In this document: positions 1 to 64,000 of the stretch, one piece after another
How positions within the stretch are numbered: position 1 is the first letter of the stretch
How the letters are laid out: each line of letters begins with the position of its first letter
DNA from: Nitrospirales bacterium
GTDB taxonomy: Bacteria > Nitrospirota > Nitrospiria > Nitrospirales > UBA8639
Direction of reading: 5' to 3'
NCBI GenBank assembly: GCA_963555755.3
Contig: OY820905.2
Location: 1,216,001 to 1,280,000 of the forward strand
Length of the DNA: 64,000 nt
Position numbers and translations under genes: made by a program
The notes under the pieces: model-generated
Told to the model about the DNA's origin: nothing
Databases searched by the model: none
The model's input: the letters and a program-made list of their open reading frames with translations, nothing else

Positions 1-47
1 TTGGTGGTTACGATATTGGGTTCAAACTGTCGTTCAAGAAGACCCAT
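1..47 (-). CDS. nuoB: NADH-quinone oxidoreductase subunit B, 5' end only (runs off the window)
   Basis: Minus strand from the ATG at 47 reads MGLLERQFEPNIVTT; lies directly downstream of nuoA. Confidence 0.8.
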   Translation of the reverse strand, partial: MGLLERQFEPNIVTT

Positions 48-58
48 GAAGAAAATCC

Positions 59-170
59 TTACGTAATGCGTAATGCGTAATGCGTAATCCGTTATGCGTA
101 AGGGGTGACACAAAAAGATGAAAAGGGAAATAGCTCTTTCACATTACGCATCACGCTTCACGCATCACGG
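59..170. repeat. Inverted pair of heptamer tandem arrays (TAATGCG)n ... (CGCATCA-like)n in the nuoA-nuoB spacer
   Basis: cgtaatgcgtaatgcgtaatgcgtaa at ~62-100 and the complementary cattacgcatcacgcttcacgcatcacg at 142-169. Confidence 0.8.
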
Positions 171-172
171 TT

Positions 173-544
173 TCAGTCCCATTCCAACGCACCTTTTTTC
201 CAGACATACCAATAACCAACTACGAGGATAGCGATAAATAATCCCATTTCAATAAGTCCCAACAGGCCCAGTTTTTTAAAAGCCACGGCCCACGGGAACA
301 TGAAGACGATTTCAATATCAAAAATCACGAATAGCATCGCGATGATGTAATACCGCATGGGAAATTGAATGCGCGCATCCGAAAACAACGGGCTGCCACT
401 TTCGTAAGGAAGGAGTTTGGCTCGGTAGGGCCGACTCGGCCGCACGAACAATCCGATCACCAAGGAGACCACGCCAAAGGCAATCCCAATACCAATAAAG
501 ATTGCGATGGGAATATAATTTAATGGAACGGCTTCACTACCCAT
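173..544 (-). CDS. nuoA: NADH-quinone oxidoreductase subunit A
   Basis: PYESG, YYIIAMLFVIFDIE and KKGALEWD motifs; three hydrophobic helices. Confidence 0.95.
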   Translation of the reverse strand: MGSEAVPLNYIPIAIFIGIGIAFGVVSLVIGLFVRPSRPYRAKLLPYESGSPLFSDARIQFPMRYYIIAMLFVIFDIEIVFMFPWAVAFKKLGLLGLIEMGLFIAILVVGYWYVWKKGALEWD

Positions 545-589
545 GTTCAATCAACCTTGGCAATGAATGTACGCGCGAACACAAAAATA

Positions 590-1780
590 TTAATTTGCGC
601 GAGCCCTAAGCACATGTTCAAAAAACGGCCGATGCCGAAGAGCCTGCAGTGTGGGGACTTCCAACCCTTTGTGTTGGATCAACACCTTAAAGGTCGTGCC
701 CATGCCCTGAGGCCGTAACAGTTGCACGACCGCCTGCACCTCTTTGGACTCTTGATCATATCCGGCGACCATTTCATCAATACCCAGGCTCATGAGAAAA
801 TGCATCAGATTGGTAAACCCCGTGAGCGACAAACCGGCCTGCTCGCCAACCTGGGCCAAGCTGGAAAAATTCACATGCGCGGTCATGTCTTGATCACCAA
901 TCCGTTCATAGGGGTTGGCCGCGACCGTATGACGGTAATAACAGAGCAGTGTCCCGTCTTTCCTCATGGGTGAAACATAATCCGAACTCGTATGTCCATA
1001 ATCGATGGTGACCCCCACCCCACGACGCAACACACGCGCCACCTGCTGCATCCAGTCCACCGCATTCAGATTGATTTCCGTGGTAAACCCAACAGGCAAA
1101 TCAACATCGAGAGCTTTGAGCGAATTCGACAACTCATCGGTTGAAGGGGCTTCAAGTTGCTCGACAAACTGGCCACCCACATGGTTGACATAGATTTCTT
1201 TCAATCCTTCACTGGTCATGCGAACTCGATTGACCGGGAACGCATCCACCAATTCATTCGACAACACCATGCCTACCAAAGAGTCGTCGTCCAACACTCC
1301 GAGATTTGATGCCCAAATAATCTTTGCCGTTTTGGAATTGGCCTCCAACATCCGCTCCTGAAGCCTTCGTAGATAGGGGCTACTCTCCACCAAGATGATG
1401 GAAAGCCTAGCACACAGTCCAGGATCGAGCCGCGTCACTTCATCTAACACATCCTTAATACATCGGCCTTCTCCCGGTCCCATCTCAAGAAGCGTGAATT
1501 CCGTAGGCTGCTCTAACAATTCATCAATCTCTTGCAACTGACGAGCAAGACACTTGGCGAGGAAAGGAGACAGACACGGAGCAGTGTAATAATCTCCCCC
1601 ATCCATCCCTATTGGTGAATCGGAATTTTCTCCGCTACAACGATCGCCCCCTGTCATGTAATACCCATGGTCTGGATCATACAGAGCCATCTCCATAAAC
1701 TGGGCAAAGGTAAGCGGATGACCCGCTTCACGGATACGAGAAGAAATTTTTTGTGATAATGGAGTCACAATAATTCCCAA
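590..1780 (-). CDS. SAM-dependent methyltransferase, MidA/NDUFAF7 family
   Basis: FAQFMEMALYDPDHGYY, GDYYTAP, EMGPGEG, SNELVDAFP, IDYG and QDMTAHVNF motifs; adjacent to nuoA. Confidence 0.9.
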   Translation of the reverse strand: MGIIVTPLSQKISSRIREAGHPLTFAQFMEMALYDPDHGYYMTGGDRCSGENSDSPIGMDGGDYYTAPCLSPFLAKCLARQLQEIDELLEQPTEFTLLEMGPGEGRCIKDVLDEVTRLDPGLCARLSIILVESSPYLRRLQERMLEANSKTAKIIWASNLGVLDDDSLVGMVLSNELVDAFPVNRVRMTSEGLKEIYVNHVGGQFVEQLEAPSTDELSNSLKALDVDLPVGFTTEINLNAVDWMQQVARVLRRGVGVTIDYGHTSSDYVSPMRKDGTLLCYYRHTVAANPYERIGDQDMTAHVNFSSLAQVGEQAGLSLTGFTNLMHFLMSLGIDEMVAGYDQESKEVQAVVQLLRPQGMGTTFKVLIQHKGLEVPTLQALRHRPFFEHVLRARAN

Positions 1781-2138
1781 AAAATCCAGGGCTTAAGACA
1801 CAAACCATCCTCGGACCCATAAGCCTAGGCCCATAGGGGTAAGGAGGAATACCTTAGCTTCCAATCCAGGGAATAGTCAAGAGAAGAGACCATTCGCAGC
1901 AATACGGGAAAGTGAGAAAAATCAATACTTTGGGTCGCATGAAAACTCCGCAACACGTTCACGGGATATCAAAAAATTGAAGAATGGGATTTGAAGAATT
2001 GGGTCAGAAAAAATTTCTTGAAATACGTTTTTTGCAGGTGTGGTCTGGGAATGACAGTACCACAGGGGGAGCCTTCACAAAGGGGGCGAGCCCTCCCTCT
2101 AAGATTAGGGAGGTTTGAACTCTTACCTGTGGTGTGGA

Positions 2139-2501
2139 TTACTTCACTTGCTTCAAATGCACGATAGCCTCTTCCACAGCCTTCGTTCCACCACCAACGA
2201 GCCCCATTTCTCCATAGCTCACGGCACTATCGAGTTTTTCAATAGCCACCTTGAGGTGAGGATTGGGGGATTCCTGTTGTGCCATTTTTGCATGCTCTAA
2301 CGCCACTCCGGCATGTTTCGCCACTTCCTTGCCATGTCCCATGTTTCCATGTTCAACCGCTTCCATCGCATGCAAAATGGCTTCCTGAACATGGCTCCCA
2401 CCGCCGCCAGCTCCATAGTGCTCACAGGAAACCATAAGACTCAAAAGTCCGACCATAGCACCCATTATGAAAACTGATCTCAACACATGGGAAAGACTCA
2501 T
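2139..2501 (-). CDS. smbP: Small metal-binding protein (SmbP family), predicted lipoprotein
   Basis: Regularly spaced His pattern (HVQEAILHAMEAVEHGNMGH...KHAGVALEHA...PHL...VHL); lipobox-like VSC; GGAG RBS before the ATG at 2501. Confidence 0.75.
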   Translation of the reverse strand: MSLSHVLRSVFIMGAMVGLLSLMVSCEHYGAGGGGSHVQEAILHAMEAVEHGNMGHGKEVAKHAGVALEHAKMAQQESPNPHLKVAIEKLDSAVSYGEMGLVGGGTKAVEEAIVHLKQVK

Positions 2502-2732
2502 AAGGAACTCCCTGGTACCATGAATGAAGTACATGAATTATGCTCCTGGTTATGATGCAAAATATTCGGGCATTTTAAACTTTACCAATCCGTTTATCCA
2601 CTATTTCCTTACGCTCTACTTCCACCGTCATGAGCACGCTCCCCTGCCCTGACTCGTGCCTCTGAGATTCTCCAGGTGGGCTCGATCCGAGACTTTGCTA
2701 CTGCGGACTGAAAGGAGATCACGTTCCTGTAT

Positions 2733-2922
2733 GGGAATGTTGAAAAAAGCCGCCAGCGGCGTTCTCGCCCTTTTGCCGTGCTCACGTACTGAGAGTACGC
2801 TCCGCGCGTCAAAAGGGCTGCGGCCTTGCTGGACGGACTTTTTTGAACATTCCCTCTCACTGATGTTGGTCGTCTGTCCTGGCGCATTTGTGGGCTTTTG
2901 GCACGAAATATTCAACAGACCC
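2733..2922 (+). mobile_element. MITE family C (ERIC/RPE-like, terminal inverted repeat GGGnnTGTTGAA)
   Basis: Ends gggaatgttgaa / ttcaacagaccc; flanks tgtat / cgtat; inverted copy at 53473-53686. Confidence 0.75.
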
Positions 2923-3069
2923 CGTATCGCACACTGTACAACCTGTAATCCTCGCCCATCATTCCTCGCAATGGGGCAGTTGCATTCTATGTATTCCCAA
3001 GAGGCTGGCGCTGCTTTCATACCAACAGGAGATGAGACAGTGAGATGGAACGTACCGTGAGGAACCCAT

Positions 3070-3143
3070 AGGGTCAGACAAGATTTATTGAAAAACTATG
3101 GACTCTTTCACCAAAATTCCATATTAATTCGAGTCTGACCCCA
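3070..3143. repeat. Short element bounded by GGGTCAGAC ... GTCTGACCC inverted repeats
   Basis: gggtcagac at 3071 and taattcgagtctgacccc at 3125-3142; 16 nt identical to the intron 5' exon at 38831-38846. Confidence 0.6.
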
Positions 3144-3208
3144 TTTTTAAGTCTTACAAAGGAGGGGGCTGTTCTTCCACACCATGGGACTGACTTGTTT
3201 CGCTTGGA

Positions 3209-4192
3209 TCAACTGAGAATCAGGTATATTAAGGTAGCTAAGAGACCTGCTCCTGGGAGGGTACACAGCCAGGCGTACATAATCCGCTTGGTTACGCCCC
3301 ATTTAACCGCGGACAGGCCCCTCACGGCTCCAACCCCCATAATGGATGACGTAATCGTGTGCGTCGTACTCACAGGCAGGCCGATATGCGCGGCGGCCAT
3401 GAGTACCACGCCGGCTCCGGTTTCCGCCACAAACCCGTGGACGGGTTCGAGTTTGACGATGTTCATCCCCAAGGTCTTGATGATCTTCCATCCTCCCATC
3501 ATGGTTCCCAGACCCATTGCCAACGCACAGGAGACGATCACCCATGTGGGAACCTCAGCCGTAGGAATCTGACCCGACGACAGAAGGGCCAGCGTAATGA
3601 TGCCCATGGCCTTTTGCGCATCATTGGCTCCATGACTCAAGGCCATAAAGCCCGCTGAGGCTATCTGCAGTTTACGAAACAACCACACCCCGAAACCTCG
3701 CTGGGTTCGATAAAATACCCAACTGATTATCACCATCAGTAAAAACGCCATGATGAACCCAAACAGCGGAGAAAAAATCAGCGCCTGCAGAACTTTGAAG
3801 AGTCCTGAGATCTTCACGACACTCACACCGCCATGGATGAGCCCCGCTCCTACCAATCCTCCGATTAACGCGTGAGAGGAGCTCGAGGGCAATCCCATTT
3901 GCAAGGTCAGAAAATTCCAAATGATGGCTCCTCCTAAGGCGGCGATAACCACCACCTCCGTCACTGAGCTCGGGTCAACGATGCCCTTTCCAATGGTTAT
4001 GGCCACAGCAGTGGACAGAAAGGCGCCGGCCACATTTAAGACACCTGCCATGAGCACGGCCGTTAACGGGCTCAAGACCCGAGTCGAGACGACCGTGGCA
4101 ATCGCATTGGCACTGTCATGCCACCCATTAGAAAAATCAAACACCAGGGCCAGGATGACTACCAGGATGAGCATGGTGCTAAAGTCAAACAT
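3209..4192 (-). CDS. Inorganic phosphate transporter, PiT family
   Basis: NGWHDSANAIAT, PSSSSHALIGG, HGANDAQK and PVSTTH signatures. Confidence 0.95.
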   Translation of the reverse strand: MFDFSTMLILVVILALVFDFSNGWHDSANAIATVVSTRVLSPLTAVLMAGVLNVAGAFLSTAVAITIGKGIVDPSSVTEVVVIAALGGAIIWNFLTLQMGLPSSSSHALIGGLVGAGLIHGGVSVVKISGLFKVLQALIFSPLFGFIMAFLLMVIISWVFYRTQRGFGVWLFRKLQIASAGFMALSHGANDAQKAMGIITLALLSSGQIPTAEVPTWVIVSCALAMGLGTMMGGWKIIKTLGMNIVKLEPVHGFVAETGAGVVLMAAAHIGLPVSTTHTITSSIMGVGAVRGLSAVKWGVTKRIMYAWLCTLPGAGLLATLIYLILS

Positions 4193-4299
4193 CAGCCTGT
4201 ACCTGATAAAATTGGTTGAAGAACAAGAACGTAGACTGAGCCATAGTTTTCTGATGACATCCTTTCACTGAATGAATAGGTTGAACAGGTAGGTTATTA

Positions 4300-4456
4300 G
4301 GGTTCGCACAAGATTAATTTCCCCTGTTTGGGCGTTGATCCATCCGGTCTGGCGGCGTTGCTCGTCCTTTCCATACGAGGAGTATGCGCAGTCCTCACGC
4401 CTTGCCAGACAGGCGTCTCAGCACCCAAACAGGGGAAATTAATCTTTCACGAACCC
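4300..4456 (+). mobile_element. MITE family A (157 bp, TTA duplication)
   Basis: Ends gggttcgcacaaga / tttcacgaaccc, TTA on both sides; copies at 6941, 7101, 29927 and 30292. Confidence 0.85.
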
Positions 4457-4462
4457 TTACCG

Positions 4463-5080
4463 TCACGTGGCTTTGAGGGAAATGCGTTCCAAGACATTCG
4501 ACACATCCTCGCAACAATCGGTGCCGATCTCGAAACTCTCGTAAATTTCCTTCCATTTCATGACCATAATCGGATCCTTTTCCTCCTCGAACAACCTCGA
4601 GATGGCGTTCCGACTCACCCGGTCTGCTTCATTTTCCAAACTATTCACCTGGATATTGAATTGAGACGCATCAAGGTTCCCCTGTGCGAGATTTTCGACC
4701 CCTACCCCCACTGCCTTAGAAGCCTTGTACAAAATGTCTGCCAACTGTACGGCCGTGTCAGTAGGCTTGCTGATTTTATAGATCAGAAACAGATCAGCCA
4801 CCGCATCGATTTCATCTAAGACATCATCCAACGCACTGGTTAAATCGTGAATATCCTCACGATCGAGAGGCGTGATAAAGGTCTGATTGAGTCTTCGGAC
4901 AATGTCGTGGGTGATATCGTCCCCTTGATGCTCAACGTCTTTAATCCGACCAACTTTCTCTTGGACATCCTGATAATCATCCATCAATTCCTTGAGCAGC
5001 CGCCCCCCTTCAATCACATTTTTGGAAGACTGTTGAAATAGGCTGAAAAAATCTTCTTCTCGCGGCATGAAATTAAACAT
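4463..5080 (-). CDS. DUF47 / PhoU-like phosphate transport regulator
   Basis: EHQGD, FITPLDREDI, ENEAD and DCCEDV motifs; upstream of the PiT gene. Confidence 0.9.
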   Translation of the reverse strand: MFNFMPREEDFFSLFQQSSKNVIEGGRLLKELMDDYQDVQEKVGRIKDVEHQGDDITHDIVRRLNQTFITPLDREDIHDLTSALDDVLDEIDAVADLFLIYKISKPTDTAVQLADILYKASKAVGVGVENLAQGNLDASQFNIQVNSLENEADRVSRNAISRLFEEEKDPIMVMKWKEIYESFEIGTDCCEDVSNVLERISLKAT

Positions 5081-5466
5081 GTCCCTGGATTCTCCTTTTA
5101 CTCACGGCTTAGAAGAAAATACCGTCCTGACAGATGACGCATCTCCCTATTTTCAAGAATGAAGCTGCACTTTTTACCACATTTTTTTCGAATAAATCCA
5201 ATCGGGCCGAGGCAGGAAACCTTTTCAGGCGGGATTCATCGACCCAATCGTGTATCAGAAGACAATTCGATCCCGTCTACGGCACAGGGTTGTAGCATAT
5301 TTTGCTCTGGCTGTCTTTAAATTGAAGGCAAATTTGTGGTGAGGGATTGTCATACATGAAAACGGCAAATTTACCCAACCCTACCGTGCCATACCCTTTG
5401 CCCTTGCAATACTCCCAACCTTCCTGCTGGCCGCTTGACTGTACTTTCATCAGGACCAAAGCTGGC

Positions 5467-5516
5467 TTCAACCTCGAAACGGCAGTTTGGCGCCAAACTA
5501 CCGTTTCGAGGTTGAA
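5467..5516. repeat. REP-like palindrome with AAACGGCAGTT core
   Basis: Near-perfect 50-bp hairpin; related copies at 29689-29750 and 45835-45878. Confidence 0.7.
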
Positions 5517-5629
5517 TATTTCGCACCTGACTGGCACTCTTGCCAGTCAAGACCGAAACAAACTATTTACACTCCCATTGCTCATCCCTTTCATCAAAGG
5601 GAAAAAGCTATTGAGAAGGAAAAATTTTT

Positions 5630-5959
5630 ATGGAGATTGACCCATCCAGCTTAGATCGCATTGTAGCCTTTGCAGAATTTCTTCAACGCGCGAAGGAAGC
5701 CGGCGCCAAGCTCTCGTTTGTCAGTACACCCACCGAACACGGCGATAATATTACGGCCACCGCCACCATCAATGACGAACGAACAAACATCGGCCTTCTG
5801 TTTTGGGATGTCAGCCTGCTTCAAGAACGTGGGCTGGTTGATACACTGGAAGAAGACGACCTTGCCCTAGGCATGACCATCACCGATGGGATGGTCGAGG
5901 ATGCGGAAAAAATTCTCTCCTTTGCTAAAACCGAGTCCGCAAAAATTGGGAATCCATGA
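5630..5959 (+). CDS. Hypothetical acidic protein
   Basis: 109-aa ORF with natural composition and an AAGGA RBS. Confidence 0.65.
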   Translation: MEIDPSSLDRIVAFAEFLQRAKEAGAKLSFVSTPTEHGDNITATATINDERTNIGLLFWDVSLLQERGLVDTLEEDDLALGMTITDGMVEDAEKILSFAKTESAKIGNP

Positions 5960-6062
5960 AAAGCCCAACGGTGGTGTCCCAGGACTCTACCTCCCCTTCC
6001 ACATTCTAATAAAGGAGGAAATTTGCACCTCTATCGTAATAATAATGAGGAAGGATACGTGC

Positions 6063-6428
6063 ATGCCACAACTCATTGAACAGCCTAGCGTCATCCCTCC
6101 CCCCGGCAACAACCCCAAACTCATTGAAGAGTATTCAGGACGAGTCACGACCAAGACGGACGACGTAAGCATTGCAAGGATTGTGTGTCCACCTGGATGG
6201 ACAGAGGTGGGACAGTGCCCTGAGTTTACCGAGACCAAGGTCATCCTCAAGGGCATGCTGCAAGTCGAACACAAGGATGGGGTTATGTTAGTCCGTGTCG
6301 GCCAAGCCGTGATTTGTCACCCGACTGAATGGGTGCGATACAGTGCGTGTCCCACAGAGGGCGCAGAATATGTCGCGGTATGCGTCCCGGCCTTTTCACC
6401 TTCGACCGTCCACCGTGATCCAGAATAA
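6063..6428 (+). CDS. Cupin domain protein (EutQ-like)
   Basis: KLIEEYSGRV, GWTEVGQCPEFTE, EWVRYS and EYVAVCVPAFSP; RBS before the ATG at 6063. Confidence 0.85.
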   Translation: MPQLIEQPSVIPPPGNNPKLIEEYSGRVTTKTDDVSIARIVCPPGWTEVGQCPEFTETKVILKGMLQVEHKDGVMLVRVGQAVICHPTEWVRYSACPTEGAEYVAVCVPAFSPSTVHRDPE

Positions 6429-6814
6429 GACCGAAGATGGAGCCCGGTCTAGGCAAAACATATCATTACTCCCTTTGCCTAACCCATTTGCCCTGAGCAT
6501 ATCGAAGGGTAAGGGGGGCAGGACATAGGGTAAAGTAGAGCACTGGTGCTCTACTCTACCAAAATTCTGACCCCACATTTGCTTCGCAGCTTTTGGCCGG
6601 GATTCCGGTTCAGTTTCGGAGCCGACACTTCCCCTTTGCCCAGTTCCCCCACTCACACACCGTAATGGAGCGACATGCTGGCCCGATCCTGGGAAAATGG
6701 GCCGGTCAGACCCTCCTCACAGGATGCACCCCCGCATTTCAGACGGCGGAGTCTGCGGATTGCCCCTTCACCGCGTCCTTTGGAACTTTGCTGTTCGGTC
6801 ACACAGGCCTTTCT

Positions 6815-6941
6815 ATTCCCGAACCCCGGAGAATGGCAAGTGACGGTCGAAACCGAAGACGAACGGATTATCGGAAAGACGACATTTTTAGTCGAACCAG
6901 ATGACAGAGTATTTCGACGAGTAGAGACATTGGTATATTAG
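6815..6941 (+). pseudogene. C-terminal fragment of a DUF2914-like protein
   Basis: PGEWQVTVETEDERIIG resembles the DUF2914 C-terminal motif; no matching N-terminus; stop overlaps the MITE end. Confidence 0.4.
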
Positions 6942-7257
6942 GGCTCGCGCACAAATAGCTTCCCCTGTTTGGGCGCCGATCCATCCTGTCTGGCGGCGTT
7001 GCTCGTCCTTTCCATACGAGGAGTATGCGCAATCCTCGCGCCTTGCCAACCAGGCGTTTCAGCACCCAAACAGGGAAAGATATTTTTGCGCGAGCCCTTA
7101 GGGTTCGCGCAAGAATAACTCCCCATGTTTGGGCGTCGATCCATCCCGTCTGGCGGCGTTGCTCGTCCTTTCCATGCGAGGAGGATGCGCAGTCCTCGCG
7201 CCTCGCCAGACAAGCGTCTCAGCACCCAAACATGGGGAGTTATTCTTGCGCGAACCC
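6941..7257 (+). mobile_element. Two tandem MITE family A copies (6941-7097 and 7101-7257)
   Basis: TTA-A-TTA-A-TTA arrangement. Confidence 0.9.
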
Positions 7258-7264
7258 TTAGCGG

Positions 7265-7672
7265 TCATTCATATCGATACCCGCCGCTGATGTGCCGTTC
7301 GAATGTTGAGGATAAACCACGGTGATCTCGGTAAATTGACGACTCTACGATATCCTTATTTTTAGGCGCGATCTCCCCTGCCATAGTAAAATGTTTCTTG
7401 GCTTGCTCATGCAGTCCAAGCTTATGTTCCGTGAGGGCGAGATTAAAGAACGCTTCCGGCAATGTTGAATCGGCTCGCGTCGCTGCTTCGAAACGGCTTT
7501 TCGCTTCTTGCCACTTCCCATCATTGTATAATTGTATTCCTTCAAGATTGTGCTGAGCAGCCGTCGGGCTCGATATGGGCAGGACCGCTAAAGGACCAGA
7601 CTTTGTCGCACATCCTGCGAGCATGGCGAGGAATACAAAGACCATGAGGCCTTGAATCATTCTGTATGGCAT
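7265..7672 (-). CDS. TPR-repeat lipoprotein
   Basis: LAGC lipobox; TPR-like HNLEGI...EAFFNLAL. Confidence 0.8.
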   Translation of the reverse strand: MPYRMIQGLMVFVFLAMLAGCATKSGPLAVLPISSPTAAQHNLEGIQLYNDGKWQEAKSRFEAATRADSTLPEAFFNLALTEHKLGLHEQAKKHFTMAGEIAPKNKDIVESSIYRDHRGLSSTFERHISGGYRYE

Positions 7673-7857
7673 ACCCTACCCTCCAATAGTTTTCCGTTTA
7701 CGCGCGCCCCTCACCTCAGTCCTCTCCCCCCAAAAGGGGGCGAGGAGGTATGGGGAAGCCTTCATATCACATGAGCACGTTCTCGATTTTTTTTCAAACC
7801 CACTACTCAGGTGCCTGCCATTGTAGATAGAACGGCATTACGATACCATGCCGCATC

Positions 7858-9252
7858 ATGACTTATGATGTGTTAATTGTTGGTGGAGGGTCTGCAGGCT
7901 ATGCAGCGGCGCGAACGGCTCGCGACGAAGGGGCGAACGTTGGCATTATCGACCAGGGACCTCTGGGAGGTTTGTGTATTTTACGCGGATGCATGCCCAC
8001 CAAGACGATCTTGCGCTCCTCTGACATCATGTCGCTTATGAAGCGTGCTGAAGAATTCGGCTTACATCCAGTTTCGGCGAAAGCCAATCTCTCGGCGATT
8101 ATTGATCGCAAGGCTCGACTCATTGGTGAGTTTGCCGATGACCGAATTCAGGCGTTGAAAGATTCGCGTTTCACCTTGTACGAAGATCGAGCAAGGTTTC
8201 TTTCACCACAGGAAGTTCAAGTTGGGCCTCGAACACTCAAGGCCAACACCATAATCCTTGCTACCGGCTCGGTGGTGTCGCGTATCCCAATCCCCGGCCT
8301 TGAAGAAGTCGGGTATATCACGAGTGATGAGGCCTTGGAGTTACGTGACTTGCCTCAGTCCATGATCGTGTTGGGTGGCGGACCTGTCGCCATCGAACTC
8401 GCCCAATTTTACTCCCGCATTGGGACCAAGGTCACTCTCCTCCAACGAAGCGCCCATATTATGTCCAGCGGAGACGAAGACGTGGCGATTCCGGTCGAAA
8501 CTCGATTCCGGGAAGAAGGCATGACCGTGTTCACCAACACTCAACTTCATCGGGTTACAAAAAATGGCACACAGAAGGTCGCGCACTTCTCACACGAGGG
8601 GCAAGAAAAAACCATCGCCGCGGATGTCGTGCTCCAAGCTCTTGGCCGACAACCGAATATCGACAGTCTAAACCTTGAAGCGGCAGGGATTGAAACACAG
8701 AACGGCAAATTCGCGGTAGATGATGCGATGCGCACCAATCAACCGCATATCTTTGCCGTGGGTGACGTGAACGGCATGCATGAGATTGTGCACATTGCGA
8801 TTGAACAGGGAGAAATCGCCGGCTGGAATGCCGTGCACCCGAACGACTCATCACGAAAGTATGACGATAGACTGAAAACGCAAGTCGTCTTTACCGACCC
8901 CCAAGTCGCCAGCGTGGGTTTGAGCGAAAAAGAATGCCGGAGAGAGAACATGGCTTACATGACCGCATCGTATCCGTTTAACGACCATGGAAAATCCATG
9001 ACGCTTGGTGAAACCCATGGTCATGTCAAACTCCTAGCCGATCCTCTCACCGGGACAATCCTTGGCGCTCATATCGTCGGCCCCGAAGCCGCCGAACTCA
9101 TTCATGAACTCATCGCCGTAATGTATTTCCATGGCACAGTTTATGACCTGATGCGCATGCCTCACTATCATCCCACCCTATCCGAAATCATCACCTATCC
9201 AGCCGAAGAATTGCTAGCACGCATACCAAAGCCTGCAAATCGCCTTTCATGA
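7858..9252 (+). CDS. Pyridine nucleotide-disulfide oxidoreductase (dihydrolipoamide dehydrogenase / MerA-like family)
   Basis: GGGSAG, redox motif GGLCILRGCMP, HIFAVGD and HYHPTLSE; no MerA C-terminal Cys pair. Confidence 0.9.
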   Translation: MTYDVLIVGGGSAGYAAARTARDEGANVGIIDQGPLGGLCILRGCMPTKTILRSSDIMSLMKRAEEFGLHPVSAKANLSAIIDRKARLIGEFADDRIQALKDSRFTLYEDRARFLSPQEVQVGPRTLKANTIILATGSVVSRIPIPGLEEVGYITSDEALELRDLPQSMIVLGGGPVAIELAQFYSRIGTKVTLLQRSAHIMSSGDEDVAIPVETRFREEGMTVFTNTQLHRVTKNGTQKVAHFSHEGQEKTIAADVVLQALGRQPNIDSLNLEAAGIETQNGKFAVDDAMRTNQPHIFAVGDVNGMHEIVHIAIEQGEIAGWNAVHPNDSSRKYDDRLKTQVVFTDPQVASVGLSEKECRRENMAYMTASYPFNDHGKSMTLGETHGHVKLLADPLTGTILGAHIVGPEAAELIHELIAVMYFHGTVYDLMRMPHYHPTLSEIITYPAEELLARIPKPANRLS

Positions 9253-9295
9253 AGCCAGCCCGCAAATAGGTTTCGTCCATGTAACCTAGAAACCG

Positions 9296-10216
9296 CTAAT
9301 AATTTTTTAGGAGCATATCATCAGAGATTTTTTTTCCTGGCAAGTCATTCACTCTACGTTCCTCAATACTTCTAGCGATTTTTTGTATGGGTTTTACTAG
9401 CCCCTTGCCAGCGAACACATATTCGATCCATCCTTTTTCTTTTATCCTTTTCCTTAACGCATCCACAGATAACCGATTGGGAAGTCTCAATGCTGTTGGA
9501 CTTTTCTTTGCTTTGAATAACAATTTGAGATTTGAGGTTGTGTCTATCGTGAGCACATCAAAATAACAACTGGCACATGACACCAAGGTGTCGATACTAA
9601 AATATACAATATGCGCCTTGAAATAGGTGTTGTGCGGGGAGGCATCGTTTGTTTCAATCCAGGGAACCTCAACAAACAGAACCCCGTGTTCATTCAACGA
9701 ATGATACAGTTTTTCCATTGCAACGAGTGGAGAGGCCAAATGCTCAAGAACATGAAACATTGTTATGACATCAGACTGTCCCCGCAAGCTTTCGATTCCA
9801 CCGGTTTCAATTGTGCAACCATATTCGTTCTTGGCATATTCAGAATAGCCAATGTTTGGTTCGAGTCCTTTTGAATCAAACCCCATTTTGCCTGACAAAT
9901 AGACAAACTCTCCCCCCCCGGCTCCAACATCAATTAACGTTCCTGCTGTCACGGAATGTTTGTGAAGAAAGTTGATTCGGTGTATGGCTGTCTTTGCTGC
10001 ACGATATACATGTTTTGGCTTTGGAGAATATGTTTTTTTATAATCCGCGCGATAGTTGTGGGAGTAATATATTTTGAGCTCATCCGTAGGTGGAATTGGA
10101 GTTTGTTGGACCAGACCACAATGTGTACATATTGACACCACCAATCTTTCAGAAGATTTAGCATCGACTTCCGAAACCGTCTCGAACGAGACTTTCTTGC
10201 ACAACACACAACTCAT
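9296..10216 (-). CDS. Class I SAM-dependent methyltransferase with N-terminal Zn ribbon
   Basis: CVLC...CTHCG, LIDVGAGGG and DVITMFHVLEH; lower GC than its neighbours. Confidence 0.85.
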   Translation of the reverse strand: MSCVLCKKVSFETVSEVDAKSSERLVVSICTHCGLVQQTPIPPTDELKIYYSHNYRADYKKTYSPKPKHVYRAAKTAIHRINFLHKHSVTAGTLIDVGAGGGEFVYLSGKMGFDSKGLEPNIGYSEYAKNEYGCTIETGGIESLRGQSDVITMFHVLEHLASPLVAMEKLYHSLNEHGVLFVEVPWIETNDASPHNTYFKAHIVYFSIDTLVSCASCYFDVLTIDTTSNLKLLFKAKKSPTALRLPNRLSVDALRKRIKEKGWIEYVFAGKGLVKPIQKIARSIEERRVNDLPGKKISDDMLLKNY

Positions 10217-10293
10217 CAGGACTCCACAGTCTTTTTTCTATGGCGCACATGGAAAGTTATTTTTGCGCGAGCCTTAAGATACTTGAGCGGTTT

Positions 10294-11745
10294 TCATTCC
10301 ATTCCCAAGGCTTCCCGGAGAGCTTGTACATCCGGGGCGAACTGCCCGAGTTCTTCAGTTTGCGACTCCCACTGCCATAACAGCGCTTCAAGCCGTTCCT
10401 TGCCAGATGCGGTCTTTGCTGCCTCGCGCGGGGTCTGGTCTTTTAGGGCTGGAAGTGAGGTACCGAGCCACGCCTTCCAATGTTGCTCTGACATCTCTTT
10501 CAATTGTGCCTGAATTTCCGGCGTCTCCTGAAGTTCCTTGCTTGGCGACTGACTCACACTGGTCTCCGGCGACCGGTTGGCGATGTCTTCAAGCATCTTT
10601 TTCGGTGACTCTATCACTGCGTTACGGAACATGGCCTGATTACCTAGCCGGACTTCAATTTCGCCTTTGATGACATCAGCCCGTTCCTGGGAATTGACAT
10701 TAATGGTGAGCTGATCGTGGTTAATAACAATATGGCCCATGACGGTATTATCCCAACTTGCATGTTGCGGGTTCCCTTTTTTCAACCACGGAAACTCAAT
10801 GGACACCAACTCTCCACGCTCGTCCTGTTTCCCATCTTGGATTAATTCATCGGCGTCCACTGTTAAGGCGAGTGTGGCGAGGGCATCCAGAGTTTGGCGG
10901 GGCGTGCATGTTAGCGTGTAGTACAGCTTGGTGGACTGAAATTCATCCCCATCAGTGTTGCGGAGTTCTGGTAAGCCAGGGTTAGAGAGTTCCTCCCGAA
11001 TCTCGTAGTAGATAGCGCGCAGTTCGAGATCATATAACAACAAGAAGTCCTGGTCATAATCGGAATGTTGATTCGCCATGTTCTCGCGGAAATCTATGAA
11101 ATAATTGTGATAGGAAGGTGGGATCACCGTGGGAGCACAGCCCACCATAATGGAGGCCCCATCCATATTAATGATTCGTGTAAGTATGATCGAGGCTTTG
11201 CGCAACATAGACGAGCCTTGACGTTCGTGAACCGTCACCTCCCGTCCCAGGATGAGATCACGGAGCGTGAGAGACTCGCCTGGTTCAACATCTGTCACCA
11301 TAAAAAAACTGTAGGGCTGCGAACAGATCTCCTCGATGAAACGATGTTGAAATACATCCAATCGCGAACCCTTTACCTTGAGATAATGCATGGCCACCGG
11401 CATTGCAGGCAGGTGTGCGGCGTCCTCTACCTCAGTATTGTCCGGTATCCAGTTGAACACGAACCAGGGAAGAAACACCGTGTCCAATTCAGGTTGAGCA
11501 CTCGAATCCATGGGCACGTCGTTCCACAGCGAAAACTCATCCCATGCCTCAGCCACGACTTCCGGACCGTAGTATTTGACGGCATGCTTGAGCAGAATAG
11601 GGATAAGCTCCCCTTCCGTCCTGCGCATGTTCAACCAGGTTAAACTGGCAATTGGCGTGACCTCCTTTGGAAGGCAACATTTCTTGTATTTTCTCCCGCT
11701 GCCACAGAGGCAGGGATCATTACGACCCAAGTTCGCCATATCCAT
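10294..11745 (-). CDS. SEC-C motif domain protein
   Basis: GRNDPCLCGSGRKYKKCC at the N-terminus; C-terminal W...PAL..TPREAA motif. Confidence 0.85.
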   Translation of the reverse strand: MDMANLGRNDPCLCGSGRKYKKCCLPKEVTPIASLTWLNMRRTEGELIPILLKHAVKYYGPEVVAEAWDEFSLWNDVPMDSSAQPELDTVFLPWFVFNWIPDNTEVEDAAHLPAMPVAMHYLKVKGSRLDVFQHRFIEEICSQPYSFFMVTDVEPGESLTLRDLILGREVTVHERQGSSMLRKASIILTRIINMDGASIMVGCAPTVIPPSYHNYFIDFRENMANQHSDYDQDFLLLYDLELRAIYYEIREELSNPGLPELRNTDGDEFQSTKLYYTLTCTPRQTLDALATLALTVDADELIQDGKQDERGELVSIEFPWLKKGNPQHASWDNTVMGHIVINHDQLTINVNSQERADVIKGEIEVRLGNQAMFRNAVIESPKKMLEDIANRSPETSVSQSPSKELQETPEIQAQLKEMSEQHWKAWLGTSLPALKDQTPREAAKTASGKERLEALLWQWESQTEELGQFAPDVQALREALGME

Positions 11746-11873
11746 CCTTTACCATAAAATCCGTTGGCTTCCTCGTGAGGAGCAAGACTCGCTCATCGAA
11801 AGCCCAACATTGCGATGATGATGTGTTGCCATTTTCCCTATTATGTTACCTGTTCCGCAACCGCCATCTTCCC

Positions 11874-13463
11874 CCCAAAATCCGCGATGGATTTTGTCAA
11901 CAGGACTCCTTTGGCGAAAACCACCTGTTTCATCCACGAGAGAAGTCGCATGGTCAATGTTCTTGCTGGATCCGAGGCCGCCTCCAAGGGATTCCTTGCC
12001 GCACTGGGTGTAACCTGCTCCTTCTGGGCAACCTGCTCCTTTCATGCTTCCTCTCGCGTCTGATTCCTGCCCTGGCTTATGCCTGGGCAGCTTCCGCACA
12101 GCGCGTCCGAATCTCCGCACACATGCCCCACAACCAGTGCTGCACTTTGAGGATCACCGCGCCGGCATGCCGGACCACGTTGCCCGCCCTCTGATACAGC
12201 CGCCAACGCACCGTGCGCCCTTGGCATCGGCTCCAGGCACGGGGGAAAGCCAACAACTTGAACAACACAAAGAGGTTGTAGGCCAACACGCTCATGCGAA
12301 AGAAGACGGCATTGGCCGCGAAGGTCCCACACGGAAGCCGTTCCAGGCCAAAGCCAAGCTTCAGTTCTTTGATGCGATTCTCGCTGGTCTCCCCGCGCTG
12401 GTTATCCCACCGCACCATCTCCTCGGGGGGTCCGTCTCGGTTCGTCGCAAGCAGCGTGTAGCGCTGGCGGGGGGCCTCGGGGGCAAACAAATCCTGTGGC
12501 ACGGGCCGTCGCAACACGATGAGACGAAAGGCGTGCGGGGTCTTCGCCATACAATGCACTGTGTCCGCAAGGTGTCCATCTCGGTAGGGTTGCCACTGGC
12601 ATTCCGGGATAGCTGCAATGGCGGCCTGCACGGCCGCATCCTGCACGCCCCCAATGGCAACCGTCACCTTCTGCTCCGCACACCAGTTGAACCGCTCCAC
12701 TTGGTACGCCGCACTATCTGCCCGCACAGGAGCCATCCGTTTCCCGTTGGGCATCTGGGCCGCACAGGCCTGAGTAAATTCTAGATGGCGGGACGCCGGG
12801 GCCTCATGGCCTTCGCGAAACTCCTCCCCAATCACCAGCCCATTTTCTGCCAGATGTCCCAGCAGCGGCATAGAGCCTCGCTCCCCCTTGTCCGTCCATT
12901 TGGCTGCCTGCTTCTCCGCGACAATCTGCGTGGCATCACGGTCGAGGGTATAGTCCGTAAGCGGCTCCCGCTTCCACGCCCGCCGGATCTGCTGCTGCTT
13001 GACGACGGCTAAGCCTGCCAACCCCTCCTTCTCTCCCATGCGCCGCAGCCACTCTCCCGTCGCATCTGCACTGGGGAGCACGGAGACTCGCAGCACCGCT
13101 CGCAACCCGGCGTCCTCGCGAATCTGCCGCAGGTCCTCCAGCGTCCGGCCCCCGCCATGCAACAGCAACAGTAGGGGCTCGACAAATTGGGCAGGGTGGT
13201 AGCCGCTGCGGCTCCCGGGCGCGGGCAAGGCCGCATCGAGTTGCCCGGGCACATTCATCGCTTGGAGAAACTCCCCGACCAGCGCCAGCCCGCCATGGGC
13301 GGTGAGCTGCTCGTCGGTGGGCTCGAGCTTGAACGGAAGAACGGTTTGTGGCCTCATTCGTTTCACCTCGTTGGTGAGGAGTGGCTAAGTGGATGGGCAC
13401 CCGTATCTTAGTAAATCAACGAGGTTTTTTTATGCCCGAAATAAATCCATCGCGGATCTTGGG
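11874..13463 (-). mobile_element. IS1380-family element, degenerating
   Basis: Terminal inverted repeats cccaaaatccgcgatggattt / aaatccatcgcggatcttggg; no TSD seen. Confidence 0.85.
12077..13366 (-). CDS. IS1380-family transposase with many substitutions in conserved motifs, probably inactive
   Basis: LTAHGGL, LDxDAT, RADSAAY and NQRGETSENRIKELK. Confidence 0.85.
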   Translation of the reverse strand: MKRMRPQTVLPFKLEPTDEQLTAHGGLALVGEFLQAMNVPGQLDAALPAPGSRSGYHPAQFVEPLLLLLHGGGRTLEDLRQIREDAGLRAVLRVSVLPSADATGEWLRRMGEKEGLAGLAVVKQQQIRRAWKREPLTDYTLDRDATQIVAEKQAAKWTDKGERGSMPLLGHLAENGLVIGEEFREGHEAPASRHLEFTQACAAQMPNGKRMAPVRADSAAYQVERFNWCAEQKVTVAIGGVQDAAVQAAIAAIPECQWQPYRDGHLADTVHCMAKTPHAFRLIVLRRPVPQDLFAPEAPRQRYTLLATNRDGPPEEMVRWDNQRGETSENRIKELKLGFGLERLPCGTFAANAVFFRMSVLAYNLFVLFKLLAFPRAWSRCQGRTVRWRLYQRAGNVVRHAGAVILKVQHWLWGMCAEIRTRCAEAAQA

Positions 13464-13716
13464 TTACACTTCCTCCACCCTCTCCCTTGCCATGACTGTC
13501 GGAAAAGTCTCGTCCCGAGAACAGCCTGACTTTTCGGTTAATACAGGCGGTTTTGTCAAAAAATAGTGCTTTCCTTTGGATCTACGAAAAATTTTCCCGG
13601 AATTGGGGTTAGCCATGAGAGTGTTTTGTATCATACAGGGTGCCGTCACCAAACGACGAGTCCCTTTTGTTTCGGAAAAAGGAACCAAAACCATTTCCGC
13701 CTAGGCGCGGCCCTAT

Positions 13717-13838
13717 AGAGAATGATCAAAACGTCCGTCAGCAAGGCCGCAGGCGCTTTGGCGCGCGCAGCGTACAAGTTAGTACGTGAGCACGGCAAAG
13801 GGCCGAGAACGCCGCTGACGAACGTTTTGATCATTCTC
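13717..13838 (-). mobile_element. MITE family C-related short element
   Basis: Terminal inverted repeat agagaatgatcaaaacgt; core gcagcgtac...gtacgtgag. Confidence 0.7.
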
Positions 13839-13920
13839 TTCCGGGTGCCTCCGCCGCGCCCAACGCGAAGACCCACGATCGAGACAGAAAATGAAGGAGC
13901 AACCTTACATAACAATTGAT

Positions 13921-14075
13921 TGTCATTTCGAGCGGAGCGAGAAATTTCCCCTCATTGCCGAACGAGAGATTTCTCCCAAGGGTCGAAATGACAAAGAAGG
14001 GGTGGAAGTGCCAAGCAGTTTGCGAAATGACAGGAGGGAAAGCCTGAATTCCCGATTAAGGATGTCTGGAATGAC
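13921..14075. repeat. Cluster of TGTCATTTCG...CGAAATGACA palindromic repeats plus a family F end
   Basis: Similar to the repeats at 53160-53280 and 54617-54735. Confidence 0.6.
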
Positions 14076-14127
14076 GGTAAGGAAAATTGCTAGGAGCCTG
14101 TCCGAGATTGAAACGCAAGGATCACGT

Positions 14128-14847
14128 TTAGCGCTTGCTCCCCTGTTTACCTTCTCCCATCCACCCCTCATCCGCAAAAGAAACAAATCGGGCATCACCG
14201 ATGATGACGTGGTCGAGTACTTGGATCCCAAGGATATTGCCGGCTTCTTGTAATCGCGCGGTGAGCGTTCGATCTTCGACACTGGGCTTCGGATCGCCAC
14301 TAGGATGATTGTGGAGAAAGATGACGGCAGCGGCAGACTCCCGCACCGCTTCGTTAAAGACTTCGCGTGGATGAACTACACTGGTCGTGAGGCTCCCTTC
14401 GGACACGGTGATGTCTCGAATCACGGCATGCTTGGCATCCAATAAAATGACTTTAAAGACTTCATGCCGAAGATCGCGAAGCAACGGATAATAGTGCTGG
14501 AACACCGATTGACTGTTGGAAATCTTCATGCCTGTGGTGAGCGGTGTGGAAAGCACGCGCTTTCCTAATTCAATCGCGGCCTTGACTTGCGCAGCCTTGG
14601 CCGGCCCAATCCCAGGCACCGCGCAGAGTTCTTCAAGAGAGCGGTTTGCTAATCCCTGTAGCCCTTCAAGATGATGAAGCAGATCGATCGCGACCTGAAC
14701 CGCGGAGGAGTCCTGCCGTCCGACGCGAAGAAGAATCGCGAGTAGTTGTGCATCGGATAAACTTTCTGGACCTTCTTGCAATAAGCGTTCGCGCGGCCGT
14801 TCGGATTTCGGCCAGTTGACGATTCCTTTCCGACTCTGGTTTTTCAC
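14128..14847 (-). CDS. radC: RadC / JAB domain protein
   Basis: ERPRERL, GIGPAKA, HPREVF, HNHPSGD and LDHVII; probable GTG start at 14847. Confidence 0.93.
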   Translation of the reverse strand: MKNQSRKGIVNWPKSERPRERLLQEGPESLSDAQLLAILLRVGRQDSSAVQVAIDLLHHLEGLQGLANRSLEELCAVPGIGPAKAAQVKAAIELGKRVLSTPLTTGMKISNSQSVFQHYYPLLRDLRHEVFKVILLDAKHAVIRDITVSEGSLTTSVVHPREVFNEAVRESAAAVIFLHNHPSGDPKPSVEDRTLTARLQEAGNILGIQVLDHVIIGDARFVSFADEGWMGEGKQGSKR

Positions 14848-15144
14848 GTGGTGCCTCGTATGCTCGGTTTGGGGAATTCGAAATAAAAAATCCCCCTCAC
14901 TCCCTTTTCCAAAGGGGGACAAGGTCATAGGATTTTGGAAAATAACTAGGTTGAAACTAGCTTCACAATCTTCCAAAAAATACCAGAGACGAAAGTCCAT
15001 GTACAAATAGGCTTCAAATAAATTATACTTAAATTATAAACTCGAGCTATTAATACCATTAAACGCACGCGACAGTGCATGCTAATTCTCTTGCTGGTCT
15101 TCGAAATGGTGTGCTAAGGTTTTTTCCCTTGTGGGAATACCTTC

Positions 15145-15735
15145 ATGACGATGCGCGTAGTGGCGGGAACGCAAAAAGGTCGACGCCTCAAGGAACCGAC
15201 GAGTCCTGGACTCCGGCCTACATCGGGACGGGTCAAAGAGGCGCTCTTTTCAATGATCGCAGAACGCCTTCCCAACGCCACCGTGCTAGATCTGTATGCG
15301 GGGACGGGAGCCCTAGGCCTTGAAGCCATAAGTCGAGGAGCGCGGAAAGTGGTCTTTGTGGAAAACCAGCCAGCCTCGATCCAGGTGCTGCGTGAAAATA
15401 TTACTCGCTGTCAATTCACTGCTTGTAGTAGCATTAATCCCCAAGACGTCCAGGTCTATTTGAACACCCACTCTCTACGACAGAATGCAAGCCCGTTCGA
15501 TCTGGTGTTCGCCGATCCACCCTATGAAGTTTCTGATTTGGAACCGCTCCTCAACCAGCTCGATTCCAGTGAAAAAGTGGCGACCAACGGGTTGGTGGTG
15601 ATTGAACATTTTAAAAAAGCCTCACTTCCTTTGAAAGCGGGGCAACTCCGGCAAACTCGGCAATCTCGTTATGGCGATACCATCTTGACCTTTTATCACA
15701 TGGTGCCAACCACGAAAGAAGACACATGCGCATAG
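15145..15735 (+). CDS. rsmD: 16S rRNA m2G966 methyltransferase
   Basis: MRVVAG, RPTSGRVKEALF, LDLYAGTGALGLEA and DPPY. Confidence 0.93.
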   Translation: MTMRVVAGTQKGRRLKEPTSPGLRPTSGRVKEALFSMIAERLPNATVLDLYAGTGALGLEAISRGARKVVFVENQPASIQVLRENITRCQFTACSSINPQDVQVYLNTHSLRQNASPFDLVFADPPYEVSDLEPLLNQLDSSEKVATNGLVVIEHFKKASLPLKAGQLRQTRQSRYGDTILTFYHMVPTTKEDTCA

Positions 15736-16205
15736 GCGTCTACCCCGGCACCTTTGACCCCATCACGCGCGGCCACACCGATATCGTGGCACGCAGCCTG
15801 CACTTGTTCGATCGCCTGATTGTGGCCGTGGCGCCCAACCCTCGGAAAGAACCGTTGCTGTCCATTGCCGATCGAGTGGAGCTCGCGAAAATTGTCACGA
15901 AAGATTTTCCAAATGTGGAAGTGGAATCCTTCAATGGACTCTTGGTGGAGTATGTGCGGAAACGTGGAGCGCATGCGCTTATTCGCGGGTTGCGTGCGCT
16001 GTCGGATTTTGAACATGAATTCCAGATGGCGTTGCTCAACCGAAAGATTGACGAGCAATTGGAAACCGTATTTTTCATGCCAAGCGAAGAGTACTCGTAT
16101 CTGACCTCTAGCATTGTTAAAGAACTGGCGATGTTTGGAGGACCCTTGGAAGATTTTGTTCACCCTGAAGTCGCCGAAAAACTTCGGCAGTGCTATCGCC
16201 AATAG
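15726..16205 (+). CDS. coaD: Pantetheine-phosphate adenylyltransferase
   Basis: YPGTFDPITRGH, RGLRALSDFE and SSIVKE. Confidence 0.97.
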   Translation: MRIGVYPGTFDPITRGHTDIVARSLHLFDRLIVAVAPNPRKEPLLSIADRVELAKIVTKDFPNVEVESFNGLLVEYVRKRGAHALIRGLRALSDFEHEFQMALLNRKIDEQLETVFFMPSEEYSYLTSSIVKELAMFGGPLEDFVHPEVAEKLRQCYRQ

Positions 16206-16210
16206 ACATC

Positions 16211-17404
16211 ATGAACCTGTCTATTCGTTCCACTCGCATTGTCCCATCGCCTACACTCAGCATTACCGCCAAAGCCAAATCCATGGCTGCGGAAGGCATC
16301 GATGTCATCGATTTTTCAGCCGGCGAGCCCGCACAAGACACCCCAGAGTTTGTCAGGGAAGCCGGGCAAGCCGCTATTCAATCCGGGTTTACCAGGTACA
16401 CCCCGGTCTCAGGAACGGATGAGCTGAGACAAGCCATCATCGACAAGTTCCAGCGGGATCAAGGGGTGAGGTATGAAAAATCGCAGATTCTTGTGTCATG
16501 CGGGGCCAAGCATTCGTTGTACAATATATTTCAGGCGTTGTTGGATCCTGGGGATGAAGTGATCATTCCGGCCCCTTATTGGGTGTCATATCCCGATCAA
16601 GTTCGATTAGCCGATGGCACTCCGGTTATCCTGGAGACTCGGGAATCCGACAACTTCGCCATCGACGCAATCGCGCTTGAAGCCTGCATCACAGCACGGA
16701 CCAAAGCCCTGGTCTTGAACAGCCCGAGCAATCCAACCGGCGCCATCTATTCTCAAGACACTCTTGCCCGCATCGCCACCATTGCCAAAAAGCACAAGGT
16801 GCTGGTGATCTCGGATGAAATTTACGAGAAGCTGGTCTTCGGCGATCCCCCATTTTTCAGCATCGTGTCCGTGGATCCCGAGGTCGTTCATCAAACCGTG
16901 GTGGTAAACGGCATGTCCAAAGCGTTTGCCATGACCGGATGGCGCATTGGATATGCCGCAGGCCCAAAGGACTTGATTGCGGCGATGTCCAACATTCAAG
17001 GGCAAAGCACCTCGAACCCTACGTCAATTTCACAAAAAGCTGCTGTAGCGGGATTGCAGGGCGGATCAAGTTTTTTTGAGGAAATGGTCAAGGACCTTCG
17101 ACCCAAACGAGACCTAGTGGTCGAACAACTCAATTCGATTCCTGGCGTAACCTGCCCAACACCCTCCGGCGCCTTTTATGCCTACCCTAACGTGTCGGGG
17201 CTTCTCGGACGTCGTCATTCCAAGGGAACCATTGCTACTCCCTCGGACTTGGCGACCTATTTGTTACAGGGAGCGCATCTGGCTTGTGTTCCCGGTGAAC
17301 CCTTCGGCAGTCCGTCACATCTTCGGTTATCGTACACACCAACCATGGAAGCCGTTCAAAAAGGAATGGAACGTTTTCGATCGGCCGTTCAAGCGCTTTC
17401 TTAA
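16211..17404 (+). CDS. aspC: PLP-dependent aminotransferase class I (aspartate aminotransferase)
   Basis: PYWVSY, NSPSNPTG, SDEIYE and SKAFAMTGWRIG. Confidence 0.9.
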   Translation: MNLSIRSTRIVPSPTLSITAKAKSMAAEGIDVIDFSAGEPAQDTPEFVREAGQAAIQSGFTRYTPVSGTDELRQAIIDKFQRDQGVRYEKSQILVSCGAKHSLYNIFQALLDPGDEVIIPAPYWVSYPDQVRLADGTPVILETRESDNFAIDAIALEACITARTKALVLNSPSNPTGAIYSQDTLARIATIAKKHKVLVISDEIYEKLVFGDPPFFSIVSVDPEVVHQTVVVNGMSKAFAMTGWRIGYAAGPKDLIAAMSNIQGQSTSNPTSISQKAAVAGLQGGSSFFEEMVKDLRPKRDLVVEQLNSIPGVTCPTPSGAFYAYPNVSGLLGRRHSKGTIATPSDLATYLLQGAHLACVPGEPFGSPSHLRLSYTPTMEAVQKGMERFRSAVQALS

Positions 17405-17479
17405 ACCTAGACTTGCCTTGACTAACCAAATTTTGGTGTTATAGAAACATGTAGTAGTGGTAATATTGCAAGGAGGAGA

Positions 17480-17899
17480 ATGACCGTGCCTATTTATGAA
17501 TACCAGTGCGAAACATGTGAACATAAATTTGAAGTGCAGCAAAAATTTTCAGACCCACTCGTCGATGCATGCACAAAATGCGGAAAAAGTGTCCGCAAAC
17601 TCATTTCCGCACCTGGCATTGTGTTTAAAGGAACGGGATGGTACGTGACCGACTACTCGAATAAATTGAAGGACCCGAATGCATCGAAACCCAGCGACTC
17701 ACCCGACGGGAAAAAAGACGGGGGAGGTTCAGCGTCAAAGAGTGATGGGAAAAGTGGCGATTCGAGTTCCTCAACCGCAAAAAGTGAATCGAGCACCCCT
17801 TCGTCGTCATCTTCGGATTCATCATCATCTTCAAGCGCATCAACTTCGACATCAACCTCAACTTCTTCGCCTTCTTCTTCGTCTTCGCCAGGCTCATAA
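17480..17899 (+). CDS. FmdB-family zinc ribbon protein with Ser-rich tail
   Basis: PIYEYQCETC, CTKCG and FKGTGWYVTDY. Confidence 0.9.
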   Translation: MTVPIYEYQCETCEHKFEVQQKFSDPLVDACTKCGKSVRKLISAPGIVFKGTGWYVTDYSNKLKDPNASKPSDSPDGKKDGGGSASKSDGKSGDSSSSTAKSESSTPSSSSSDSSSSSSASTSTSTSTSSPSSSSSPGS

Positions 17900-17911
17900 C
17901 GAACACCAACC

Positions 17912-18580
17912 TTACGGCGGACAGTCCCCGAAGGACTCAGCCAGTAGGTGACGCCAAACCAGTCGAGCAAACACTTCATAGCCGGCCGCATTGAAGTGCA
18001 GCCCATCACTGGCAAACTGAGAAGCTAATAGTTGGGTGGGTCCTTCTAGGGTTTCAGCGAATAAATCCAGGCACGGTATATTGAATGTCCGACATACCTC
18101 AGAAATCTGCTGGTTCAGGACGAGTCGTTGATCGATGTGGGTTTGCAACCAAGGCGGAATCCGCCTTTCTGAATCTTTTTGCCAGATGCCGGGCTCACCG
18201 CCATCTACACAGATCGACGGCACCGTCACCCCCACCGGTTCAATGCCTGCATCAAGGGCTGAACGGTACATCAGTTTAAGATTTTCAAAAATGTGCATAG
18301 GAGCCACGCCCGAACCCAAATCATTGGTTCCGCCTAAAATCACCGTGACTTTTGGCTGAGCTGCCACGACATCTCGGTGAAAACGCTTAACCATCTCACT
18401 GGTGAGTTCTCCGCAAATTCCCGTAACCACGATCTTTGCACCAGCCCCCACCCATTGCTGAATAAATCCGCCATAAGGAGTATCAGCATTCAGGCCAAAA
18501 CCTCCCACCCCAGTTTGATACCCTGCGGTCAGGCTATCACCAAAACACACCAAAAATGGAGCCGTTGCTTTCATTCCCAT
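17912..18580 (-). CDS. SGNH/GDSL hydrolase
   Basis: GDSLTAG, GGTND and DGLHF; start uncertain (18580 has an RBS). Confidence 0.88.
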   Translation of the reverse strand: MGMKATAPFLVCFGDSLTAGYQTGVGGFGLNADTPYGGFIQQWVGAGAKIVVTGICGELTSEMVKRFHRDVVAAQPKVTVILGGTNDLGSGVAPMHIFENLKLMYRSALDAGIEPVGVTVPSICVDGGEPGIWQKDSERRIPPWLQTHIDQRLVLNQQISEVCRTFNIPCLDLFAETLEGPTQLLASQFASDGLHFNAAGYEVFARLVWRHLLAESFGDCPP

Positions 18581-18842
18581 TCCATTCCTCTCGCTCGATC
18601 CACGGTGGAAAAATAGCATGATCACGAAGCCTCACCTCGACTTCCCTGATCCTGTATAATAGGACATGGTCCAGCGTCAATGAAAATTTTTGAGACAACC
18701 TTGACAGCACCACATTCTAGTGAATACCTTCGGGGGTCAATACGGTTCTCTGCTAGATGCACCATGCCTCAGGTGTGAGACCAACCCTACCAATTGGGAT
18801 ACCCAACGTTAATTAATCAGATTGAAGAAGGAGGCCTTTGCC

Positions 18843-19418
18843 ATGCAAGGAGTAAGTGATGTGATTGCCACCAAAACGAGCACCCGGACAGGCGCGCTAT
18901 GCCTGACCTTGTTATTGATCAGCCTATGGTGTGGCCTCCCACAGGCGGTTGCCGCGAAAGACTTTAGGGTTGGGGTTGTGGACTCGCAAGCCGTGATGGA
19001 AAAGTCCAAAGCCGGAAAACGCTCCTTTGCGACCCTGCAAGAACATATGGCCATTCGACAAAAACTAATAGCGTCAGATGAGGAAGAGATCAGAATCCTT
19101 CAGGGGGAATTCCAGAATGCGAAGGGGCTCAGTGAAAAAGATATGCAGGCCAAGCAAGGTCTCTTTCAACGAAAGGTGCAGGAATTCCAAAGGCGTACCC
19201 AGGAGTTTACACAAGAACTTGCACAAAAAGAGCAGGCCATGTTCATAGAGTATATGGGCAAGATTGCAAAAGCGGCCCAGGCCGTTGCCGATCGCCATGG
19301 GTTCACTCTTGTGATCGAGAAAGGCCGGAAAGACAGATTACCGATCGTGCTCTATAGTCGAAAGGGACTCGATATCACGAACGAAGTCATCAAAGAATTT
19401 AACAAGAAATTTCCGTAG
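18843..19418 (+). CDS. OmpH/Skp periplasmic chaperone
   Basis: Signal peptide, VGVVD, coiled coil and LDITNEVI; AGGAGG RBS. Confidence 0.88.
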   Translation: MQGVSDVIATKTSTRTGALCLTLLLISLWCGLPQAVAAKDFRVGVVDSQAVMEKSKAGKRSFATLQEHMAIRQKLIASDEEEIRILQGEFQNAKGLSEKDMQAKQGLFQRKVQEFQRRTQEFTQELAQKEQAMFIEYMGKIAKAAQAVADRHGFTLVIEKGRKDRLPIVLYSRKGLDITNEVIKEFNKKFP

Positions 19419-19485
19419 GGACCAGGTTCCATTGTTTTCATATAGAATTTGGACAATCTGAACGGACATCCCCTCACGCATTCAA

Positions 19486-19869
19486 CTATTGAGAATCAGG
19501 GCCTGGGTCAATTGGCAATCCCGCCTGACGCCAGGCCTTGATTCCACCTGCCATTGAAGCCACTCGTGTGTACCCCATCTCCATAAGGCTTACAGCAGCC
19601 AGCACGGACCGATACCCTCCGCCGCAATACAACACAATCTCGGCATCTGTATCAGGAATCAGTTTTTCGATATCGCGTTCCAGAATTCCACGCCCAACAT
19701 GCACCGCCCCTTGGGCATACCCGGTGGCATATTCATGGTCTTCACGCACATCAAGAAGATGAAATGGCTCGGCACGCTCGAACCGAGCGTGTACCTCCTG
19801 CACACTGCATTCACGAACCCGCGCACGAACGTGTTCAACTAATTGCTCAAATCCTGAATGATGGACCAT
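19486..19869 (-). CDS. Rhodanese-like domain protein
   Basis: LDVRE, LYCGGGYRS and SMAGGIKAW. Confidence 0.9.
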   Translation of the reverse strand: MVHHSGFEQLVEHVRARVRECSVQEVHARFERAEPFHLLDVREDHEYATGYAQGAVHVGRGILERDIEKLIPDTDAEIVLYCGGGYRSVLAAVSLMEMGYTRVASMAGGIKAWRQAGLPIDPGPDSQ

Positions 19870-20427
19870 GGCTTAGTCTCCTAGAATCCCCTCATGACTC
19901 TTCACGCCTCCTCCAACTCCGAATCATCGAAACAAGACACATGACCCCAAGGATGGCTAAACCCAACATCGATGCCGCATCACGGAACCACGACGAATGA
20001 ATATGGAGGTCTTCAACTTCAAGCGAATCGGAAGTGGTGAATCGTCCTTTCATTGACACTAGCGCGGCGTGAGGCAACGGATTGGCACCCAACTTGAGGT
20101 ATTCATTCGACACCGTTCTAATAACATCCCCCGAGTCCCTCTTGATATACGAAACCCGATCGAACTCGACCACTCGCCCCACGCGTGCCTCAGTTTCACG
20201 TAAGGTCTTCATAAAATGATTATCCGCTTGCTCGGCTCCACTCATGACTGCCACCGGAAACACAAAATACCCGGCCAGGACTAGAACGGACAGTACACTG
20301 TTTCTCGCGGAAAACCCAATTGGAATGAGAGGCTGTTCAACAGCCGATCGCCACGCAATCACCACGTAGACTAAACCAAGTGCCGAAAGTCCATACGTCA
20401 CAATGCTTTCCGGCCAATACCACCCTA

Positions 20428-21619
20428 GTGTAGTGTCCTAATTTGATTGTATATTATCAAGAGTTGAGCGCGCACGATTCACTTTTTTTAAAATTTCTTC
20501 CGCGGACTTTGTCCACACAAATGGTTTCGGTTTTATATTCTGTTTCTCAATAGACTCAACAATCTTTTGCTCCAGCTCAGCGACCGAAGTACACACCCCT
20601 CGTTTCAGTTGCTTCTCTGTGAGTACACCAAAAAATCGCTCCACCAGATTCAGCCATGAGGAACTGGTTGGGGTGAAATGGAGAAAGACCCGTGGATTCC
20701 GTTTTAACCAGTTCCGGACTTTTTCGTGCTTATGTGTGGAATAATTATCAACGATAATATGCAGGTCTTTCTCCTTGTCTGTTTGACCTTCAACCGTCTT
20801 GATGAATTTGAGAAACTCTTTATGGGTATGCTTCTGGTAACATTCACCGGTTACCCTGCCGGTGGCAACTTCGAGTGCGGCAAACAGGGTACTGGTCCCG
20901 TTTCGTTTATAATCATGCGTGACGGTTCCACAGCGGCCTTTCTTGAATGGCAGCCCAGGTTGAGTACGATCTAAGGCCTGGATGGAGGTCTTTTCATCAA
21001 TGCAAAGGACTATCGCATTGTCTGGGGGGTTCAAATATAATCCCACGACGTCACACAACTTCTCTTCAAACTGTGGATCATTGCTGACCGTAAAGGTCTT
21101 CACTCAATGAGGTTTTAAGCCAACCGACTGCCACACACGATGCACAAAGCTGTGCGTCGTATTCAGTGCGTCCGCCAGTGTCCGGGTGGACCAATGCGTC
21201 GCGTTGGCTGGTTTCGCCTGCGTCGTGGTGGCAATAATCTTTTTCCGAAGTCTGGCCTGCTTTCGGGTGTCTTGCCCTCCATGATTGGCCCCTCTGGGTT
21301 TATCTTTACTGATTGCGATCAGGCCACCCTCGACAAATCGGTTTCTCCACTTGCCGACTTTGTTAGGTGGGATCTTGAGCCTTTGGGCGATCACTTTGTT
21401 CTCCAGGCCTGCGGCCGACAACAGGACGATGTGGGAGCGTTCGGCCAAGCGGACGGAGACGGATCGGCTTCGGGTGTTTTTCGTCAATGTCTTCTTGTCG
21501 AAAGCGGATAATGTAATTGTTGTTGCTACTCTCATAACGGCAGACTCCTCCTGTTCAAGGACAGCTGCAGTATAACAAGAATACAACATATAATATACAG
21601 TTTATTTAGGACACTACAC
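20428..21619 (-). mobile_element. IS630-family element with TA duplication
   Basis: Terminal inverted repeats gtgtagtgtcctaa / ttaggacactacac; TA at 20426-20427 and 21620-21621. Confidence 0.92.
20438..21535 (-). pseudogene. IS630 transposase with an internal in-frame TGA at 21104-21106
   Basis: [20 protein letters not shown] and [18 protein letters not shown]. Confidence 0.88.
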
Positions 21620-22223
21620 TAGGTTCCACAATTCCCAAGAAAACGGGGCAAACAGATGAACGCCGTTGGCCCATCTCAGCTGTGAGGAATCCAAGAGAAG
21701 ATGCGCGAAGGCATTGATCGCCAGCACACCAAACACTTTTTTCGGGTGCGCGGAAAGACAAGCCATGGCCCCAGCCAACATCACACATCCAAACAACGAA
21801 GCCTGACACATGGCATAGAGACGGAGATCGTACAGATCAATTGGAATGGCGAGGGATCGCACCACACGTTGGAGAATCCACGGCACATCGGGTATGACAC
21901 ATCCGACGAGTACCCATTTGGGATCACACCACGGGAAGAACCGATGGCCCAAAAACCCTTGCACGCCAAAGTGTGCTACCGTATTTGGCATTGTGAAATC
22001 CGATGGGAATGGTGTCTAACCACAAAACATGCTGGCGACAAGAACCAGAGGCTCTGAAAATATTCACCCTCCCTGGATTCATAGAATAACTGATGGGTTT
22101 TTTTCGTCAACCCTGGAAGGAAAAAAGAAGAGATGTGTTTCCCCGACATGCAAACCTGCCCAAGCACCTGTATGACCTGAACCGAGTGCTTGGGCTTTCT
22201 TCTAAACAAGGTCGAAATTTGGC

Positions 22224-22600
22224 TTATTGTCCACTCGCCCCGGCATCGAAGTTTTGTTGAATCTCTGCCTGAGTCAACGCTCGATCATACATCGCCATCA
22301 ACCGCATCGTCCCTGCCCACGGCCGATCCCCGCTGCCTTCATTCCCTAACGTCAACGGATCCGATGCATCCCAATTGCTCAACACGCCACTGATGGCCAC
22401 CGTCGTGGGATTCTCCACCCCATTCACATACACACGCTCCGTCGTCCCATCATAGGTGTGCACGATGTGTAGCAGCCCCGTCGTCACCACAGTATCATTC
22501 GTTTCGAGGCGAGGCTTGGCTTTATTGTCCTTGCCCGTATGGAGCAACCGCACTTGCACATCATTACCCTGCTGTCCTAACACATAATTCTGAAAATCCC
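22224..22600 (-). pseudogene. C-terminal LamG/concanavalin-like domain fragment
   Basis: HIVHTYDG..RVYVNG, LTLGNE and YDRALTQAEI; lacks an N-terminus and signal peptide. Confidence 0.6.
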
Positions 22601-23173
22601 CACGGATGTCGGCATCCCGCGTGCCAACATGACCCGTGACACCATCCTGAAGCACGTTGTAAAAGGGAGTCACATTAATTGACCAAATTTTCGATTCTGT
22701 AAAAAATGGTCATTAAGCAAACTTCTCAGGCAAAGATTAAAAATAACCTTTCACAATCTAAGGCAAAGAAAATTCCAGATGTAAGTTGTTAATAACTAAG
22801 GGATTTTTTAAAAGTTCCTTGAAAAAGTGTAAAATTCTACGACACTAAAATTCTTCACTATCAATAAAACGGTAGTAAATGGCATAAAAAACAACGACTT
22901 GAATAAAAAATTCGCTATTGTAAAAAAATTTACACATACCGAAGGAGAAAGGTGGGAATAGCATGAAATAGCCCAAAAACATTGGGAATTGAGGCATTGA
23001 ACAAGACTGTAAAAAATCCAAACAGTCCTGGTTACATTGATACGGCAGAGCTGTAATGGCACGAAAGATATCGCCGAATTCATTAAATTGACAAAAGATC
23101 TTTTTTAGACAAAAAACAGACTTCAACTTTTCCGAGAAAATAAAAAACTTGTGGAATGACGAGTAAGAATAAA

Positions 23174-23314
23174 GGGCACCTCTAAAAACCAGGCATTTTT
23201 TGTGAGGGCAAGGAAGCCGCGCGCGGAAAACCGGAGTGTATGGGCGAATACATGAGGATTTGAGCACGCGGCTGACGCCGCCATCACGGAAAAGGACGGT
23301 TTTTAGAGGTGCCC
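23174..23314 (+). mobile_element. MITE family B (141 bp, RPE-like), TSD TAAA
   Basis: Terminal inverted repeat gggcacctctaaaaacc; four near-identical copies in the window. Confidence 0.9.
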
Positions 23315-24318
23315 TAAAGAATTGAACCAGAGAAGGGGTGATTTCAGGAGAGATTGCTGTGCCAACGCGCAATACCCTGCATGGTACGATCTTGGCGTAG
23401 CCCCACTGGATTGGCAATAATGCGGGGAAATGTCAGATACTCACATACGATTGGAATACTTTGAATCCAACGGACCACCCACCCCTAGTACTGAAAAGGG
23501 AGAGGGTCACGGGTTGAGAGGGTCACGGACTGGAAATCCTCCATCTGGAGCGCGTTGAAATCCATGATGGCATTCAGCCTCCAATCAAGAACGAAACCTC
23601 GCTTGGTTGCAGAGTCATTTCATTTTGGAAGAGACGCTAACTTTCCTTTTTTTGGTCTCTTATGTTATTCTTATGTTATTCTTTTGTTACTCGCCATTTT
23701 GAGTGCTCAATTTTGGTTCATTCAACTCGCAAAAAGCTGTCCGGGAAAAATGACTCACATTTTTAGACAACCTCTTCATTGTTGCCACGTGTAAATTCCG
23801 CCATCCTTGTGGTATCTGGCAGTCGTCCCCTACTCACGACATTGCCCCGGAAACCCGCTGACTGTATTTGAATTTCGATATGACAAGAAGAGGTAAATGC
23901 CAGACTTAGCCTACAGGGATTGCCTGAATGACGTATAGACAATACCCACCAAATTTTGAGAAATGGTTGTATACCCATAATGGGGTACTTACCCCAAACT
24001 TAATGTATTTTTTCAAAATAAAGTTTCTGTGGAATGGCTTTTGATAAAAAAAGGATTTTGTTCAATTAACAGTGCCCTCTACAGTAAAAAATTAATTAAA
24101 AAGAGACGGATTGTAAAATATACCTACACAAGAGGTACAATAGGAAATGAATGAAGGAATACTCCCCCAGGATAAGGAGGAAGACACCACTACGAATGCA
24201 AGGATAGCTACCCAGTGAGGGATGAATTGTGATATAAAGACATTTTTGGGTTGGCTAGAGAAATGGAAGAAACTGTTAATTTCAATAACCATGGAACTTT
24301 TTCAAAGAGGTTTTAGAC

Positions 24319-24822
24319 ATGCCAAAAGGTAAAAATTCTATAAATATCAGAGGAACATTGGAGCCCTTAAGTGCCTGGAAACGGCATAAGGCGTTGCAAG
24401 AGCTGGCTCGATTTATGGGTCAGGAAGGGCGAGATCATCTCACCCAGTTGGAATATGATCTGGCCGAAGACAAAACCTATTCGGTGCAATTTTTTGTCAG
24501 GCACTGGGGATCGTGGACTCGAGCAGTCCAAAAAGCCCGAGAGCTGATTGATCAGAATGATAAGCCGGAACCCGAGACTTCCCCCTTTGCTGGTTGGGTT
24601 GCATGTCTCTGCGGAAAAGCCTGTCATTGCGAAAAACGGTTCTGGAGTCCAGACCGTCGGCGAATTCGCATGTGTGATGCGTGTCGATCCTGGTCAGATA
24701 AACTATCCGTGGATGACCAATTCTTCTATCTGACTGATGATACGGTCCTCAATACCGGAGCCCGGGGCACGGCAAAACAAGGGCGCCCCCGAAAGAACGA
24801 AGTCGAAGTCAGTGCCAAATAA
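24319..24822 (+). CDS. Hypothetical protein with a homing-endonuclease-associated-repeat-like N-terminus and Cys-rich C-terminus
   Basis: FVRHWGSWTRAV, CLCGKACHC and RMCDACR; GAGG RBS. Confidence 0.65.
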   Translation: MPKGKNSINIRGTLEPLSAWKRHKALQELARFMGQEGRDHLTQLEYDLAEDKTYSVQFFVRHWGSWTRAVQKARELIDQNDKPEPETSPFAGWVACLCGKACHCEKRFWSPDRRRIRMCDACRSWSDKLSVDDQFFYLTDDTVLNTGARGTAKQGRPRKNEVEVSAK

Positions 24823-24853
24823 AAACACCCGAAATAGCTTGCTGCAGTATTAA

Positions 24854-24994
24854 GGGCACCTCTACAAACCAGGCATTTTTTGTGAGGGCAAGGAAGCCGC
24901 GCGCGGAAAACCGGAGTGTAGGGGCGAATACATGAGGATTTGAGCACGCGGCTGACGCCGCCATCACGGAAAAGGACGGTTTTTAGAGGTGCCC
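24854..24994 (+). mobile_element. MITE family B, TSD TTAA
   Basis: Two substitutions relative to the other copies. Confidence 0.9.
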
Positions 24995-26056
24995 TTAAGG
25001 GAACTTAAGGGAATATGGACGTCTAATTTCTGTGGTGGCCGCCACCTTAGTGGATACGCGAACACCCCCTTTTCTTTTCAGGTATTTTCCCACCGGGTAC
25101 AAGCCAGGTTAAAGATTGTGACAGCACCCCTATGGGTGATTCATTATCTAGGAATCAGCTTTTCTAAAACACTATGAACCCGCCCGTTGGCACGCCATCT
25201 GGGTAGCAAAACAACGAACTCGATCACCGACTGAGTGAGCACCCAAAATTCCCAAGAGGCCATTTCATGGTCCAAAGCGGCATGGAACCTTAGTCGTGTG
25301 GTATCCTGGGATGGGCGGCCTGTTGGACATGAAAGCCGTCGTTCTTTCCAATGATACCCTCAAAGTTCAGTTTGATTTCGACCACCCGAAAGATTGCCGA
25401 ATGGCCTATGCGACGTTGGTTGAAAAACCTCAATTTGTGATCGGGACACTAGACGCCTTTGGAGAACGGACATTTTTCTACCTACCTCACAATAAAAAGC
25501 ACCCTAACCCTCGTTAGATCGCCACTGACGAAAGGAAGGCCCACACGGACCATTTCTTTTCATGCAATCCCAATTTTCTCGGATTGTTGGCCAGACTTTC
25601 CTCCCTCCAAGAGATTTATTTTCCTTCTGAGTTTTTCAGGACACTTCCAATAGAATTGAGACTCCGCTATGGGCTGGTGACACCCTGTACACAATATTAT
25701 ATTTTCTGGAACTCATTCTGGTGGTTTTTCAAAATTTTCCTCAATAGAGATAATTGGCCCTATAAATAAGTATAAAGTACATCTAGAAGATACGCGTTAA
25801 AGGCAGTAGGCTTGAGAGAATCATCACCTTGAATTTTTCAAGGAGGCTTAGCATCTTGTAAATTTTTATTTTGTAACGTGGCAAACCTCTTTATTCATAG
25901 ATAGGGTCAATGGTGCAATAGGTATTACGCCCTTATTCGACCATTTCATAAGGTGCATCATTTCGCCATGTTTTTTGAAATAGGGCCAAATAAATAAACC
26001 TAGCTTCATCAACATCTGTACTAAGAAATTTATTCTTTCAATTGGAATGAGTTAGG

Positions 26057-28942
26057 ATGAATGCATTGAGCTTTGATACAACTTCCCAAGTGAACCGAGA
26101 GGATTCTAACGACGGGCTTGGTATGCTTCTCATAGACCCTAACTCGGAACAGGCGCTACACCTTTTACAGACCCAGAAATCGATACTGGAAAACATCGTT
26201 CAAGGTCACGATCTGACCACAATTCTCAATACGCTCTGCATTGAAATGGAAAGGGTCCTCTTCCCCTCCCTCTGCTCCATCATGCTCCTCGATGAACCCA
26301 CCGGCCGGTTGCATGTGAGAGCCGCTCCTAATATGCCCAACAGCCTCTATGTCGATCTTGATAAGTCGGGTCTCGAGAATCCAACAGGTTCATGTGGTAT
26401 CGCGATTCAGACAGGAACGGTAGCTGTCATTGTGAACACCGAAACTGATCCCCATCGGGACAAGATCCGTGAACGAGCCGACAGGCATGGGATTCAAGCC
26501 TGTTGGTCAATTCCGATCGTGTCGAAGAAGAACACCCCCGTCGGGACCGTTGCCCTTTCATACCGGCAACTCCGGCGGCCCACGGCATTCGATCTTCATG
26601 CCCTTGAAACCGCAGCGACTCTCGCTGGCTACGCCATCCAACGTCGCAAAGAAGAGCACGAACTCCAGACCAGTCACGAACGACTTCAAAGCCTGTTTGA
26701 CTCAGCCCCCGTTGCGTACTTCACCAGCACCATGGACGGAATAATCTTGAGCGCCAATTCCTACACCGCAGCCTTATCAGGCATCCCGCAAGATGAATTA
26801 CCTGGCCGACCGATGCTCAATCTCTACGCACCAACCCTCCGTGGGAGAAAAAAAGCGGAACGAATCCACAAATGGATCAACCACGGGCTCGAAGTCGAGG
26901 GAGAAGAAATAGAACTGGAACGACCTGATGGCACCCGTCGCTGGATCAGCCTCACTGTACGTCTTATTCGAGACTCCATGGGAAACCCCATTGAGCGGCG
27001 GGGCATTCTTGAAGATATTTCCAACCGAAAACAAGCCGAACATTTATTGGACCAACAGAAATCTATTTTAGAGATGATTGCCAGGGGACAACCCCTCCAC
27101 CAGACCCTGTCCCGCCTATGTGAGGGAATCGAAACGCTCTCTCCAGACATGAAATGCTCTATTCACCAATTGGAAGGATCCACGCTCACTCTTCTGGCCG
27201 CCCCATCCTTCCCTGAAAGTTATACGAGTACAATCGCCACCCTTAAAATTGGACCGGATGTCGAATCGTGTGGAACCGCCGCCTATCGCCGAGAAGTCGT
27301 TGTCGTCTCGGATATTGCCACAGATCCGTTATGGAATAAGGGACGAACTTTAGCCCTGACACATGGGCTTCAAGCCTGTTGGGCCCACCCTATTTTCTCG
27401 TCCAACCATGAAGTGTTAGGAACGATGGCGATGTACTATCCCCAACCACGCACCCCCAGTAATGATGATTGGCAGATAATCGAATCGTCCACAAAGTTAG
27501 CCGGGATCGCGTTGGAACAGGAACGGGATCGCGCGGCCCTCACACAGAGCGAAACCCGGTATCGGATTCTCTACGAAGATAATCCTTCGATGTACTTTAC
27601 CGTGGCTCTGGATGGAACGGTGCGATCGGTGAATCAATTTGGCGCATCCCAACTCGGATTTACTCCAAGCGAACTCCTAGGAACATCGGTGTTTTCCCTG
27701 TGTCACAAGAACGATCAAGCAACGGTTCGACACCACTTCGAATCGTATCTCCAAGCTCCTTCCAACCTCGAATATTTTGAATGTCGAAAAGTCCGAAAAG
27801 ATGGAACCGTCATTTGGGCCCGGGAAACGATTCGATTGCTCCAAAGCAAAGAACAGGAATCCGTCCTTCTCCTCGTCTGTGAAGATATTACCAAGCAAAA
27901 ACGTGGCGAAGAAACGGTCGAACTGACCCAACATGTCTTTGATATCTTGCCAGACCATGTATCGATCGTCGGGTCGGATTACCGTTATCGTCGGGTCAAT
28001 AGTGTCTATGAACAGGTTCATGGTCTCCCCGCACAGGAGTTCATTGGCAAACAGATCTCCGACCTGCTTGGGAAACAGACGTTCCGGCAAGATATCAAAC
28101 CACACTTCGACCGTTGCCTTGCCGGAGAACGCGTGTCATATGAACAATGGTTCCAATTTCCCAATGGTCAGACACGATTCATGGCCGTCACCTACTCCCC
28201 ACTGCGGTCCCCGGATTCGCCTCATGGAGTTGAGGCGGTGGTCGTAAATTCACGTGACTTGACCCTGCGAAAACAGGTGGAAGAGGCTCTGAAAGACAGC
28301 GAAGGGCACCTCCGCATTCTCTTAGACGAACGCACCAGGATTAGCCAGGATCTTCATGATCACGTGCTCCAATCCGTGTACGCCTTGGGACTGATTATTG
28401 CCGCCATCCGGAAACCACTGAAAACCAAAAATTTTTCGGAAGTGTATGAATTCCTCGATCAAGCCGTCTCACAAGTGAATCATGCCATTGCCGACATTCG
28501 CAGATTTATCGAAGGGCTACCCCAAGATGGAGGGGAAATCGGAGACTTCACGACTGAGCTGAAAAATCTGATCCAGTCCATGTCCCTCCCGAATGGACCG
28601 ACATTCCAATTACGCATCGATCCAGAAGCCGCAGCCCTCCTTCCCAAAAACGACAGCCTGCATCTTCTCAGCATTGCTCGAGAATCCATGAGTAATTGCC
28701 TGCGTCACGCCCAAGCCTCCAAGGGCTCCATTAGCCTGACCCGAAGGCACGGAAAGCTGCGATTCGAGGTCCGTGATAATGGCATCGGATTCAACTACCA
28801 AGAAAGATTCCACTCAGGACACGGACTGCTCAATATGAAATCCCGCTCTGAATATGTACACGGCACAATCGTCATCCGCTCAGCTCCTCAGAAAGGAACC
28901 AGAGTGATTATTGACATGCCAAACAACCCACAAGGAAAGTAG
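26057..28942 (+). CDS. GAF/PAS sensor histidine kinase (HisKA_3, NarX-like)
   Basis: Two GAF and three PAS domains; ERTRISQDLHD, DNGIGF and GHGLLNM. Confidence 0.92.
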   Translation: MNALSFDTTSQVNREDSNDGLGMLLIDPNSEQALHLLQTQKSILENIVQGHDLTTILNTLCIEMERVLFPSLCSIMLLDEPTGRLHVRAAPNMPNSLYVDLDKSGLENPTGSCGIAIQTGTVAVIVNTETDPHRDKIRERADRHGIQACWSIPIVSKKNTPVGTVALSYRQLRRPTAFDLHALETAATLAGYAIQRRKEEHELQTSHERLQSLFDSAPVAYFTSTMDGIILSANSYTAALSGIPQDELPGRPMLNLYAPTLRGRKKAERIHKWINHGLEVEGEEIELERPDGTRRWISLTVRLIRDSMGNPIERRGILEDISNRKQAEHLLDQQKSILEMIARGQPLHQTLSRLCEGIETLSPDMKCSIHQLEGSTLTLLAAPSFPESYTSTIATLKIGPDVESCGTAAYRREVVVVSDIATDPLWNKGRTLALTHGLQACWAHPIFSSNHEVLGTMAMYYPQPRTPSNDDWQIIESSTKLAGIALEQERDRAALTQSETRYRILYEDNPSMYFTVALDGTVRSVNQFGASQLGFTPSELLGTSVFSLCHKNDQATVRHHFESYLQAPSNLEYFECRKVRKDGTVIWARETIRLLQSKEQESVLLLVCEDITKQKRGEETVELTQHVFDILPDHVSIVGSDYRYRRVNSVYEQVHGLPAQEFIGKQISDLLGKQTFRQDIKPHFDRCLAGERVSYEQWFQFPNGQTRFMAVTYSPLRSPDSPHGVEAVVVNSRDLTLRKQVEEALKDSEGHLRILLDERTRISQDLHDHVLQSVYALGLIIAAIRKPLKTKNFSEVYEFLDQAVSQVNHAIADIRRFIEGLPQDGGEIGDFTTELKNLIQSMSLPNGPTFQLRIDPEAAALLPKNDSLHLLSIARESMSNCLRHAQASKGSISLTRRHGKLRFEVRDNGIGFNYQERFHSGHGLLNMKSRSEYVHGTIVIRSAPQKGTRVIIDMPNNPQGK

Positions 28943-28949
28943 GCAAACC

Positions 28950-29609
28950 ATGATTGAAATTCTGTTAGTAGAAGACCATGAAGTCGTCCGCATCGGCCTG
29001 CGTACCGTTCTGGCCCAGCACCCAGACTTCACCATCGTCGCAGAAGTCGGAACCGTTGAGGGCGCGACGCAGGAAGGCATCAAACTTCAGCCACATATCG
29101 TGCTCATGGATCTCCGGCTCCCGGACGGAAGCGGCGCGGATGCCTGTCGTGCTATTCTAGAGGCCTGTCCCAACACCCGTATCCTGTTTCTGACCTCCTA
29201 CCGAGACGAGGATTCCATGTTAGCCGCCATCTTAGCCGGAGCCTCGGGCTATCTTCTCAAGGAAGTCAGTCCCGATCGATTGATACAAGCCATAGAATTA
29301 GTCGCGGACGGACATTCCATTCTTGATCACGAGGTTATTAAAAAAGTCAAATCCTGGGTCCAAAAAAAGTCGCAACCATCAAACCCGGCCAAAAAATGGA
29401 ATTTGTCCCCCCAACAATTTCGTGTATTGGAACAAGTGGCCGAAGGCAAAACCAACAAAGAAATCGGGCGCGTCTTAGGGCTGAGTGATAAAACCGTCAG
29501 AAACTATCTGGCGACCATTTTTGAAAAACTCCAGATCACTCGACGCAGCCAGGCTGCAGCCATGTTCATACGGCAACACCTCAAAGACACTGCCACCGTG
29601 GAGGTGTAG
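28950..29609 (+). CDS. NarL/LuxR-family response regulator
   Basis: VEDHEVVR, MDLRLPD and GKTNKEIG...KTVRNY. Confidence 0.93.
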   Translation: MIEILLVEDHEVVRIGLRTVLAQHPDFTIVAEVGTVEGATQEGIKLQPHIVLMDLRLPDGSGADACRAILEACPNTRILFLTSYRDEDSMLAAILAGASGYLLKEVSPDRLIQAIELVADGHSILDHEVIKKVKSWVQKKSQPSNPAKKWNLSPQQFRVLEQVAEGKTNKEIGRVLGLSDKTVRNYLATIFEKLQITRRSQAAAMFIRQHLKDTATVEV

Positions 29610-29926
29610 GACTCGTCGCTGGTTGCTGGTTGCTAGTCGCTCGGGAAAAAAGTTTAAGATTCCAGATACCAGCGACCAGCCTGCTCAAGCCCTACTTCAC
29701 CAAAAAACGGCAGTTGGGGGCCCAACTGCCGTTTTTTGGTGAAGTAGGGCTCACACCTCATGTTGTCTCCCTCCAAAACCGAAAATCTTCATACAGGCAA
29801 CCTCCTAGGCTGATTTAGTTCAGGCACACTGTGATGTCCATCATCCTAGAAACAGCAGTTGGGCGCAAAAAAGCCGTGCAAGACATTGGTGTGCATGGTG
29901 AAATACAAAAAGTCGTGGTCACCTTA

Positions 29927-30083
29927 GGGCTCGCGCAACAATAACTTTCCCTGTTTGGGCGTCGATCCATCCCGTCTGGCGGCGTTGCTCGTCCTTTCCA
30001 TACGAGGAGTATGCGCAGTCCTCGCGCCTTGCCAGACAGGTGTCTCAGCACCCAAACAGGGAAAGTTATTGTTGCACGAACCC
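29927..30083 (+). mobile_element. MITE family A, TSD TTA
   Basis: 157-bp copy flanked by TTA on both sides. Confidence 0.88.
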
Positions 30084-30126
30084 TTAGTGGTGATGAGATA
30101 ATTTTTTATTTTGCCAGGTGTGCTCA

Positions 30127-30631
30127 GGGTCCGTCACGAAATAACCGGGACAATTGGGAGGGCCGGACGCTTTTGGGCTCCGCCGGCGTCGCTCATCACT
30201 TCCATACTCCCGGTATGCGCGCTCTTCGCTCCTTGGCTCGCTCCAAAATCGTCTCGGCCAATTGTCCCGGTTATTTCGTGACGGACCCTAAGGGCTCGCG
30301 CAAGAATAACTTCCCATCTTTGAGCGTCGATCCATCCTGTCTGGCGGCGTTGCTCGTCCCTTACATACCAAGAGTATGCGCAGTCCTCGCGCCTTGCCAG
30401 ACAGGTGTCTCGTCACCCCAAAATGGGAAGTTATTCTTGCGCGAGCCCTCAGGACCTGCGAGAAAATAACTTGATCAATATCGGGCCAAGATTTGGGTCG
30501 GATTTGGACGGAACGATTGAGAAACACTCGAGGCATAGCACAGCTATGGTGAGGGTTTTTCGATTGAGGCCCGTTCAAAGATGGCCCGAAAATTGGATGC
30601 GAGATTGATCAAGTTATTTTCTCGCAGGTCC
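30127..30631. mobile_element. Chain of three different MITEs: D (30127-30288), A (30292-30448) and E (30452-30631)
   Basis: Each has long terminal inverted repeats; joined by TCA/TAA trinucleotides. Confidence 0.85.
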
Positions 30632-30757
30632 TAAGAGCTTGCGCGGACTTTTGTGATCCAACTGCTGTTTCTAGGATCACGCCTGACGAAACATCACCAT
30701 CCGGGATGTGGTCTTCAACCCACGCCAAAGAGACACCAGCGAATTGAGAGTGAGGAT

Positions 30758-32242
30758 ATGGGGCTTTCGATTGACAAGGAAGAATTTGAGGAACAGGATT
30801 TCGTAGACTTCGCGGATCGCCTGCAACAAAGCCTTACCATTTTGCGCGAACTACTCAGCCGTCCTGGATTTGGAGAGGGGCCCCTCACACTCGGCGCAGA
30901 GCTCGAACTTTCCATCATCGATAAAGCGGGCCTGGCATTTCCGATCAACCGATCCCTTCTCGCCCAGAGCGCGGACTCGTCACTCCAACTCGAACTCAAT
31001 CGCTTCAATATCGAATATAATGCCACTCCCGTTCCCTTAATTGGATCACCGTTTACCGCACTGCACACCCAACTCACGGGTGCCTTACAACACATCAATG
31101 GTCTGGCCGCGGCTCAAGGCGGACGTGTCGTACCCATCGGCATTCTTCCCACGCTCAGCGAAGCCGATCTCCAATCCCAAGCCTTAACCGATCTCCCGCG
31201 CTATCGCGCCCTCTCATGGGCTCTTCGCCATCAACGACATACCCCATTTCGGGTATGTATTGACGGCAAGGAACCGCTCACCATGACCTGTAACGATGTG
31301 ACGATGGAAGGAGCCAACACGTCGTTTCAATTACATCTTCGCGTGCCGCCTCATGAGTTTGCCCATCTGTACAATATGGCTCAATTGGTCACCCCCATTG
31401 CCGTTGCAGTCTCCGCCAATTCGCCAATCTTTGTTGGCCATCAATTATGGGATGAAACCCGCATTGCCTTATTTAAACAAGCCATTGATGATCGACCTCC
31501 TCACGAAAAGAACTGGAATCAGCCGGCTCGTGTGTCATATGGGAATGGATGGGTCCGCGAAGGGGCATATGAATTATTCGCAGAAGCCGTCGGCCTCTTC
31601 CCTCCTCTGATGCCTCTGAGCAGCGACCGGCCACCCATGGAATGCCATCGACGTGGCGAACTTCCTCCATTGGAAGAACTCCGCCTCCACCAAAGCACGG
31701 TGTGGCGATGGAACCGCGCCATCTATGATCCGGCCATGGGGGGACACCTTCGTATTGAGCTTCGGGCATTGCCATCAGGCCCTACCTCTATTGATATGGT
31801 TGCCAACGCCGCGTTTTTGATTGGCATGACCTTAGGGCTTCGCGCACAGGCGCAACACCTGCTTCCGATTTTTCCCTTTGATTATACGCATCGAAATTTT
31901 TATCGAGCGGCACAGGCGGGGATGGACGCCCAGCTCCTCTGGCCCTCTGACACCCCACCCTCTCCCCGCGAAATGCCCTTGCGTGATCTTGCCAGGACCA
32001 TGTTGCCCATTGCCAAACAGGGATTAGGCGAAGCAGGGGTTGACGAAGAAGAAACCGACCGCCTACTGAACATTATTCAGCAACGCCTGGACACAGGAAT
32101 CAATGGTGCCACCTGGCAACGATCCATGCTGACTCAATTCGAACAAGAAATGCCCCGCACGGAAGCCCTGGCCGCGATGTTGGAACGATACCTCACATGC
32201 TCGAACGAAGGACGACCCGTCACAGAGTGGAGCCAGTCCTGA
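30758..32242 (+). CDS. Glutamate--cysteine ligase (GCS2) family protein
   Basis: GAELEL, ELNRFNIEYN, SFQLHL, SANSP, TVWRWNR and HLRIELR. Confidence 0.88.
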   Translation: MGLSIDKEEFEEQDFVDFADRLQQSLTILRELLSRPGFGEGPLTLGAELELSIIDKAGLAFPINRSLLAQSADSSLQLELNRFNIEYNATPVPLIGSPFTALHTQLTGALQHINGLAAAQGGRVVPIGILPTLSEADLQSQALTDLPRYRALSWALRHQRHTPFRVCIDGKEPLTMTCNDVTMEGANTSFQLHLRVPPHEFAHLYNMAQLVTPIAVAVSANSPIFVGHQLWDETRIALFKQAIDDRPPHEKNWNQPARVSYGNGWVREGAYELFAEAVGLFPPLMPLSSDRPPMECHRRGELPPLEELRLHQSTVWRWNRAIYDPAMGGHLRIELRALPSGPTSIDMVANAAFLIGMTLGLRAQAQHLLPIFPFDYTHRNFYRAAQAGMDAQLLWPSDTPPSPREMPLRDLARTMLPIAKQGLGEAGVDEEETDRLLNIIQQRLDTGINGATWQRSMLTQFEQEMPRTEALAAMLERYLTCSNEGRPVTEWSQS

Positions 32243-33267
32243 TGAAACACCGTACGGACTTCCTCCGAATTTGGGACAATCCTCAGACAGAAGAAGTGGG
32301 AGACTCCGTCGAAGAATTTCTTCATCTTCTTGGCGGACCAACCTGGATCGACATTCCCGGCAAGGATCCATCACGGTCTCGCGCCATTGTCACATTGCTT
32401 CACGGCAATGAACCTTCAGGGATTCGGGCCATTCATCAATGGCTTCGCATAGGCCACACCCCATTCGTCAATGTCGTCTGTTTCATTGGAGCAGTTGAGG
32501 CTGCCCTCGCCCCTCCTGGTTTTGCCTTTCGGACATTGCCAGGCTGCCAAGACCTGAACCGGTGCTGGCAAGAACCCTATGATAGTGTCGAGGGGCATAT
32601 TGCCCAAGCAGTCCTCCAACGATTCCAGCGCTTCAACCTGGAAGCCCTCATTGACCTTCACAACACCTCAGGACACAGTCCCTGCTACGGCATTACCACC
32701 CAAATGGGCGACAAACAGAAAGCACTCACCGCGTTGTTTTCCAGTCAACTGGTCGTCACCGATTTACGATTAGGGTCAATCATGGAAGCCACCGAGTTTG
32801 TGACTCCCACTATTGCGGTAGAATGCGGTGGAAATCACGACCAACAATCTGATCGCATGGCCTTTGACGGATTGACTCGATTTACCCAAACAGACTCTCT
32901 CTTTCCTCCAGGGAAGGAATATCCAGACATCTCGGTCTTCGAGCATCCGATTCGCGTTGAACTTCGAGAAGGCGCCACCGTGGCCTATGCATCTTCACCA
33001 GTAGAGGAAGCAGATTGTACACTCAGATTTGATGCCGACAATTTTAATTTTGATCTACGGCATCCAGGAGAACAGATTGGATGGGCCGGGCCAAACCAAC
33101 TGGATGTCTTCTTGGCACGAGACGCAAAAGGCCACAATCGAACCAAGGAACTCTTTACCGTGCTCAACGGCCAACTGCATATCACCCAACCGGGAAGAAT
33201 CCTCATGATGACCACCGACCCCATTATGGCCACAAGCGATTGCCTCTTTTACGGGCCTGTAAGATAA
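32242..33267 (+). CDS. Succinylglutamate desuccinylase/aspartoacylase (M14) family protein; last codons supplied by the IS256 end
   Basis: LHGNEPSG, DLNR, IDLHNT and VECGG; translationally coupled to the GCS2 gene. Confidence 0.85.
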   Translation: MKHRTDFLRIWDNPQTEEVGDSVEEFLHLLGGPTWIDIPGKDPSRSRAIVTLLHGNEPSGIRAIHQWLRIGHTPFVNVVCFIGAVEAALAPPGFAFRTLPGCQDLNRCWQEPYDSVEGHIAQAVLQRFQRFNLEALIDLHNTSGHSPCYGITTQMGDKQKALTALFSSQLVVTDLRLGSIMEATEFVTPTIAVECGGNHDQQSDRMAFDGLTRFTQTDSLFPPGKEYPDISVFEHPIRVELREGATVAYASSPVEEADCTLRFDADNFNFDLRHPGEQIGWAGPNQLDVFLARDAKGHNRTKELFTVLNGQLHITQPGRILMMTTDPIMATSDCLFYGPVR

Positions 33268-34582
33268 ACTGTGTAACTGGTATCATGACGGATCCATTGA
33301 ATAAGGAGGACTGATGACCAGAGCCAAGACCCCAAGCAAAACCGATGTGCTGTTAGATGAGCTATTGGAAGGGTGTGCGTCACCCGAAGACATATTCGGC
33401 AAACATGGGCTGGTGAAGCGTCTCACGAAACGGCTCGTAGAACGCGCCCTGCGGGCAGAACTGACCGAGCATTTGGGCTATGCCCCTCATGCCCCTGAGG
33501 GCCGTGGATCCGGCAATGCCCGCAATGGGAGCACGTCGAAAACGGTGCAAACGGCCCACGGGGATCTCCCGCTCCAGGTGCCCCGTGATCGTCAAGGCCG
33601 CTTTGAGCCGCTGTTGGTGCCCAAACGCCAACGGCGCTTGGAAGGGTTTGATGAGAAGGTCCTGGCGTTGTATGCCCGAGGGCTGACGACTCGCGACATT
33701 CAAGGGCATCTGGAAGAACTCTATGACGTGGAGGTGTCGCCCACGCTCATTTCGGCCATCACTGATGCGGTGTTGGAGGATGTGCGCATCTGGCAGAGTC
33801 GGCCCTTAGATGCTGTGTATCCGATTCTGTACTTCGATTGTCTGTTTGTGAAGTCTCGGCAGGAGGGCGTCGTCAAGAATAAAGCCGTGTATGTGGCCTT
33901 AGGGGTGAATCTACAGGGCGAGAAAGAACTCCTGGGGCTCTGGATCAGTGAGACCGAAGGGGCCAAGTTCTGGCTGTCGATCTTCACCGAACTCCAGCAG
34001 CGCGGGGTCCGGGATTGTTTTGTGGCTTGCGTCGATGGGCTGGGGGGCTTGCCAGAAGCCTTGGAGACGGTGTTCCCACACACCCAGGTGCAACTGTGCA
34101 TTGTGCATAAGGTACGGCAATCCTTGCGGTATGTGGTGTGGAAAGAGCGACGAGCCGTGGCGCGGGATCTGCGAGCCCTCTATGGCGCCGCGACGTTGTC
34201 GGAGGCGGAAAGCGCGTTGGAGACATTTGCCGCCAGGTGGGATGCGAAATATCCGACGATCAGTGCGACGTGGCGACGGCATTGGAGTCGGCTCACGATC
34301 TTTTTTGATTATCCCCCAGAAATCAGGAAAGCCATCTATACCACCAATGCGATCGAATCGGTGAATTTTTCGTTACGCAAAGTCCTGAAAAGTCGGGGAG
34401 CCTTTCCGACAGATGAATCAATTCTGAAGGTGCTGTATTTAGGGATGCAGCGGATTGCGAAGAAATGGACGATGCCCATTCCGCACTGGAAGCGGGCTCT
34501 CAACCAATTCGCCATGCTCTTAGGAGATCGAGTGCCAACAATCTAGCCCACAATTCAGTTACACAGTTAACTTGACAAGCCC
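33253..34582 (+). mobile_element. IS256-family element
   Basis: 26-bp imperfect terminal inverted repeats (gggcctgtaagataaactgtgtaact / agttacacagttaacttgacaagccc); flanks not duplicated. Confidence 0.92.
33314..34546 (+). CDS. IS256 transposase, apparently intact
   Basis: VPRDRQGRFEP, YPILYFD, CVDGL, QLCIVH and YTTNAIES. Confidence 0.95.
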   Translation: MTRAKTPSKTDVLLDELLEGCASPEDIFGKHGLVKRLTKRLVERALRAELTEHLGYAPHAPEGRGSGNARNGSTSKTVQTAHGDLPLQVPRDRQGRFEPLLVPKRQRRLEGFDEKVLALYARGLTTRDIQGHLEELYDVEVSPTLISAITDAVLEDVRIWQSRPLDAVYPILYFDCLFVKSRQEGVVKNKAVYVALGVNLQGEKELLGLWISETEGAKFWLSIFTELQQRGVRDCFVACVDGLGGLPEALETVFPHTQVQLCIVHKVRQSLRYVVWKERRAVARDLRALYGAATLSEAESALETFAARWDAKYPTISATWRRHWSRLTIFFDYPPEIRKAIYTTNAIESVNFSLRKVLKSRGAFPTDESILKVLYLGMQRIAKKWTMPIPHWKRALNQFAMLLGDRVPTI

Positions 34583-35094
34583 CTCGTCCCTGCCTCCCAT
34601 GTTGATCACAGCCTACAGCCAGTAGGGCTCCTTTGCTCCACAGGCATTACCCTGCTTCCTCGCTCCTACGAGCCCCTCCGCCACCCTCTCGTCTTCGACT
34701 CACTTCCCAGAGAGCTGGTTATAGAGCCGATCTTCCTCCAGGGATTTCTCCCTGGGACGAGGAGGGCTTCTCCCGTTGCGTCGTCTGTCCTTGCTCCCGT
34801 GCTGTCGCTCTCACCCCGCCGGAGTGGTCAGGCGTCTCAGCCCTATTTCGCCTGCCCATGCCGTCTTCGTCCTACGGTCAGGGACTCGACCTCCGAGGTT
34901 CCGTACTTTCGAGGCTACCTCTGCGTTCACTTGCGTTACGGCCCGGGAACTCGCTCACCATCCTCTACGATGGCTTTGTCGATGGGCTTCAGCGTCTCGG
35001 TTTCTCTCCACGCTGCCATCCAAGCTACAGGGCTCAGGCTCTTACCCTGGTGGGCTTGCTTCCCACTGAACAGACTCACCTTACCTGGACACAC
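34583..35094 (-). ncRNA. Group II intron 2: 5' part (DI-DIII, start of DIV), truncated by IS256
   Basis: GTGTG 5' end at 35094; ggccgtaacgcaagtgaac motif shared with intron 1; EBS1-like stem-loop gtcc-ctgaccgta-ggac; DIII-like ggcggaggggctcgtagg...ggagcaaagg. Confidence 0.8.
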
Positions 35095-35114
35095 AACCGT
35101 GCATGCGGTTTTCC

Positions 35115-36975
35115 CAAGCCGTTCACTTAATCTGTTGACACAAACCAGCAAACAGACATAAACAGCGCTTGTTTGCTGGCTTTCTTGTTTTGGATCATGC
35201 AGAAAAAATCTTCCGCAACTTCTACGCTGAAGCACCCTCGGATACCGCTCGAGTACGGTGGCTTCCAGATCAACCACTGCAAGTCTCCGGTCTGCTCGAA
35301 CTACGGCGTTCCGCCAGAACACACATCGGTGCGTGGAAAAAATAGCTACACTCTGGATTCACGCAACCAAGGCATTTCATCCTGTATCTGCACGTCCTGC
35401 GGCGAAGGATTCCCTCTCAAGAGCAACCTCGGCATCGCAGAAGAAGTCGAGCGCATGTCGGCCTACCTGTCGCCTCGTGAGGTGGCGTTCTGCCGTAACG
35501 ATGCCTGTACCAATCATACCGGTCAGGTGCCCGTAGGTACCGCTGGGGCATATGCCTCGTTCGGCAAGACCGCGATTGACAGCCCCCGCTGGCGCTGTAG
35601 CGTCTGCGGTACGACGTTCTCACAGAACACCAAGGCCACCGCCCGGCAGCGGGAACATCACAAGAACAAGACCATTTTCAAACTGCTGGTCAACAAGATG
35701 CCCGTGCGCCGAATCATCGAAGTCGCCGACATCCACCCCAAGACCTTCTACCACCGCCTCGACTTCCTCCATCGCCAGTGCCAATCATTTGCCGCCCACC
35801 GCGAGCACGCCCTATCCACCCTCCCCATTCGGCGACTGTACCTCGGCGTGGACCGGCAGGACGACCTTGTGAACTGGATGGTTCGCAAGGACAAGCGCAA
35901 CATTCAGCTATCGGCCATTGCATCAGTGGACAACGAACACGGTTACGGCTTCGGTGTCCACCTTCACTTCGACTCTTCTCTGGACAGCGAAGCTGTCCAA
36001 GCCGAAGTCGAGAAGAGCGGCGACCTTGGCATGCCCTATCCGCATCGTCGCGTTGCACGTCTGTGGCTCACTGCAGACCATGAGCGAGCCAGTGCCAAAT
36101 CCCTACGCACTTCGCGGCGCAAACCCGGACTGCCAACGCAGATCGATGAAGCCTATGCCGCAGCATTGATGCGTGACGATATCGAAAGCCCTGATGCGCC
36201 GTCGCCCGTAGAACGACTTCCTGAATACGGGATGCCAACCCATGGCGAGTACACCATGTCTGGGCATTTTTTCTTCCTCAAACGCCTGCTGGGCAATGTC
36301 CAAAAGTGGCGCTTCTTTATCGACCAAGACCCTGGACTGCGAGCCGCGTGCCTATCGGCGTTCCACGACGAGATCCGAGGCCGCACGGCGGATGCCTTCT
36401 CTGTTCGCATCACCAAAGATCTGACGGTGGACGAAAAGCGTCAAAAATACAACGAAGCGACGATGCTGTTCGTGCACGCAGAGCTCGCGCACCCAAAGAT
36501 GAAGCCGCAGGAGGTCAAGTTGCTGCTGATCAAAGAGCGTCTGGCCTGTATGACGCCGCACGGGAAGTGGCAGGATCGGTGGCTTGACCATCCTTTCCCG
36601 ACCATGAGCGAGCCAGAGAAGACAGTGGCCTACCTCACCAATCTGGGCGACTACGACGAAGAACACAAAGCTTGGCTCTACAACAAAGCGAGCGTGCATG
36701 GTGTCGATTCGTTCTTCAACCAAGTGCGTCGACGGCTCTCCCTGCTGGAGCGTCCGATCCATTCCAAATCCAACAATGGTCGGATATGGAACGGATATTC
36801 TCCATATAACCCGGGTAATGTTGCAAAAGTACTCGACATCATGCGCACGGTGCATAACTACATCCTGCCCGGCAAGGATGGCAAGACGCCAGCTGTGCGA
36901 CTTGGATTGGCCCAAGCGCCGCTGGACTACGAAGACATTATTTATTTTGCATCAACAGATTAAGTGAACGGCTTG
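35115..36975 (+). mobile_element. IS element (IS1/IS1595-related, family uncertain) inserted in intron domain V
   Basis: 24-bp perfect terminal inverted repeat caagccgttcacttaatctgttga; 9-bp TSD cggttttcc (an 11-bp reading is also possible). Confidence 0.9.
35197..36963 (+). CDS. Transposase with two Zn-ribbon modules
   Basis: CKSPVC, CTSC, CRNDAC and CSVC; HTH region; C-terminal KTPAVRLGL; fills the element. Confidence 0.8.
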   Translation: MQKKSSATSTLKHPRIPLEYGGFQINHCKSPVCSNYGVPPEHTSVRGKNSYTLDSRNQGISSCICTSCGEGFPLKSNLGIAEEVERMSAYLSPREVAFCRNDACTNHTGQVPVGTAGAYASFGKTAIDSPRWRCSVCGTTFSQNTKATARQREHHKNKTIFKLLVNKMPVRRIIEVADIHPKTFYHRLDFLHRQCQSFAAHREHALSTLPIRRLYLGVDRQDDLVNWMVRKDKRNIQLSAIASVDNEHGYGFGVHLHFDSSLDSEAVQAEVEKSGDLGMPYPHRRVARLWLTADHERASAKSLRTSRRKPGLPTQIDEAYAAALMRDDIESPDAPSPVERLPEYGMPTHGEYTMSGHFFFLKRLLGNVQKWRFFIDQDPGLRAACLSAFHDEIRGRTADAFSVRITKDLTVDEKRQKYNEATMLFVHAELAHPKMKPQEVKLLLIKERLACMTPHGKWQDRWLDHPFPTMSEPEKTVAYLTNLGDYDEEHKAWLYNKASVHGVDSFFNQVRRRLSLLERPIHSKSNNGRIWNGYSPYNPGNVAKVLDIMRTVHNYILPGKDGKTPAVRLGLAQAPLDYEDIIYFASTD

Positions 36976-37007
36976 CGGTTTTCCCGCACACGGCTTTCCG
37001 ATGTTCT

Positions 37008-38342
37008 TCATGTCAAGGCATGCGCCGAGCGCCAGCCCGCTACCGTAGGAACCTTATAGAGCCCGTAACGCTCATACAGATCGGCCTGCGGGAAACGACG
37101 TAAGCCGGTTCCCCTGTCCTTGATCTTGTGGCGTTTCATCAAGTGGGTTCGCAACCGGTCTTCCGCGTGAGTTTTGACCTTGCTCATCGTCACACTTGAG
37201 TTCCGATAGTGGAAGTAGTTCACCCAGCCGCGGAGGCTGCGGTTGACCGTTCCCACGAGGTCGCTCAAGGCAATGGCGGTCAGGTCCCGTTGTGTGAGTT
37301 CCGTCAGTCTCGCCTTGATCTTCTTCAACGAGGTGTCTGCCGGTCGAACATTCGGGTACGGCTTTCCAGTCGCCCCTCGACTCATCTGCAGCGTAAAACC
37401 CAGGAAGGTGAAACTCGCTTCGGTCGCGTCCACGATGTGGGTCTTGGCCTCGTTGAGACTCAGGCCCAGTTGGTCCAGTACGTGGCGCACGACCTTTAGC
37501 GGTTCCTCTACATCTTTTCGACACATCACGACAAAGTCATCTGCGTAGCGCACCAAGTGCGCGTGCAATGTATCTTTGCCGTGTCGCCGTTGCCAGGTTC
37601 GATCCAGAATGTGCCGGTAGCAGTTAGCCCGCAGCGGGGAAATCACTCCGCCTTGCGGAGTCCCCGTGCGGTTGGCTTTCCCGCCGCCTACACTTTTCCG
37701 GGTGCCGTCCGCGTCGTTGCCAATAACCGGGGCTTTGAGCCATTGCTTGATGAGGCGCAGGATGCCCCCATCCACAATGCGCTCGGCAACCACGGCCAGG
37801 AGTTTGGCATGCGGGATACTGTCAAAGTACTTCGACAGGTCGGCGTCGATGACTGGGGTGTAGCCGGCCCAGAGCGTCTTGGCAATGTCGTCCACCGCAT
37901 CATGGGCCGATCGCTTGGGCCGGAATCCGTACGAATTCGCACAGAAGTCGGCTTCAAAGATCGGCTCGATGATGAGCTTGACGGCCATTTGCGCCACTCG
38001 GTCTCGGATCGTCGGGATCCCCAGCGGACGCAGCCTACCGTCCGCTTTGAGTCTCATGACGCGCCGCACCGGTTGGGCTCGGTAGGTCTTGGCTTGCAGA
38101 TCACGGGCCAATTCCCTCAGAAACGTGTCTACCCCGATTCCACTCTCTATGGCCTTGAAGCTGATCCCATCACTCCCGGGGCTGCCTCGATTGGCTCGGA
38201 CAAGCCGCCAGGCATGATTGAGGATATCCTCCTGGCTGATCTTGTCGTAGAGGGCGTACAAGCGATAGGCCGGTTCTTGCTTGGCCTTGGCATACAGCTT
38301 CCTCGGCAGCGTCCTGATCGTCTCCGGGGTGGTTAGCGCCAT
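37008..38342 (-). CDS. ltrA: Group II intron reverse transcriptase/maturase without an endonuclease domain, decaying
   Basis: RPLGIPTIRDR, SYGFRP, DADLSKYFD, GTPQGGVISP, RYADD, FLGF and LRGWVNYF. Confidence 0.93.
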   Translation of the reverse strand: MALTTPETIRTLPRKLYAKAKQEPAYRLYALYDKISQEDILNHAWRLVRANRGSPGSDGISFKAIESGIGVDTFLRELARDLQAKTYRAQPVRRVMRLKADGRLRPLGIPTIRDRVAQMAVKLIIEPIFEADFCANSYGFRPKRSAHDAVDDIAKTLWAGYTPVIDADLSKYFDSIPHAKLLAVVAERIVDGGILRLIKQWLKAPVIGNDADGTRKSVGGGKANRTGTPQGGVISPLRANCYRHILDRTWQRRHGKDTLHAHLVRYADDFVVMCRKDVEEPLKVVRHVLDQLGLSLNEAKTHIVDATEASFTFLGFTLQMSRGATGKPYPNVRPADTSLKKIKARLTELTQRDLTAIALSDLVGTVNRSLRGWVNYFHYRNSSVTMSKVKTHAEDRLRTHLMKRHKIKDRGTGLRRFPQADLYERYGLYKVPTVAGWRSAHALT

Positions 38343-38941
38343 GGCAATCCCCTGATCCTCCGCTCTTCGGTTGCATGAACACAGCAGGGTTCCTTCCCTC
38401 GACCGGGGTTGTGTGGTCCCTCGGCCTCACGCGGTACGATGAACCCCTCCGACTCCCGTTCCGGGCCGCTGTGATTTCGTGGCCTTCTACACAGTGGTCG
38501 GTGGCCTCCCCACCCCCACAACGGGTCTCCAGCACTGGGCGATACGTCTTCCAGAACATGCCGTCCTTGCTACCCCGGGAGTCGAGGGATGCCACTTCCG
38601 TTATTCCAGCACCCTTCCACCGGCCTTCCCCTTCTGACCACAGGGTCGGCGTCTCCACTTTCATGTACGAGGCTACTCATCGGTTCACTTGCGTGACGGC
38701 CTGCTCTTTTGCTGTGGGGAAACTGACGACCCCGTGTGACCACGACGCCGCTTCCTCATACTACCAAGGTGTACGGACAATTCCTTGGACGGGACTTTAA
38801 CCCGCTAGACATACTGCTGTTACTGCGAACGGTCAGACTCGAATTACATCTCCACGTTTTATCATAAGGCGAAGCCAACCAAAGGGGAAAAGGGGGCGCA
38901 ACTGATACCTGTTCATTCTGCAAACTACCAAACGAAAGAAG

Positions 38942-38996
38942 AATATTGGTGCCCCCGAGACGATTTGAACGTCCGGCCTACGGTTTAGGAAACCGT
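38942..38996 (-). repeat. att site: 55-bp duplicate of the tRNA-Arg 3' half
   Basis: Identical to 43927-43981. Confidence 0.92.
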
Positions 38997-39358
38997 AACC
39001 AGCTCAATCTCCCCTTCGACGAAACACCGCCCCAGAAGCGGAAACCAGTTGATTGATCAATGAGTTAGGTCTGCCAACGAAGTTGCACTGAGTTGCGTAG
39101 GGTGTGAGGGGTGTGAGACCTGGCGGTTACAAAAAAGGTTACACTTTAATACGGTGGCCCTTCACCTAGGCCCGCCATCGCGGTCTTGTTTATGAACACG
39201 GTCACTCGATGAAATTCAGCTGTACTGGCAGCCTTCCATAACCCTCGAAATTCGCTCCCGCAAAAAGTCGATCCCCACAATTGTTCCGTTGGGGTGCCAA
39301 TGTCCGGACCCCTCATAGCACACTTGCTATTTTTCCAAATTGGCAATAGTAGGTAAGA

Positions 39359-39517
39359 TTACGTATAATCGTCCTGCCACGTTGCGCGAAACAGGCTGGA
39401 CGGTTCGCACGAAATTGTTTGTGGTGGAGCACGGGTGGGCACACTCAGGTGGGCGAGAATCTTGACGATCACGGCGGGATCTTCAATGGCCGCGATGAGG
39501 GTCAAGGGGCCTACACA
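39359..39517 (-). pseudogene. C-terminal remnant of an IS91/ISCR-family transposase
   Basis: Reads CVGPLTLIAAIEDPAVIVKILAHLSVPTRAPP, the typical IS91-family C-terminus. Confidence 0.7.
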
Positions 39518-39925
39518 GGGGAGAAACTAAATAAGTCAATACTCATGCCTGACCCTACTTCCAAGGGCCAGGTCTCTTAGGCCACTAGCCGTAGCCAAAA
39601 CTTGGACCATTCTTTATGAGAAAATCCGCTACACTAGGCCCCCATTTAGAAGGGAGGATGTGCCATCTTTTGACAGTCCCACGGAAAGCTGCTTCGGGTT
39701 ATTAAATTTTCAGCAAGGAAAACCGATAAGAAAACCGGAAACTAGTTGAGTCAGAGTATAGGTGGAGGGTCATTATAAAACGATGGGTTCAGCAATGATG
39801 TAAAGGATCTCTATCAAGGTAGTAATTCGAAAATCACTGGTCTTCCGTTGATTTTGCTGGGAGAGCCAGGTTGCTCTCAGTTGTAAGGGAAATCCTAAGC
39901 GAATGAATAGTATAGGTGTCTTTTG

Positions 39926-41194
39926 ATGCAAAAGATAGAACGAGCAGTGTTGATTTTTATTGGGGGCATGCTGATTGCCCTTACTCTCATGTGGGATGTA
40001 ATGGAAGGCAACCCATTTAATATAACGCCAATACAAATGGCACCTGCTATTCTAGGTGTCTTTATCGCTGTTTTGGGCATTCGGCCAAATAGAGTCATTC
40101 TAACAAATATTTATGTTTTATCTGCTTTGATAGTTATTGGACTTTTTGCATTGGAACTAGTACTACCCAAAAGCTATTCAATGCAGAATCTAACTTTAGA
40201 AAAAGAATTTGACCATCAATTAGACAAATTTAATAAAACAACAATTTTCCCAAAAAATATAAAAGAACTAGATGAAATAGGCATTAAGAATGAATTGGGG
40301 CTTGTATACAAAAAAACCTGGAACTCTAACATTATAGAAAAATCTGGCTACAGAATTTTAATCCTTGGAGATTCTTTCATTATGGGTGATGGTATGCCAT
40401 GGGGGACAACATGGGATGGAATGGTGATTAACTACCTGAACCAGATGACACCTGAAGTTGAATTATTTTCATTTGGTAGAAATGGGCTGGCTACATTAGA
40501 AGAGTTCGATTTCTTAATGGAGAATATTGAAATTTTGCAACCAGATTTAGTGGTTTTTTCTTTTGTGTCAAATGATCCTCATTTTAAACAAAATGAAGAA
40601 ACGAAGATGAAAAAAAGAATTCTATTTATTAATTATTACGCGAAGGCGACAGGCTATGTCTATCAATTTAAGAGCTTAAATTTTCTTTACAATTCGATAA
40701 ACAACTTGTTCGTCTCATTTTATCCATACTATGGATATGTTGGGTGGGTAAAAAGGCTATATGAGCCCAGAAATTTTTCCAAATATGAAGAACTGCTCCA
40801 AAAGATCAAAAGTGCTTCTTTAGATAGAAAATTTAAATTGTTATTTTATTTGTTTCCAAGCAGAAGTTATCAATCAAATCCTCTTAAAAGTTATTTAACA
40901 AAAGTCGAAAACGCTTTAAAGAAAAGTACAATTGCCTACCTGAATCCAAATGAAAATTTTGAATCAATGACCCACACATTCTCCAAGGACCACCTATCAG
41001 CAAACCCAGGAGATGGGCATCCTGGGGTGGTAACAAATTTTTTAGCAACTCAGTATTTCATTTCTCATTTATGTGATGAGGGGTTAATGTCTGAAGGGTG
41101 TGAAGAAATCAAGCCCAAAGTAATTGAAAGTCTCCACGTAGGACTTCATGCAAGCGAGGCAAATGAGGAAGATACAAGCCTAAGTTATCGATAA
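39926..41194 (+). CDS. Membrane-anchored SGNH hydrolase-like protein, AT-rich
   Basis: N-terminal TM helices; LILGDSF, FGRNG, SND and DGHP. Confidence 0.82.
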   Translation: MQKIERAVLIFIGGMLIALTLMWDVMEGNPFNITPIQMAPAILGVFIAVLGIRPNRVILTNIYVLSALIVIGLFALELVLPKSYSMQNLTLEKEFDHQLDKFNKTTIFPKNIKELDEIGIKNELGLVYKKTWNSNIIEKSGYRILILGDSFIMGDGMPWGTTWDGMVINYLNQMTPEVELFSFGRNGLATLEEFDFLMENIEILQPDLVVFSFVSNDPHFKQNEETKMKKRILFINYYAKATGYVYQFKSLNFLYNSINNLFVSFYPYYGYVGWVKRLYEPRNFSKYEELLQKIKSASLDRKFKLLFYLFPSRSYQSNPLKSYLTKVENALKKSTIAYLNPNENFESMTHTFSKDHLSANPGDGHPGVVTNFLATQYFISHLCDEGLMSEGCEEIKPKVIESLHVGLHASEANEEDTSLSYR

Positions 41195-41211
41195 TATAGT
41201 CACACAAGAGC

Positions 41212-41243
41212 GAGCCTCATCGTTGCGACGGTGGGGCTCTTTG
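41212..41243 (+). terminator. Probable intrinsic terminator
   Basis: gagcctcatcgt-tgcg-acggtggggctc followed by ttt, just after the SGNH stop. Confidence 0.55.
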
Positions 41244-41529
41244 TTGTCCTTAACTAATCAATCTCCGCACTCACGATAGATCCTTCGTTTAATATACTTT
41301 ACCTACCCAATTCACCTAAGTTTACTTCTTTACACCTTTCAATATAAACTCAACGATAACTGTCGAGCTGCGATGAGATGGTGGCAACTTGAACGAGGAG
41401 ACCCACCACCATCACCGAGACGACATCCTCAGCACACCGAGGGAGTGGTCTTAGGCAGTCACGCGAAAGGAAGATCCATATGGACATCTTCATCATTAAA
41501 GGCGCAGGGCCTTTCAGAGAGGTAGTACA

Positions 41530-41675
41530 ATGAGTCACACTAGACCTGAGTATTCCCGAATCATAGCGACCCGTGCTTTGATTTCTGTAGCCGCCATAGC
41601 AGGAATGCTCATTCTGGGGATGGGGTTCAGTGAACACGCTCATTCCGGAAGTCTTGAACCAGCTGCGCCTCCCGC
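41530..41675 (+). pseudogene. 5' stub of a secreted protein truncated by IS256
   Basis: GAGG RBS; MSHTRPEYSRIIATRALISVAAIAGMLILGMGFSEHAHSGSLEPAAPP (signal peptide), then the IS end. Confidence 0.6.
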
Positions 41676-43113
41676 GAGTCAAGCCCAAAGTTAGTTGAAA
41701 TTCTCCACGGCTCCGAGGTTCATATTAGGCAACCTTCTTCATCGAGGTCTTCCCAATGTTTAACTCTTGTTACCGTGCCTCACGCAAGCGTGGCAAGTGC
41801 CGATAGCCCTTGACTCTGCGGAGCCGTGGCTCGATATCCAGCAACGCCGCGGCCAACCACCGCTGCCGCTGATTCGAGTTCGTCCAGCGATCCACCTTGG
41901 CACACCGCTCTTCCACCAAGGCATTGATGGATTCCAGACAATTCGTCGTTTTGAAGGACAGACCTACCAGAGCAAACACCCCCAGCCGAGGCAACGTCAC
42001 CGTGTCCTCCAGACCTTCCGCCAAACTCCGAGCCGCCGATTGGTTGCGGTCCTCCAGTTCCGTCTGCAGGTGCGTGAGTGCGGCTCTCGCTTCCGCATAG
42101 GTCGGGCCTTGATACGCCCGTTGAAGCCGGCGTCGCCACGTGGCCTGGTCGCCTTTCGGTACATGGCTGACGACATTCTCCCGTTTGTGCCACTGGCACC
42201 GCTGCCCCAGGGCTGAGTGGCCAAAGGCGTGGCGCACGGCCGCTCGCAGGCCTTTGCCCCCATCAATGATGACCACCAACCCCTGGGAACTGGTGAGGCC
42301 GCGCTCCCCCAACTCCTGCAGAAAGGGCGTGAGGCCTTGCTCATTTTCCGTTCCCGTTTCCACAAACCCCAGGACGTGTTTCTCGCCCGTGAGCGTGATC
42401 CCGATCGCCACGACCATCGTCATGTCGGCAACGGTCTTGCCATCGAGAAAGATGGCGACGATGTCTCGCTCACGGCGGTCGCGTTCCTGCAGTCCCTTGA
42501 GTGGCTTGGCGCTGGCATCCGTAAAACTCCGCGACACCGTCGCGCTTGACAAGCCAATCGCCCCAGGGACTGCGGCCGCCGCCGCCTCATAGTTCCGGCA
42601 GGAAATCCCATACAGCACGCGTTTGAGCCGGACCTCATCCAGCTTACCTGTCCCACGGAGGTGGGGCAGGCGCTGTAAGGCCATTTCGCCACCCCCCACG
42701 TACTGAACGCGAGGAATCGGCAACGGATGCCGTTGCCCCGCCAGCCGGACACTCCCGGGATTACTCCCATGCCGGCGGCCAGGCAGCCGAGCCCCCTTCC
42801 GTTCATCCCGGGCCCCGGCCACCGCACACACTTCGTCCTCTAAGAGCTCCTGAATCCGCATCAGACCCAAGGGGATGAGGGCCTGAATACATTCCACCTT
42901 GCTGTTCACATCGAAGGCCTCATACTGCTCGGGCCGAATCACCCGCACGGCCCCCAAGCGGCGCGTCTTCTTGCTTCTCGTTGTCGTTTTCGCAATACTG
43001 CGCATGAAGTGGCTCCTTTTTTTCTGTTGCTGAGATGTCGATTCTTCGTCGAACGCCATCTCACCACAGGTGGGGGAGCCGCTTCAAATTTCAACTAACA
43101 TTAGCACACACTC
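41676..43113 (-). mobile_element. IS256-family element (second type), degenerating
   Basis: gagt-N10-gttagttgaaatt at both ends; flanks not duplicated. Confidence 0.85.
41770..43005 (-). pseudogene. IS256 transposase with many motif substitutions and a probable premature stop near the 3' end
   Basis: FLDGKT, IIDGGKGL, QRCQWHK and TTNCLES; EAR*QELNIG... Confidence 0.8.
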
Positions 43114-43926
43114 CATGCTGTGCGGTTACAATTGATTCCGTTCTTCGGCAAGAAGCCACTCAATGAAATTCTCCCAGAAGATGTGGAAACCTATCGCGCA
43201 CAAAGAATGCGTCGAGATGGACGAAAGCCCAGTCTTGGAACAATTAACAATGACCACATTATCCTCAAACATGTGTTTAGTGTGGCAGAACGGCGTGGGC
43301 TGGTGATGATTAACCCTGCCAAGAAAGTGCCGATTCCTGATACGAATAACGAACGTGATAGGGTATTAACTGAGGATGAGTGGCACAGGCTCTATGAGAC
43401 AGCAGCACCCCACATTCAGCCAATTCTTTTAATTGCCTACCGACTTGGCCCACGTCTCGGTGAGATTATGAAATTGACCTGGGATCGAGTGGACCTTAAA
43501 CGGGGGTTTATTAAGTTGCGGGGTGTGGATACGAAGACCAAAGAGCCGCGTCTGGTTCCGCTGACTGACGATACTCAAAAGTGTTTGGGCGAACTGGCTA
43601 AGGTGCGGAGTTTAACAACAAATCGTGTATTCTTGTACGATGGCAAGTCCATTGATGAGATCAAGCATGCGTTCAAAACCGCCTTAAAACGTGCTGGAAT
43701 CAAGGATTTCTGTTTTCATGACCTGCGACACTGTGCTGCTACTAATCTTAGACGGGCAGGAGTAGATACTGTTACTGCAATGAAGATTGTAGGGCACAAA
43801 TCTGAGAAGATGCACCGACGCTATAACAGTGTCAATGAAGACGATTTACTACGAGCCATTGCCAAAATTAACACCGTAATAACACCTGCCGTTTCTACCG
43901 ATTCCACGACCGCTGTAAGTGCTTGA
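43114..43926 (+). pseudogene. Tyrosine integrase lacking its N-terminus
   Basis: R.GEI..LTW, TKT, FHDLRH, VGH and RY motifs; begins at the IS256 boundary. Confidence 0.88.
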
Positions 43927-43931
43927 AATAT

Positions 43932-44008
43932 TGGTGCCCCCGAGACGATTTGAACGTCCGGCCTACGGTTTAGGAAACCGTCGCTCTATCCACCTGAGCT
44001 ACGGGGGC
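43932..44008 (-). tRNA. tRNA-Arg (anticodon CCT)
   Basis: gcccccgtagctcaggtggatagagc-acggtTTCCTAAaccgt-...gttcaaatc...gggggcacca; 77 nt with CCA end. Confidence 0.95.
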
Positions 44009-44226
44009 AAGCGATGTTATGTTCATATGAGGAAAAGAAAATTTCAGGGCTGAAGTTTACCGCAATGGCCAAGGGGAGACAACCAGGGTACAGATTTGAG
44101 ATGATCCCTTGGATCATGTGTCCAGGGGCTGGAACGGAATAACTGAAAAATCCCCCTTGCCCCCTTTTCCAAAGGGGGAAATAATGGATTTCCCTATTTT
44201 CGCTTGCCTGTACACGTAGCAATGAC

Positions 44227-44823
44227 ATGATGGCTCTTCCCAACATTCTAGTTTGTTTCATTTTTCTTATTTCGCTCAGTCCGGTCAACTTGGCACTTGC
44301 CGAAAACGCATGGTTTTCGCACAAGGTCAGCATTTCCAAAGGAGTGGGAACTGTCACTGCGGAGCTGAAACTGCTAGCTCCTCCGTCAACCACCTACAAG
44401 GTCCTTGCGGATTATGCGCATTGGCCGGACTTGTTTCCACGACATCCAGTGATCCTAAGTACTACACGCGATAACAATCGGGTACAAGTGGCTATGCAGG
44501 TTCCTGCCCAATATATACCTGTCAATCTTGCACTTGTGACCAGCACTCTGGAATCCCCACCCCACAGGTTAGAAACCACATTGGTGAAAGGGGATTTCGA
44601 CCGGTATGATTGGACGTGGGATCTATCGCGATCGTCTTCTGATAAAACAACCATCGCAACTTTAACACTTGTCGTTCAACCATCCATTTGGGTTCCTGAG
44701 TGGTTGTTACTGTGGCTCCTAGAGTCTGAAATCACCACACACTTTCACCTCTTGCGCGAACAGGTGTTGGCTCGCCATCAGGAGCAACAACGCAGCCAAA
44801 TCATTAAAGCAAATAGCCCATGA
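44227..44823 (+). CDS. SRPBCC/START-like exported protein
   Basis: Signal peptide; YKVLADYAHWPDLFP and KGDF. Confidence 0.7.
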   Translation: MMALPNILVCFIFLISLSPVNLALAENAWFSHKVSISKGVGTVTAELKLLAPPSTTYKVLADYAHWPDLFPRHPVILSTTRDNNRVQVAMQVPAQYIPVNLALVTSTLESPPHRLETTLVKGDFDRYDWTWDLSRSSSDKTTIATLTLVVQPSIWVPEWLLLWLLESEITTHFHLLREQVLARHQEQQRSQIIKANSP

Positions 44824-45836
44824 AACGTATTTCGAATCCGCAGAATCCGTTTCTCTCGGCTCAGCGGGAACTCCTCGAACCCGCGCCACAAATCACACCC
44901 GAAGTCTACGAGGAGGAAACGGGCTCAATCCTCAGCCGTAACGACAGCCCCGACCTACCGTTTCGTTGGAGCGTCAATCCGTATCGAGGGTGCTTTCATG
45001 CCTGTGCATATTGTTATGCGCGCCCCAGCCACGAATATTGGGGCTTTGGCGCAGGCACGGATTTCGAATCCAAACTCATCGTGAAACCCAATGCCGCTGA
45101 AGCATTACGTGCGGCGTTCATGGAACGGTCGTGGAAAGGTGAACTCATCGTCTTTTCCGGAAACACCGATTGCTACCAACCATTAGAGGCGACGCATGAA
45201 CTCACTCGCTCATGCCTTGCCGTGTGCGCGGAGTTTCGCAATCCTGTGACTATTATTACCAAGTCTGCACTTATTCAGCGGGACTTGGATATTCTCAAAA
45301 CCTTGAACAAACATGCGTGGCTGCGCGTCTACTTCAGCATTCCTTTTGCCGATAATGACACGGCACGCAAGGTGGAACCTCAGACTCCATCGATCACCAA
45401 ACGCTTTGAGGCCATGACCCACTTGGCGCAAGCGGGAATTTCCACGCACGTGTTTATCGCGCCGGTCATCCCGGGACTCAATGAACACGACATTCCCGCG
45501 ATTCTTCATCGAGCCCGAGAAGCCGGGGCCCTCGATGCTTCCTATATTCTTCTTCGGTTGAATGGAAGCGTGAAATCGGTGTTTCTTGAACGCATGGCTC
45601 AAGCCTTTCCGGATCGGATCAAAAAAATCCTCAACCGTTTACAAGAGGTTCGAGGCGGCGATGTGTCCGAGAAACGGTTTTTCACACGTCATCAGGGACA
45701 AGGCTCCACCTGGGATGCCATTCGACAATCGTTTGACATAGCGTATCGAAAGGCCGGGTTCCCGCTTGAACCCGATCAGCCCATCCCTCACACCTTCGCC
45801 AGGCCCGGGCAACCGCAGCAACAGTCGCTGTTCTAA
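44820..45836 (+). CDS. Radical SAM protein, PA0069/Rv2578c (SplB-like) family
   Basis: NPYRGCFHACAYCYARP, DFESK, TDCYQP and terminal QQSLF. Confidence 0.9.
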   Translation: MKRISNPQNPFLSAQRELLEPAPQITPEVYEEETGSILSRNDSPDLPFRWSVNPYRGCFHACAYCYARPSHEYWGFGAGTDFESKLIVKPNAAEALRAAFMERSWKGELIVFSGNTDCYQPLEATHELTRSCLAVCAEFRNPVTIITKSALIQRDLDILKTLNKHAWLRVYFSIPFADNDTARKVEPQTPSITKRFEAMTHLAQAGISTHVFIAPVIPGLNEHDIPAILHRAREAGALDASYILLRLNGSVKSVFLERMAQAFPDRIKKILNRLQEVRGGDVSEKRFFTRHQGQGSTWDAIRQSFDIAYRKAGFPLEPDQPIPHTFARPGQPQQQSLF

Positions 45837-45993
45837 CCTAGAAACGGCAGTTGGGCACCCAACTGCCATTTCTAGGTTTAAGCCCGACTTGTCTCAACAC
45901 CTTCTGAACAATTATCCTGGCTGTTCCGTTGACATCGGGCATATTGAATGCTCCACACGACAAAGACTGATCGCACCGAGGAAAAGAAAGGAC

Positions 45994-47229
45994 ATGTTCA
46001 TGGCTATGAATAAATGGGTTGAGACAATGTGCTTCTGCGGGATTCTCCTGATCGGACTGGCAGGCTGCGAAGACGCCAGGACTCCGTGGGAAATGCACAT
46101 GGACAGTGGTGAATTGCGGATGCAGCAGAATCGTTTCCAGGAAGCCGAAGACGAATTGAAGGCCGCCCTCCAAGAGGCTGAGAAATTCGGCGAACAGGAT
46201 AACCGCCTTCCGGAAACCCTCACGAAACTCGCCCTCCTCTACGACGTCCAAGGACAGTACGACAAAGCCGAACCGCTTCTCGCTCGAGCCGTCGATCTGC
46301 ACAAAAAAACCCTCGAACCCAACGATCCTGAACTCGCCATCAGCTTGAGCAATTTGGGGGCCTTGTATCACGCGACAAAACAATTTGACAAAGCCAAACC
46401 ATTGTTTCTAGAAGCGCTCAAGATACGAGAAGAAGCGCTGGGCAAAGACCATCTCGACGTCGTGGTGGATCTCAAGAACCTGGCTGGGCTCCACGCCTCT
46501 CAAGAACAATATGAACAAGCCGAACCCTATCTCACCCGGGCCTTAGCGATTACCGAAAACAAAGTGGGGAAGGAGGACCCGGTGCTTGTGGAAAGTTTGA
46601 ACAACCTGGCGTTACTCTACCGCGCTCAAGAGCGTTACGACCAGGCCGTGCCCCTCCTTGAACGAGCCATCGCGATCAATGATCAAGCCTACGGATCGGA
46701 AAGCCCTGGCTTGGTGGGCAGCCTTAACAATCTTGCGCTCATCCACATCATCCAAAAAGCCTACAGCAAAGCGGAAATCCATCTCAAACGGGTTGTCAGT
46801 ATCACCGAAGTGTCATATGGACCTGACAATCCTCGTCTCGCATCAGGACTCACGAACTTGGCGGACCTGTATCGAATCAGGAGCCAATTCGATAAAGCGA
46901 TTGCTCTTCTCGAACGGGCACTGAAAATTAATGAAGAAAAATTTGGCTCCGAGGACCCCAAGGTCGCCAATCTATTGAACAATCTAGCTCTCCTCCATTT
47001 TAACCAAGACAGCTACGACAAGGCGGAGCCCCTCATGCAACGGGCCCTGGCAATCAATGAAAAAGCATTGGGCGAAGAGCATCCAACCGTAGCTCGAACC
47101 CTCAAGAACTACGCGGCACTCCTTCGACAAACCAAGCGCGCCACCCAAGCCGACGAACTTGCTGCCCGAGCCAAAGCCATTCAGAAGAAACAGGAGCAAT
47201 CCCAAGAAAACGTGAAGCGTGAACCGTGA
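45994..47229 (+). CDS. TPR-repeat lipoprotein (42-aa kinesin-light-chain-type repeats)
   Basis: LAGC lipobox; repeated SLNNLA.LY...Y.KAEPL. Confidence 0.9.
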   Translation: MFMAMNKWVETMCFCGILLIGLAGCEDARTPWEMHMDSGELRMQQNRFQEAEDELKAALQEAEKFGEQDNRLPETLTKLALLYDVQGQYDKAEPLLARAVDLHKKTLEPNDPELAISLSNLGALYHATKQFDKAKPLFLEALKIREEALGKDHLDVVVDLKNLAGLHASQEQYEQAEPYLTRALAITENKVGKEDPVLVESLNNLALLYRAQERYDQAVPLLERAIAINDQAYGSESPGLVGSLNNLALIHIIQKAYSKAEIHLKRVVSITEVSYGPDNPRLASGLTNLADLYRIRSQFDKAIALLERALKINEEKFGSEDPKVANLLNNLALLHFNQDSYDKAEPLMQRALAINEKALGEEHPTVARTLKNYAALLRQTKRATQADELAARAKAIQKKQEQSQENVKREP

Positions 47230-47340
47230 TACGTGAAGCGAATTGGAAAAAGTAATGGGTAAGTGACCGGTAAGGGGAAGAACCTTTCTTTCTTTCCTTA
47301 TTATCCATACCTCCCTACTCATCACGTATGACGCATCACG
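47211..47340. repeat. Inverted heptamer arrays (CGTGAAG-like / CATCACG-like)
   Basis: cgtgaagcgtgaaccgtgatacgtgaagcg and catcacgtatgacgcatcacg. Confidence 0.65.
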
Positions 47341-47424
47341 AATTAAGGTCTTGCCACAAGGCTGGCAAACACCGACAATGGAAAAAGGGAATGACGTTGC
47401 AGGAGCTGAATCGGACAGGAGATC

Positions 47425-47811
47425 ATGGAAAACGCCTTACGAATGACCATCATATTAGTGTGGTGCATGTTTTTCGGGTTCTTCTCCGTCTTGGGATATC
47501 TCGATGAAACCCTGGCGCAACAGAGAAAGGCCGTCATTCTCGGGGGATTGCTCCTGATCCTCGCCGCCTACCTCGCCTTTGAATGGTTCACCCGCAGCAA
47601 GGAACCTGACATCACCAAAGAAGGGTTGGTCGCAGAAAAGGGAAAGGAGAACACGGTAAAAAAAGACCCGCGTTCCCAATTAGATGAACGAGTACTCCGG
47701 CGCTTGCACCTGTTTACGAAAGACAATGAGCAGGAATTGAAGGCCGCAATCACTCCCGACGCTCCCAAGAAACGAAAAAATCCCGCGATCTCCACACCAA
47801 AAAAAGTGTAA
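47425..47811 (+). CDS. Hypothetical two-TM membrane protein
   Basis: GGAG RBS; two hydrophobic segments. Confidence 0.65.
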   Translation: MENALRMTIILVWCMFFGFFSVLGYLDETLAQQRKAVILGGLLLILAAYLAFEWFTRSKEPDITKEGLVAEKGKENTVKKDPRSQLDERVLRRLHLFTKDNEQELKAAITPDAPKKRKNPAISTPKKV

Positions 47812-48040
47812 CTCAGGTGGATAGACTGAAGGCCAAAGGCTTTTAGGGGGCAATCATGCGTGATCATACAAAACGTCAGGCATAATGAGTCATAGCCTTC
47901 AGTCTTTAGCCTTTAGACTTCAGTCTTTAGCCTTCAGCCTTCAGCCTTCAGTCTTTAGCCTTCAGCCTTTAGCCTTCAGTCTTCAGCCTTTAGCCTTCAG
48001 CCTTCAGCCTTCAGCCTTCAGCCTTCAGCCTAAATACCTG
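47808..48040 (+). repeat. Four-helix-bundle cassette remnant with ~19-20 tandem AGCCTTC-type heptamers
   Basis: MRDHTK start at 47856; heptamer tract 47894-48031; homologous to 60036-60220. Confidence 0.75.
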
Positions 48041-48058
48041 TACCAATACTCGCTGACG

Positions 48059-50068
48059 CTACTCCATTGATGATGCCGCAAGCCCTTTGAGGGACAGGGC
48101 GCGCTTGGGAGCACGAGCAAGCGCCAAATCAAACTGCGCCCTCGCCGAGTTAATTCTTCCAGACTCCAACAACTGTTCTCCATACAATTCATGCACGGGT
48201 TTCACGGGAAACGGCGGACCATAATCAAAGGGAAGAGTATCCGCCATCGTCGTGGCTTCCTTCAATAACCTCAAGCTTTGCTCCACCTTTCCCTCGGCAG
48301 CAAGGAGTAAGGCTGATAATTGTTTTTTCATCACCAGTGCCGGCAATACCTGCGATGGGGAACGGGTTCCTGTTGCTGAGTGAATGTGATCGCGAAGTTT
48401 GGCAACAGCACTTCGGGCAATGTCCATGCTGCCGGTTTTCACCCCACTCAGTCCCATGGCAAAGAGTTCACTCGTCACTGCGGAAAAACGAAGTCCCGCA
48501 CGGTCTTCCTCTAATCCACTCACATCCCACTGCTGAGTCTCCACAATAAACGTCCCACGCATCGCCGCTAGGTAGCCCTTCACAAACCGTGACTCCACCT
48601 GCGCCGCATCGTCTCTCACCATGTCCAACAACCGCTTCGCGTCGGCAACCCGTCCTTGCTGGAGATAGGCGTACATCAACCAATACACGGTATGATAGGA
48701 CCGCTCGCCAACTCCCAAACTTTTTTGCTTGCGTCGCGTCTCACTCGCCGCCCAACTGATTTCATTCGCCGTGATGACCTCATCCCACATACCCAAGGCC
48801 ATGAAAATATGCGAGGGCATGTGTTGGGCATGCGGGGCAGCCGTCGCAATCTTCGCATACGTCCGAGCCGCGCGAAGACCCAAATAGGCATGCTCGGGGT
48901 CATCGTACGCATGAATCATGTAATGCACGGCCCCGGGATGCCGAGGGTTCCGTTGGAACACGGACTCGGCAATCGACGCGGCTTCCAAATACGTCTTGGC
49001 ATCACGTTCACCCTGCGCGGTTCCTAATAAAGCCAGCGCGTAAAAAGCTGCGGCATCAAGGTCATGAGGATAGCGGTCACTGAGGACACGCATCTGGTCC
49101 GCATACGTGCGATCCCGATCTACTTTTTTACCTTCCCCATACAGCGCGTGCATCGCATGCAGATATCCCTGTTCACGATCCGTAGGAGCTTTGGCGATCC
49201 GCTCTTCATCGCTCGATCCCAGTCGAGCCAGCACCTCTCGGGCCTGATCGAAATATTGATCACCCCACAGGGGATGATTGAACGTCATGGCCTCACCCCA
49301 GTAGGCCATCACAAAATCGTGATCGATCTTCTGTGCGCGCTGAAACGCGACTTGCGCATCGTCATATTCAAAATTGTGTAGCAACAGCACACCTCGAAGA
49401 AAATGGCGTTGCGCCTTGGGAGAACCTGACGTGGGAAAATGTATTTCGCCAAGCATGGGCACAGGCAGTTTGGATTGTTTGGGATGAGGCCGATTCACAT
49501 CCGGGCGCGGATCCGGCACAAACCCATCCCGATGGAGCATCCGCACTGTCGGAAGCATGTCTTGGTTGAGCACCGCGTCCTGTTCAATAAGACCGTTGCG
49601 AAACAACAACCACGCCACCACTGAATAAATCTGGTCCGGACTCATTGACTGTGGTGCCGTAAATGGCATGGCCCGATTGATGTAATCAAACAGCGTCGTG
49701 GCATATGGCCAATGACTGCCAATGGTTTTAATAGGATGACTCGTAGCCAACGTGCCCTGCCCGCCGACCAACTTGGGCATGGGCCCTTCCACGCCAGTGG
49801 CCCCATGACAACTCGCACAATGTTCGGCAAACACCTGAGCGCCTTCCTCAACCGTCCCTCTACCAACCGGCAACCCCTCGCCATCTGGCCCCACATCAAT
49901 ATCCCAGGCGTTGACCTCCTCATCCGTCGCCACACGCCCAAGATGAAAGGACTCGCGCTCTTCTCCACTCCACACCACAGCCAATGGACTTCCGCCCAGA
50001 AAAAGAGAAATGAGAAAAAGATTTAGGAGAACGTGAGCCATCAAACGTCTACCTGCCAAAAAATTCAT
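48059..50068 (-). CDS. SoxD/SorB-like monoheme cytochrome c fused to a TPR-domain protein
   Basis: AWDIDV, CASCH, WPYATTLFDYINRAMP and PDPRPD, then TPR region (HNFEY, HPGAVHY, HMPSHI). Confidence 0.82.
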   Translation of the reverse strand: MNFLAGRRLMAHVLLNLFLISLFLGGSPLAVVWSGEERESFHLGRVATDEEVNAWDIDVGPDGEGLPVGRGTVEEGAQVFAEHCASCHGATGVEGPMPKLVGGQGTLATSHPIKTIGSHWPYATTLFDYINRAMPFTAPQSMSPDQIYSVVAWLLFRNGLIEQDAVLNQDMLPTVRMLHRDGFVPDPRPDVNRPHPKQSKLPVPMLGEIHFPTSGSPKAQRHFLRGVLLLHNFEYDDAQVAFQRAQKIDHDFVMAYWGEAMTFNHPLWGDQYFDQAREVLARLGSSDEERIAKAPTDREQGYLHAMHALYGEGKKVDRDRTYADQMRVLSDRYPHDLDAAAFYALALLGTAQGERDAKTYLEAASIAESVFQRNPRHPGAVHYMIHAYDDPEHAYLGLRAARTYAKIATAAPHAQHMPSHIFMALGMWDEVITANEISWAASETRRKQKSLGVGERSYHTVYWLMYAYLQQGRVADAKRLLDMVRDDAAQVESRFVKGYLAAMRGTFIVETQQWDVSGLEEDRAGLRFSAVTSELFAMGLSGVKTGSMDIARSAVAKLRDHIHSATGTRSPSQVLPALVMKKQLSALLLAAEGKVEQSLRLLKEATTMADTLPFDYGPPFPVKPVHELYGEQLLESGRINSARAQFDLALARAPKRALSLKGLAASSME

Positions 50069-50322
50069 AGGGCACTTCTTGCCTCCTCGCCCCTGTGGGG
50101 AGAGGATTGAGGTGAGGGGTTTCTTTCTCTTCCCCTACGCCCCATCCCTGTAGCCACACCATCTACTGTCGCCTACCCAGAACCAGCACATGGCTCCGCC
50201 GAGCCTCCTTCGCCGAAGTAGCACGAAGGCTGAGAGCGGCTCCGCGTTTTCGCGCCGGAGCGCTTCAACGCCCAGGCGCGCAGGCGAGTGAGATCTGCAG
50301 CCACAGAAGAGAGAACTATATA

Positions 50323-50463
50323 GGGCACCTCTAAAAACCAGGCATTTTTTGTGAGGGCAAGGAAGCCGCGCGCGGAAAACCGGAGTGTATGGGCGAATAC
50401 ATGAGGATTTGAGCACGCGGCTGACGCCGCCATCACGGAAAAGGACGGTTTTTAGAGGTGCCC
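50323..50463 (+). mobile_element. MITE family B, TSD TATA
   Basis: Identical to the 23174 copy. Confidence 0.9.
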
Positions 50464-50570
50464 TATACACCATACCCTACGATTTCTTCATACACGAGCA
50501 CTTTTGCAATCATGCCCCCCCTTTGACAAATGGAGAGGATACAAAGGGGGAGCAGGAGATGGGGAACCGC

Positions 50571-51842
50571 TTACACCTGCACATTGCGCACATTTCCGTC
50601 TTCGTGAATCTTCCAGCTTTGGATGGCATTATTGTGGTAGTAGGAGTTGGTGCCACGGGCGTTGATTAACGTTTGCAGCGTGGGTTGCTGATATCCAGTC
50701 TCGTCTGTACAGCGGCTTTGGAGTATGGCTTCTTGGCCTTCCCAATGCCAGGAAATTCGAAACCGCGTGTGGCATCTAGGTAAAATGGGATTTTGTAATT
50801 CTGCTTCTTGCCAGGTTTGTCCGCCATCAACACTCACTTCGACTTTTTCGACTCGTCCACGCCCGCTCCAGGCTAATCCTCGAATTTCAACAAATCCGGA
50901 AGCCTTCAACCGGTGTCCGCCGGATGGACTGGTGATCACCGATTTCGCCTCCATCTCGAAAGTGAATTGACGCGCGGTGCCATCGGGCATCAAGTCAGTG
51001 TACTTGGAGGTTTCTTCACGAGTCATCAATGGTGCCGACACTAGTTTTAAGCGGCGCAACCATTTGATACAGGTATTGCCTTCCCACCCTGGTAACAACA
51101 ACCGAAGCGGGTAGCCTTGCTCTGGCCGGAGCGGCTCCCCGTTTTGCGCATAGCACAACAACGCGTTATCCCAAACCCGGTCCAACGGGATGCTCCGTGT
51201 CATTGCGGCAGCATCGCTCCCTTCGGCTAACATCCATGTGGCTTCGGGTTTGAGATGGGCTTCGTGTAACACCGTTGAAAGCCAAACCCCGGTCCATTCG
51301 CTGGTGCTGGTCAATCCGTGGATTTCTTGTACGGTTTTCCCCTTGGGGCCTTTCCATTCTTTGCCACTGTTCCCGGAGCACTCCACAAAGGCAATCCGTG
51401 AGGTCGCGGGAAACCGTTTCAACTCATCCATCGTAAAAATTAAAGGATGCTCCACCAACCCATGAACCAACAGACGATGGCGGGAAGGATCGATGAGTGG
51501 CACACCATTGTGATGGCGTTCAAAATGTAGAGCCGACGGCGTGATGATGCCCTGCAAGTCTTGCAAGGGAGTTCGAGACCGTTGAGGCTTTGTTAATCTC
51601 TTGGCCTGTTCAAACCGCGACCGGGAACCATAGACCGTAGCCAGTGCACCCGGCACCTTGGTGGGATCGCCCGGCACATCTAGGGCTCGACCGGAAGGCG
51701 GACTCAATAACAAGTTCGCCGCGGCCATCCCCAGCACGGATGTGGCACCGACGAGAAAGGCCCGGCGATTTGGTGGGTCTTTGTGCCGGATTGTTACATC
51801 AGCCCTGCCGTCTTCGGGCCTATGTTCAGATTCTTCACTCAT
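50571..51842 (-). CDS. soxC: Sulfite dehydrogenase molybdopterin subunit (SoxC/SorA-like), Tat-exported
   Basis: RRAFL Tat motif; LHFERHH, ECSGN, EQGYPLRL, KWLRR and GLAWSG. Confidence 0.9.
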   Translation of the reverse strand: MSEESEHRPEDGRADVTIRHKDPPNRRAFLVGATSVLGMAAANLLLSPPSGRALDVPGDPTKVPGALATVYGSRSRFEQAKRLTKPQRSRTPLQDLQGIITPSALHFERHHNGVPLIDPSRHRLLVHGLVEHPLIFTMDELKRFPATSRIAFVECSGNSGKEWKGPKGKTVQEIHGLTSTSEWTGVWLSTVLHEAHLKPEATWMLAEGSDAAAMTRSIPLDRVWDNALLCYAQNGEPLRPEQGYPLRLLLPGWEGNTCIKWLRRLKLVSAPLMTREETSKYTDLMPDGTARQFTFEMEAKSVITSPSGGHRLKASGFVEIRGLAWSGRGRVEKVEVSVDGGQTWQEAELQNPILPRCHTRFRISWHWEGQEAILQSRCTDETGYQQPTLQTLINARGTNSYYHNNAIQSWKIHEDGNVRNVQV

Positions 51843-51861
51843 GGCTTTTTCCCATTACTAG

Positions 51862-52021
51862 GAGCCTGTCCGAGATTAGCAATCGTCACGAGGGTGTGCG
51901 GGTTTGAGTCAGATGTTTCGATCGTTTGAGGCGAATAGTGTGACTATTCAACGAAAAGGATCGGAAGATCTGGCCAAATCCCGCACATCCACAGTAGATT
52001 CGGCTAATCTCGGACAGGCTC
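51862..52021. mobile_element. MITE family F, TSD CTAG
   Basis: Terminal inverted repeat gagcctgtccgagattagc; solo ends at ~14030 and ~63141. Confidence 0.85.
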
Positions 52022-52181
52022 CTAGCACAGACAGTTGAAACGCATGGACCATTACCCCCTCTACCTCCCCTCCCCCTCCTTACAAAGGAGGGGATTGACA
52101 ACACCAGGGGCAGCGACTAAAGAAAAATCATAAACGAGACGACCAAGATAATCGAGAGGTTTTTATTTATACAGCTTTCCA

Positions 52182-52787
52182 ATGCGGAGAGTACAACTCA
52201 CCATGTGGTCTAGGAGCCTTCAATCAATCCTTGTCGTTGTTATTATCACGCTTACTGGATGCGCATCAAACATTCAATGGAAGGCAGAGGAACACCCACT
52301 CCCGGCTTGCATCCCCGACCATGCACCGACATGGGAGGAGTTCACCAAGTCTTACGGAAATAATAAGAACTCCGCACAAACGGCGGTCGTGATCACACTT
52401 GACCAAGTCGATCCGCCTTTTTTACAAGCCAGGTTTGACCCGGATCAATCATGGGTCCAACCCCACATTGTGGAAGCCTGGTATCCCTACGAACAGAGCA
52501 TCGCCAATCGATTGCTTCGACATGAGCAACTCCACTTCGCCATCAGTTGTTTGCTCGTCCGCCAAGCCAACACGTCCATGGAAACCGGGGACAATCCATA
52601 CCAAATGCTCCAACTCGTCCGTGCTACTGCCACACGGTTGAATCGGCTATACGACAAAGAGACCAACCACGGCACGATCGCGAAGAAACAAGCGCAATGG
52701 GAACAGGACGTCGAGCAACAACTCAAAGAAGTAACAGGATTTCGATCCTCAAACCAAGCTCATGCTGCGGTAAAAGTTCAGCCTTAA
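52182..52787 (+). CDS. DUF922-like Zn-peptidase lipoprotein
   Basis: LTGC lipobox; SWV, LLRHEQLHF and YDKETNHG. Confidence 0.8.
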   Translation: MRRVQLTMWSRSLQSILVVVIITLTGCASNIQWKAEEHPLPACIPDHAPTWEEFTKSYGNNKNSAQTAVVITLDQVDPPFLQARFDPDQSWVQPHIVEAWYPYEQSIANRLLRHEQLHFAISCLLVRQANTSMETGDNPYQMLQLVRATATRLNRLYDKETNHGTIAKKQAQWEQDVEQQLKEVTGFRSSNQAHAAVKVQP

Positions 52788-52887
52788 CAGCTTCGTCGCT
52801 CAACAGGAGGAAATACCATGGTCTCATTGAGAGATCAGAATACGCAGAACCGATGAATTCTAGGATTGAACCTGTGAGTTCAACCAC

Positions 52888-52923
52888 GAGCCTCACACCT
52901 TACGGTGTGGGGCTCCTTTTTTT
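52888..52923 (+). terminator. Intrinsic terminator
   Basis: gagcctcacacc-ttac-ggtgtggggctc followed by a T-run. Confidence 0.75.
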
Positions 52924-53075
52924 GGGTAGATTTCAACGGGTGGGGTTTAGGGAACGAAAACCCTCTTGCCCTTGTGAAAAGTGATCGGTCATTCCCGCAG
53001 TTGTAAGCGGGAATCCAGGTTTGATTTATTCGGTACAAAATCTTCAACCCCGCATCTCCATAAAAAAACCAAAGC

Positions 53076-53279
53076 GCATGGATCCCCGCCTACAACCGCG
53101 GGGATGACGGGACTCACATTGACGAACCGCTCCTATAGAAACATACCTTGCGCGTTAGATTGTCATTTCGACCAACGGGAGAAATCTCGTCGTTTCTCAC
53201 ACCAAGCAACCTGTGCCATCCCAAAGAATAGATTGCTCGCGGAGCTTGTCCTGAGGAGCGTCGAAGGGTTCGAAATGAT
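53076..53279 (+). repeat. ~200-bp direct repeat, copy 1 (REP-like composite)
   Basis: Near-identical to 54531-54735. Confidence 0.85.
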
Positions 53280-53472
53280 AAAAGAAATGCCTGGGACGTA
53301 GTTCAAAATTTAATATGCAGGGTGTCGCCCCTGCAGACGAGATCCTTTTGTCTCGGCAAAAGGACCCAAAACCATTTCCGCCCCAGCGTGCTCCTCAGCC
53401 TCCGCGGGGGCAGACTGTTCAGGTTCCCTGCAAGGAGTTCCCAAATCCGGCGGCTGCACATCCTCCTCGTAT

Positions 53473-53686
53473 GGGCCTGTTGAATATTGCGCTCCAATAG
53501 CCAATCAAAGCTCCAGATGAGCCACGCATCGTCAAGGGGAGGGAATGTTCAAAAAAGCATGCCCTGAGTCTTTCCGAAGGGTCTATCCAGCAAGGCCGCA
53601 GCCCTTTTGACGCGCGGAGCGTACTCTCAGTACGTGAGCACGGCAAAATGGCGAGAACGCCGCTGGCGGCTTTTTTCAACATTCCC
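53473..53686 (-). mobile_element. MITE family C nested in the apical hairpin of a family A half-element (to 53764), TSD CGTAT
   Basis: cgtat|gggcctgttgaa ... ttcaacattccc|cgtat. Confidence 0.8.
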
Positions 53687-53763
53687 CGTATGGAAAGGAC
53701 GAACAACGCCGCCAGATGGGATGGATCGACGCCCAAACATGGGAAGTTATTTTTGCGCGAGCC

Positions 53764-54312
53764 CTAAGCCCACAACTCGGCTAACGAGATATGCAAGTCG
53801 GGCCAGTCAGGGTGGGTTAACACAGAGGAGCTTTGGGCTTGGACGATCAACTCAAATGTGGTCCCAGTAGAGCGATAGCATTCTAAAACCTGCGTCTCAG
53901 GATCAACCATCCAATAATGAACCACACCCAAAGTTGCATATCGATTGGCCTTGGCAGTGCGATCATACTCACGAGTCGAAGGGGATAAGATTTCCACCAA
54001 TAACAGTGGAGGGCCCTCGATACCACGTGTCGATATTTGTTCAGGATTGGTCACGAGCACCAAATCGGGTTGGACCACATCCTGGTTGGTCAAAATTACG
54101 TCAATAGGGGCATCAAAAACTTCTCCTTGGCCCGGCTCTTCAAAGTAGGCTTCTAATATCCGCTGAAGGCGTTTCGAAACCCGTTGGTGAAGAGGGCTTG
54201 GGGCTGGCGTCACGTGTAAGTCTCCTTCCAATAATTCATACCGCTTCCCATCGGATGGAATATGCACGTAATCCGAATACTCCAATTTAGTTTTGAGACC
54301 AGGGCTTGTCAT
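53764..54312 (-). CDS. Uma2-family (DUF820) endonuclease
   Basis: RYELLEG, PAPSPLHQ, VQPDL, VEILSPS and YWMVDP. Confidence 0.92.
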   Translation of the reverse strand: MTSPGLKTKLEYSDYVHIPSDGKRYELLEGDLHVTPAPSPLHQRVSKRLQRILEAYFEEPGQGEVFDAPIDVILTNQDVVQPDLVLVTNPEQISTRGIEGPPLLLVEILSPSTREYDRTAKANRYATLGVVHYWMVDPETQVLECYRSTGTTFELIVQAQSSSVLTHPDWPDLHISLAELWA

Positions 54313-54530
54313 CGTTCATCATCCTTTCCGCCCATTATACGCTCGTCTCTTGCGTGTTGAAAGGAGAGGTTAAAATTTTTCAACACCAAAATCTTGAATA
54401 TACTCCACGAAAACCCTCTTCCCCCTGTGCAAATTGATCCATCATTCCCGACATCCTTTCTGGGGGATCCAGGTTTTAATTTGTAGATTCGCGAACCCTC
54501 CACACCCCAACGCCACAAAAAAACGGCCAC

Positions 54531-54735
54531 GCATGGATCCCCGCCTACAATCGCGGGGATGACGGGACTCACATTGACGAACCGCTCCTATAGAAACATA
54601 CCTTGCGCGTTAGATTGTCATTTCGACCAACGGGAGAAATCTCGTTGTTTCTCACACCAAGCAACCTGTGCCATCCCAAAGAAAAGATTTCTCGCGGAGC
54701 TTGTCCTAAGCAGGGTCGAAGGGCTCGAAATGACA
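54531..54735 (+). repeat. ~200-bp direct repeat, copy 2
   Basis: Near-identical to 53076-53279. Confidence 0.85.
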
Positions 54736-54907
54736 ACTGTATCGCCTTGGACTCAATTTCGCTGCCATTGAGACAAAGCCCCACATAAAAAAAAGGTGGG
54801 CGATGCCCACCCTACACAACCCTCATGATCCCATTTCCGAACCAATCTTATTGCACTTTGAGCCAACATCCCTTGACCCACCACAGTTCCCTCAGTAAGA
54901 TCGACCC

Positions 54908-55189
54908 ATGGCACGTTTCCCTTTTGATCCTCGAAACGTTGGCTCCATGCCGCCCGGCATGCGTCCTAAACCCAGTCCTTCTCAGGGTAACCCCAATTCG
55001 CAGTTTCAGTCGCTGAATGCCACTCTGTTGTTTTGTCCTACCTGTAAGGAGGCCACTCCTGTCCGCGAACGACTGTTGTTGGTCCTGCCATCCGGTAACA
55101 AGTACGATTACACATGCGCGCACTGTGGCACTTCCACGGGTGAAAAAACCGACCAAGAACAGCAAGGTTCGCAGTTGATTATTCCTTAA
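54908..55189 (+). CDS. Small zinc-ribbon protein
   Basis: CPTC...VRERLLLVLP...YTCAHCG. Confidence 0.75.
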   Translation: MARFPFDPRNVGSMPPGMRPKPSPSQGNPNSQFQSLNATLLFCPTCKEATPVRERLLLVLPSGNKYDYTCAHCGTSTGEKTDQEQQGSQLIIP

Positions 55190-55325
55190 TTTTTTCCTTC
55201 ATGCAGATTCCCGCCGCAATCAGCAGGGTTATAACATGATTGGAAAATCCCCCTAACCCCCTTTTCCAAAGGGGGAACATCGAGGGTTACCCTTCTCAGA
55301 GTACCGGGGAAAAGCGTGGTAACGG

Positions 55326-57188
55326 TTAAGACTGTTCCTGTTTGGGAACCGGGAGGCCTTCCATGGCCATGATGCGGAGGGCGTTGGTGGTGGGACAGGG
55401 GCCGGGACGGAGGTGATAGTCAAACTTTAATTCTTTTTCTCCGACGGTTTCTTGGAAGTGGACGTTGGTAATGCCTGGCAATTCGTCTTCTAGTCTAGCT
55501 AATTCCAGATCATGAGTCGTGACCAGCCCCAACCCGTGTCCGGTGGTGAGTTCTCGAATGTAGGCTTCGCTGCCGAGTAATCGTTCACGATTGTTCGTGC
55601 CTTTAAAAATTTCGTCGATCAGGTACAGCACGGGATCCTGTTCACCATTCCCCACCGCAAGCAAAATTCCTTTGAGCCGTTTCACTTCGGCATAAAAATA
55701 GGACAGACCTTCTTCAAGGGAATCGCCCACACGAAGGCATGAATGGAGGCGCACCCACGACCATTCCCACGTATCCGCACACACCGGTCCCCCGGCTTGG
55801 GCCAAACACACGTTGATGCCGATCGTCCGCAGAAACGTGCTTTTTCCGGACATGTTTGAACCGGTCACTAAAAACAGTTGGCCAACGGCTTGAAGATCAA
55901 AATCATTACTCACACGTTGTTCGTGCCGTAGAAGAGGATGCCCCAGTGATGTGGTGACCACTCCTGCGTCTTGGTCAGCAGGATTCTCACGCCGCGTTGG
56001 CCACACATAGGTGGGATTAAGAAAGGCAAAGGTGCTCAGGGCCATGGCCGCATCAATGGTGGCAACCTGCTCAAGCCAGACAGGCAACACGGGTCGGAGA
56101 CGTTCACACACTTTTTGAAGATACCAGGTCCAGGCCATATCCCACGGGCCAATCAGATTGACCGCGATGTGAATCAAGGGATGGCCTTTGATACTCAGCC
56201 CGCTACAAATTTTGGCTAATTGCTTGATAGCCAAGGATGGTGGTTCGTCACCTGTTCGAAAGGGTTCGGTGACATGTCGAATAGCCTCCTCCCGTTCGAA
56301 GGATCTCTTTTCCAAGACTCGGATGACCGCAGCCAGCTTGGCTAGCTCCATCTGCAAATCGATCGTTCGTTCAAACACATGACCTAAGCGGGCTCTGGTC
56401 ATCAATATCAGGAATCCATAGCAAAGAAATGAAATGATCCAATATCCTGGACCGAATCCCATGGCCCATATGGCAAACAACACCACATTGATAGTGGCCA
56501 AGCCGGTAGCAACACTCAGTTGCAATTGGAGGTGGGGAACATCAAAGGTATTTTTTAAGAGAACATAAATCCGGTCTCCATTGATGGGGGCATGACTCAC
56601 CAGTTTGGCCACTAAGCGCATGCGATCGCGTAACCCGGAGTACCGCGTGAAGGCTTTGACTAATGCCTGTCGGGAACACCAGTCAGTAAAGGAAAGCGGA
56701 TGGTCGTTTTGGTCCGCCACCCAGGACATTAAACGCGTTTGCCCCTCATTGGACACCGTGGTGTCCAATAACCGAAGCAAGGAATGCCCGCCCACAAGAT
56801 CCAGGTCTCCACCATGTGGATGGTCCGCAGGCAGGACCAAGTGGGATTCGAGAATACCCTCCCAATCCAGTTGCAACCGTGCTAAATTCGTGTGTTTGAT
56901 CTGGATCCATAGTCGAAGCCTCGTCAAACCGTCTTCTAACCGACTATGATACTGGGCCACGATCGTGAAGAGGATTATCCAGGCGACCAATACCCAGTTT
57001 CCCGTGACGAACCATTCATGATTGTACAACAGCCCGCACACGACAATGGCTAAGAGCACAATCCCCATGCGAACGCGGCTAAACATGGCGCTTCGTGTTT
57101 TACCGAACTCGAGCATTCGAGTACCGCGATCGATTCCACGAACTATGGCCTGCTCACGCCGTTGTTTGTCATAACCGGTATTCATCAT
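55326..57188 (-). CDS. Membrane-anchored MutS-domain-V ATPase family protein
   Basis: GHPLL, TGSNMSGKST, SYFYAEV, DEIFKGTN and TTHD; TM segments; no mismatch-binding domain. Confidence 0.88.
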   Translation of the reverse strand: MMNTGYDKQRREQAIVRGIDRGTRMLEFGKTRSAMFSRVRMGIVLLAIVVCGLLYNHEWFVTGNWVLVAWIILFTIVAQYHSRLEDGLTRLRLWIQIKHTNLARLQLDWEGILESHLVLPADHPHGGDLDLVGGHSLLRLLDTTVSNEGQTRLMSWVADQNDHPLSFTDWCSRQALVKAFTRYSGLRDRMRLVAKLVSHAPINGDRIYVLLKNTFDVPHLQLQLSVATGLATINVVLFAIWAMGFGPGYWIISFLCYGFLILMTRARLGHVFERTIDLQMELAKLAAVIRVLEKRSFEREEAIRHVTEPFRTGDEPPSLAIKQLAKICSGLSIKGHPLIHIAVNLIGPWDMAWTWYLQKVCERLRPVLPVWLEQVATIDAAMALSTFAFLNPTYVWPTRRENPADQDAGVVTTSLGHPLLRHEQRVSNDFDLQAVGQLFLVTGSNMSGKSTFLRTIGINVCLAQAGGPVCADTWEWSWVRLHSCLRVGDSLEEGLSYFYAEVKRLKGILLAVGNGEQDPVLYLIDEIFKGTNNRERLLGSEAYIRELTTGHGLGLVTTHDLELARLEDELPGITNVHFQETVGEKELKFDYHLRPGPCPTTNALRIMAMEGLPVPKQEQS

Positions 57189-57233
57189 TTCGACCGCGGA
57201 CGATACGTGGTACTTTGAAAATCGTCAACACCC

Positions 57234-58133
57234 ATGCTTAACCACACCATTGACATTCTTATTTTGACGGACGTCGATCCCAATGAGCTGACGGGATTAA
57301 TCAATCAACCCGGACTCTTGGGAACGTGGACCGAGAACCAAACGATTCACGTGTACTGGGACCCGGACCATTGGTCACCGCAAGCCCAGGCTTCGATTTA
57401 TACCGCCTTGCACACCTTAGGCATGGCTCACCCGGAAGAACTGGTTTCCACGCACACCCTCCCAGCTCAAGATTGGAATGCCAATTGGGCTCGCCAGGTA
57501 CAACCGATACGTATTGGAAAACGTGTGCGGATTCGACCGAGTTGGGAGCCTGCCTCGACGGATCCGCAGGACATCGATTTGATCATCGATCCCAAGCAAG
57601 CCTTTGGAACCGGACATCATGCCACCACCCAACTGCTCACCGAATGGCTCGAAGACGTAATTCAGGGCAGCGAAACCCTCTTAGACATCGGCACGGGTTC
57701 GGGCATTTTGGCGATGGTGGGCATACGATTGGGTGCGCGGAGAGCCTTGGGATTCGATTGCGATGCTCGAGCGATAGAATGCGCAAACGAGTATGCCCAT
57801 ACGAATGGATTCGGGGAGGAGCTTGAATTCACTGTCGCGACTCTTGAACACTGCTCGCCTTTCCCGTGGGACATCGTCGTCGCCAATATTGACCGTCGAA
57901 CTCTTTTAGAAATCGTAGGGATATTGGACCAGTTCATTTCAAAGACCGGACACCTCTTTCTCTCCGGTCTGTTGCTTGATGATCGCGACGAAATCAGCAC
58001 CGCATTTGAGGAGAACGGATGGACGATTCTTCAGAGTCGAATTCGGGAAGAATGGGTGGCGCTGCGACTCAATCAGTCGCAGACGGCTCCTCCGGTAAGT
58101 GTTCGAGATATTCAATCAACGCATGATAGGTGA
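57234..58133 (+). CDS. prmA: Ribosomal protein L11 methyltransferase
   Basis: DWNANW, IDPKQAFGTGHHATT, DIGTGSGIL and VVANI. Confidence 0.9.
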   Translation: MLNHTIDILILTDVDPNELTGLINQPGLLGTWTENQTIHVYWDPDHWSPQAQASIYTALHTLGMAHPEELVSTHTLPAQDWNANWARQVQPIRIGKRVRIRPSWEPASTDPQDIDLIIDPKQAFGTGHHATTQLLTEWLEDVIQGSETLLDIGTGSGILAMVGIRLGARRALGFDCDARAIECANEYAHTNGFGEELEFTVATLEHCSPFPWDIVVANIDRRTLLEIVGILDQFISKTGHLFLSGLLLDDRDEISTAFEENGWTILQSRIREEWVALRLNQSQTAPPVSVRDIQSTHDR

Positions 58134-58452
58134 ATTTGCGAACACCAGACTTCGTGGCGGGTTCTCCGTCGAGATTCCGCTGCAACCAAACGGTGTCTTC
58201 CACTTCTGCATTGGCTTCGTTACAGAGCATCCACATTTGGTGAAGAAATTCAACTGACAATCCAACTTGCACCCCTTCCGACTCAATCCGATCATCTAAG
58301 ATCGCCAGGAGATCCGAAATGGCCTGATCCGGACGGTACGCCTGCGAAGCATAGCCAAACGATTGCATCGTCGCTTCATCCTGTTTGGCTTGCTCAACTA
58401 AATCGTGCATATACTCCTTGAGCAGTCCAATGTGTCTACCAGAAAGGCGCAT
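58069..58452 (-). CDS. Conserved hypothetical protein
   Basis: 127-aa ORF with natural composition, directly after the cyclase gene. Confidence 0.7.
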   Translation of the reverse strand: MRLSGRHIGLLKEYMHDLVEQAKQDEATMQSFGYASQAYRPDQAISDLLAILDDRIESEGVQVGLSVEFLHQMWMLCNEANAEVEDTVWLQRNLDGEPATKSGVRKFTYHALIEYLEHLPEEPSATD

Positions 58453-58459
58453 AGGAATC

Positions 58460-59104
58460 TCACCTTAGTCTAAGAATCGCCCGAACCGGCGCTCCCTCTA
58501 CCCCTTCCAGCCGCAGAGGAAACCCGGAAAACCAATACGGGCCTTCTTCAATGTCCACGAGGTTCAGACACACAAACACGGGGATATTAGCCTGAGCCAC
58601 AACAGTGTGGGCGGGGAAGGTTTCAGGAGAAGTCAACGCGTCAAGACTATAGTAATCCCAACCAATAGAAAGAGGGTGTCGTTCGCATAAATACGCCGCA
58701 GCCTCGGCGGATAACGTACAGTACTCTTTTGAAAATGTTTTCTGGTGCAATAAGGACCCATTATCGGTCTTCAAAAGAATATGATGCTGCTTAGGAATCG
58801 AGAGCCCTTCCATATCAGTTTTTTCAATTGACTGTTTGCCCTGCTGACGTATTACCAAGGCCGGCCCGTAAAAGCACTCCAAGGCCAAATCTTCCAACAA
58901 CGTTCCGTGAGCCAAAAAATGAGCAGGCGCATCAACGTGCGTGCCGACATGACACCCCAGGGAAAAAGTTGAAGCGGTGAGGGAATCGCCTTGCTCAAGA
59001 TCCGACACACGTCGGATCAGGGGAGGAGAATTTCCCGGATACACCAACGTGTGTTCGGATAGAGGAAGGGTGATATCAAACAGGTGTCGCGAGGAACATT
59101 CCAC
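58460..59104 (-). CDS. Cyclase / kynurenine formamidase family protein
   Basis: DITLPL, HVGTHVDAPAH and GAPVRA. Confidence 0.88.
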   Translation of the reverse strand: MECSSRHLFDITLPLSEHTLVYPGNSPPLIRRVSDLEQGDSLTASTFSLGCHVGTHVDAPAHFLAHGTLLEDLALECFYGPALVIRQQGKQSIEKTDMEGLSIPKQHHILLKTDNGSLLHQKTFSKEYCTLSAEAAAYLCERHPLSIGWDYYSLDALTSPETFPAHTVVAQANIPVFVCLNLVDIEEGPYWFSGFPLRLEGVEGAPVRAILRLR

Positions 59105-59186
59105 AAGTGGAAAACTACCACATCTCGACTTGAGAGGAAATGGCTACAACTTCTTAGAATTCTGGGAAAATTCGTTGCGCATTTAA

Positions 59187-59360
59187 CTCGAAATACGAAT
59201 ATCGAAATCCGAAACACATCCGAAATCCCAAACTCGAATGTTTGTAAAATCCCCCTAACCCCCTTTTCCAAAGGGGGAATCTAGGGGGAAACCCCATAGC
59301 CAGCTATGGGAATAGCAAGTGTCACTGTGTTTCGAATTTCGATATTCGAGTTTCGGATTT
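59187..59360. repeat. Inverted heptamer arrays (CGAAATC-like) enclosing a CCCCTTTTCCAAAGGGGG palindrome
   Basis: cgaaatacgaatatcgaaatccgaaac versus gtttcgaatttcgatattcgagtttcggattt. Confidence 0.7.
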
Positions 59361-59365
59361 GCTCA

Positions 59366-59986
59366 TTAGGCGTCCCCCCACAACGCGGCCAAACGCGAAT
59401 CTCGGCCACAGGCCAGGCGGTAAAATTTATACCGGAGCGGATTGGTCTGATAATAGTTTTGGTGAAAGTCCTCTGCCGGATAGAAGGTTGTACCTTGGGT
59501 AATATCAATGACAATAGGTTCGGGAAAGGTCTTGGTTTTTTCTATGTGCGTTCTTGAGGCTTCCGCCAACTGCTGTTGTTCTTCAGTGTGATAAAAAATC
59601 TCAGGCCGATACTGATTCCCGTGATCACAAAACTGCGCATCCGGGGTAGTCGGATCAACATTCCGCCAATACACGTTCAATAACTCTTCGTACGTGACCT
59701 TTGTCGGATCATATTCAATTTGCACGGCTTCGGTATGACCCGTTCCACCTGCGGAGACTTCGGGATAGGTCGGATCGACTGTGTGCCCACCGGTATACCC
59801 AGACGTTGTCGAAACGACCCCATCGAGTTCATCAAATGGATGCTCCATGCACCAGAAACATCCTCCAGCAAATGTGGCTTTGGCAAAATTGCCTTCAGGG
59901 CTCTGGCTCAATGTTGGCCCGCTCATACTCATCACCAACCACACACTCAAGCCTAAGAACACCAGCAATTTATATCGGTTCATCAT
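59366..59986 (-). CDS. msrA: Peptide-methionine (S)-S-oxide reductase with signal peptide
   Basis: AGGCFWC, GYTGG, GHTEAV and FYPAEDFHQNYY. Confidence 0.95.
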   Translation of the reverse strand: MMNRYKLLVFLGLSVWLVMSMSGPTLSQSPEGNFAKATFAGGCFWCMEHPFDELDGVVSTTSGYTGGHTVDPTYPEVSAGGTGHTEAVQIEYDPTKVTYEELLNVYWRNVDPTTPDAQFCDHGNQYRPEIFYHTEEQQQLAEASRTHIEKTKTFPEPIVIDITQGTTFYPAEDFHQNYYQTNPLRYKFYRLACGRDSRLAALWGDA

Positions 59987-60035
59987 TGTGCCTCCGTAGC
60001 TTCAAACTTCTTTTGTGTAGTTGCTCTCAACTGGT

Positions 60036-60220
60036 AACTACTCAGGCATTTAGGCTAAAGACTGAAGGCTATCGCTCAGTACCTAACGCTCGGATCAAGC
60101 CATTCAAGATCTTCTCGATTTCGACGATCTTTGGTTCAATCAGTAACGAATCCAGTTGTATGATCACGCATGATTGGCCCCTAAAAACCTTCGGCCTTCA
60201 GTCTATCCCCCTGAGTAGTT
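60036..60220 (-). mobile_element. Inverted-repeat-bounded cassette with an internally deleted four-helix-bundle gene
   Basis: 11-bp inverted repeat aactactcagg / cctgagtagtt; MRDHT start at 60171 joined out of frame to ...EIEKILNGLIRALGTER*; heptamer flanks. Confidence 0.7.
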
Positions 60221-60282
60221 GCTCCCTACATGACGTCATCGTTACAGTCACAGATTCCCAACAATCGTTACAACTCAATACA

Positions 60283-60423
60283 GGGCACCTCTAAAAACCA
60301 GGCATTTTTTGTGAGGGCAAGGAAGCCGCGCGCGGAAAACCGGAGTGTATGGGCGAATACATGAGGATTTGAGCACGCGGCTGACGCCGGCATCACGGAA
60401 AAGGACGGTTTTTAGAGGTGCCC
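60283..60423 (+). mobile_element. MITE family B, TSD TACA
   Basis: One substitution relative to the consensus. Confidence 0.9.
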
Positions 60424-60448
60424 TACAGTCATAATAGGAGACCGGACA

Positions 60449-61009
60449 GTGCCGAGGAACCACACTCAATGCTTGCCTGACCATATTCAACCCGGTGTCC
60501 GGATATTATTTATTGGCATTAATCCAGGATTGCGGTCGGCTGAAGTGAGTCATCACTATGCCGGGCATTCCAACCGATTTTGGAAACTGCTTTATGAATC
60601 GAACTGTGTGCCCATTCCGCTTACCTATCACGACGACTGGCGACTCCCGGAATGGGGCTACGGTCTGACCAATATCGTCGAACGCCCAACCACCGGCATC
60701 CATGAACTCACAACGGTTGATTATACCAAGGGACGCAAAACCCTCCTAATGAAGATTCGTCACTACCGGCCAAAGATTATGGCCGTGTTGGGCATCACCG
60801 TAAGGAATGCGCTATTCCCCACAACCACACACACGCCATCCGGAGAAAAGACAATCACACATCAATCTCGCGTGGGCCTCCAGAATGAAAAATTCGGTGG
60901 CGCTGCCGTCTTTGTGTTGCCTAATCCAAGTGGAAGGAATGCCCATTACTCTTTTGACCAGATGCTCAACCTATTTCGTCAACTTCGAAACCTGAGCAAA
61001 AAAATGTAG
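60449..61009 (+). CDS. mug: G/U mismatch-specific DNA glycosylase
   Basis: GINPG, NRFWKLL, GLTN and LPNPSGRN. Confidence 0.9.
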   Translation: MPRNHTQCLPDHIQPGVRILFIGINPGLRSAEVSHHYAGHSNRFWKLLYESNCVPIPLTYHDDWRLPEWGYGLTNIVERPTTGIHELTTVDYTKGRKTLLMKIRHYRPKIMAVLGITVRNALFPTTTHTPSGEKTITHQSRVGLQNEKFGGAAVFVLPNPSGRNAHYSFDQMLNLFRQLRNLSKKM

Positions 61010-61013
61010 TTTT

Positions 61014-62639
61014 TTATAATTCTACCAGATGAGGTTTGATATAGAACAGGAGGATAAAGCCCACCAACATCAACACCCCAATTGAGACAACTCCCGCGAC
61101 TCGATCATAGGGAGCCGGCAAGCGAATCTCCAGCCAACGTCCACACCCGACGAGGACCCCTAACACCCCCATCGACACATGTGTACTCTGAATGAGAAAC
61201 TCTTGCTTCAGTTCGGCAATACTGTGTGAATGCGTAAGGAGCAGAATGCCGCCGACAATGCATAACAGTGGAAACACCAACCGCAACTGGGTGTGCGTGA
61301 ACCGTTCATCTCGGGCTCGCCATTCGAACCATCCCAGGCCGAACACGACCCCCGCGGCAAGCCAATGCTGTACCACTTCCGTTTCTTGCAAACTGGCGAT
61401 AAACCCGATCGACCCAAGCGGCCAATGATCCGGATTGGCAAACACAAAGATCACCACGGAAAACCCAATAAACATCAGAGGCCAATACCGTGCCCAGCGA
61501 AATCCGCCAAGCCGATCGAACAACGCCACAATCGCCATGGCAATGATCATCACCCCCGAAAAATTGTGGTTAAATCGATCCCAACTCAGATCTTCCTTCT
61601 TCCCCATTTCACCTGTTCGAAGATCCGTGAGTTCCGGGGCATCGATGAGGATTAATTCCGGCCCGGTTAATCTTGGCGCTTTGGGATGAAACATCGTCCA
61701 CATTTCCGCTGGAGATGCGGTCTCTTTCGGAACATCCACTGACGGAGGAAACCCCGTTAACGAGGCTGCCGTAAATAACAACGCCACGGCCAAAATGATC
61801 TCGACTTCAATGTAGACGGGAACACGCTGCTGCATGATGGTTGGATTATTCGAACTGTTCCACTCCCGCGCCGCAAAAAAGTTCAGTGCGGCCAACACCA
61901 ACACACAAACCAACAATCCGACTTTGACGAGAACCATATTGCCATACCCCGTGCCAATCAGCCCACTCCATCCTCCAACATACATCCATGCTAAATACAG
62001 GCCCGGGACAACAATAAGACTGACGCACGCGATCCCCATGGGAGAAAATCTAGAAACGAGTTCCACCCACAATCCCGAGTCCTCCTGACAGAGAAATTTC
62101 CACAGGAGCAATACATGTGCGACACCACCAGCCCATACGGTTGCACCGAGGACATGGATCATGGTCACCACCATCAACGGGCCGCCCCCTTCAAGCCGGC
62201 TTGCGGCATGACTGAGCCATCCTTCATTCACCATAAACGCCCCAGCACAGACCAGGACGACACACCACCGGCTAGCAGAACCGACCTGCCTTTTGACGAA
62301 CACCAACGCACCGACCAACCCGAGGGCGAGCACGACGCTGATCACCAAACATTGAAACACGCGGGTTTGGGCAAATGCTGAAAACACAGAGGCCCCAGTC
62401 GATACGGTTAAGGCCAAGGGTTTCATGAAGAGTTGAAGAACCCGAAGTCCGGCAAGGCTCATCGCACTAGCAAGGGTCAGGACAAGAACCCGTTGAACGC
62501 CGGTCTGGAGAAGGGGTCGGGTGTCATGAGTGACTCGAAGAACGGCAAGTGCACACCCAATGCCACCCAGCACTAAGGCAAGAGCGATAAGAGTCACGCC
62601 ATCGAGCAAGCCGCTGACGAATTCTAAGAGATCTGTCAT
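61014..62639 (-). CDS. copD: CopD-family copper resistance/uptake membrane protein, extended
   Basis: SHAASR, HVLGATVWAGG, RFS and YG...VK; His-rich C-terminal TM domain. Confidence 0.85.
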   Translation of the reverse strand: MTDLLEFVSGLLDGVTLIALALVLGGIGCALAVLRVTHDTRPLLQTGVQRVLVLTLASAMSLAGLRVLQLFMKPLALTVSTGASVFSAFAQTRVFQCLVISVVLALGLVGALVFVKRQVGSASRWCVVLVCAGAFMVNEGWLSHAASRLEGGGPLMVVTMIHVLGATVWAGGVAHVLLLWKFLCQEDSGLWVELVSRFSPMGIACVSLIVVPGLYLAWMYVGGWSGLIGTGYGNMVLVKVGLLVCVLVLAALNFFAAREWNSSNNPTIMQQRVPVYIEVEIILAVALLFTAASLTGFPPSVDVPKETASPAEMWTMFHPKAPRLTGPELILIDAPELTDLRTGEMGKKEDLSWDRFNHNFSGVMIIAMAIVALFDRLGGFRWARYWPLMFIGFSVVIFVFANPDHWPLGSIGFIASLQETEVVQHWLAAGVVFGLGWFEWRARDERFTHTQLRLVFPLLCIVGGILLLTHSHSIAELKQEFLIQSTHVSMGVLGVLVGCGRWLEIRLPAPYDRVAGVVSIGVLMLVGFILLFYIKPHLVEL

Positions 62640-62648
62640 GGAGTGAAA

Positions 62649-63086
62649 TTATGGAGCAAGAATCGTAAATCGGATGGACCCTTCGGTCACGTGCCCATCC
62701 GTTGCCAGCACCGTATAATTTACGAGATAGACCCCGGGAGGCAAGGGAGGGACCGTCGCGACAATACAATCGACGGTTGACGCGTCCGTCATCTTCAAGG
62801 CTTGTGTGTGTTTCTTCAGATCGACTAACGTGACATGGGTAATCGACGGTTCCAGAGTTGCATTGAAGCGCAGCGATACGACTGCTGGCGACTCCTCAAG
62901 AACAGCCCCATGAGACGGAGAGGATTCAATCAATACGCCATGCCCCCAGGAAGGAGGACAAAGCACAAAGAGGCAGAACAGGGTCACGAGACAAAGGATC
63001 AATCGGTTCGTCAATGTCTGAACACCACGCGTACGTTCGCCCATTTGAGACAATCCTCCATCTGAAAAGACTTCCTTAATCGACAT
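62649..63086 (-). CDS. copC: CopC periplasmic copper-binding protein
   Basis: Signal peptide, then HGVLIESSP ... DGHVTEG. Confidence 0.9.
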   Translation of the reverse strand: MSIKEVFSDGGLSQMGERTRGVQTLTNRLILCLVTLFCLFVLCPPSWGHGVLIESSPSHGAVLEESPAVVSLRFNATLEPSITHVTLVDLKKHTQALKMTDASTVDCIVATVPPLPPGVYLVNYTVLATDGHVTEGSIRFTILAP

Positions 63087-63284
63087 GAGTGTCTGCTAAT
63101 ACTTGAGACTCGATCATCACCTTCAACTCGGAAATCCACTCTAGGAGCCTGTCCGACCGAAGACTACTGAACCGACCCTCTAGATACAAGTACTTTACAA
63201 ATTTTTCGGCAAACAGCATATTCCGCATGTCATGACCTGAACACCAGCTCATTACCATGTCGGCTTTTATCGAAGGGATTTATC

Positions 63285-64000
63285 ATGCGTGCAAGAAACC
63301 AACGCGTTGGCATCATCCCACTAGCCCTACTCTTGACCGGCCTATGTTCAACGATGGCCACATCTTCAGAGGCCACAGTATTATCGAATGCAGCGGAGAA
63401 AGCCAAGCGAGCCACAATTGGGGTGTTACGCCCTCCCGCAGAACGTGCCACCATTTCTGGCCAAACCCCCTTTTCAATCAGAGGATCAGGAACCCACATT
63501 GGGAACGGCTATCTCCTCACCGCCCGACATGCCATTGAACGCCAAGAAGGTGGGCAAAGGATCACCCCCAAGACCATTCAGGTGATAACCAGCGACCTGC
63601 ACGAACTCGAGGCTACCTTGGTTGGCGTCAATGCCTTTCTCGATATCGCGCTGTATCGCATTCCGAAATCATCACACGCTGCCATCTTAGACCAGGCCAC
63701 CTTTGCTCAAACCGAATCCCTCTCGGGTGATGAAGTGTTCACCGTAGGTTATCCACTGGGATGGGGGCCGGCCCTGAGCTTTGGACGCGTGGGCAACCCC
63801 AATACGTTCCTGGAAACGATTCAATCACGGCTCTTACAAATTGACCTTTCAGCCTGTAGCGGAAACTCCGGGGGGGGATTATTTAACAAGCAAGGTGAGA
63901 TTGTCGGGGTGATCCATGCCATTATTCAAACAGAACCCACGCAAGGGGAACGTCGTTGCAGCCGTTTCGCCTTTGCCGTTCCTGGCCTTATCGTCCAAAA
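63285..64000 (+). CDS. Trypsin-like serine protease (runs off the window)
   Basis: ATG at 63285 with signal peptide; LTARH, LDIAL, VGYP and SGNSGG (not in the ORF track). Confidence 0.85.
   Translation, partial: MRARNQRVGIIPLALLLTGLCSTMATSSEATVLSNAAEKAKRATIGVLRPPAERATISGQTPFSIRGSGTHIGNGYLLTARHAIERQEGGQRITPKTIQVITSDLHELEATLVGVNAFLDIALYRIPKSSHAAILDQATFAQTESLSGDEVFTVGYPLGWGPALSFGRVGNPNTFLETIQSRLLQIDLSACSGNSGGGLFNKQGEIVGVIHAIIQTEPTQGERRCSRFAFAVPGLIVQ

Follow-up and report, generated by a model that had tools for sequence, protein, structure and literature searches.

The window, the whole stretch of 64,000 nucleotides that was analysed, comes from a marine-sediment bacterium and carries transposase- and reverse transcriptase (RT)-coding elements together with a MITE (Table 1).

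Table 1 Mobile elements of the window; positions are counted from its first nucleotide.
Element	Position	Strand	Remarks
IS1380-family element	11874..13469	-	ORF 12077-13366 still open
IS630, single copy	20424..21619	-	Premature stop TTA→TGA at 21104-21106
MITE-B copy	24846..24999	.	24865 C, subfamily variant; 24921 G, rare
IS256, near-pristine	33252..34583	+	ORF 33314-34546
End fragment, group II intron-like family	34583..35116	.	534 bp; 13 other copies at >=95%
Four-copy element	35097..37000	+	596-aa ORF 35173-36963; no Pfam match
Group II intron	36971..38846	-	RT-maturase ORF 37008-38342
Decayed IS256-family copy	41675..43114	-	ORF 41770-43059; one of three 99% siblings

A preliminary description had read recurrent A:T→C:G changes out of 18 peptide motifs and their codons in these elements. 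All motifs and codons are present where it had placed them, and 18 of the 22 cited codons polarised as A:T→C:G (17/22 against other genomic copies, the IS630 stop against 21 relatives from other genomes). The remaining four did not. The AGT of PGSDG is also found in the copies at 86-95%, with AAT in distant copies; the ACC of FTFLGF is the same in the 95% sibling, with GAC in the 86% copies; and TMSGH and DAFSV are common to all four copies of the 596-aa element. Many changes were common to sibling copies (4/6 for the IS256 at 41.7 kb, at least 2/4 for IS1380) and thus predate the duplication of those copies. For the two substitutions reported in the MITE-B copy, 24865 A→C is a subfamily variant (41/124 aligned copies) and only 24921 T→G is rare (3/125). 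The IS256 at 33.3 kb, described as pristine, is nearly so and differs from its twin at two sites. Same-strain contigs from two runs of two studies showed no differences from the window where they cover it, namely over 14065-22953 (X15; to 22597 in X17) and 23293-24877, which takes in the three IS630 sites and 24865; one contig also matches 11874-12345. The RT, 596-aa and 41.7-kb IS256 sites lie outside this base check.

Counted element by element, the signature was uneven. The IS1380 element differed from its active family by A:T→C:G at 32 of 48 non-synonymous differences, and together with a split sibling it had 15 such changes among 18 polarised private ones. In the single-copy IS630, for which contigs of two conspecific strains show an empty site, 5/9 unambiguous changes at conserved codons belonged to this class. 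By the same conserved-codon count its relatives in other taxa were ordinary (24/116, 21%), and the family occurs in distant taxa at 71-83% nucleotide identity. Two decayed genomic relatives of the near-pristine IS256 had 26/38 private A:T→C:G changes; two decayed IS256 copies carried ~23 A:T→C:G and ~2.7 G:C→A:T per kb. The group II intron had 8/12 in an outgroup-rooted count. The IS256 trio that includes the copy at 41.7 kb has inactivating-looking changes in common and 10/21 private A:T→C:G changes. Counts were low for the four-copy element (2/9) and the group II intron-like fragment (1/4).

We then extended the count to 287 transposase and RT copies of 31 families across the genome. With consensus-based polarisation, A:T→C:G made up 182 of 453 private non-synonymous changes and ranked first, alone or tied, in 14 of the 19 families with at least six changes. 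Four outgroup-rooted copy sets gave 65/107, with three A:T→G:C and no A:T→T:A; G:C→T:A, inflated in the consensus count at 89/453, fell to 5/107. Unpolarised nearest-neighbour copy pairs showed 43-48% A↔C/T↔G at each identity level. In both the rooted and the genome-wide counts, the excess is real and similar to the MutT-type class. The rooted spectrum was heterogeneous among copies (P=0.012). In all, 10 of 260 copies exceeded 12.9 A:T→C:G per kb of A/T, some carrying about 13-35, and families of 30-45 copies, clean but young, were almost free of the signature. Apart from IS256, IS1380, IS630 and group II introns, other IS families were affected, which we take to be IS30-, IS91-, IS110- and IS6-like. 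Synonymous sites carried 3.5 A:T→C:G per kb versus 1.6 at non-synonymous sites; since synonymous sites are affected at least as much, selection for inactivation was ruled out as the cause. In the genomes G000, G005, G006 and G002, mobile-element non-synonymous differences comprised 46/137 A:T→C:G versus 24 of the reverse class; the IS copies of congeners tilt in this direction too. A search for the IS spectrum of the complete congener G003 matched neither IS256 nor IS4-type elements, and few others.

Outside these elements the spectrum was ordinary. On the same-lineage branch, A:T→C:G accounted for 43/405 changes at core fourfold sites, 10/70 in intergenic DNA and 48/242 at core non-synonymous sites, from which the element copies differ at Fisher P values of 6e-24, 1e-5 and 3e-8, respectively. 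MITEs had 4.9 A:T→C:G versus 11.3 G:C→A:T per kb and a normalised A:T→C:G share of 17-22%, and their shared variants were likewise without excess. A↔C/T↔G differences reached 29-36% in relaxed genes, and 22/117 (fourfold) and 65/220 (non-synonymous) in recently exchanged core genes. The excess does not spill over into element flanks: around 24 heavily changed copies, at thin coverage, we obtained 13.5-14.1% within 2.5 kb versus a background of 11.3%, and 2/40 within 1 kb. One orthologous IS remnant common to G000 and G005 showed a mild excess (8/25), its divergence not above that of its flank. A control set of non-mobile pseudogenes was sought among 696 aligned G005/G006 ORFs, but most candidates proved to be artefacts of the alignment, and none of them made up a set fit for use; a metagenome pattern scan for conspecific strains returned two loci, both ~93% relatives, and no strains. 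GC-biased fixation in the core was rejected by argument, because A:T→C:G and A:T→G:C would then rise together. Contig C2, considered as a plasmid source, is a duplicate of C1. The excess of A:T→C:G, normally a rare change, is genuine, local to transposase- and RT-coding elements, and absent as an excess from core genes and MITEs.

Within the elements, trinucleotide rates of A:T→C:G were flat, with little context dependence. The sole standout was AAAT, a weak effect with 15 observed versus 3.1 expected (15 of 262 events). The m6A-type motifs suggested earlier as a possible context were not enriched (GATC 5 versus 7.2 expected, GANTC 1 versus 4.8, CATG 6 versus 4.9), nor was T followed by G (76 versus 74.2). 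Both strands were changed (coding strand A>C 107, T>G 75). There was no strand coordination inside copies (P=0.14), no clustering (gaps of up to 30 nt, 32% versus 30% expected) and no gradient toward element ends, so that single synthesis events are not visible. A replichore asymmetry (177 versus 196) and an island effect (32/81 in isolated copies versus 95/212 in IS-dense regions) were also considered and rejected.

Two known processes that mutate selected DNA differ from this pattern. Fungal RIP mutates mobile or repeated DNA far above unique genes, by C→T in a dinucleotide context, and needs duplicated DNA. Mobile DNA is mutated here as well, but by A→C, with the single-copy IS630 affected and high-copy MITEs spared, and the RIP-type C:G→T:A in a dinucleotide context is not the excess class. 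A duplication-length threshold would fit the spared short MITEs; the single-copy IS630 is affected, and the high-copy families are clean but young. Diversity-generating retroelements (DGRs) carry out targeted adenine mutagenesis in bacteria: within a short variable repeat, the adenines of one strand are replaced by any base. In the present elements, 65 A:T→C:G stood against 3 A:T→G:C and 0 A:T→T:A, with both strands changed and the changes spread over whole elements.

We also inspected repair genes and polymerases. A mutT gene, the presence of which had been proposed as a check, is intact: an open 135-aa ORF matches the TIGR00586 profile with 99.7 bits (cut-off 97.9). Open mutT matches exist in 5/7 genomes of the genus, three of them above that cut-off. 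DinB scores over its NCBIfam cut-off, and a non-canonical DinB-like gene, below all cut-offs, adjoins a second Pol III alpha; we read the two as a putative imuB-dnaE2 pair. No Argonaute/Piwi match was found in the 99% complete genome. In vitro, 8-oxo-dGTP is inserted opposite A by DinB (PMC3901139), and in mutT E. coli most A→C changes are made by Pol III, not Pol IV (PMC3556519). MutT-deficient mutators of E. coli and P. aeruginosa share the A:T→C:G class and its largely context- and strand-independent occurrence (PMC3556519, PMC10625568); here, however, mutT is intact, and mobile coding elements alone show the excess, which is not genome-wide. Mutagenic break repair in E. coli, which depends genetically on DinB, RecA and the stress response, is likewise a local error-prone synthesis tied to 8-oxo-dG of the nucleotide pool (PMC5542668); DinB is also encoded in the present genome. 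Its clusters span ~100 kb (PMC5542668). Here the flanks are ordinary: the excess ends with the element, is not clustered and is observed on an evolutionary timescale.

How could such a spectrum be confined to one class of loci? The preliminary description had offered a lineage-wide mutT-like spectrum visible only in unselected DNA, which is largely unsupported in view of the intact mutT and the ordinary fourfold, intergenic, relaxed, exchanged-core and MITE DNA. A recent lineage-wide shift to an oxidative, A:T→C:G-rich spectrum, first visible in young unselected IS copies, is a very unlikely reading, and as the sole cause it is largely refuted. It would fit that A:T→C:G is the commonest transversion in MITEs and core too, that the flank of the G005-shared remnant shows 10 versus 3 changes in the G000 direction, and that conspecific runs gave 116/403 and 167/491 A↔C/T↔G differences (unpolarised totals over window 11000-29600, not core-only), slightly above the 23-27% obtained in comparison with G005. 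At fourfold sites, a constant excess throughout the genome had a best fit of ~1 and an upper bound of ~7 per kb of A/T, leaving room for a small shift, yet copies at 17-35 per kb exceed this bound, exchanged core and relaxed genes are ordinary, and the IS of congeners tilt likewise. Rather unlikely, but deserving more weight, is a history in which the copies once passed through donor hosts or mutator lineages of a mutT-like kind and still bear the traces. The core alleles of those lineages, and the MITEs embedded in them, would have been purged or recombined away while IS copies were kept or transposed in. The near-pure rooted spectrum of some copies (15/18; 26/38), their heterogeneity, the many changes common to siblings and the travel of elements between taxa implied by the spread of the IS630 family are consistent with such a history. 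Against it, mutT is present and open in most genomes of the genus, IS630 relatives elsewhere are ordinary, the thinly covered flanks of heavily changed copies are near background, and siblings at separate chromosomal sites each go on acquiring private changes.

That repeat assembly errors or consensus polarisation created the pattern is highly improbable. Small families are prone to mis-rooting, the consensus count inflates G:C→T:A, and the RT and 41.7-kb sites escaped the read check; but the same-strain contigs agree over IS630 and 24865, siblings have changes in common, unpolarised pairs show the same tilt, and the conserved-codon count separates the window's IS630 from its relatives in other taxa. 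The earlier suggestion of a process acting preferentially on mobile DNA agrees with our counts, but not for all repeated or mobile DNA, as MITEs are spared and the single-copy IS630 is affected; for its RIP-like version, nothing points to a dedicated enzyme. We regard it as unlikely that a genus-wide genome defence, a prokaryotic RIP analogue, riddles transposase- and RT-bearing DNA with A:T→C:G. A dedicated host system that targets such DNA by mutating adenines, a bacterial counterpart of RIP with other chemistry, appears less likely still. It would suit such a system that the signature is limited, in many families and in four genomes, to long coding elements of mobile DNA, is sharply confined to them and has a weak AAAT context. 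But no candidate enzyme was found, with Piwi unmatched and GATC/GANTC not enriched, families of 30-45 copies are nearly unaffected, AAAT explains few events, the changes are sparse for a defence, and the IS1380 ORF of the window is still open.

Our leading, tentative reading, to which we give a probability of about 0.45, is that the excess may stem from local re-synthesis of the elements by DinB or ImuB-DnaE2 inserting 8-oxo-dGTP opposite adenine. Short-patch synthesis by one of these polymerases would be triggered when transposase cuts in trans, when gaps are filled or when copies recombine with one another. The resulting A:8-oxoG pair could then be fixed as C:G via replication or MutY, and with altered copies still being duplicated, changes would build up over rounds. 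Low context dependence fits 8-oxo-dGTP (PMC10625568). Points against such re-synthesis are that elements of very different transposition chemistry are affected alike, and that MITEs, although mobilised too, are not. The ordinary flanks, in contrast to the ~100 kb of E. coli break repair, the missing end gradient, clustering and strand coordination, the role of Pol III in mutT E. coli and the mild excess in the remnant shared with G005 also speak against it.

In the open-access literature we found no bacterial description of an IS-restricted A:T→C:G mutagenesis. A survey of 84 clades found more transitions than transversions in every one of them (PMC10625568). The mutation spectrum of a bacterium is usually regarded as a property of its whole genome, whereas here one class of loci differs inside the same chromosome, with a GC-increasing, transversion-dominated spectrum. 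This would make IS pseudogenes unsuitable as a neutral clock of the host, and local mutagenesis would help to retire mobile elements; possibly, it reflects an unrecognised anti-transposon mutagenic system in bacteria.

Every motif on which the preliminary description had based an A:T→C:G excess in decaying mobile elements was found in the window. Pfam searches backed the IS1380, IS630, IS256 and group II intron reverse transcriptase-maturase (RT) identities and gave no match for the 596-aa ORF. Once polarised, 18 of the 22 cited codons were A:T→C:G changes, while PGSDG, FTFLGF, TMSGH and DAFSV were not. Sibling copies at other sites share several of these changes; the damaged elements were therefore duplicated afterwards.

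Genome-wide, we found 61 multi-copy ORF families and kept 31 as apparently real mobile genes, leaving out antisense shadow ORFs and non-mobile repeats; a few loci were counted in two families. The 287 copies held 453 private non-synonymous changes, of which A:T→C:G accounted for 182, G:C→A:T for 90, G:C→T:A for 89, G:C→C:G for 47, A:T→G:C for 30 and A:T→T:A for 15. Synonymous private changes, which include divergence between active lineages, were less skewed (A:T→C:G 50 of 478; 27% once normalised). Four outgroup-rooted sets (an IS1380 pair, an IS256 trio, an RT trio and two decayed IS256 copies) yielded 107 changes, distributed over the same classes as 65, 26, 5, 8, 3 and 0; this 61% leans upwards, because three of the four sets were picked on account of having been flagged in the preliminary description. 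Unpolarised nearest-neighbour pairs showed 43-48% A↔C/T↔G at every identity level, from 96 to >99.5%. The spectrum was heterogeneous among copies (P 0.012), G:C→A:T being dominant in some, and the A:T→C:G share fell to 19 of 65 among decaying copies of families with six or more. Eight IS copies of three relatives (G002, G005 and G006), set against the family consensus of the window's genome (G000), carried A:T→C:G at 46 of 137 non-synonymous differences and the reverse class at 24. IS630 relatives in other taxa (the closest 21 of 80, four near-identical rows counting as one) gave 24 of 116, a smaller share than the window copy's 5 of 9 (P 0.03).

As a control, 73.7 kb was aligned between G000, G005 (94.6%) and the outgroup G006 (90.6%), covering part of these incomplete genomes. 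A:T→C:G changes on the G000 branch numbered 43/405 at fourfold sites, 48/242 at non-synonymous sites, 10/70 in intergenic DNA and 6/45 in orthologous repeats. Relaxed genes had 29-36% A↔C/T↔G, and the genes with the youngest G005 alleles, 31 out of 224, had an ordinary spectrum. With a latent-age model of 227 genes, an excess that was recent and constant came out at about 1 per kb of A/T fourfold sites, with an upper limit near 7. Of the 260 copies, 10 lay above 12.9 per kb, and three of these reached 29-35. In MITEs, a class of tiny repeats, A:T→C:G made up 17-22% in all frequency classes; they carried 4.9 A:T→C:G and 11.3 G:C→A:T changes per kb, the two decayed IS256 copies about 23 and 2.7. 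In core genes, fourfold divergence from G005 varied by gene from <4% to >16% and that from G006 was steady, near 20-24%, a contrast which suggests gene flow between the G000 and G005 lineages.

Long mobile coding elements thus carry more A:T→C:G than expected, in a pattern that is local and largely context-free. Across the genome we found no replichore bias, and in the elements no gradient along their length, clustering, strand coordination, methylase motif at changed sites or difference between isolated copies and IS-dense regions; flanks showed no excess, coverage around heavily hit copies being thin. One weak context, AAAT (15 observed versus 3.1 expected), holds after correction for 1592 tests and was not seen among core changes. 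A TG context showed no enrichment (76 observed versus 74.2 expected). Coding DNA was more skewed (185/651, 34%) than non-coding DNA near transposases (43/221, 21% normalised).

Features of the window and related loci (C1 and C2, contigs of G000; L, retrieved loci)
Location	Feature	Observation
Window 11000-29600	Contigs of runs X15 and X17 (differently coded organisms, separate studies)	Same strain, 0 differences across multi-kb contigs; low-depth related IS630 also present, 45 differences in 510 bases
Window 12077-13366	IS1380 ORF	Still open and free of stops, although 48 non-synonymous differences separate it from active family
Window 33252-38846	IS256, group II intron end fragment, 596-aa element, second intron	Piled up; 596-aa element in 4 copies
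Window 34583-36945	Unit	Found again at C1:1023793
Window 38942-44008	5-kb island at tRNA-Arg(CCT) gene	55-bp flanking direct repeats; low-GC SGNH-like gene, decayed IS256
Window 43120-43926	Tyrosine integrase	Within island
Window 47879-48046	Tandem array, 7-bp unit	Inverted relative near 60035-60081
Window 55326-57188	620-aa MutS-related protein	Sole match MutS domain V
L241; C1:2426863-2427737 (orthologue)	Internally deleted IS1380 derivatives	Both ends kept; derivatives/fragments across G000, G005, G006
L108	Short IS1380 fragment	
C2, 14 kb	99.98% duplicate of C1:4141231-4153174 joined to IS copy	Probably insertion variant within population
L001:1471-2649 (C1 about 1134240-1135414)	Short MutY-like gene, 252 aa	Matches N-terminal part of model only; directly followed by separate intact MutT

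DinB was found in G000, and an imuB-dnaE2 pair is probable. The genes that we take to be mutM, mutS, mutL and recA were identified from short motifs only. The short MutY could bear on the spectrum if its recognition of A:8-oxoG departs from the normal.

The A:T→C:G class results from 8-oxo-dGTP opposite A (PMC3556519), and mutT loss yields it without context (PMC10625568). In vitro, DinB places 8-oxo-dGTP opposite A (PMC3901139); mutagenic break repair is driven by 8-oxo-dG of pool origin (PMC5542668). The best explanation, to which we give a probability of 0.45, is that DinB or ImuB-DnaE2 would re-synthesise element DNA in short patches, again and again; it does not account for the absent clustering or the spared MITEs. 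The signature resembles that of mutT deficiency in its working, but a lineage-wide mutT-like spectrum, one of the two readings first offered, is largely unsupported: mutT is intact, and fourfold, intergenic, relaxed-gene and MITE DNA lack such an excess. Mutator lineages or donors whose core was since purged are a rather unlikely source.

As to the other initial reading, a RIP-like process, the signature shares its target with RIP and differs in chemistry; the pattern does not match that of DGRs, G000 (99% complete) gave no Piwi match, and a dedicated defence against mobile elements appears less likely still. Conspecific runs, compared along a stretch that is mainly core, had unpolarised A↔C/T↔G shares of 29% and 34%, a little higher than in the long term; A:T→C:G was the leading transversion everywhere; and the single shared IS remnant had 8/25 A:T→C:G, its divergence no greater than that of its flank. 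These data count against our reading, and a weak global tendency therefore accompanies the strong local one; a recent global shift of spectrum is improbable. Same-strain contigs from two studies agreed with the window bases wherever long enough, including 3/3 IS630 sites, and an artefact is very improbable indeed.

G000 (4.62 Mb, including the window) holds about 860 kb of repeated DNA, and marine sediment runs contain its near-identical relatives. It has 23 IS256 and 63 IS4-type matches, versus none of either in the complete congener G003; within the genomes searched, this IS load is particular to the lineage. Searches of the open-access literature showed no description of such a pattern. The A:T→C:G signature in the mobile genes of this organism is real and surprising.

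Follow-up and report, generated by a model that had tools for sequence, protein, structure and literature searches.

The locus

The DNA analysed here, hereafter the window, is a stretch of 64,000 nucleotides from a Nitrospirales bacterium (assembly GCA_963555755.3, contig OY820905.2, positions 1,216,001 to 1,280,000). It holds, on the minus strand, a group II intron (I1, the host) whose domain V (DV) is interrupted in its loop by an insertion sequence (IS) and, at the end of its 3' strand, by the 5' part of a second group II intron (I2, the invader), itself cut short by an IS256-family element. In window coordinates the elements are these:

33253..34582, plus strand: IS256-family element with inverted repeats of 27 bp and a Mutator transposase of 410 aa (homology and repeats)
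34583..35094, minus strand: invader intron I2, its 5' 512 nt, from DI to the start of DIV (Rfam RF02003, 112 bits at 35068-34931; identity of 96-99% with the 13 other genomic copies)
34811, minus strand: candidate EBS3 (A), tentative; its partner would be the base that opens the 3' exon, a T in host families A/A'
34874..34879, minus strand: EBS1 (GACCGU) in a 9-nt loop on a GUCC/GGAC stem (fold; target covariation in 53 relatives)
34880..34916, minus strand: delta (34880, U) and delta' (34916, A), an internal pair of IIB type (aligned introns)
34902..34906, minus strand: EBS2 (GUACG) (peak of the register scan; covariation in relatives)
35095..35100, minus strand: IBS1 (ACGGTT), 3' strand of the host DV facing the AGC triad (sequence)
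35103..35107, minus strand: IBS2 (CGCAT), upper stem and bulge of the host DV (register scan)
35115..36975, plus strand: IS interrupting the loop of the host DV, with a zinc-finger transposase of 587-596 aa (30-bp inverted repeats, 9-bp duplication)
36976..36997, minus strand: 5' half of the host DV, AGC triad at 36995-36993 (sequence)
37008..38342, minus strand: RT/maturase ORF of host intron I1, 444 aa, YADD, nearer to g3 Ni.ha.I1 (49%) than to g2
38343..38830, minus strand: 5' ribozyme domains of the host intron (Rfam RF02005, 63 bits; alignment of host copies)

Read on the minus strand, the two halves of the host DV lie around the IS, ACGGTT runs to 35095 and the GTGTG of the invader starts at 35094. 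This is the order first described in the initial annotation, which had also placed the GACCGT loop, in its GTCC/GGAC stem, at 34879-34874. The IS target duplication in the host DV is 9 bp long (GGAAAACCG), and the window DV, once the IS and one duplicate are taken out, has exactly the sequence found in an empty host copy, C1:3676944, which matches Rfam Intron_gpII with 50 bits. In the fold of this empty copy the base that follows ACGGTT, which is the first 3'-exon base, is the last paired one of DV and closes its stem, so that a single base of DV is left 3' of the invader. The insertion had been assigned to the DV/DVI junction: that placement holds in so far as full copies have DV on their 5' and DVI on their 3' side, and it has to be corrected by one nucleotide, into the end of the DV stem.

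The missing 3' end of the invader, noticed from the start, is explained by the IS256 element at 34582-33253, which shows no target duplication at its ends and whose insertion took away both the 3' part of the invader and the host DVI. The same kind of element abuts the invader near its start codon at two loci, the window keeping the 5' part of the intron and C1:8391-11163 the 3' part, and the IS256/invader junctions adjoin a short stretch that matches the end of the IS. A tRNA (43935-44008) adjoins a tyrosine integrase (43120-43926), and a partial repeat of the tRNA is found around 38950-39000 (minus strand), which places the nested introns at the border of an integrated element. As for the host introns, their insertion sites appear to read TGACC-CC (the hyphen marking the insertion point), and we infer that the 5' splice site lies directly 3' of TGACC; a hairpin extension of 16-17 nt (38830-38815, minus strand, in the window, and likewise in the C1 copies) precedes the GUGUG/GUAUG motif.

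Copies of the invader in the source genome

BLAST retrieved 14 invader 5' ends from the genome, 96-100% identical, 13 of them belonging to full-length copies. Eleven of the 14 are preceded by the 3' strand of a DV (ACGGAT in six cases, ACGGTT in five), two by the 3' end of another copy, in a triple tandem, and one, at C1:1562261, is ectopic, its flank being non-intron DNA that ends in TACGGAC. On the other side, host DVI resumes after 12 invader 3' ends, those of ten full copies and of two 5'-truncated ones, so that the search proposed in the initial annotation returns, within this genome, full copies flanked by DV on the 5' and host DVI on the 3' side. A DV-like hairpin precedes 0.4% of random positions (25,200 positions), and 11 junctions in 14 are therefore not a matter of chance. 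While the window copy is itself broken, twintrons with complete inner and outer introns exist elsewhere in the genome.

The hosts fall into three families, that of the window, a family 59% identical to it in the RT, and a distant one (35%). The 59% family includes seven ORF-less copies of 746 nt, at seven different sites. All seven are invaded (C1:2999, 1381243, 1690457, 2165998, 2225398, 2542960 and 2585433), and they have one internal deletion in common, together with a mutated start codon; ORF-less hosts are high-copy in genomes G063 and G066 too. At least 14 intron DVs of the source genome are empty (17 rows, three of which resemble chance hairpins). The triple tandem, head to tail at C1:2160017-2165998, is made of three copies with sequence differences between them, which is what successive insertions should give. 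Recent mobility is suggested by the near-identity of copies, by the empty sites and by the tandems. Near relatives of the bacterium by taxonomy rarely have the invader, which was found in 5 of 61 genomes, its own included, and there mostly as fragments.

The RNA runs X1 and X2, seen as contigs only, cross unspliced junctions, and no spliced DV-DVI joint was found in them. The DV-DVI joint that occurs in runs X15/X16 was rejected as evidence of splicing, because it matches empty DNA copies and the type of these runs is unrecorded.

The invading intron

In full length the invader measures 1994 nt (1994-1996 nt among the copies) and encodes an RT of 434 aa. Its termini, GTGTG... and ...CCCTAC in the 13 full copies, fit GUGYG and AY, and folding gives it a DV of its own, with the AGC triad, and a DVI with a bulged A; the match to RF00029 scores 43.4 bits in one copy and 36.7, under the gathering threshold, in three. 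The RT/maturase ORF lies in DIV (TIGR04416, 356.8 bits for a cut-off of 300). It reads RFADDL, with FADD instead of YADD (FADD is present in 65 of the 81 proteins of the set), and it ends shortly past the maturase domain; no nuclease family was found among its NCBIfam matches. The RT phylogeny called for in the initial annotation puts it in the g2 clade, with B.th.I3 of pBMB67 (49% identity, SH-aLRT 100) and against g3 Ni.ha.I1, in a quick tree with one g2 and one g3 reference. Delta-delta' pairing is a feature of subgroup IIB, and of 70 aligned introns 65 have a Watson-Crick pair here (A-U in 21, G-C in 44). By these sequence features the invader is a class F/g2 group II intron, IIB-like, with an RT of the FADD type and without endonuclease.

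A third intron family (C1:8218, 799616 and 3057986) deserves mention here. One of its 5' flanks lies in a host RT gene, at the RYADD codons; its three 3' flanks resemble the codons that come after RYADD, the known target of the M.a.I5 type. It might be that FADD lets the invader escape this family.

The DV of the invader itself ends in CGGGTT and matches its own EBS1 at just 3-4 of six positions; over 17 DV-user loci, own DVs average 3.2/6 and targets 5.8/6. An atypical DV 3' strand could protect the invader against insertion into itself, and self-avoidance is a possible meaning of the alteration. The atypical DV, however, also occurs in relatives that do not use DVs, and in an outer relative, L076.

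Recognition of the target

In the window EBS1 pairs with IBS1 at six positions out of six, with one G:U, and EBS2 with IBS2 (host positions -13 to -9) at four out of five. Covariation was followed in 25 DV loci, two being omitted from the alignment, and in 28 non-DV loci of the relatives described below. At the DV sites 143 of 150 possible pairs form between EBS1 and the last six exon bases, and 104 of 125 between EBS2 and exon positions -13 to -9. At the 28 other sites EBS1 makes 158 of 168 pairs (permutation mean 80) and EBS2 108 of 140 (mean 64), so that EBS2 pairs amount to 212 of 265 over both groups. None of 10,000 permutations reached any of the four values, counts that are not probabilities, related sequences not being independent; the register peaks are sharp. 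This covariation with unrelated targets bears out the identification of the GACCGT loop as EBS1. At DV targets EBS1 therefore reads the strand that faces the AGC triad, while the two-base bulge and the upper stem are read by EBS2, and both change along with the version of the host DV. For the candidate EBS3 (position 284) pairing is seen in 40 of 44 relatives and both partners vary, but several invariant G columns score equally.

Each variant of the invader is tuned to particular versions of DV. The main one, GUCCGU with GUAUG, matches hosts ending in CATAC-GC-ACGGAT, and the window variant, GACCGU with GUACG, matches ACGGTT hosts; two GUCCGU copies sit on ACGGTT, with one mismatch. The "near-universal" target of the initial annotation is consequently too strong a term, given that each variant fits only some DV versions and that at least 14 DVs here are empty. 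Strict matches to the main variant number nine in the genome, of which seven are DVs, six of them filled; the sole empty one, at C1:228423, is opposite in replication orientation. If G:U is allowed, 116 genomic sites pair fully with this variant and six are filled, so that pairing alone may not account for the preference for DV.

Relatives in other genomes

A scan of genomes gave 597 confirmed matches, of which the best 80 were retained. Among these, 55 have a readable 5' flank, with 27 at the same DV position and 28 elsewhere, one of the latter flanks being half a DV. Of the 27 DV loci, 22 pass the strict test (null 0.4%) and five have AAC/CAC triads; they come from 21 of 47 genomes, by a tally of contig names, under eight phylum labels plus one unassigned deltaproteobacterium. 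A DVI with a bulged A then follows at 17 of 24 DV sites, compared with none of 20 other sites (null 3.7%). A copy on a plasmid of Paraburkholderia phymatum is at a DV; those of Bradyrhizobium elkanii, Megaera and Bacillus are not. Two relatives, L007 and L008, have a DV-type EBS1 yet sit at non-DV sites; the non-DV relatives mostly have a different EBS1. The expectation that relatives would follow a DV is thus borne out for about half of them, the other half being inserted elsewhere.

DV users are scattered through a clade of 71 rows (SH-aLRT 99), mixed with non-DV users, in a quick tree that is unrooted as regards the origin of targeting. A single clade restricted to DV was considered and finds no support in this interleaving. 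The idea of an intron lineage that parasitizes other introns is supported, all the checks proposed with it having spoken for it, but not in the form of a pure clade of DV specialists. An old specificity for DV with repeated retargeting is likely, as the simplest reading of these sequences; repeated gains of DV targeting are possible. At L009:4496-4710, where a relative has invaded a host DV, yet another intron (Rfam D1D4-7) begins some 8 nt inside the DVI that comes after it.

A probable route of the invader to domain V

We consider it highly probable (about 0.85) that a g2 intron whose EBSs match the 3' side of DV gets there by base-pair-guided retrohoming, and that it would block the host ribozyme. 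The lariat-RT particle would reverse-splice into the single-stranded lagging-strand template at replication forks, which is the known pathway of endonuclease-less introns (PMC4424553); a strong strand bias of g2-g5 introns is likewise reported (PMC8919778). By GC skew, the sense strand of the invader runs in the leading-strand direction in all 14 copies, and this orientation fits such a route. The hosts are biased in the same way (12 of 14 empty DVs), so that only the ectopic copy and the empty perfect site are independent evidence in this respect. Once in place, the invader would have found a safe haven, in the non-coding DNA of another selfish element, co-transcribed and renewed as hosts spread. 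The host ribozyme, with the end of its DV split off and DV and DVI 2 kb apart, would be stalled until the invader is cut out; the inner intron would splice first, restoring DV-DVI. A second invasion of a filled site would give tandems.

Other origins of the pattern have to be weighed. Selection might have acted as a sieve on an intron that accepts ACGG(A/T)Y-like sites loosely, wherever they occur, insertions into genes being purged and the copies in DVs remaining. The 110 fully pairing sites left unfilled when G:U is allowed, the ectopic copy, and L007 and L008 all agree with this. However, EBS2 tracks host-specific changes of the DV upper stem in the relatives (the 104 pairs of 125), seven of nine strict genomic matches are DVs, and one identical register recurs in 21 genomes, and as a full account the sieve is improbable. 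Purging probably contributes to the pattern, and leaves the programming unexplained. That the junction could be a deletion, a recombination product or an assembly chimera was a natural suspicion, the window copy being truncated in a region rearranged by IS256. It is refuted for the element as a whole, with hardly any probability left: the junctions are base-exact at 11 loci in three host families, contigs of the independent runs X1, X2 and X16 cross both junctions of one full-length copy, and the register is the same in 21 other genomes.

The two introns might also be an obligate composite, an ORF-less outer intron and an ORF-bearing inner one moving together, with the inner RT serving both. 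The ORF-less host copies of the source genome are indeed all filled (7/7), an ORF-less relative of the host, 85% identical, is filled in the genome of L005, and among 17 genome-level DV sites that have 1.5 kb or more of upstream sequence nine hosts look ORF-less, four having an RT and four being fragments, partly as judged by eye. Against this, the differences in hosts and passengers are incongruent: identical hosts (0/746 differences) carry passengers 16/1994 apart, and hosts 43/746 apart carry passengers 3/1994 apart, which argues for independent invasion and not for joint movement, although gene conversion could mimic it. Intact RTs belonging to the family of the host are present in the source genome. 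In other genomes empty ORF-less copies are frequent, ORF-less hosts being simply high-copy there: G063 has one filled site and 16 empty ones, and G066 has 18 filled and 12 empty among the 30 best hits obtained with a filled query, out of 40 or more, a count biased for that reason; in G061 four DV sites are filled and one is empty. Filled and empty copies of one host exist side by side in these genomes. Obligate co-mobility is in our view improbable as well and largely rejected, and we retain guided retrohoming into DV.

Known systems and significance

The g2/class F group of Toro & Martinez-Abarca 2013 (PMC3552965) has the FADD motif and the RT-X organization without endonuclease that the invader has; its members are listed there at transposase, hypothetical or non-coding loci, and DV is not among the targets listed. 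B.th.I3 of pBMB67 has a non-DV flank, unlike the invader. According to PMC2504315, M.a.I5, UA.I3, P.l.I2 and B.th.I3 of ATCC 35646 have other RT genes as homing targets, at the RYADD codons, and nested group II introns are described in Methanosarcina (PMC4424553). Like the invader, these introns lack an endonuclease and recognise, through their EBSs, a site conserved in other group II introns, with twintrons as the outcome. The RYADD-homing introns target the codons of a protein active site, whereas the invader targets the catalytic domain, also in ORF-less introns and across classes; scored by the IBS1/IBS2 of the RYADD codons (M.a.I5 type) it does not belong with them, its target being DV.

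In Thermosynechococcus elongatus, TeI3 within TeI4 likewise represents independent inner insertions into dispersed hosts, as seen from divergence, but with an ORF-less inner intron, a site at the ORF start and a single host family, where the invader carries an RT and has several host families, often ORF-less (PMC2882425). The psbF twintron of Euglena gracilis has a group II intron within DV, as here; it is a single degenerate chloroplast case, and the summary of it in PMC8393795 speaks of no EBS-programmed, repeated, cross-family targeting. Head-to-tail tandems made by a second insertion at a filled site, as in the invader, are known for EcKTE56.groEL, where pairing of EBS3 = U with G favours them, the candidate EBS3 of the invader being A (PMC12584367). 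Insertions of introns into introns are also reported in DI in Trichodesmium (PMC4649490) and in DIV in plant mitochondria (PMC7049729); nothing further on DV targeting came from PMC5572947, PMC3534033 and PMC6140425. Intron-in-intron homing is therefore known, at the YADD motif, at the ORF start and in one Euglena DV; programmed targeting of DV is apparently undescribed, no account of it or of a DV-preferring IS having been found in the literature searched, with key works outside its coverage.

In its widest form the proposal would be that DV, the catalytic core common to all group II introns, is attacked repeatedly: an old, cross-phylum g2 lineage, programmed against it through EBS1 and EBS2, would track DV variants, avoid itself by means of its altered DV and gate the splicing and mobility of its hosts, and an unrelated, unclassified IS family would have converged on the same hairpin. 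We see the odds for this whole as even. If true, it would mean an undescribed layer of hyperparasites, missed by annotation pipelines that discard nested introns. Such pipelines exclude or miss nested introns and twintrons (PMC4028801 and PMC8919778), a plausible reason for the oversight. Here a retroelement is directed against the active site of ribozymes like itself, with a target in every host class, ORF-less introns included, which sets it apart from the protein motifs targeted in the known cases. Hidden host introns, with DV and DVI split and hence missed by Rfam-based surveys, are predicted. With EBSs facing DV variants, nature offers a case of coevolution between host and parasite at a catalytic RNA, and also a testable control on the spread of group II introns.

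A second element in domain V

The IS at 35115-36975 is unrelated to the invader and also lands in DV loops, a convergence which strengthens the view of DV as a general safe harbour. All four genomic copies of its family lie in DV loops, in two host families, and it inserts there in both orientations, with ends CAAGCCGTT. No Pfam family was found for its transposase, which has weak IS1-type matches and falls in unnamed Atlas clusters. Of its 52 relatives in metagenomes 42 have a flank of at least 25 nt, and about 31 of these 42 match a DV half, by a loose pattern with a null of 4.3% per flank that, by eye, gave two false positives and missed two. The other genomic copies of the IS are at C1:775532, 1024325 and 3058590, and its metagenome loci are L103-L154.

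Follow-up and report, generated by a model that had tools for sequence, protein, structure and literature searches.

Class F/g4 group II introns probably home to the terminal inverted repeats of TIRYT transposase elements

Known hiding places of group II introns are attC sites, IS genes, other introns and the DNA downstream of terminators. Class F is said to have been defined by Simon et al. in 2008. The intron analysed here most resembles the class F/g4 introns of the Pe.ca.I3 clade (Toro and Martinez-Abarca 2013, PMC3552965), which are about 1990 nt long and encode an RT-X protein of about 445 aa without an endonuclease. In the available parts of that paper, no target site, EBS analysis or 5'-end sequence is given for g4, and the locus is blank in 8/8 g4 rows. 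RmInt1 of Sinorhizobium meliloti (class D) is similar in that it also has no endonuclease and prefers the lagging-strand template (PMC8914252, PMC8643678), and in that it homes into another mobile element, ISRm2011-2 (PMC1802570). However, RmInt1 as described there is one intron with one IS target, whereas the g4 case concerns a whole clade and the end motif of many families of terminal inverted repeats (TIRs). Introns of class IIC, including the IIC-attC introns, share with g4 a clade-wide preference for dispersed non-coding sites and a short IBS1 (PMC7923331, PMC8919778). In the accounts of IIC introns a DNA stem-loop replaces IBS2, whereas the g4 introns need no hairpin and combine an EBS1 of 5-6 nt with a short EBS2 and a class F protein. 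Finally, certain IS elements also land on repeats associated with HUH transposases (PMC1525189), but that case, so far as the available text goes, involves DNA transposons and REPs, while the g4 case involves a retroelement, RNA-encoded recognition and TIRs.

On the side of the target, TIRYT elements (TIRtrons) are described as Y1 HUH transposase genes lying between TIRs with a GGGGWSAS motif (PMC3733652, PMC6006769). Copies of the TIRs occur as singles, dimers and clusters (Di Nocera 2013, PMC3733652), and TIRYT corresponds to subclass 2.1 of Quentin 2018 (PMC6006769). That TIRYT proteins cleave or move TIRs is a proposal made in PMC3733652. The term "intron" is absent from the accessible text of PMC3733652, and "group II intron" from that of PMC6006769. 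In the accessible papers searched, we found no group II intron tied to TIRYT, RAYT or REP ends. The intron class, the target elements and homing to dispersed non-coding sites are each known; we did not find the pairing of this class with these elements described, and it appears to be new.

The window is a stretch of 64,000 nucleotides from the genome of a Nitrospirales bacterium (G000, C1:1216001-1280000). The intron and the elements that interrupt it occupy the following positions in the window.

36975-38830, minus strand: class F/g4 group II intron, from its GTTCG 5' end through the first half of domain V
37008-38342, minus strand: intron-encoded RT/maturase of 444 aa (Pfam RVT_1 and GIIM)
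38633-38639, minus strand: EBS1 loop GGTCAGA, pairing to the 5' exon through its first 5-6 nt
38660-38663, minus strand: EBS2, short and weak, suggested by covariation; partner at exon positions -10 to -12, here also -13
38570, minus strand: candidate EBS3, a G for the C at +1, from a single compensatory case (L125)
35116-36974, no strand assigned: IS1-like element within intron domain V, with a 596-aa ORF on the plus strand, TIRs and an 11-bp target duplication
35095-35115, minus strand: duplicated target and second domain V piece of the intron
34584-35094, minus strand: second group II intron (5'-terminal 512 nt), inside domain V (Rfam RF02003)
33252-34583, plus strand: IS256-family element at the end of the nest

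The hallmarks of a group II intron are present: the domain I structure, domain V, an AY 3' end and an RT/maturase in domain IV. Rfam RF02005 matches the window intron at 38563-38798 with 63.4 bits. An intact copy of 1972 nt at C1:3675077-3677048 is 95.7% identical to it (blastn); AC is the 3' end of the intact sister copy, domain V being interrupted in the window copy. Another intact copy is located at C1:176541-174569. The 444-aa protein scores 367.8 against TIGR04416 (cut-off 300), and Pfam finds RVT_1 and GIIM only, with no endonuclease domain (D/En). Two odd substitutions near conserved motifs, seen in comparison with homologues, suggest that the window RT/maturase is decaying. We assign the intron to the endonuclease-less class F/g4 because a locus in Nitrococcus mobilis (L099), 71% identical to the window protein, has a 162-aa frame and measures 728 nt (636+9+83) between the point where homology begins and the 3' end, which are exactly the lengths listed for the N. 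mobilis g4 fragment in Table S2 of PMC3552965 (162 aa, 728 nt); the match is indirect but exact in length. A 223-aa g2 fragment (L103) is 36% identical to the window protein.

A sequence-only reading made earlier had noted that the intron starts with the non-canonical GTTCG. This start is present at 38830, and an empty orthologous allele confirms the boundary, give or take a one-base slide. GUGYG is found at the start of 0/75 homologues (GTTCG 46, GTACG 20, GTATG 7, GCCTG 1, GTTCA 1) and of 0/17 copies in the genome itself (GTTCG 5, GCATG 12). Judged from these sequences, the missing GUGYG is a deviation of the whole clade and no reason to exclude it from the group II introns. The 75 homologues and 17 genome copies document a lineage that never uses a GUGYG 5' end.

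Three nested elements interrupt the window copy. The rest of the second intron, followed by the end of domain V, domain VI and the 3' exon CCAAATT, lies at C1:9684-11267 and beyond, and this displaced 3' half adjoins an IS256 copy 99.85% identical to the one in the window. We read the split as an IS256-mediated rearrangement. In a genome of the same genus (G006) and in the metagenome runs X8 and X10, which are runs of one study, the window 5' exon runs straight into CCAAATT, the 3' exon that the displaced half carries in its own genome. Compared with this empty allele, the insertion at the window locus is precise and made no target duplication. In another genome, G007, an intron is present at the orthologous site. 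A paralogue of the window 5' flank at C1:15826 (85% identity over 165 nt) contains no intron, and its bases at -6 and +1 are G and T, a single case that fits the pairing rules given below.

The interrupting elements have a distribution of their own. The 596-aa ORF of the IS1-like element has no Pfam match, and its NCBIfam IS1 score of 31 bits is far under the cut-off of 100. Other copies lie at C1:775533-777392, 1024326-1026155 (end at 1026916) and 3058591-3060450. In 4/4 copies the insertion site is domain V of a group II intron, with an 11-bp duplication, and both intron families are hit; the element seems to be an IS aimed at the catalytic hairpin of introns. The second intron has about a dozen genome copies and sits in domain V of g4 introns, with up to three in tandem at C1:2160017-2165998. 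Its intact copies encode an FADD-type protein, FADD being given as a g2 signature in PMC3552965.

The 5' exon of the window intron and the related sites in the window are as follows.

38831-38846, minus strand: 5' exon, a solo TIRYT-type TIR end (IBS1 at 38831-38836; weak IBS2 at about 38840-38843)
3071-3142, no strand assigned: empty TIR-dimer mini-element of the TIR family of the window exon, with a degenerate left end at 3071 and an intact right end at 3125-3142
39531-39555, plus strand: empty TIR of another TIRYT family, the L004 type, with 18 exact copies of its last 17 nt
6527-6575, no strand assigned: remnant, two intron 3' ends back to back and then TGACCCC, read from the sequence

The 16-mer TAATTCGAGTCTGACC occurs at 38831-38846 (minus strand) and at 3125-3140 (plus strand, followed by CC). 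The sequence-only reading had reported this identity, which holds, and the genome has 3 copies of the 16-mer against 0.002 expected. It had also placed the second copy, with its CC, in an inverted-repeat mini-element, and the surroundings are indeed an inverted dimer of 72 bp with 3125-3142 as its right end. The site at 3125-3140 is empty, but it is a paralogous TIR of the family and not the empty allele of the locus. The window exon belongs to the TIR family of a TIRYT locus about 4 kb past the end of the window (L005), whose left end is intact and whose right end is degenerate, both of this family. Within 2 kb no inverted partner of the window exon was found. The L004-type family holds an intron copy in run X13.

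As for the target motif, a dispersed TCTGACC repeat had been proposed, together with a comparison of its frequency with chance. The bare 7-mer is hardly enriched (605 copies in the genome against 483-547 expected) and precedes only 4/17 genome copies of the intron. The 12-mer TCGAGTCTGACC, by contrast, has 30 copies against about 0.5 expected from order-3/4 Markov models, an enrichment of about 60-fold. The repeat is therefore real but longer than the 7-mer, and it consists of several TIR families with a common end motif rather than of one repeat. The hexamer TGACCC occurs 35 times in the window and thus carries little meaning by itself. Among the related motifs listed earlier, the one at 39550 is a true TIR and the one at 3071 is the degenerate partner in the dimer, whereas those at 2001, 23504 and 23520 are single-copy, with no TIR signs found. 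The motif near 6566 (at 6568) turned out to be the TGACCCC that follows the remnant of two intron 3' ends, and the palindrome at 6527-6575 has the form that a deletion between two outward-facing introns would leave.

The genomic sequences indicate that the intron sites are TIRs, of the GGGGTCAG type, of TIRYT HUH-transposase elements and scattered copies of these TIRs. There are 17 PF01797 matches in the genome. Its TIRYT proteins retain the HUH and Tyr motifs and carry the Y1 HUH class 2 signature (Y---NP), with a DnaA-like HTH tail in the long forms; the tails of seven TIRYT loci match the DnaA C-terminus. The best profile match of L005 is REP_Tyr_transpos with 72 bits, under the cut-off of 80. 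Inverted repeats of the form GGGGTCA...TGACCCC border the long PF01797 loci, with TIR pairs flanking L003, L004 and L006-L009, and a TIR pair was found at 11/19 Y1 loci examined in other genomes. The variants GGGACGG and GGGTCGG seen here widen the published GGGGWSAS consensus. A search for adjacent Y1/RAYT-like HUH transposases, suggested by the sequence-only reading, thus has an answer: the motif-bearing ends are the TIRs of TIRYT Y1 genes. Short tandem copies of the TIR tip and its flank often lie beyond the TIR ends (L006-L009, L011, L013), and such tandem copies also occur in the 3' exons at C1:228296 and 2159894; they are a possible footprint of TIRYT activity.

Seventeen intron 5' ends were found in the genome (5 GTTCG, 12 GCATG). 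The 5' exons of the other copies, which were to be compared with that of the window, are related and not unrelated, with YTGACC preceding 17/17 ends. The loop GGTCAGA is conserved in 15/15 copies that reach EBS1. At the 3' ends, C follows in 18/18 and CC in 16/18. Two apparent occupied sites, C1:4045972 and 2484704, resembled the intron start over 8 nt by chance only, and we removed them before counting. Seven GCATG-type copies (C1:2357, 1381885, 1691099, 2166640, 2226040, 2543602, 2586075) match the intact copy only in the first ~570 nt and the 3' end and are apparently ORF-less derivatives.

Homologues in other genomes were used to examine the pairing between RNA and target. Three sources supplied 161 loci: species genomes searched by protein (80 loci), metagenomes scanned with a domain I pattern in which EBS1 and the exons were unconstrained (80 of at least 120 loci), and L109. 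Of these, 83 had domain I matches, 78 were usable and 75 had distinct exons. Their record titles include Beta-, Gamma- and Deltaproteobacteria, Nitrospira, Chlorobiaceae and Dehalococcoidales. The domain I pattern had 0 matches in viral contigs, and 1 in 60 relatives, too few for a co-occurrence test. YGWCC ends 62/75 foreign exons, with 13/75 deviating, and C stands at +1 in 38/39. Watson-Crick pairs between EBS1 and IBS1 occur at positions -1 to -5 in 71, 71, 67, 74 and 72 of the 75, respectively, and at -6 in 46. Position -7 pairs in 22/74, no more than after shuffling (p 0.39), and IBS1 is therefore 5-6 nt. The EBS1 loop at 38633-38639 had been correctly located by the sequence-only reading, but the 7-nt pairing with TCTGACC that came with it is ruled out by the -7 counts, and only 5-6 nt pair.

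EBS1 and IBS1 vary together. The combination GGTCA/TGACC was found 42 times, and the compensatory combinations GGACA/TGTCC, GGACG/CGTCC and GGTCG/CGACC were found 9 times, 5 times and once. The same four variant types are the TIRs around Y1 genes in 3/4 other genomes examined. In G062 the exon of the intron has 11 more exact copies, several of them beside Y1 genes. On the intron tree the changes recur, with only 4 well-supported independent pairs (p 0.125). L125, a g4 intron with 58% protein identity, has a wholly changed EBS1 that matches an unrelated target and is a useful natural control. At the position of window 38570 it carries T, and its +1 base is A; the other rows have G in 72/73. This position is probably EBS3, a weaker call than EBS1.

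For EBS2, the idea that there is none whatever was dropped once a 3-nt covariation diagonal emerged at -10 to -12. The observed and expected numbers of Watson-Crick pairs on the diagonal were 41/24, 39/16 and 31/17 (n=68), so that 111/204 cells, about half, were paired against ~57 expected. The 6-bp EBS2-IBS2 pairing of IIB type was not found, the diagonal being of 3 nt only. Introns with identical domain I loops carry different exons. The 3-nt pairing, less secure than that of EBS1, may tune a copy to a TIR family.

With these sequences in hand, we regard it as very probable that TIR ends are the target of the clade. We also regard it as probable, with somewhat less confidence, that the g4 intron homes to one exact spot in the TIRs of TIRYT elements in a fork-dependent manner, by means of short pairings and protein readout. 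The main alternative is loose targeting followed by selection: the intron would insert at any YTGACC/C, genic insertions would be purged, and the TIRs would merely supply intergenic sites. The firm pairs number only 5-6 plus 1, and group II introns generally hide in mobile elements (as discussed in PMC7306698), both of which fit such a process. To compare occupied with empty sites, we called a site TIR-like if it had at most one mismatch over -13 to -6 to a TIRYT-flanking or empty-dimer end. The genome has 1533 empty YTGACCC sites, 949 covered by ORFs under a crude mask (ORFs of at least 150 aa) and 584 intergenic, and 225 are TIR-like. Only 38/949 ORF-covered sites are TIR-like. Since TIRs already make up about one third of the intergenic sites (187/584), selection contributes to the site pattern. 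Nevertheless, the enrichment persists against intergenic sites alone: 14/17 occupied sites are TIR-like (Fisher p 4e-5), or 16/17 against 245/584 when two mismatches are allowed. With the seven TIRYT-flanking ends as the sole reference, the numbers are 11/17 against 133/584 (p 3e-4). These p-values overstate independence because six genome copies have the same TIR family exon. The earlier suggestion that the ends of a multicopy element serve as homing sites is supported by the 14/17 and by the recurrence of the same variants in other genomes.

The flank of the motif points in the same direction. With a matrix built on 74 foreign exons (positions -7 to -20), the occupied sites of this genome were distinguished from its non-TIR YTGACCC sites with an AUC of 0.92-0.95, so the TIRs are picked out by a signature learned on other genomes. 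The same matrix did not separate occupied from empty TIRs (AUC 0.56). Moreover, across bacterial groups the EBS1 variants follow the TIR variants. If the intron lies in a TIR, the interior of the element lies on its 5' side, and the TIRYT gene and the partner TIR are therefore expected there. A TIRYT gene was found in 10/62 foreign 5' flanks (7 long matches, 3 short fragments) against 0/35 3' flanks; the controls were 0/27 for non-g4 introns, several of them from one genome, and 6/1000 for random windows. At 52/62 foreign loci the TIRYT gene is absent within 2 kb. L050 and L072 have TIRYT matches 3' of the intron, 29 and 1467 nt away, and both loci were left uncounted as they come without 5' end or EBS1. 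An inverted partner was found in 12/71 5' flanks against 1/36 3' flanks, with ~1 expected. At L060, L068, L182 and L186 the intron lies within one TIR of a complete TIRtron. The predicted side thus holds the partners and the genes, and loose targeting with selection is, in our judgement, unlikely to account for the whole pattern.

How the intron enters the site is suggested by its strand. With the origin placed by GC skew at 2.71 Mb or by dnaA at 2.92 Mb, and the terminus at 0.57 Mb, 15/17 intron copies are in the lagging-strand template orientation (p 0.002). The empty TIRs lean the opposite way, with 71/225 in that orientation (56/170 with clusters collapsed) and 1/21 in the L004 family. In the mechanism that we propose, the intron RNA would reverse-splice into the single-stranded lagging-strand template at the replication fork, and reverse transcription would be primed at the fork, as for RmInt1. 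The choice of site would fall to short RNA-DNA pairings together with the intron protein, which is predicted to read the TIR flank by recognising the purine-rich -8 to -10 and the A/T-rich -13 to -17. We infer the protein readout because the base pairs alone match ~1500 sites.

The TIRYT transposase might instead assist homing, by binding or nicking the TIR and so providing single-stranded DNA or a priming 3'-OH. An intron without endonuclease does require a primer, the TIRYT proteins retain their HUH and Tyr motifs (compare PMC6006769), and the insertion site is at most two bases from the outer end of the TIR. However, a fork-dependent process would be expected to give the strand bias of 15/17, which is opposite to that of the empty TIRs, and 2 occupied sites belong to a TIR family without a match among the seven TIRYT-flanking ends of this genome. 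TIRYT assistance may occur but is superfluous for explaining the data, and we give it even less credence than loose targeting. We lean towards fork-dependent homing without TIRYT help, less firmly than we hold to the TIR target itself.

Recognition of a hairpin in the IIC manner, with paired TIRs folding in single-stranded DNA and the intron inserting at the base of the stem, is very improbable. TIR dimers do form long stems, and an upstream partner is present at 12/71 foreign sites, but paired TIRs are not preferred (5/17 occupied against 59/225 empty, p 0.78), which disfavours this reading; in addition, the window's own site is a solo TIR and the intron, with its short EBS2, is outside class C. 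Hitchhiking, in which a few old insertions were carried as cargo by moving TIRYT elements, could be argued from the six genome copies with the same TIR family exon, but it is largely refuted by the occupation of at least six TIR families, the precise empty allele, the splitting of the terminal G-run of the TIR by the intron and the reappearance of the preference on many branches of the intron tree.

Returning to homing into TIRs, the exact spot is the YGWCC/C site two bases inside the apparent outer end, where the intron cuts the G-run. The benefit to the intron would be an abundant and mostly intergenic target pool carried by many bacterial groups. The intron family itself is found in many bacterial groups, and the TIRs are likely a plentiful and harmless landing pad; in the sense of fitness they would be a "safe harbour". 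A bolder and doubtful extension makes the whole g4 clade a dedicated parasite of TIRYT elements, with an EBS1 co-diversified with the TIR variants of different bacterial groups, a short EBS2 tuned to TIR families and perhaps exploitation of TIRYT binding or nicking at the TIR end as a source of single-stranded DNA or a primer. As insertion splits the terminal G-run, the TIR ends would then be disabled by the intron. If this were true, it would be a conflict between a retroelement and an HUH element, and the contrary strand bias seen in empty TIRs might be a mark left by it.

The end motif of poorly understood HUH transposase elements, read with few base pairs, is a new sort of clade-wide target. 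A first mobility assay of class F/g4 introns could thereby start from a defined natural target. The finding also raises the question of how a protein without a DNA-binding/endonuclease region selects ~225 of ~1500 matching sites. The one fixed position of the intron in TIRYT ends can be compared with the TIRYT cleavage site.

Two other features of the window were observed. Another inverted-repeat mini-element is present in two copies, at 23183-23317 and 24845-24997, with the ends GGGCACCTCTA...TAGAGGTGCCC. A tRNA lies at 43935-44008, and part of it is repeated as a 55-nt duplicate beside the 5' exon of the intron, at 38950-39000. An integrase ORF is located at 43120-43926, and the whole is probably a 5-kb integrated element.
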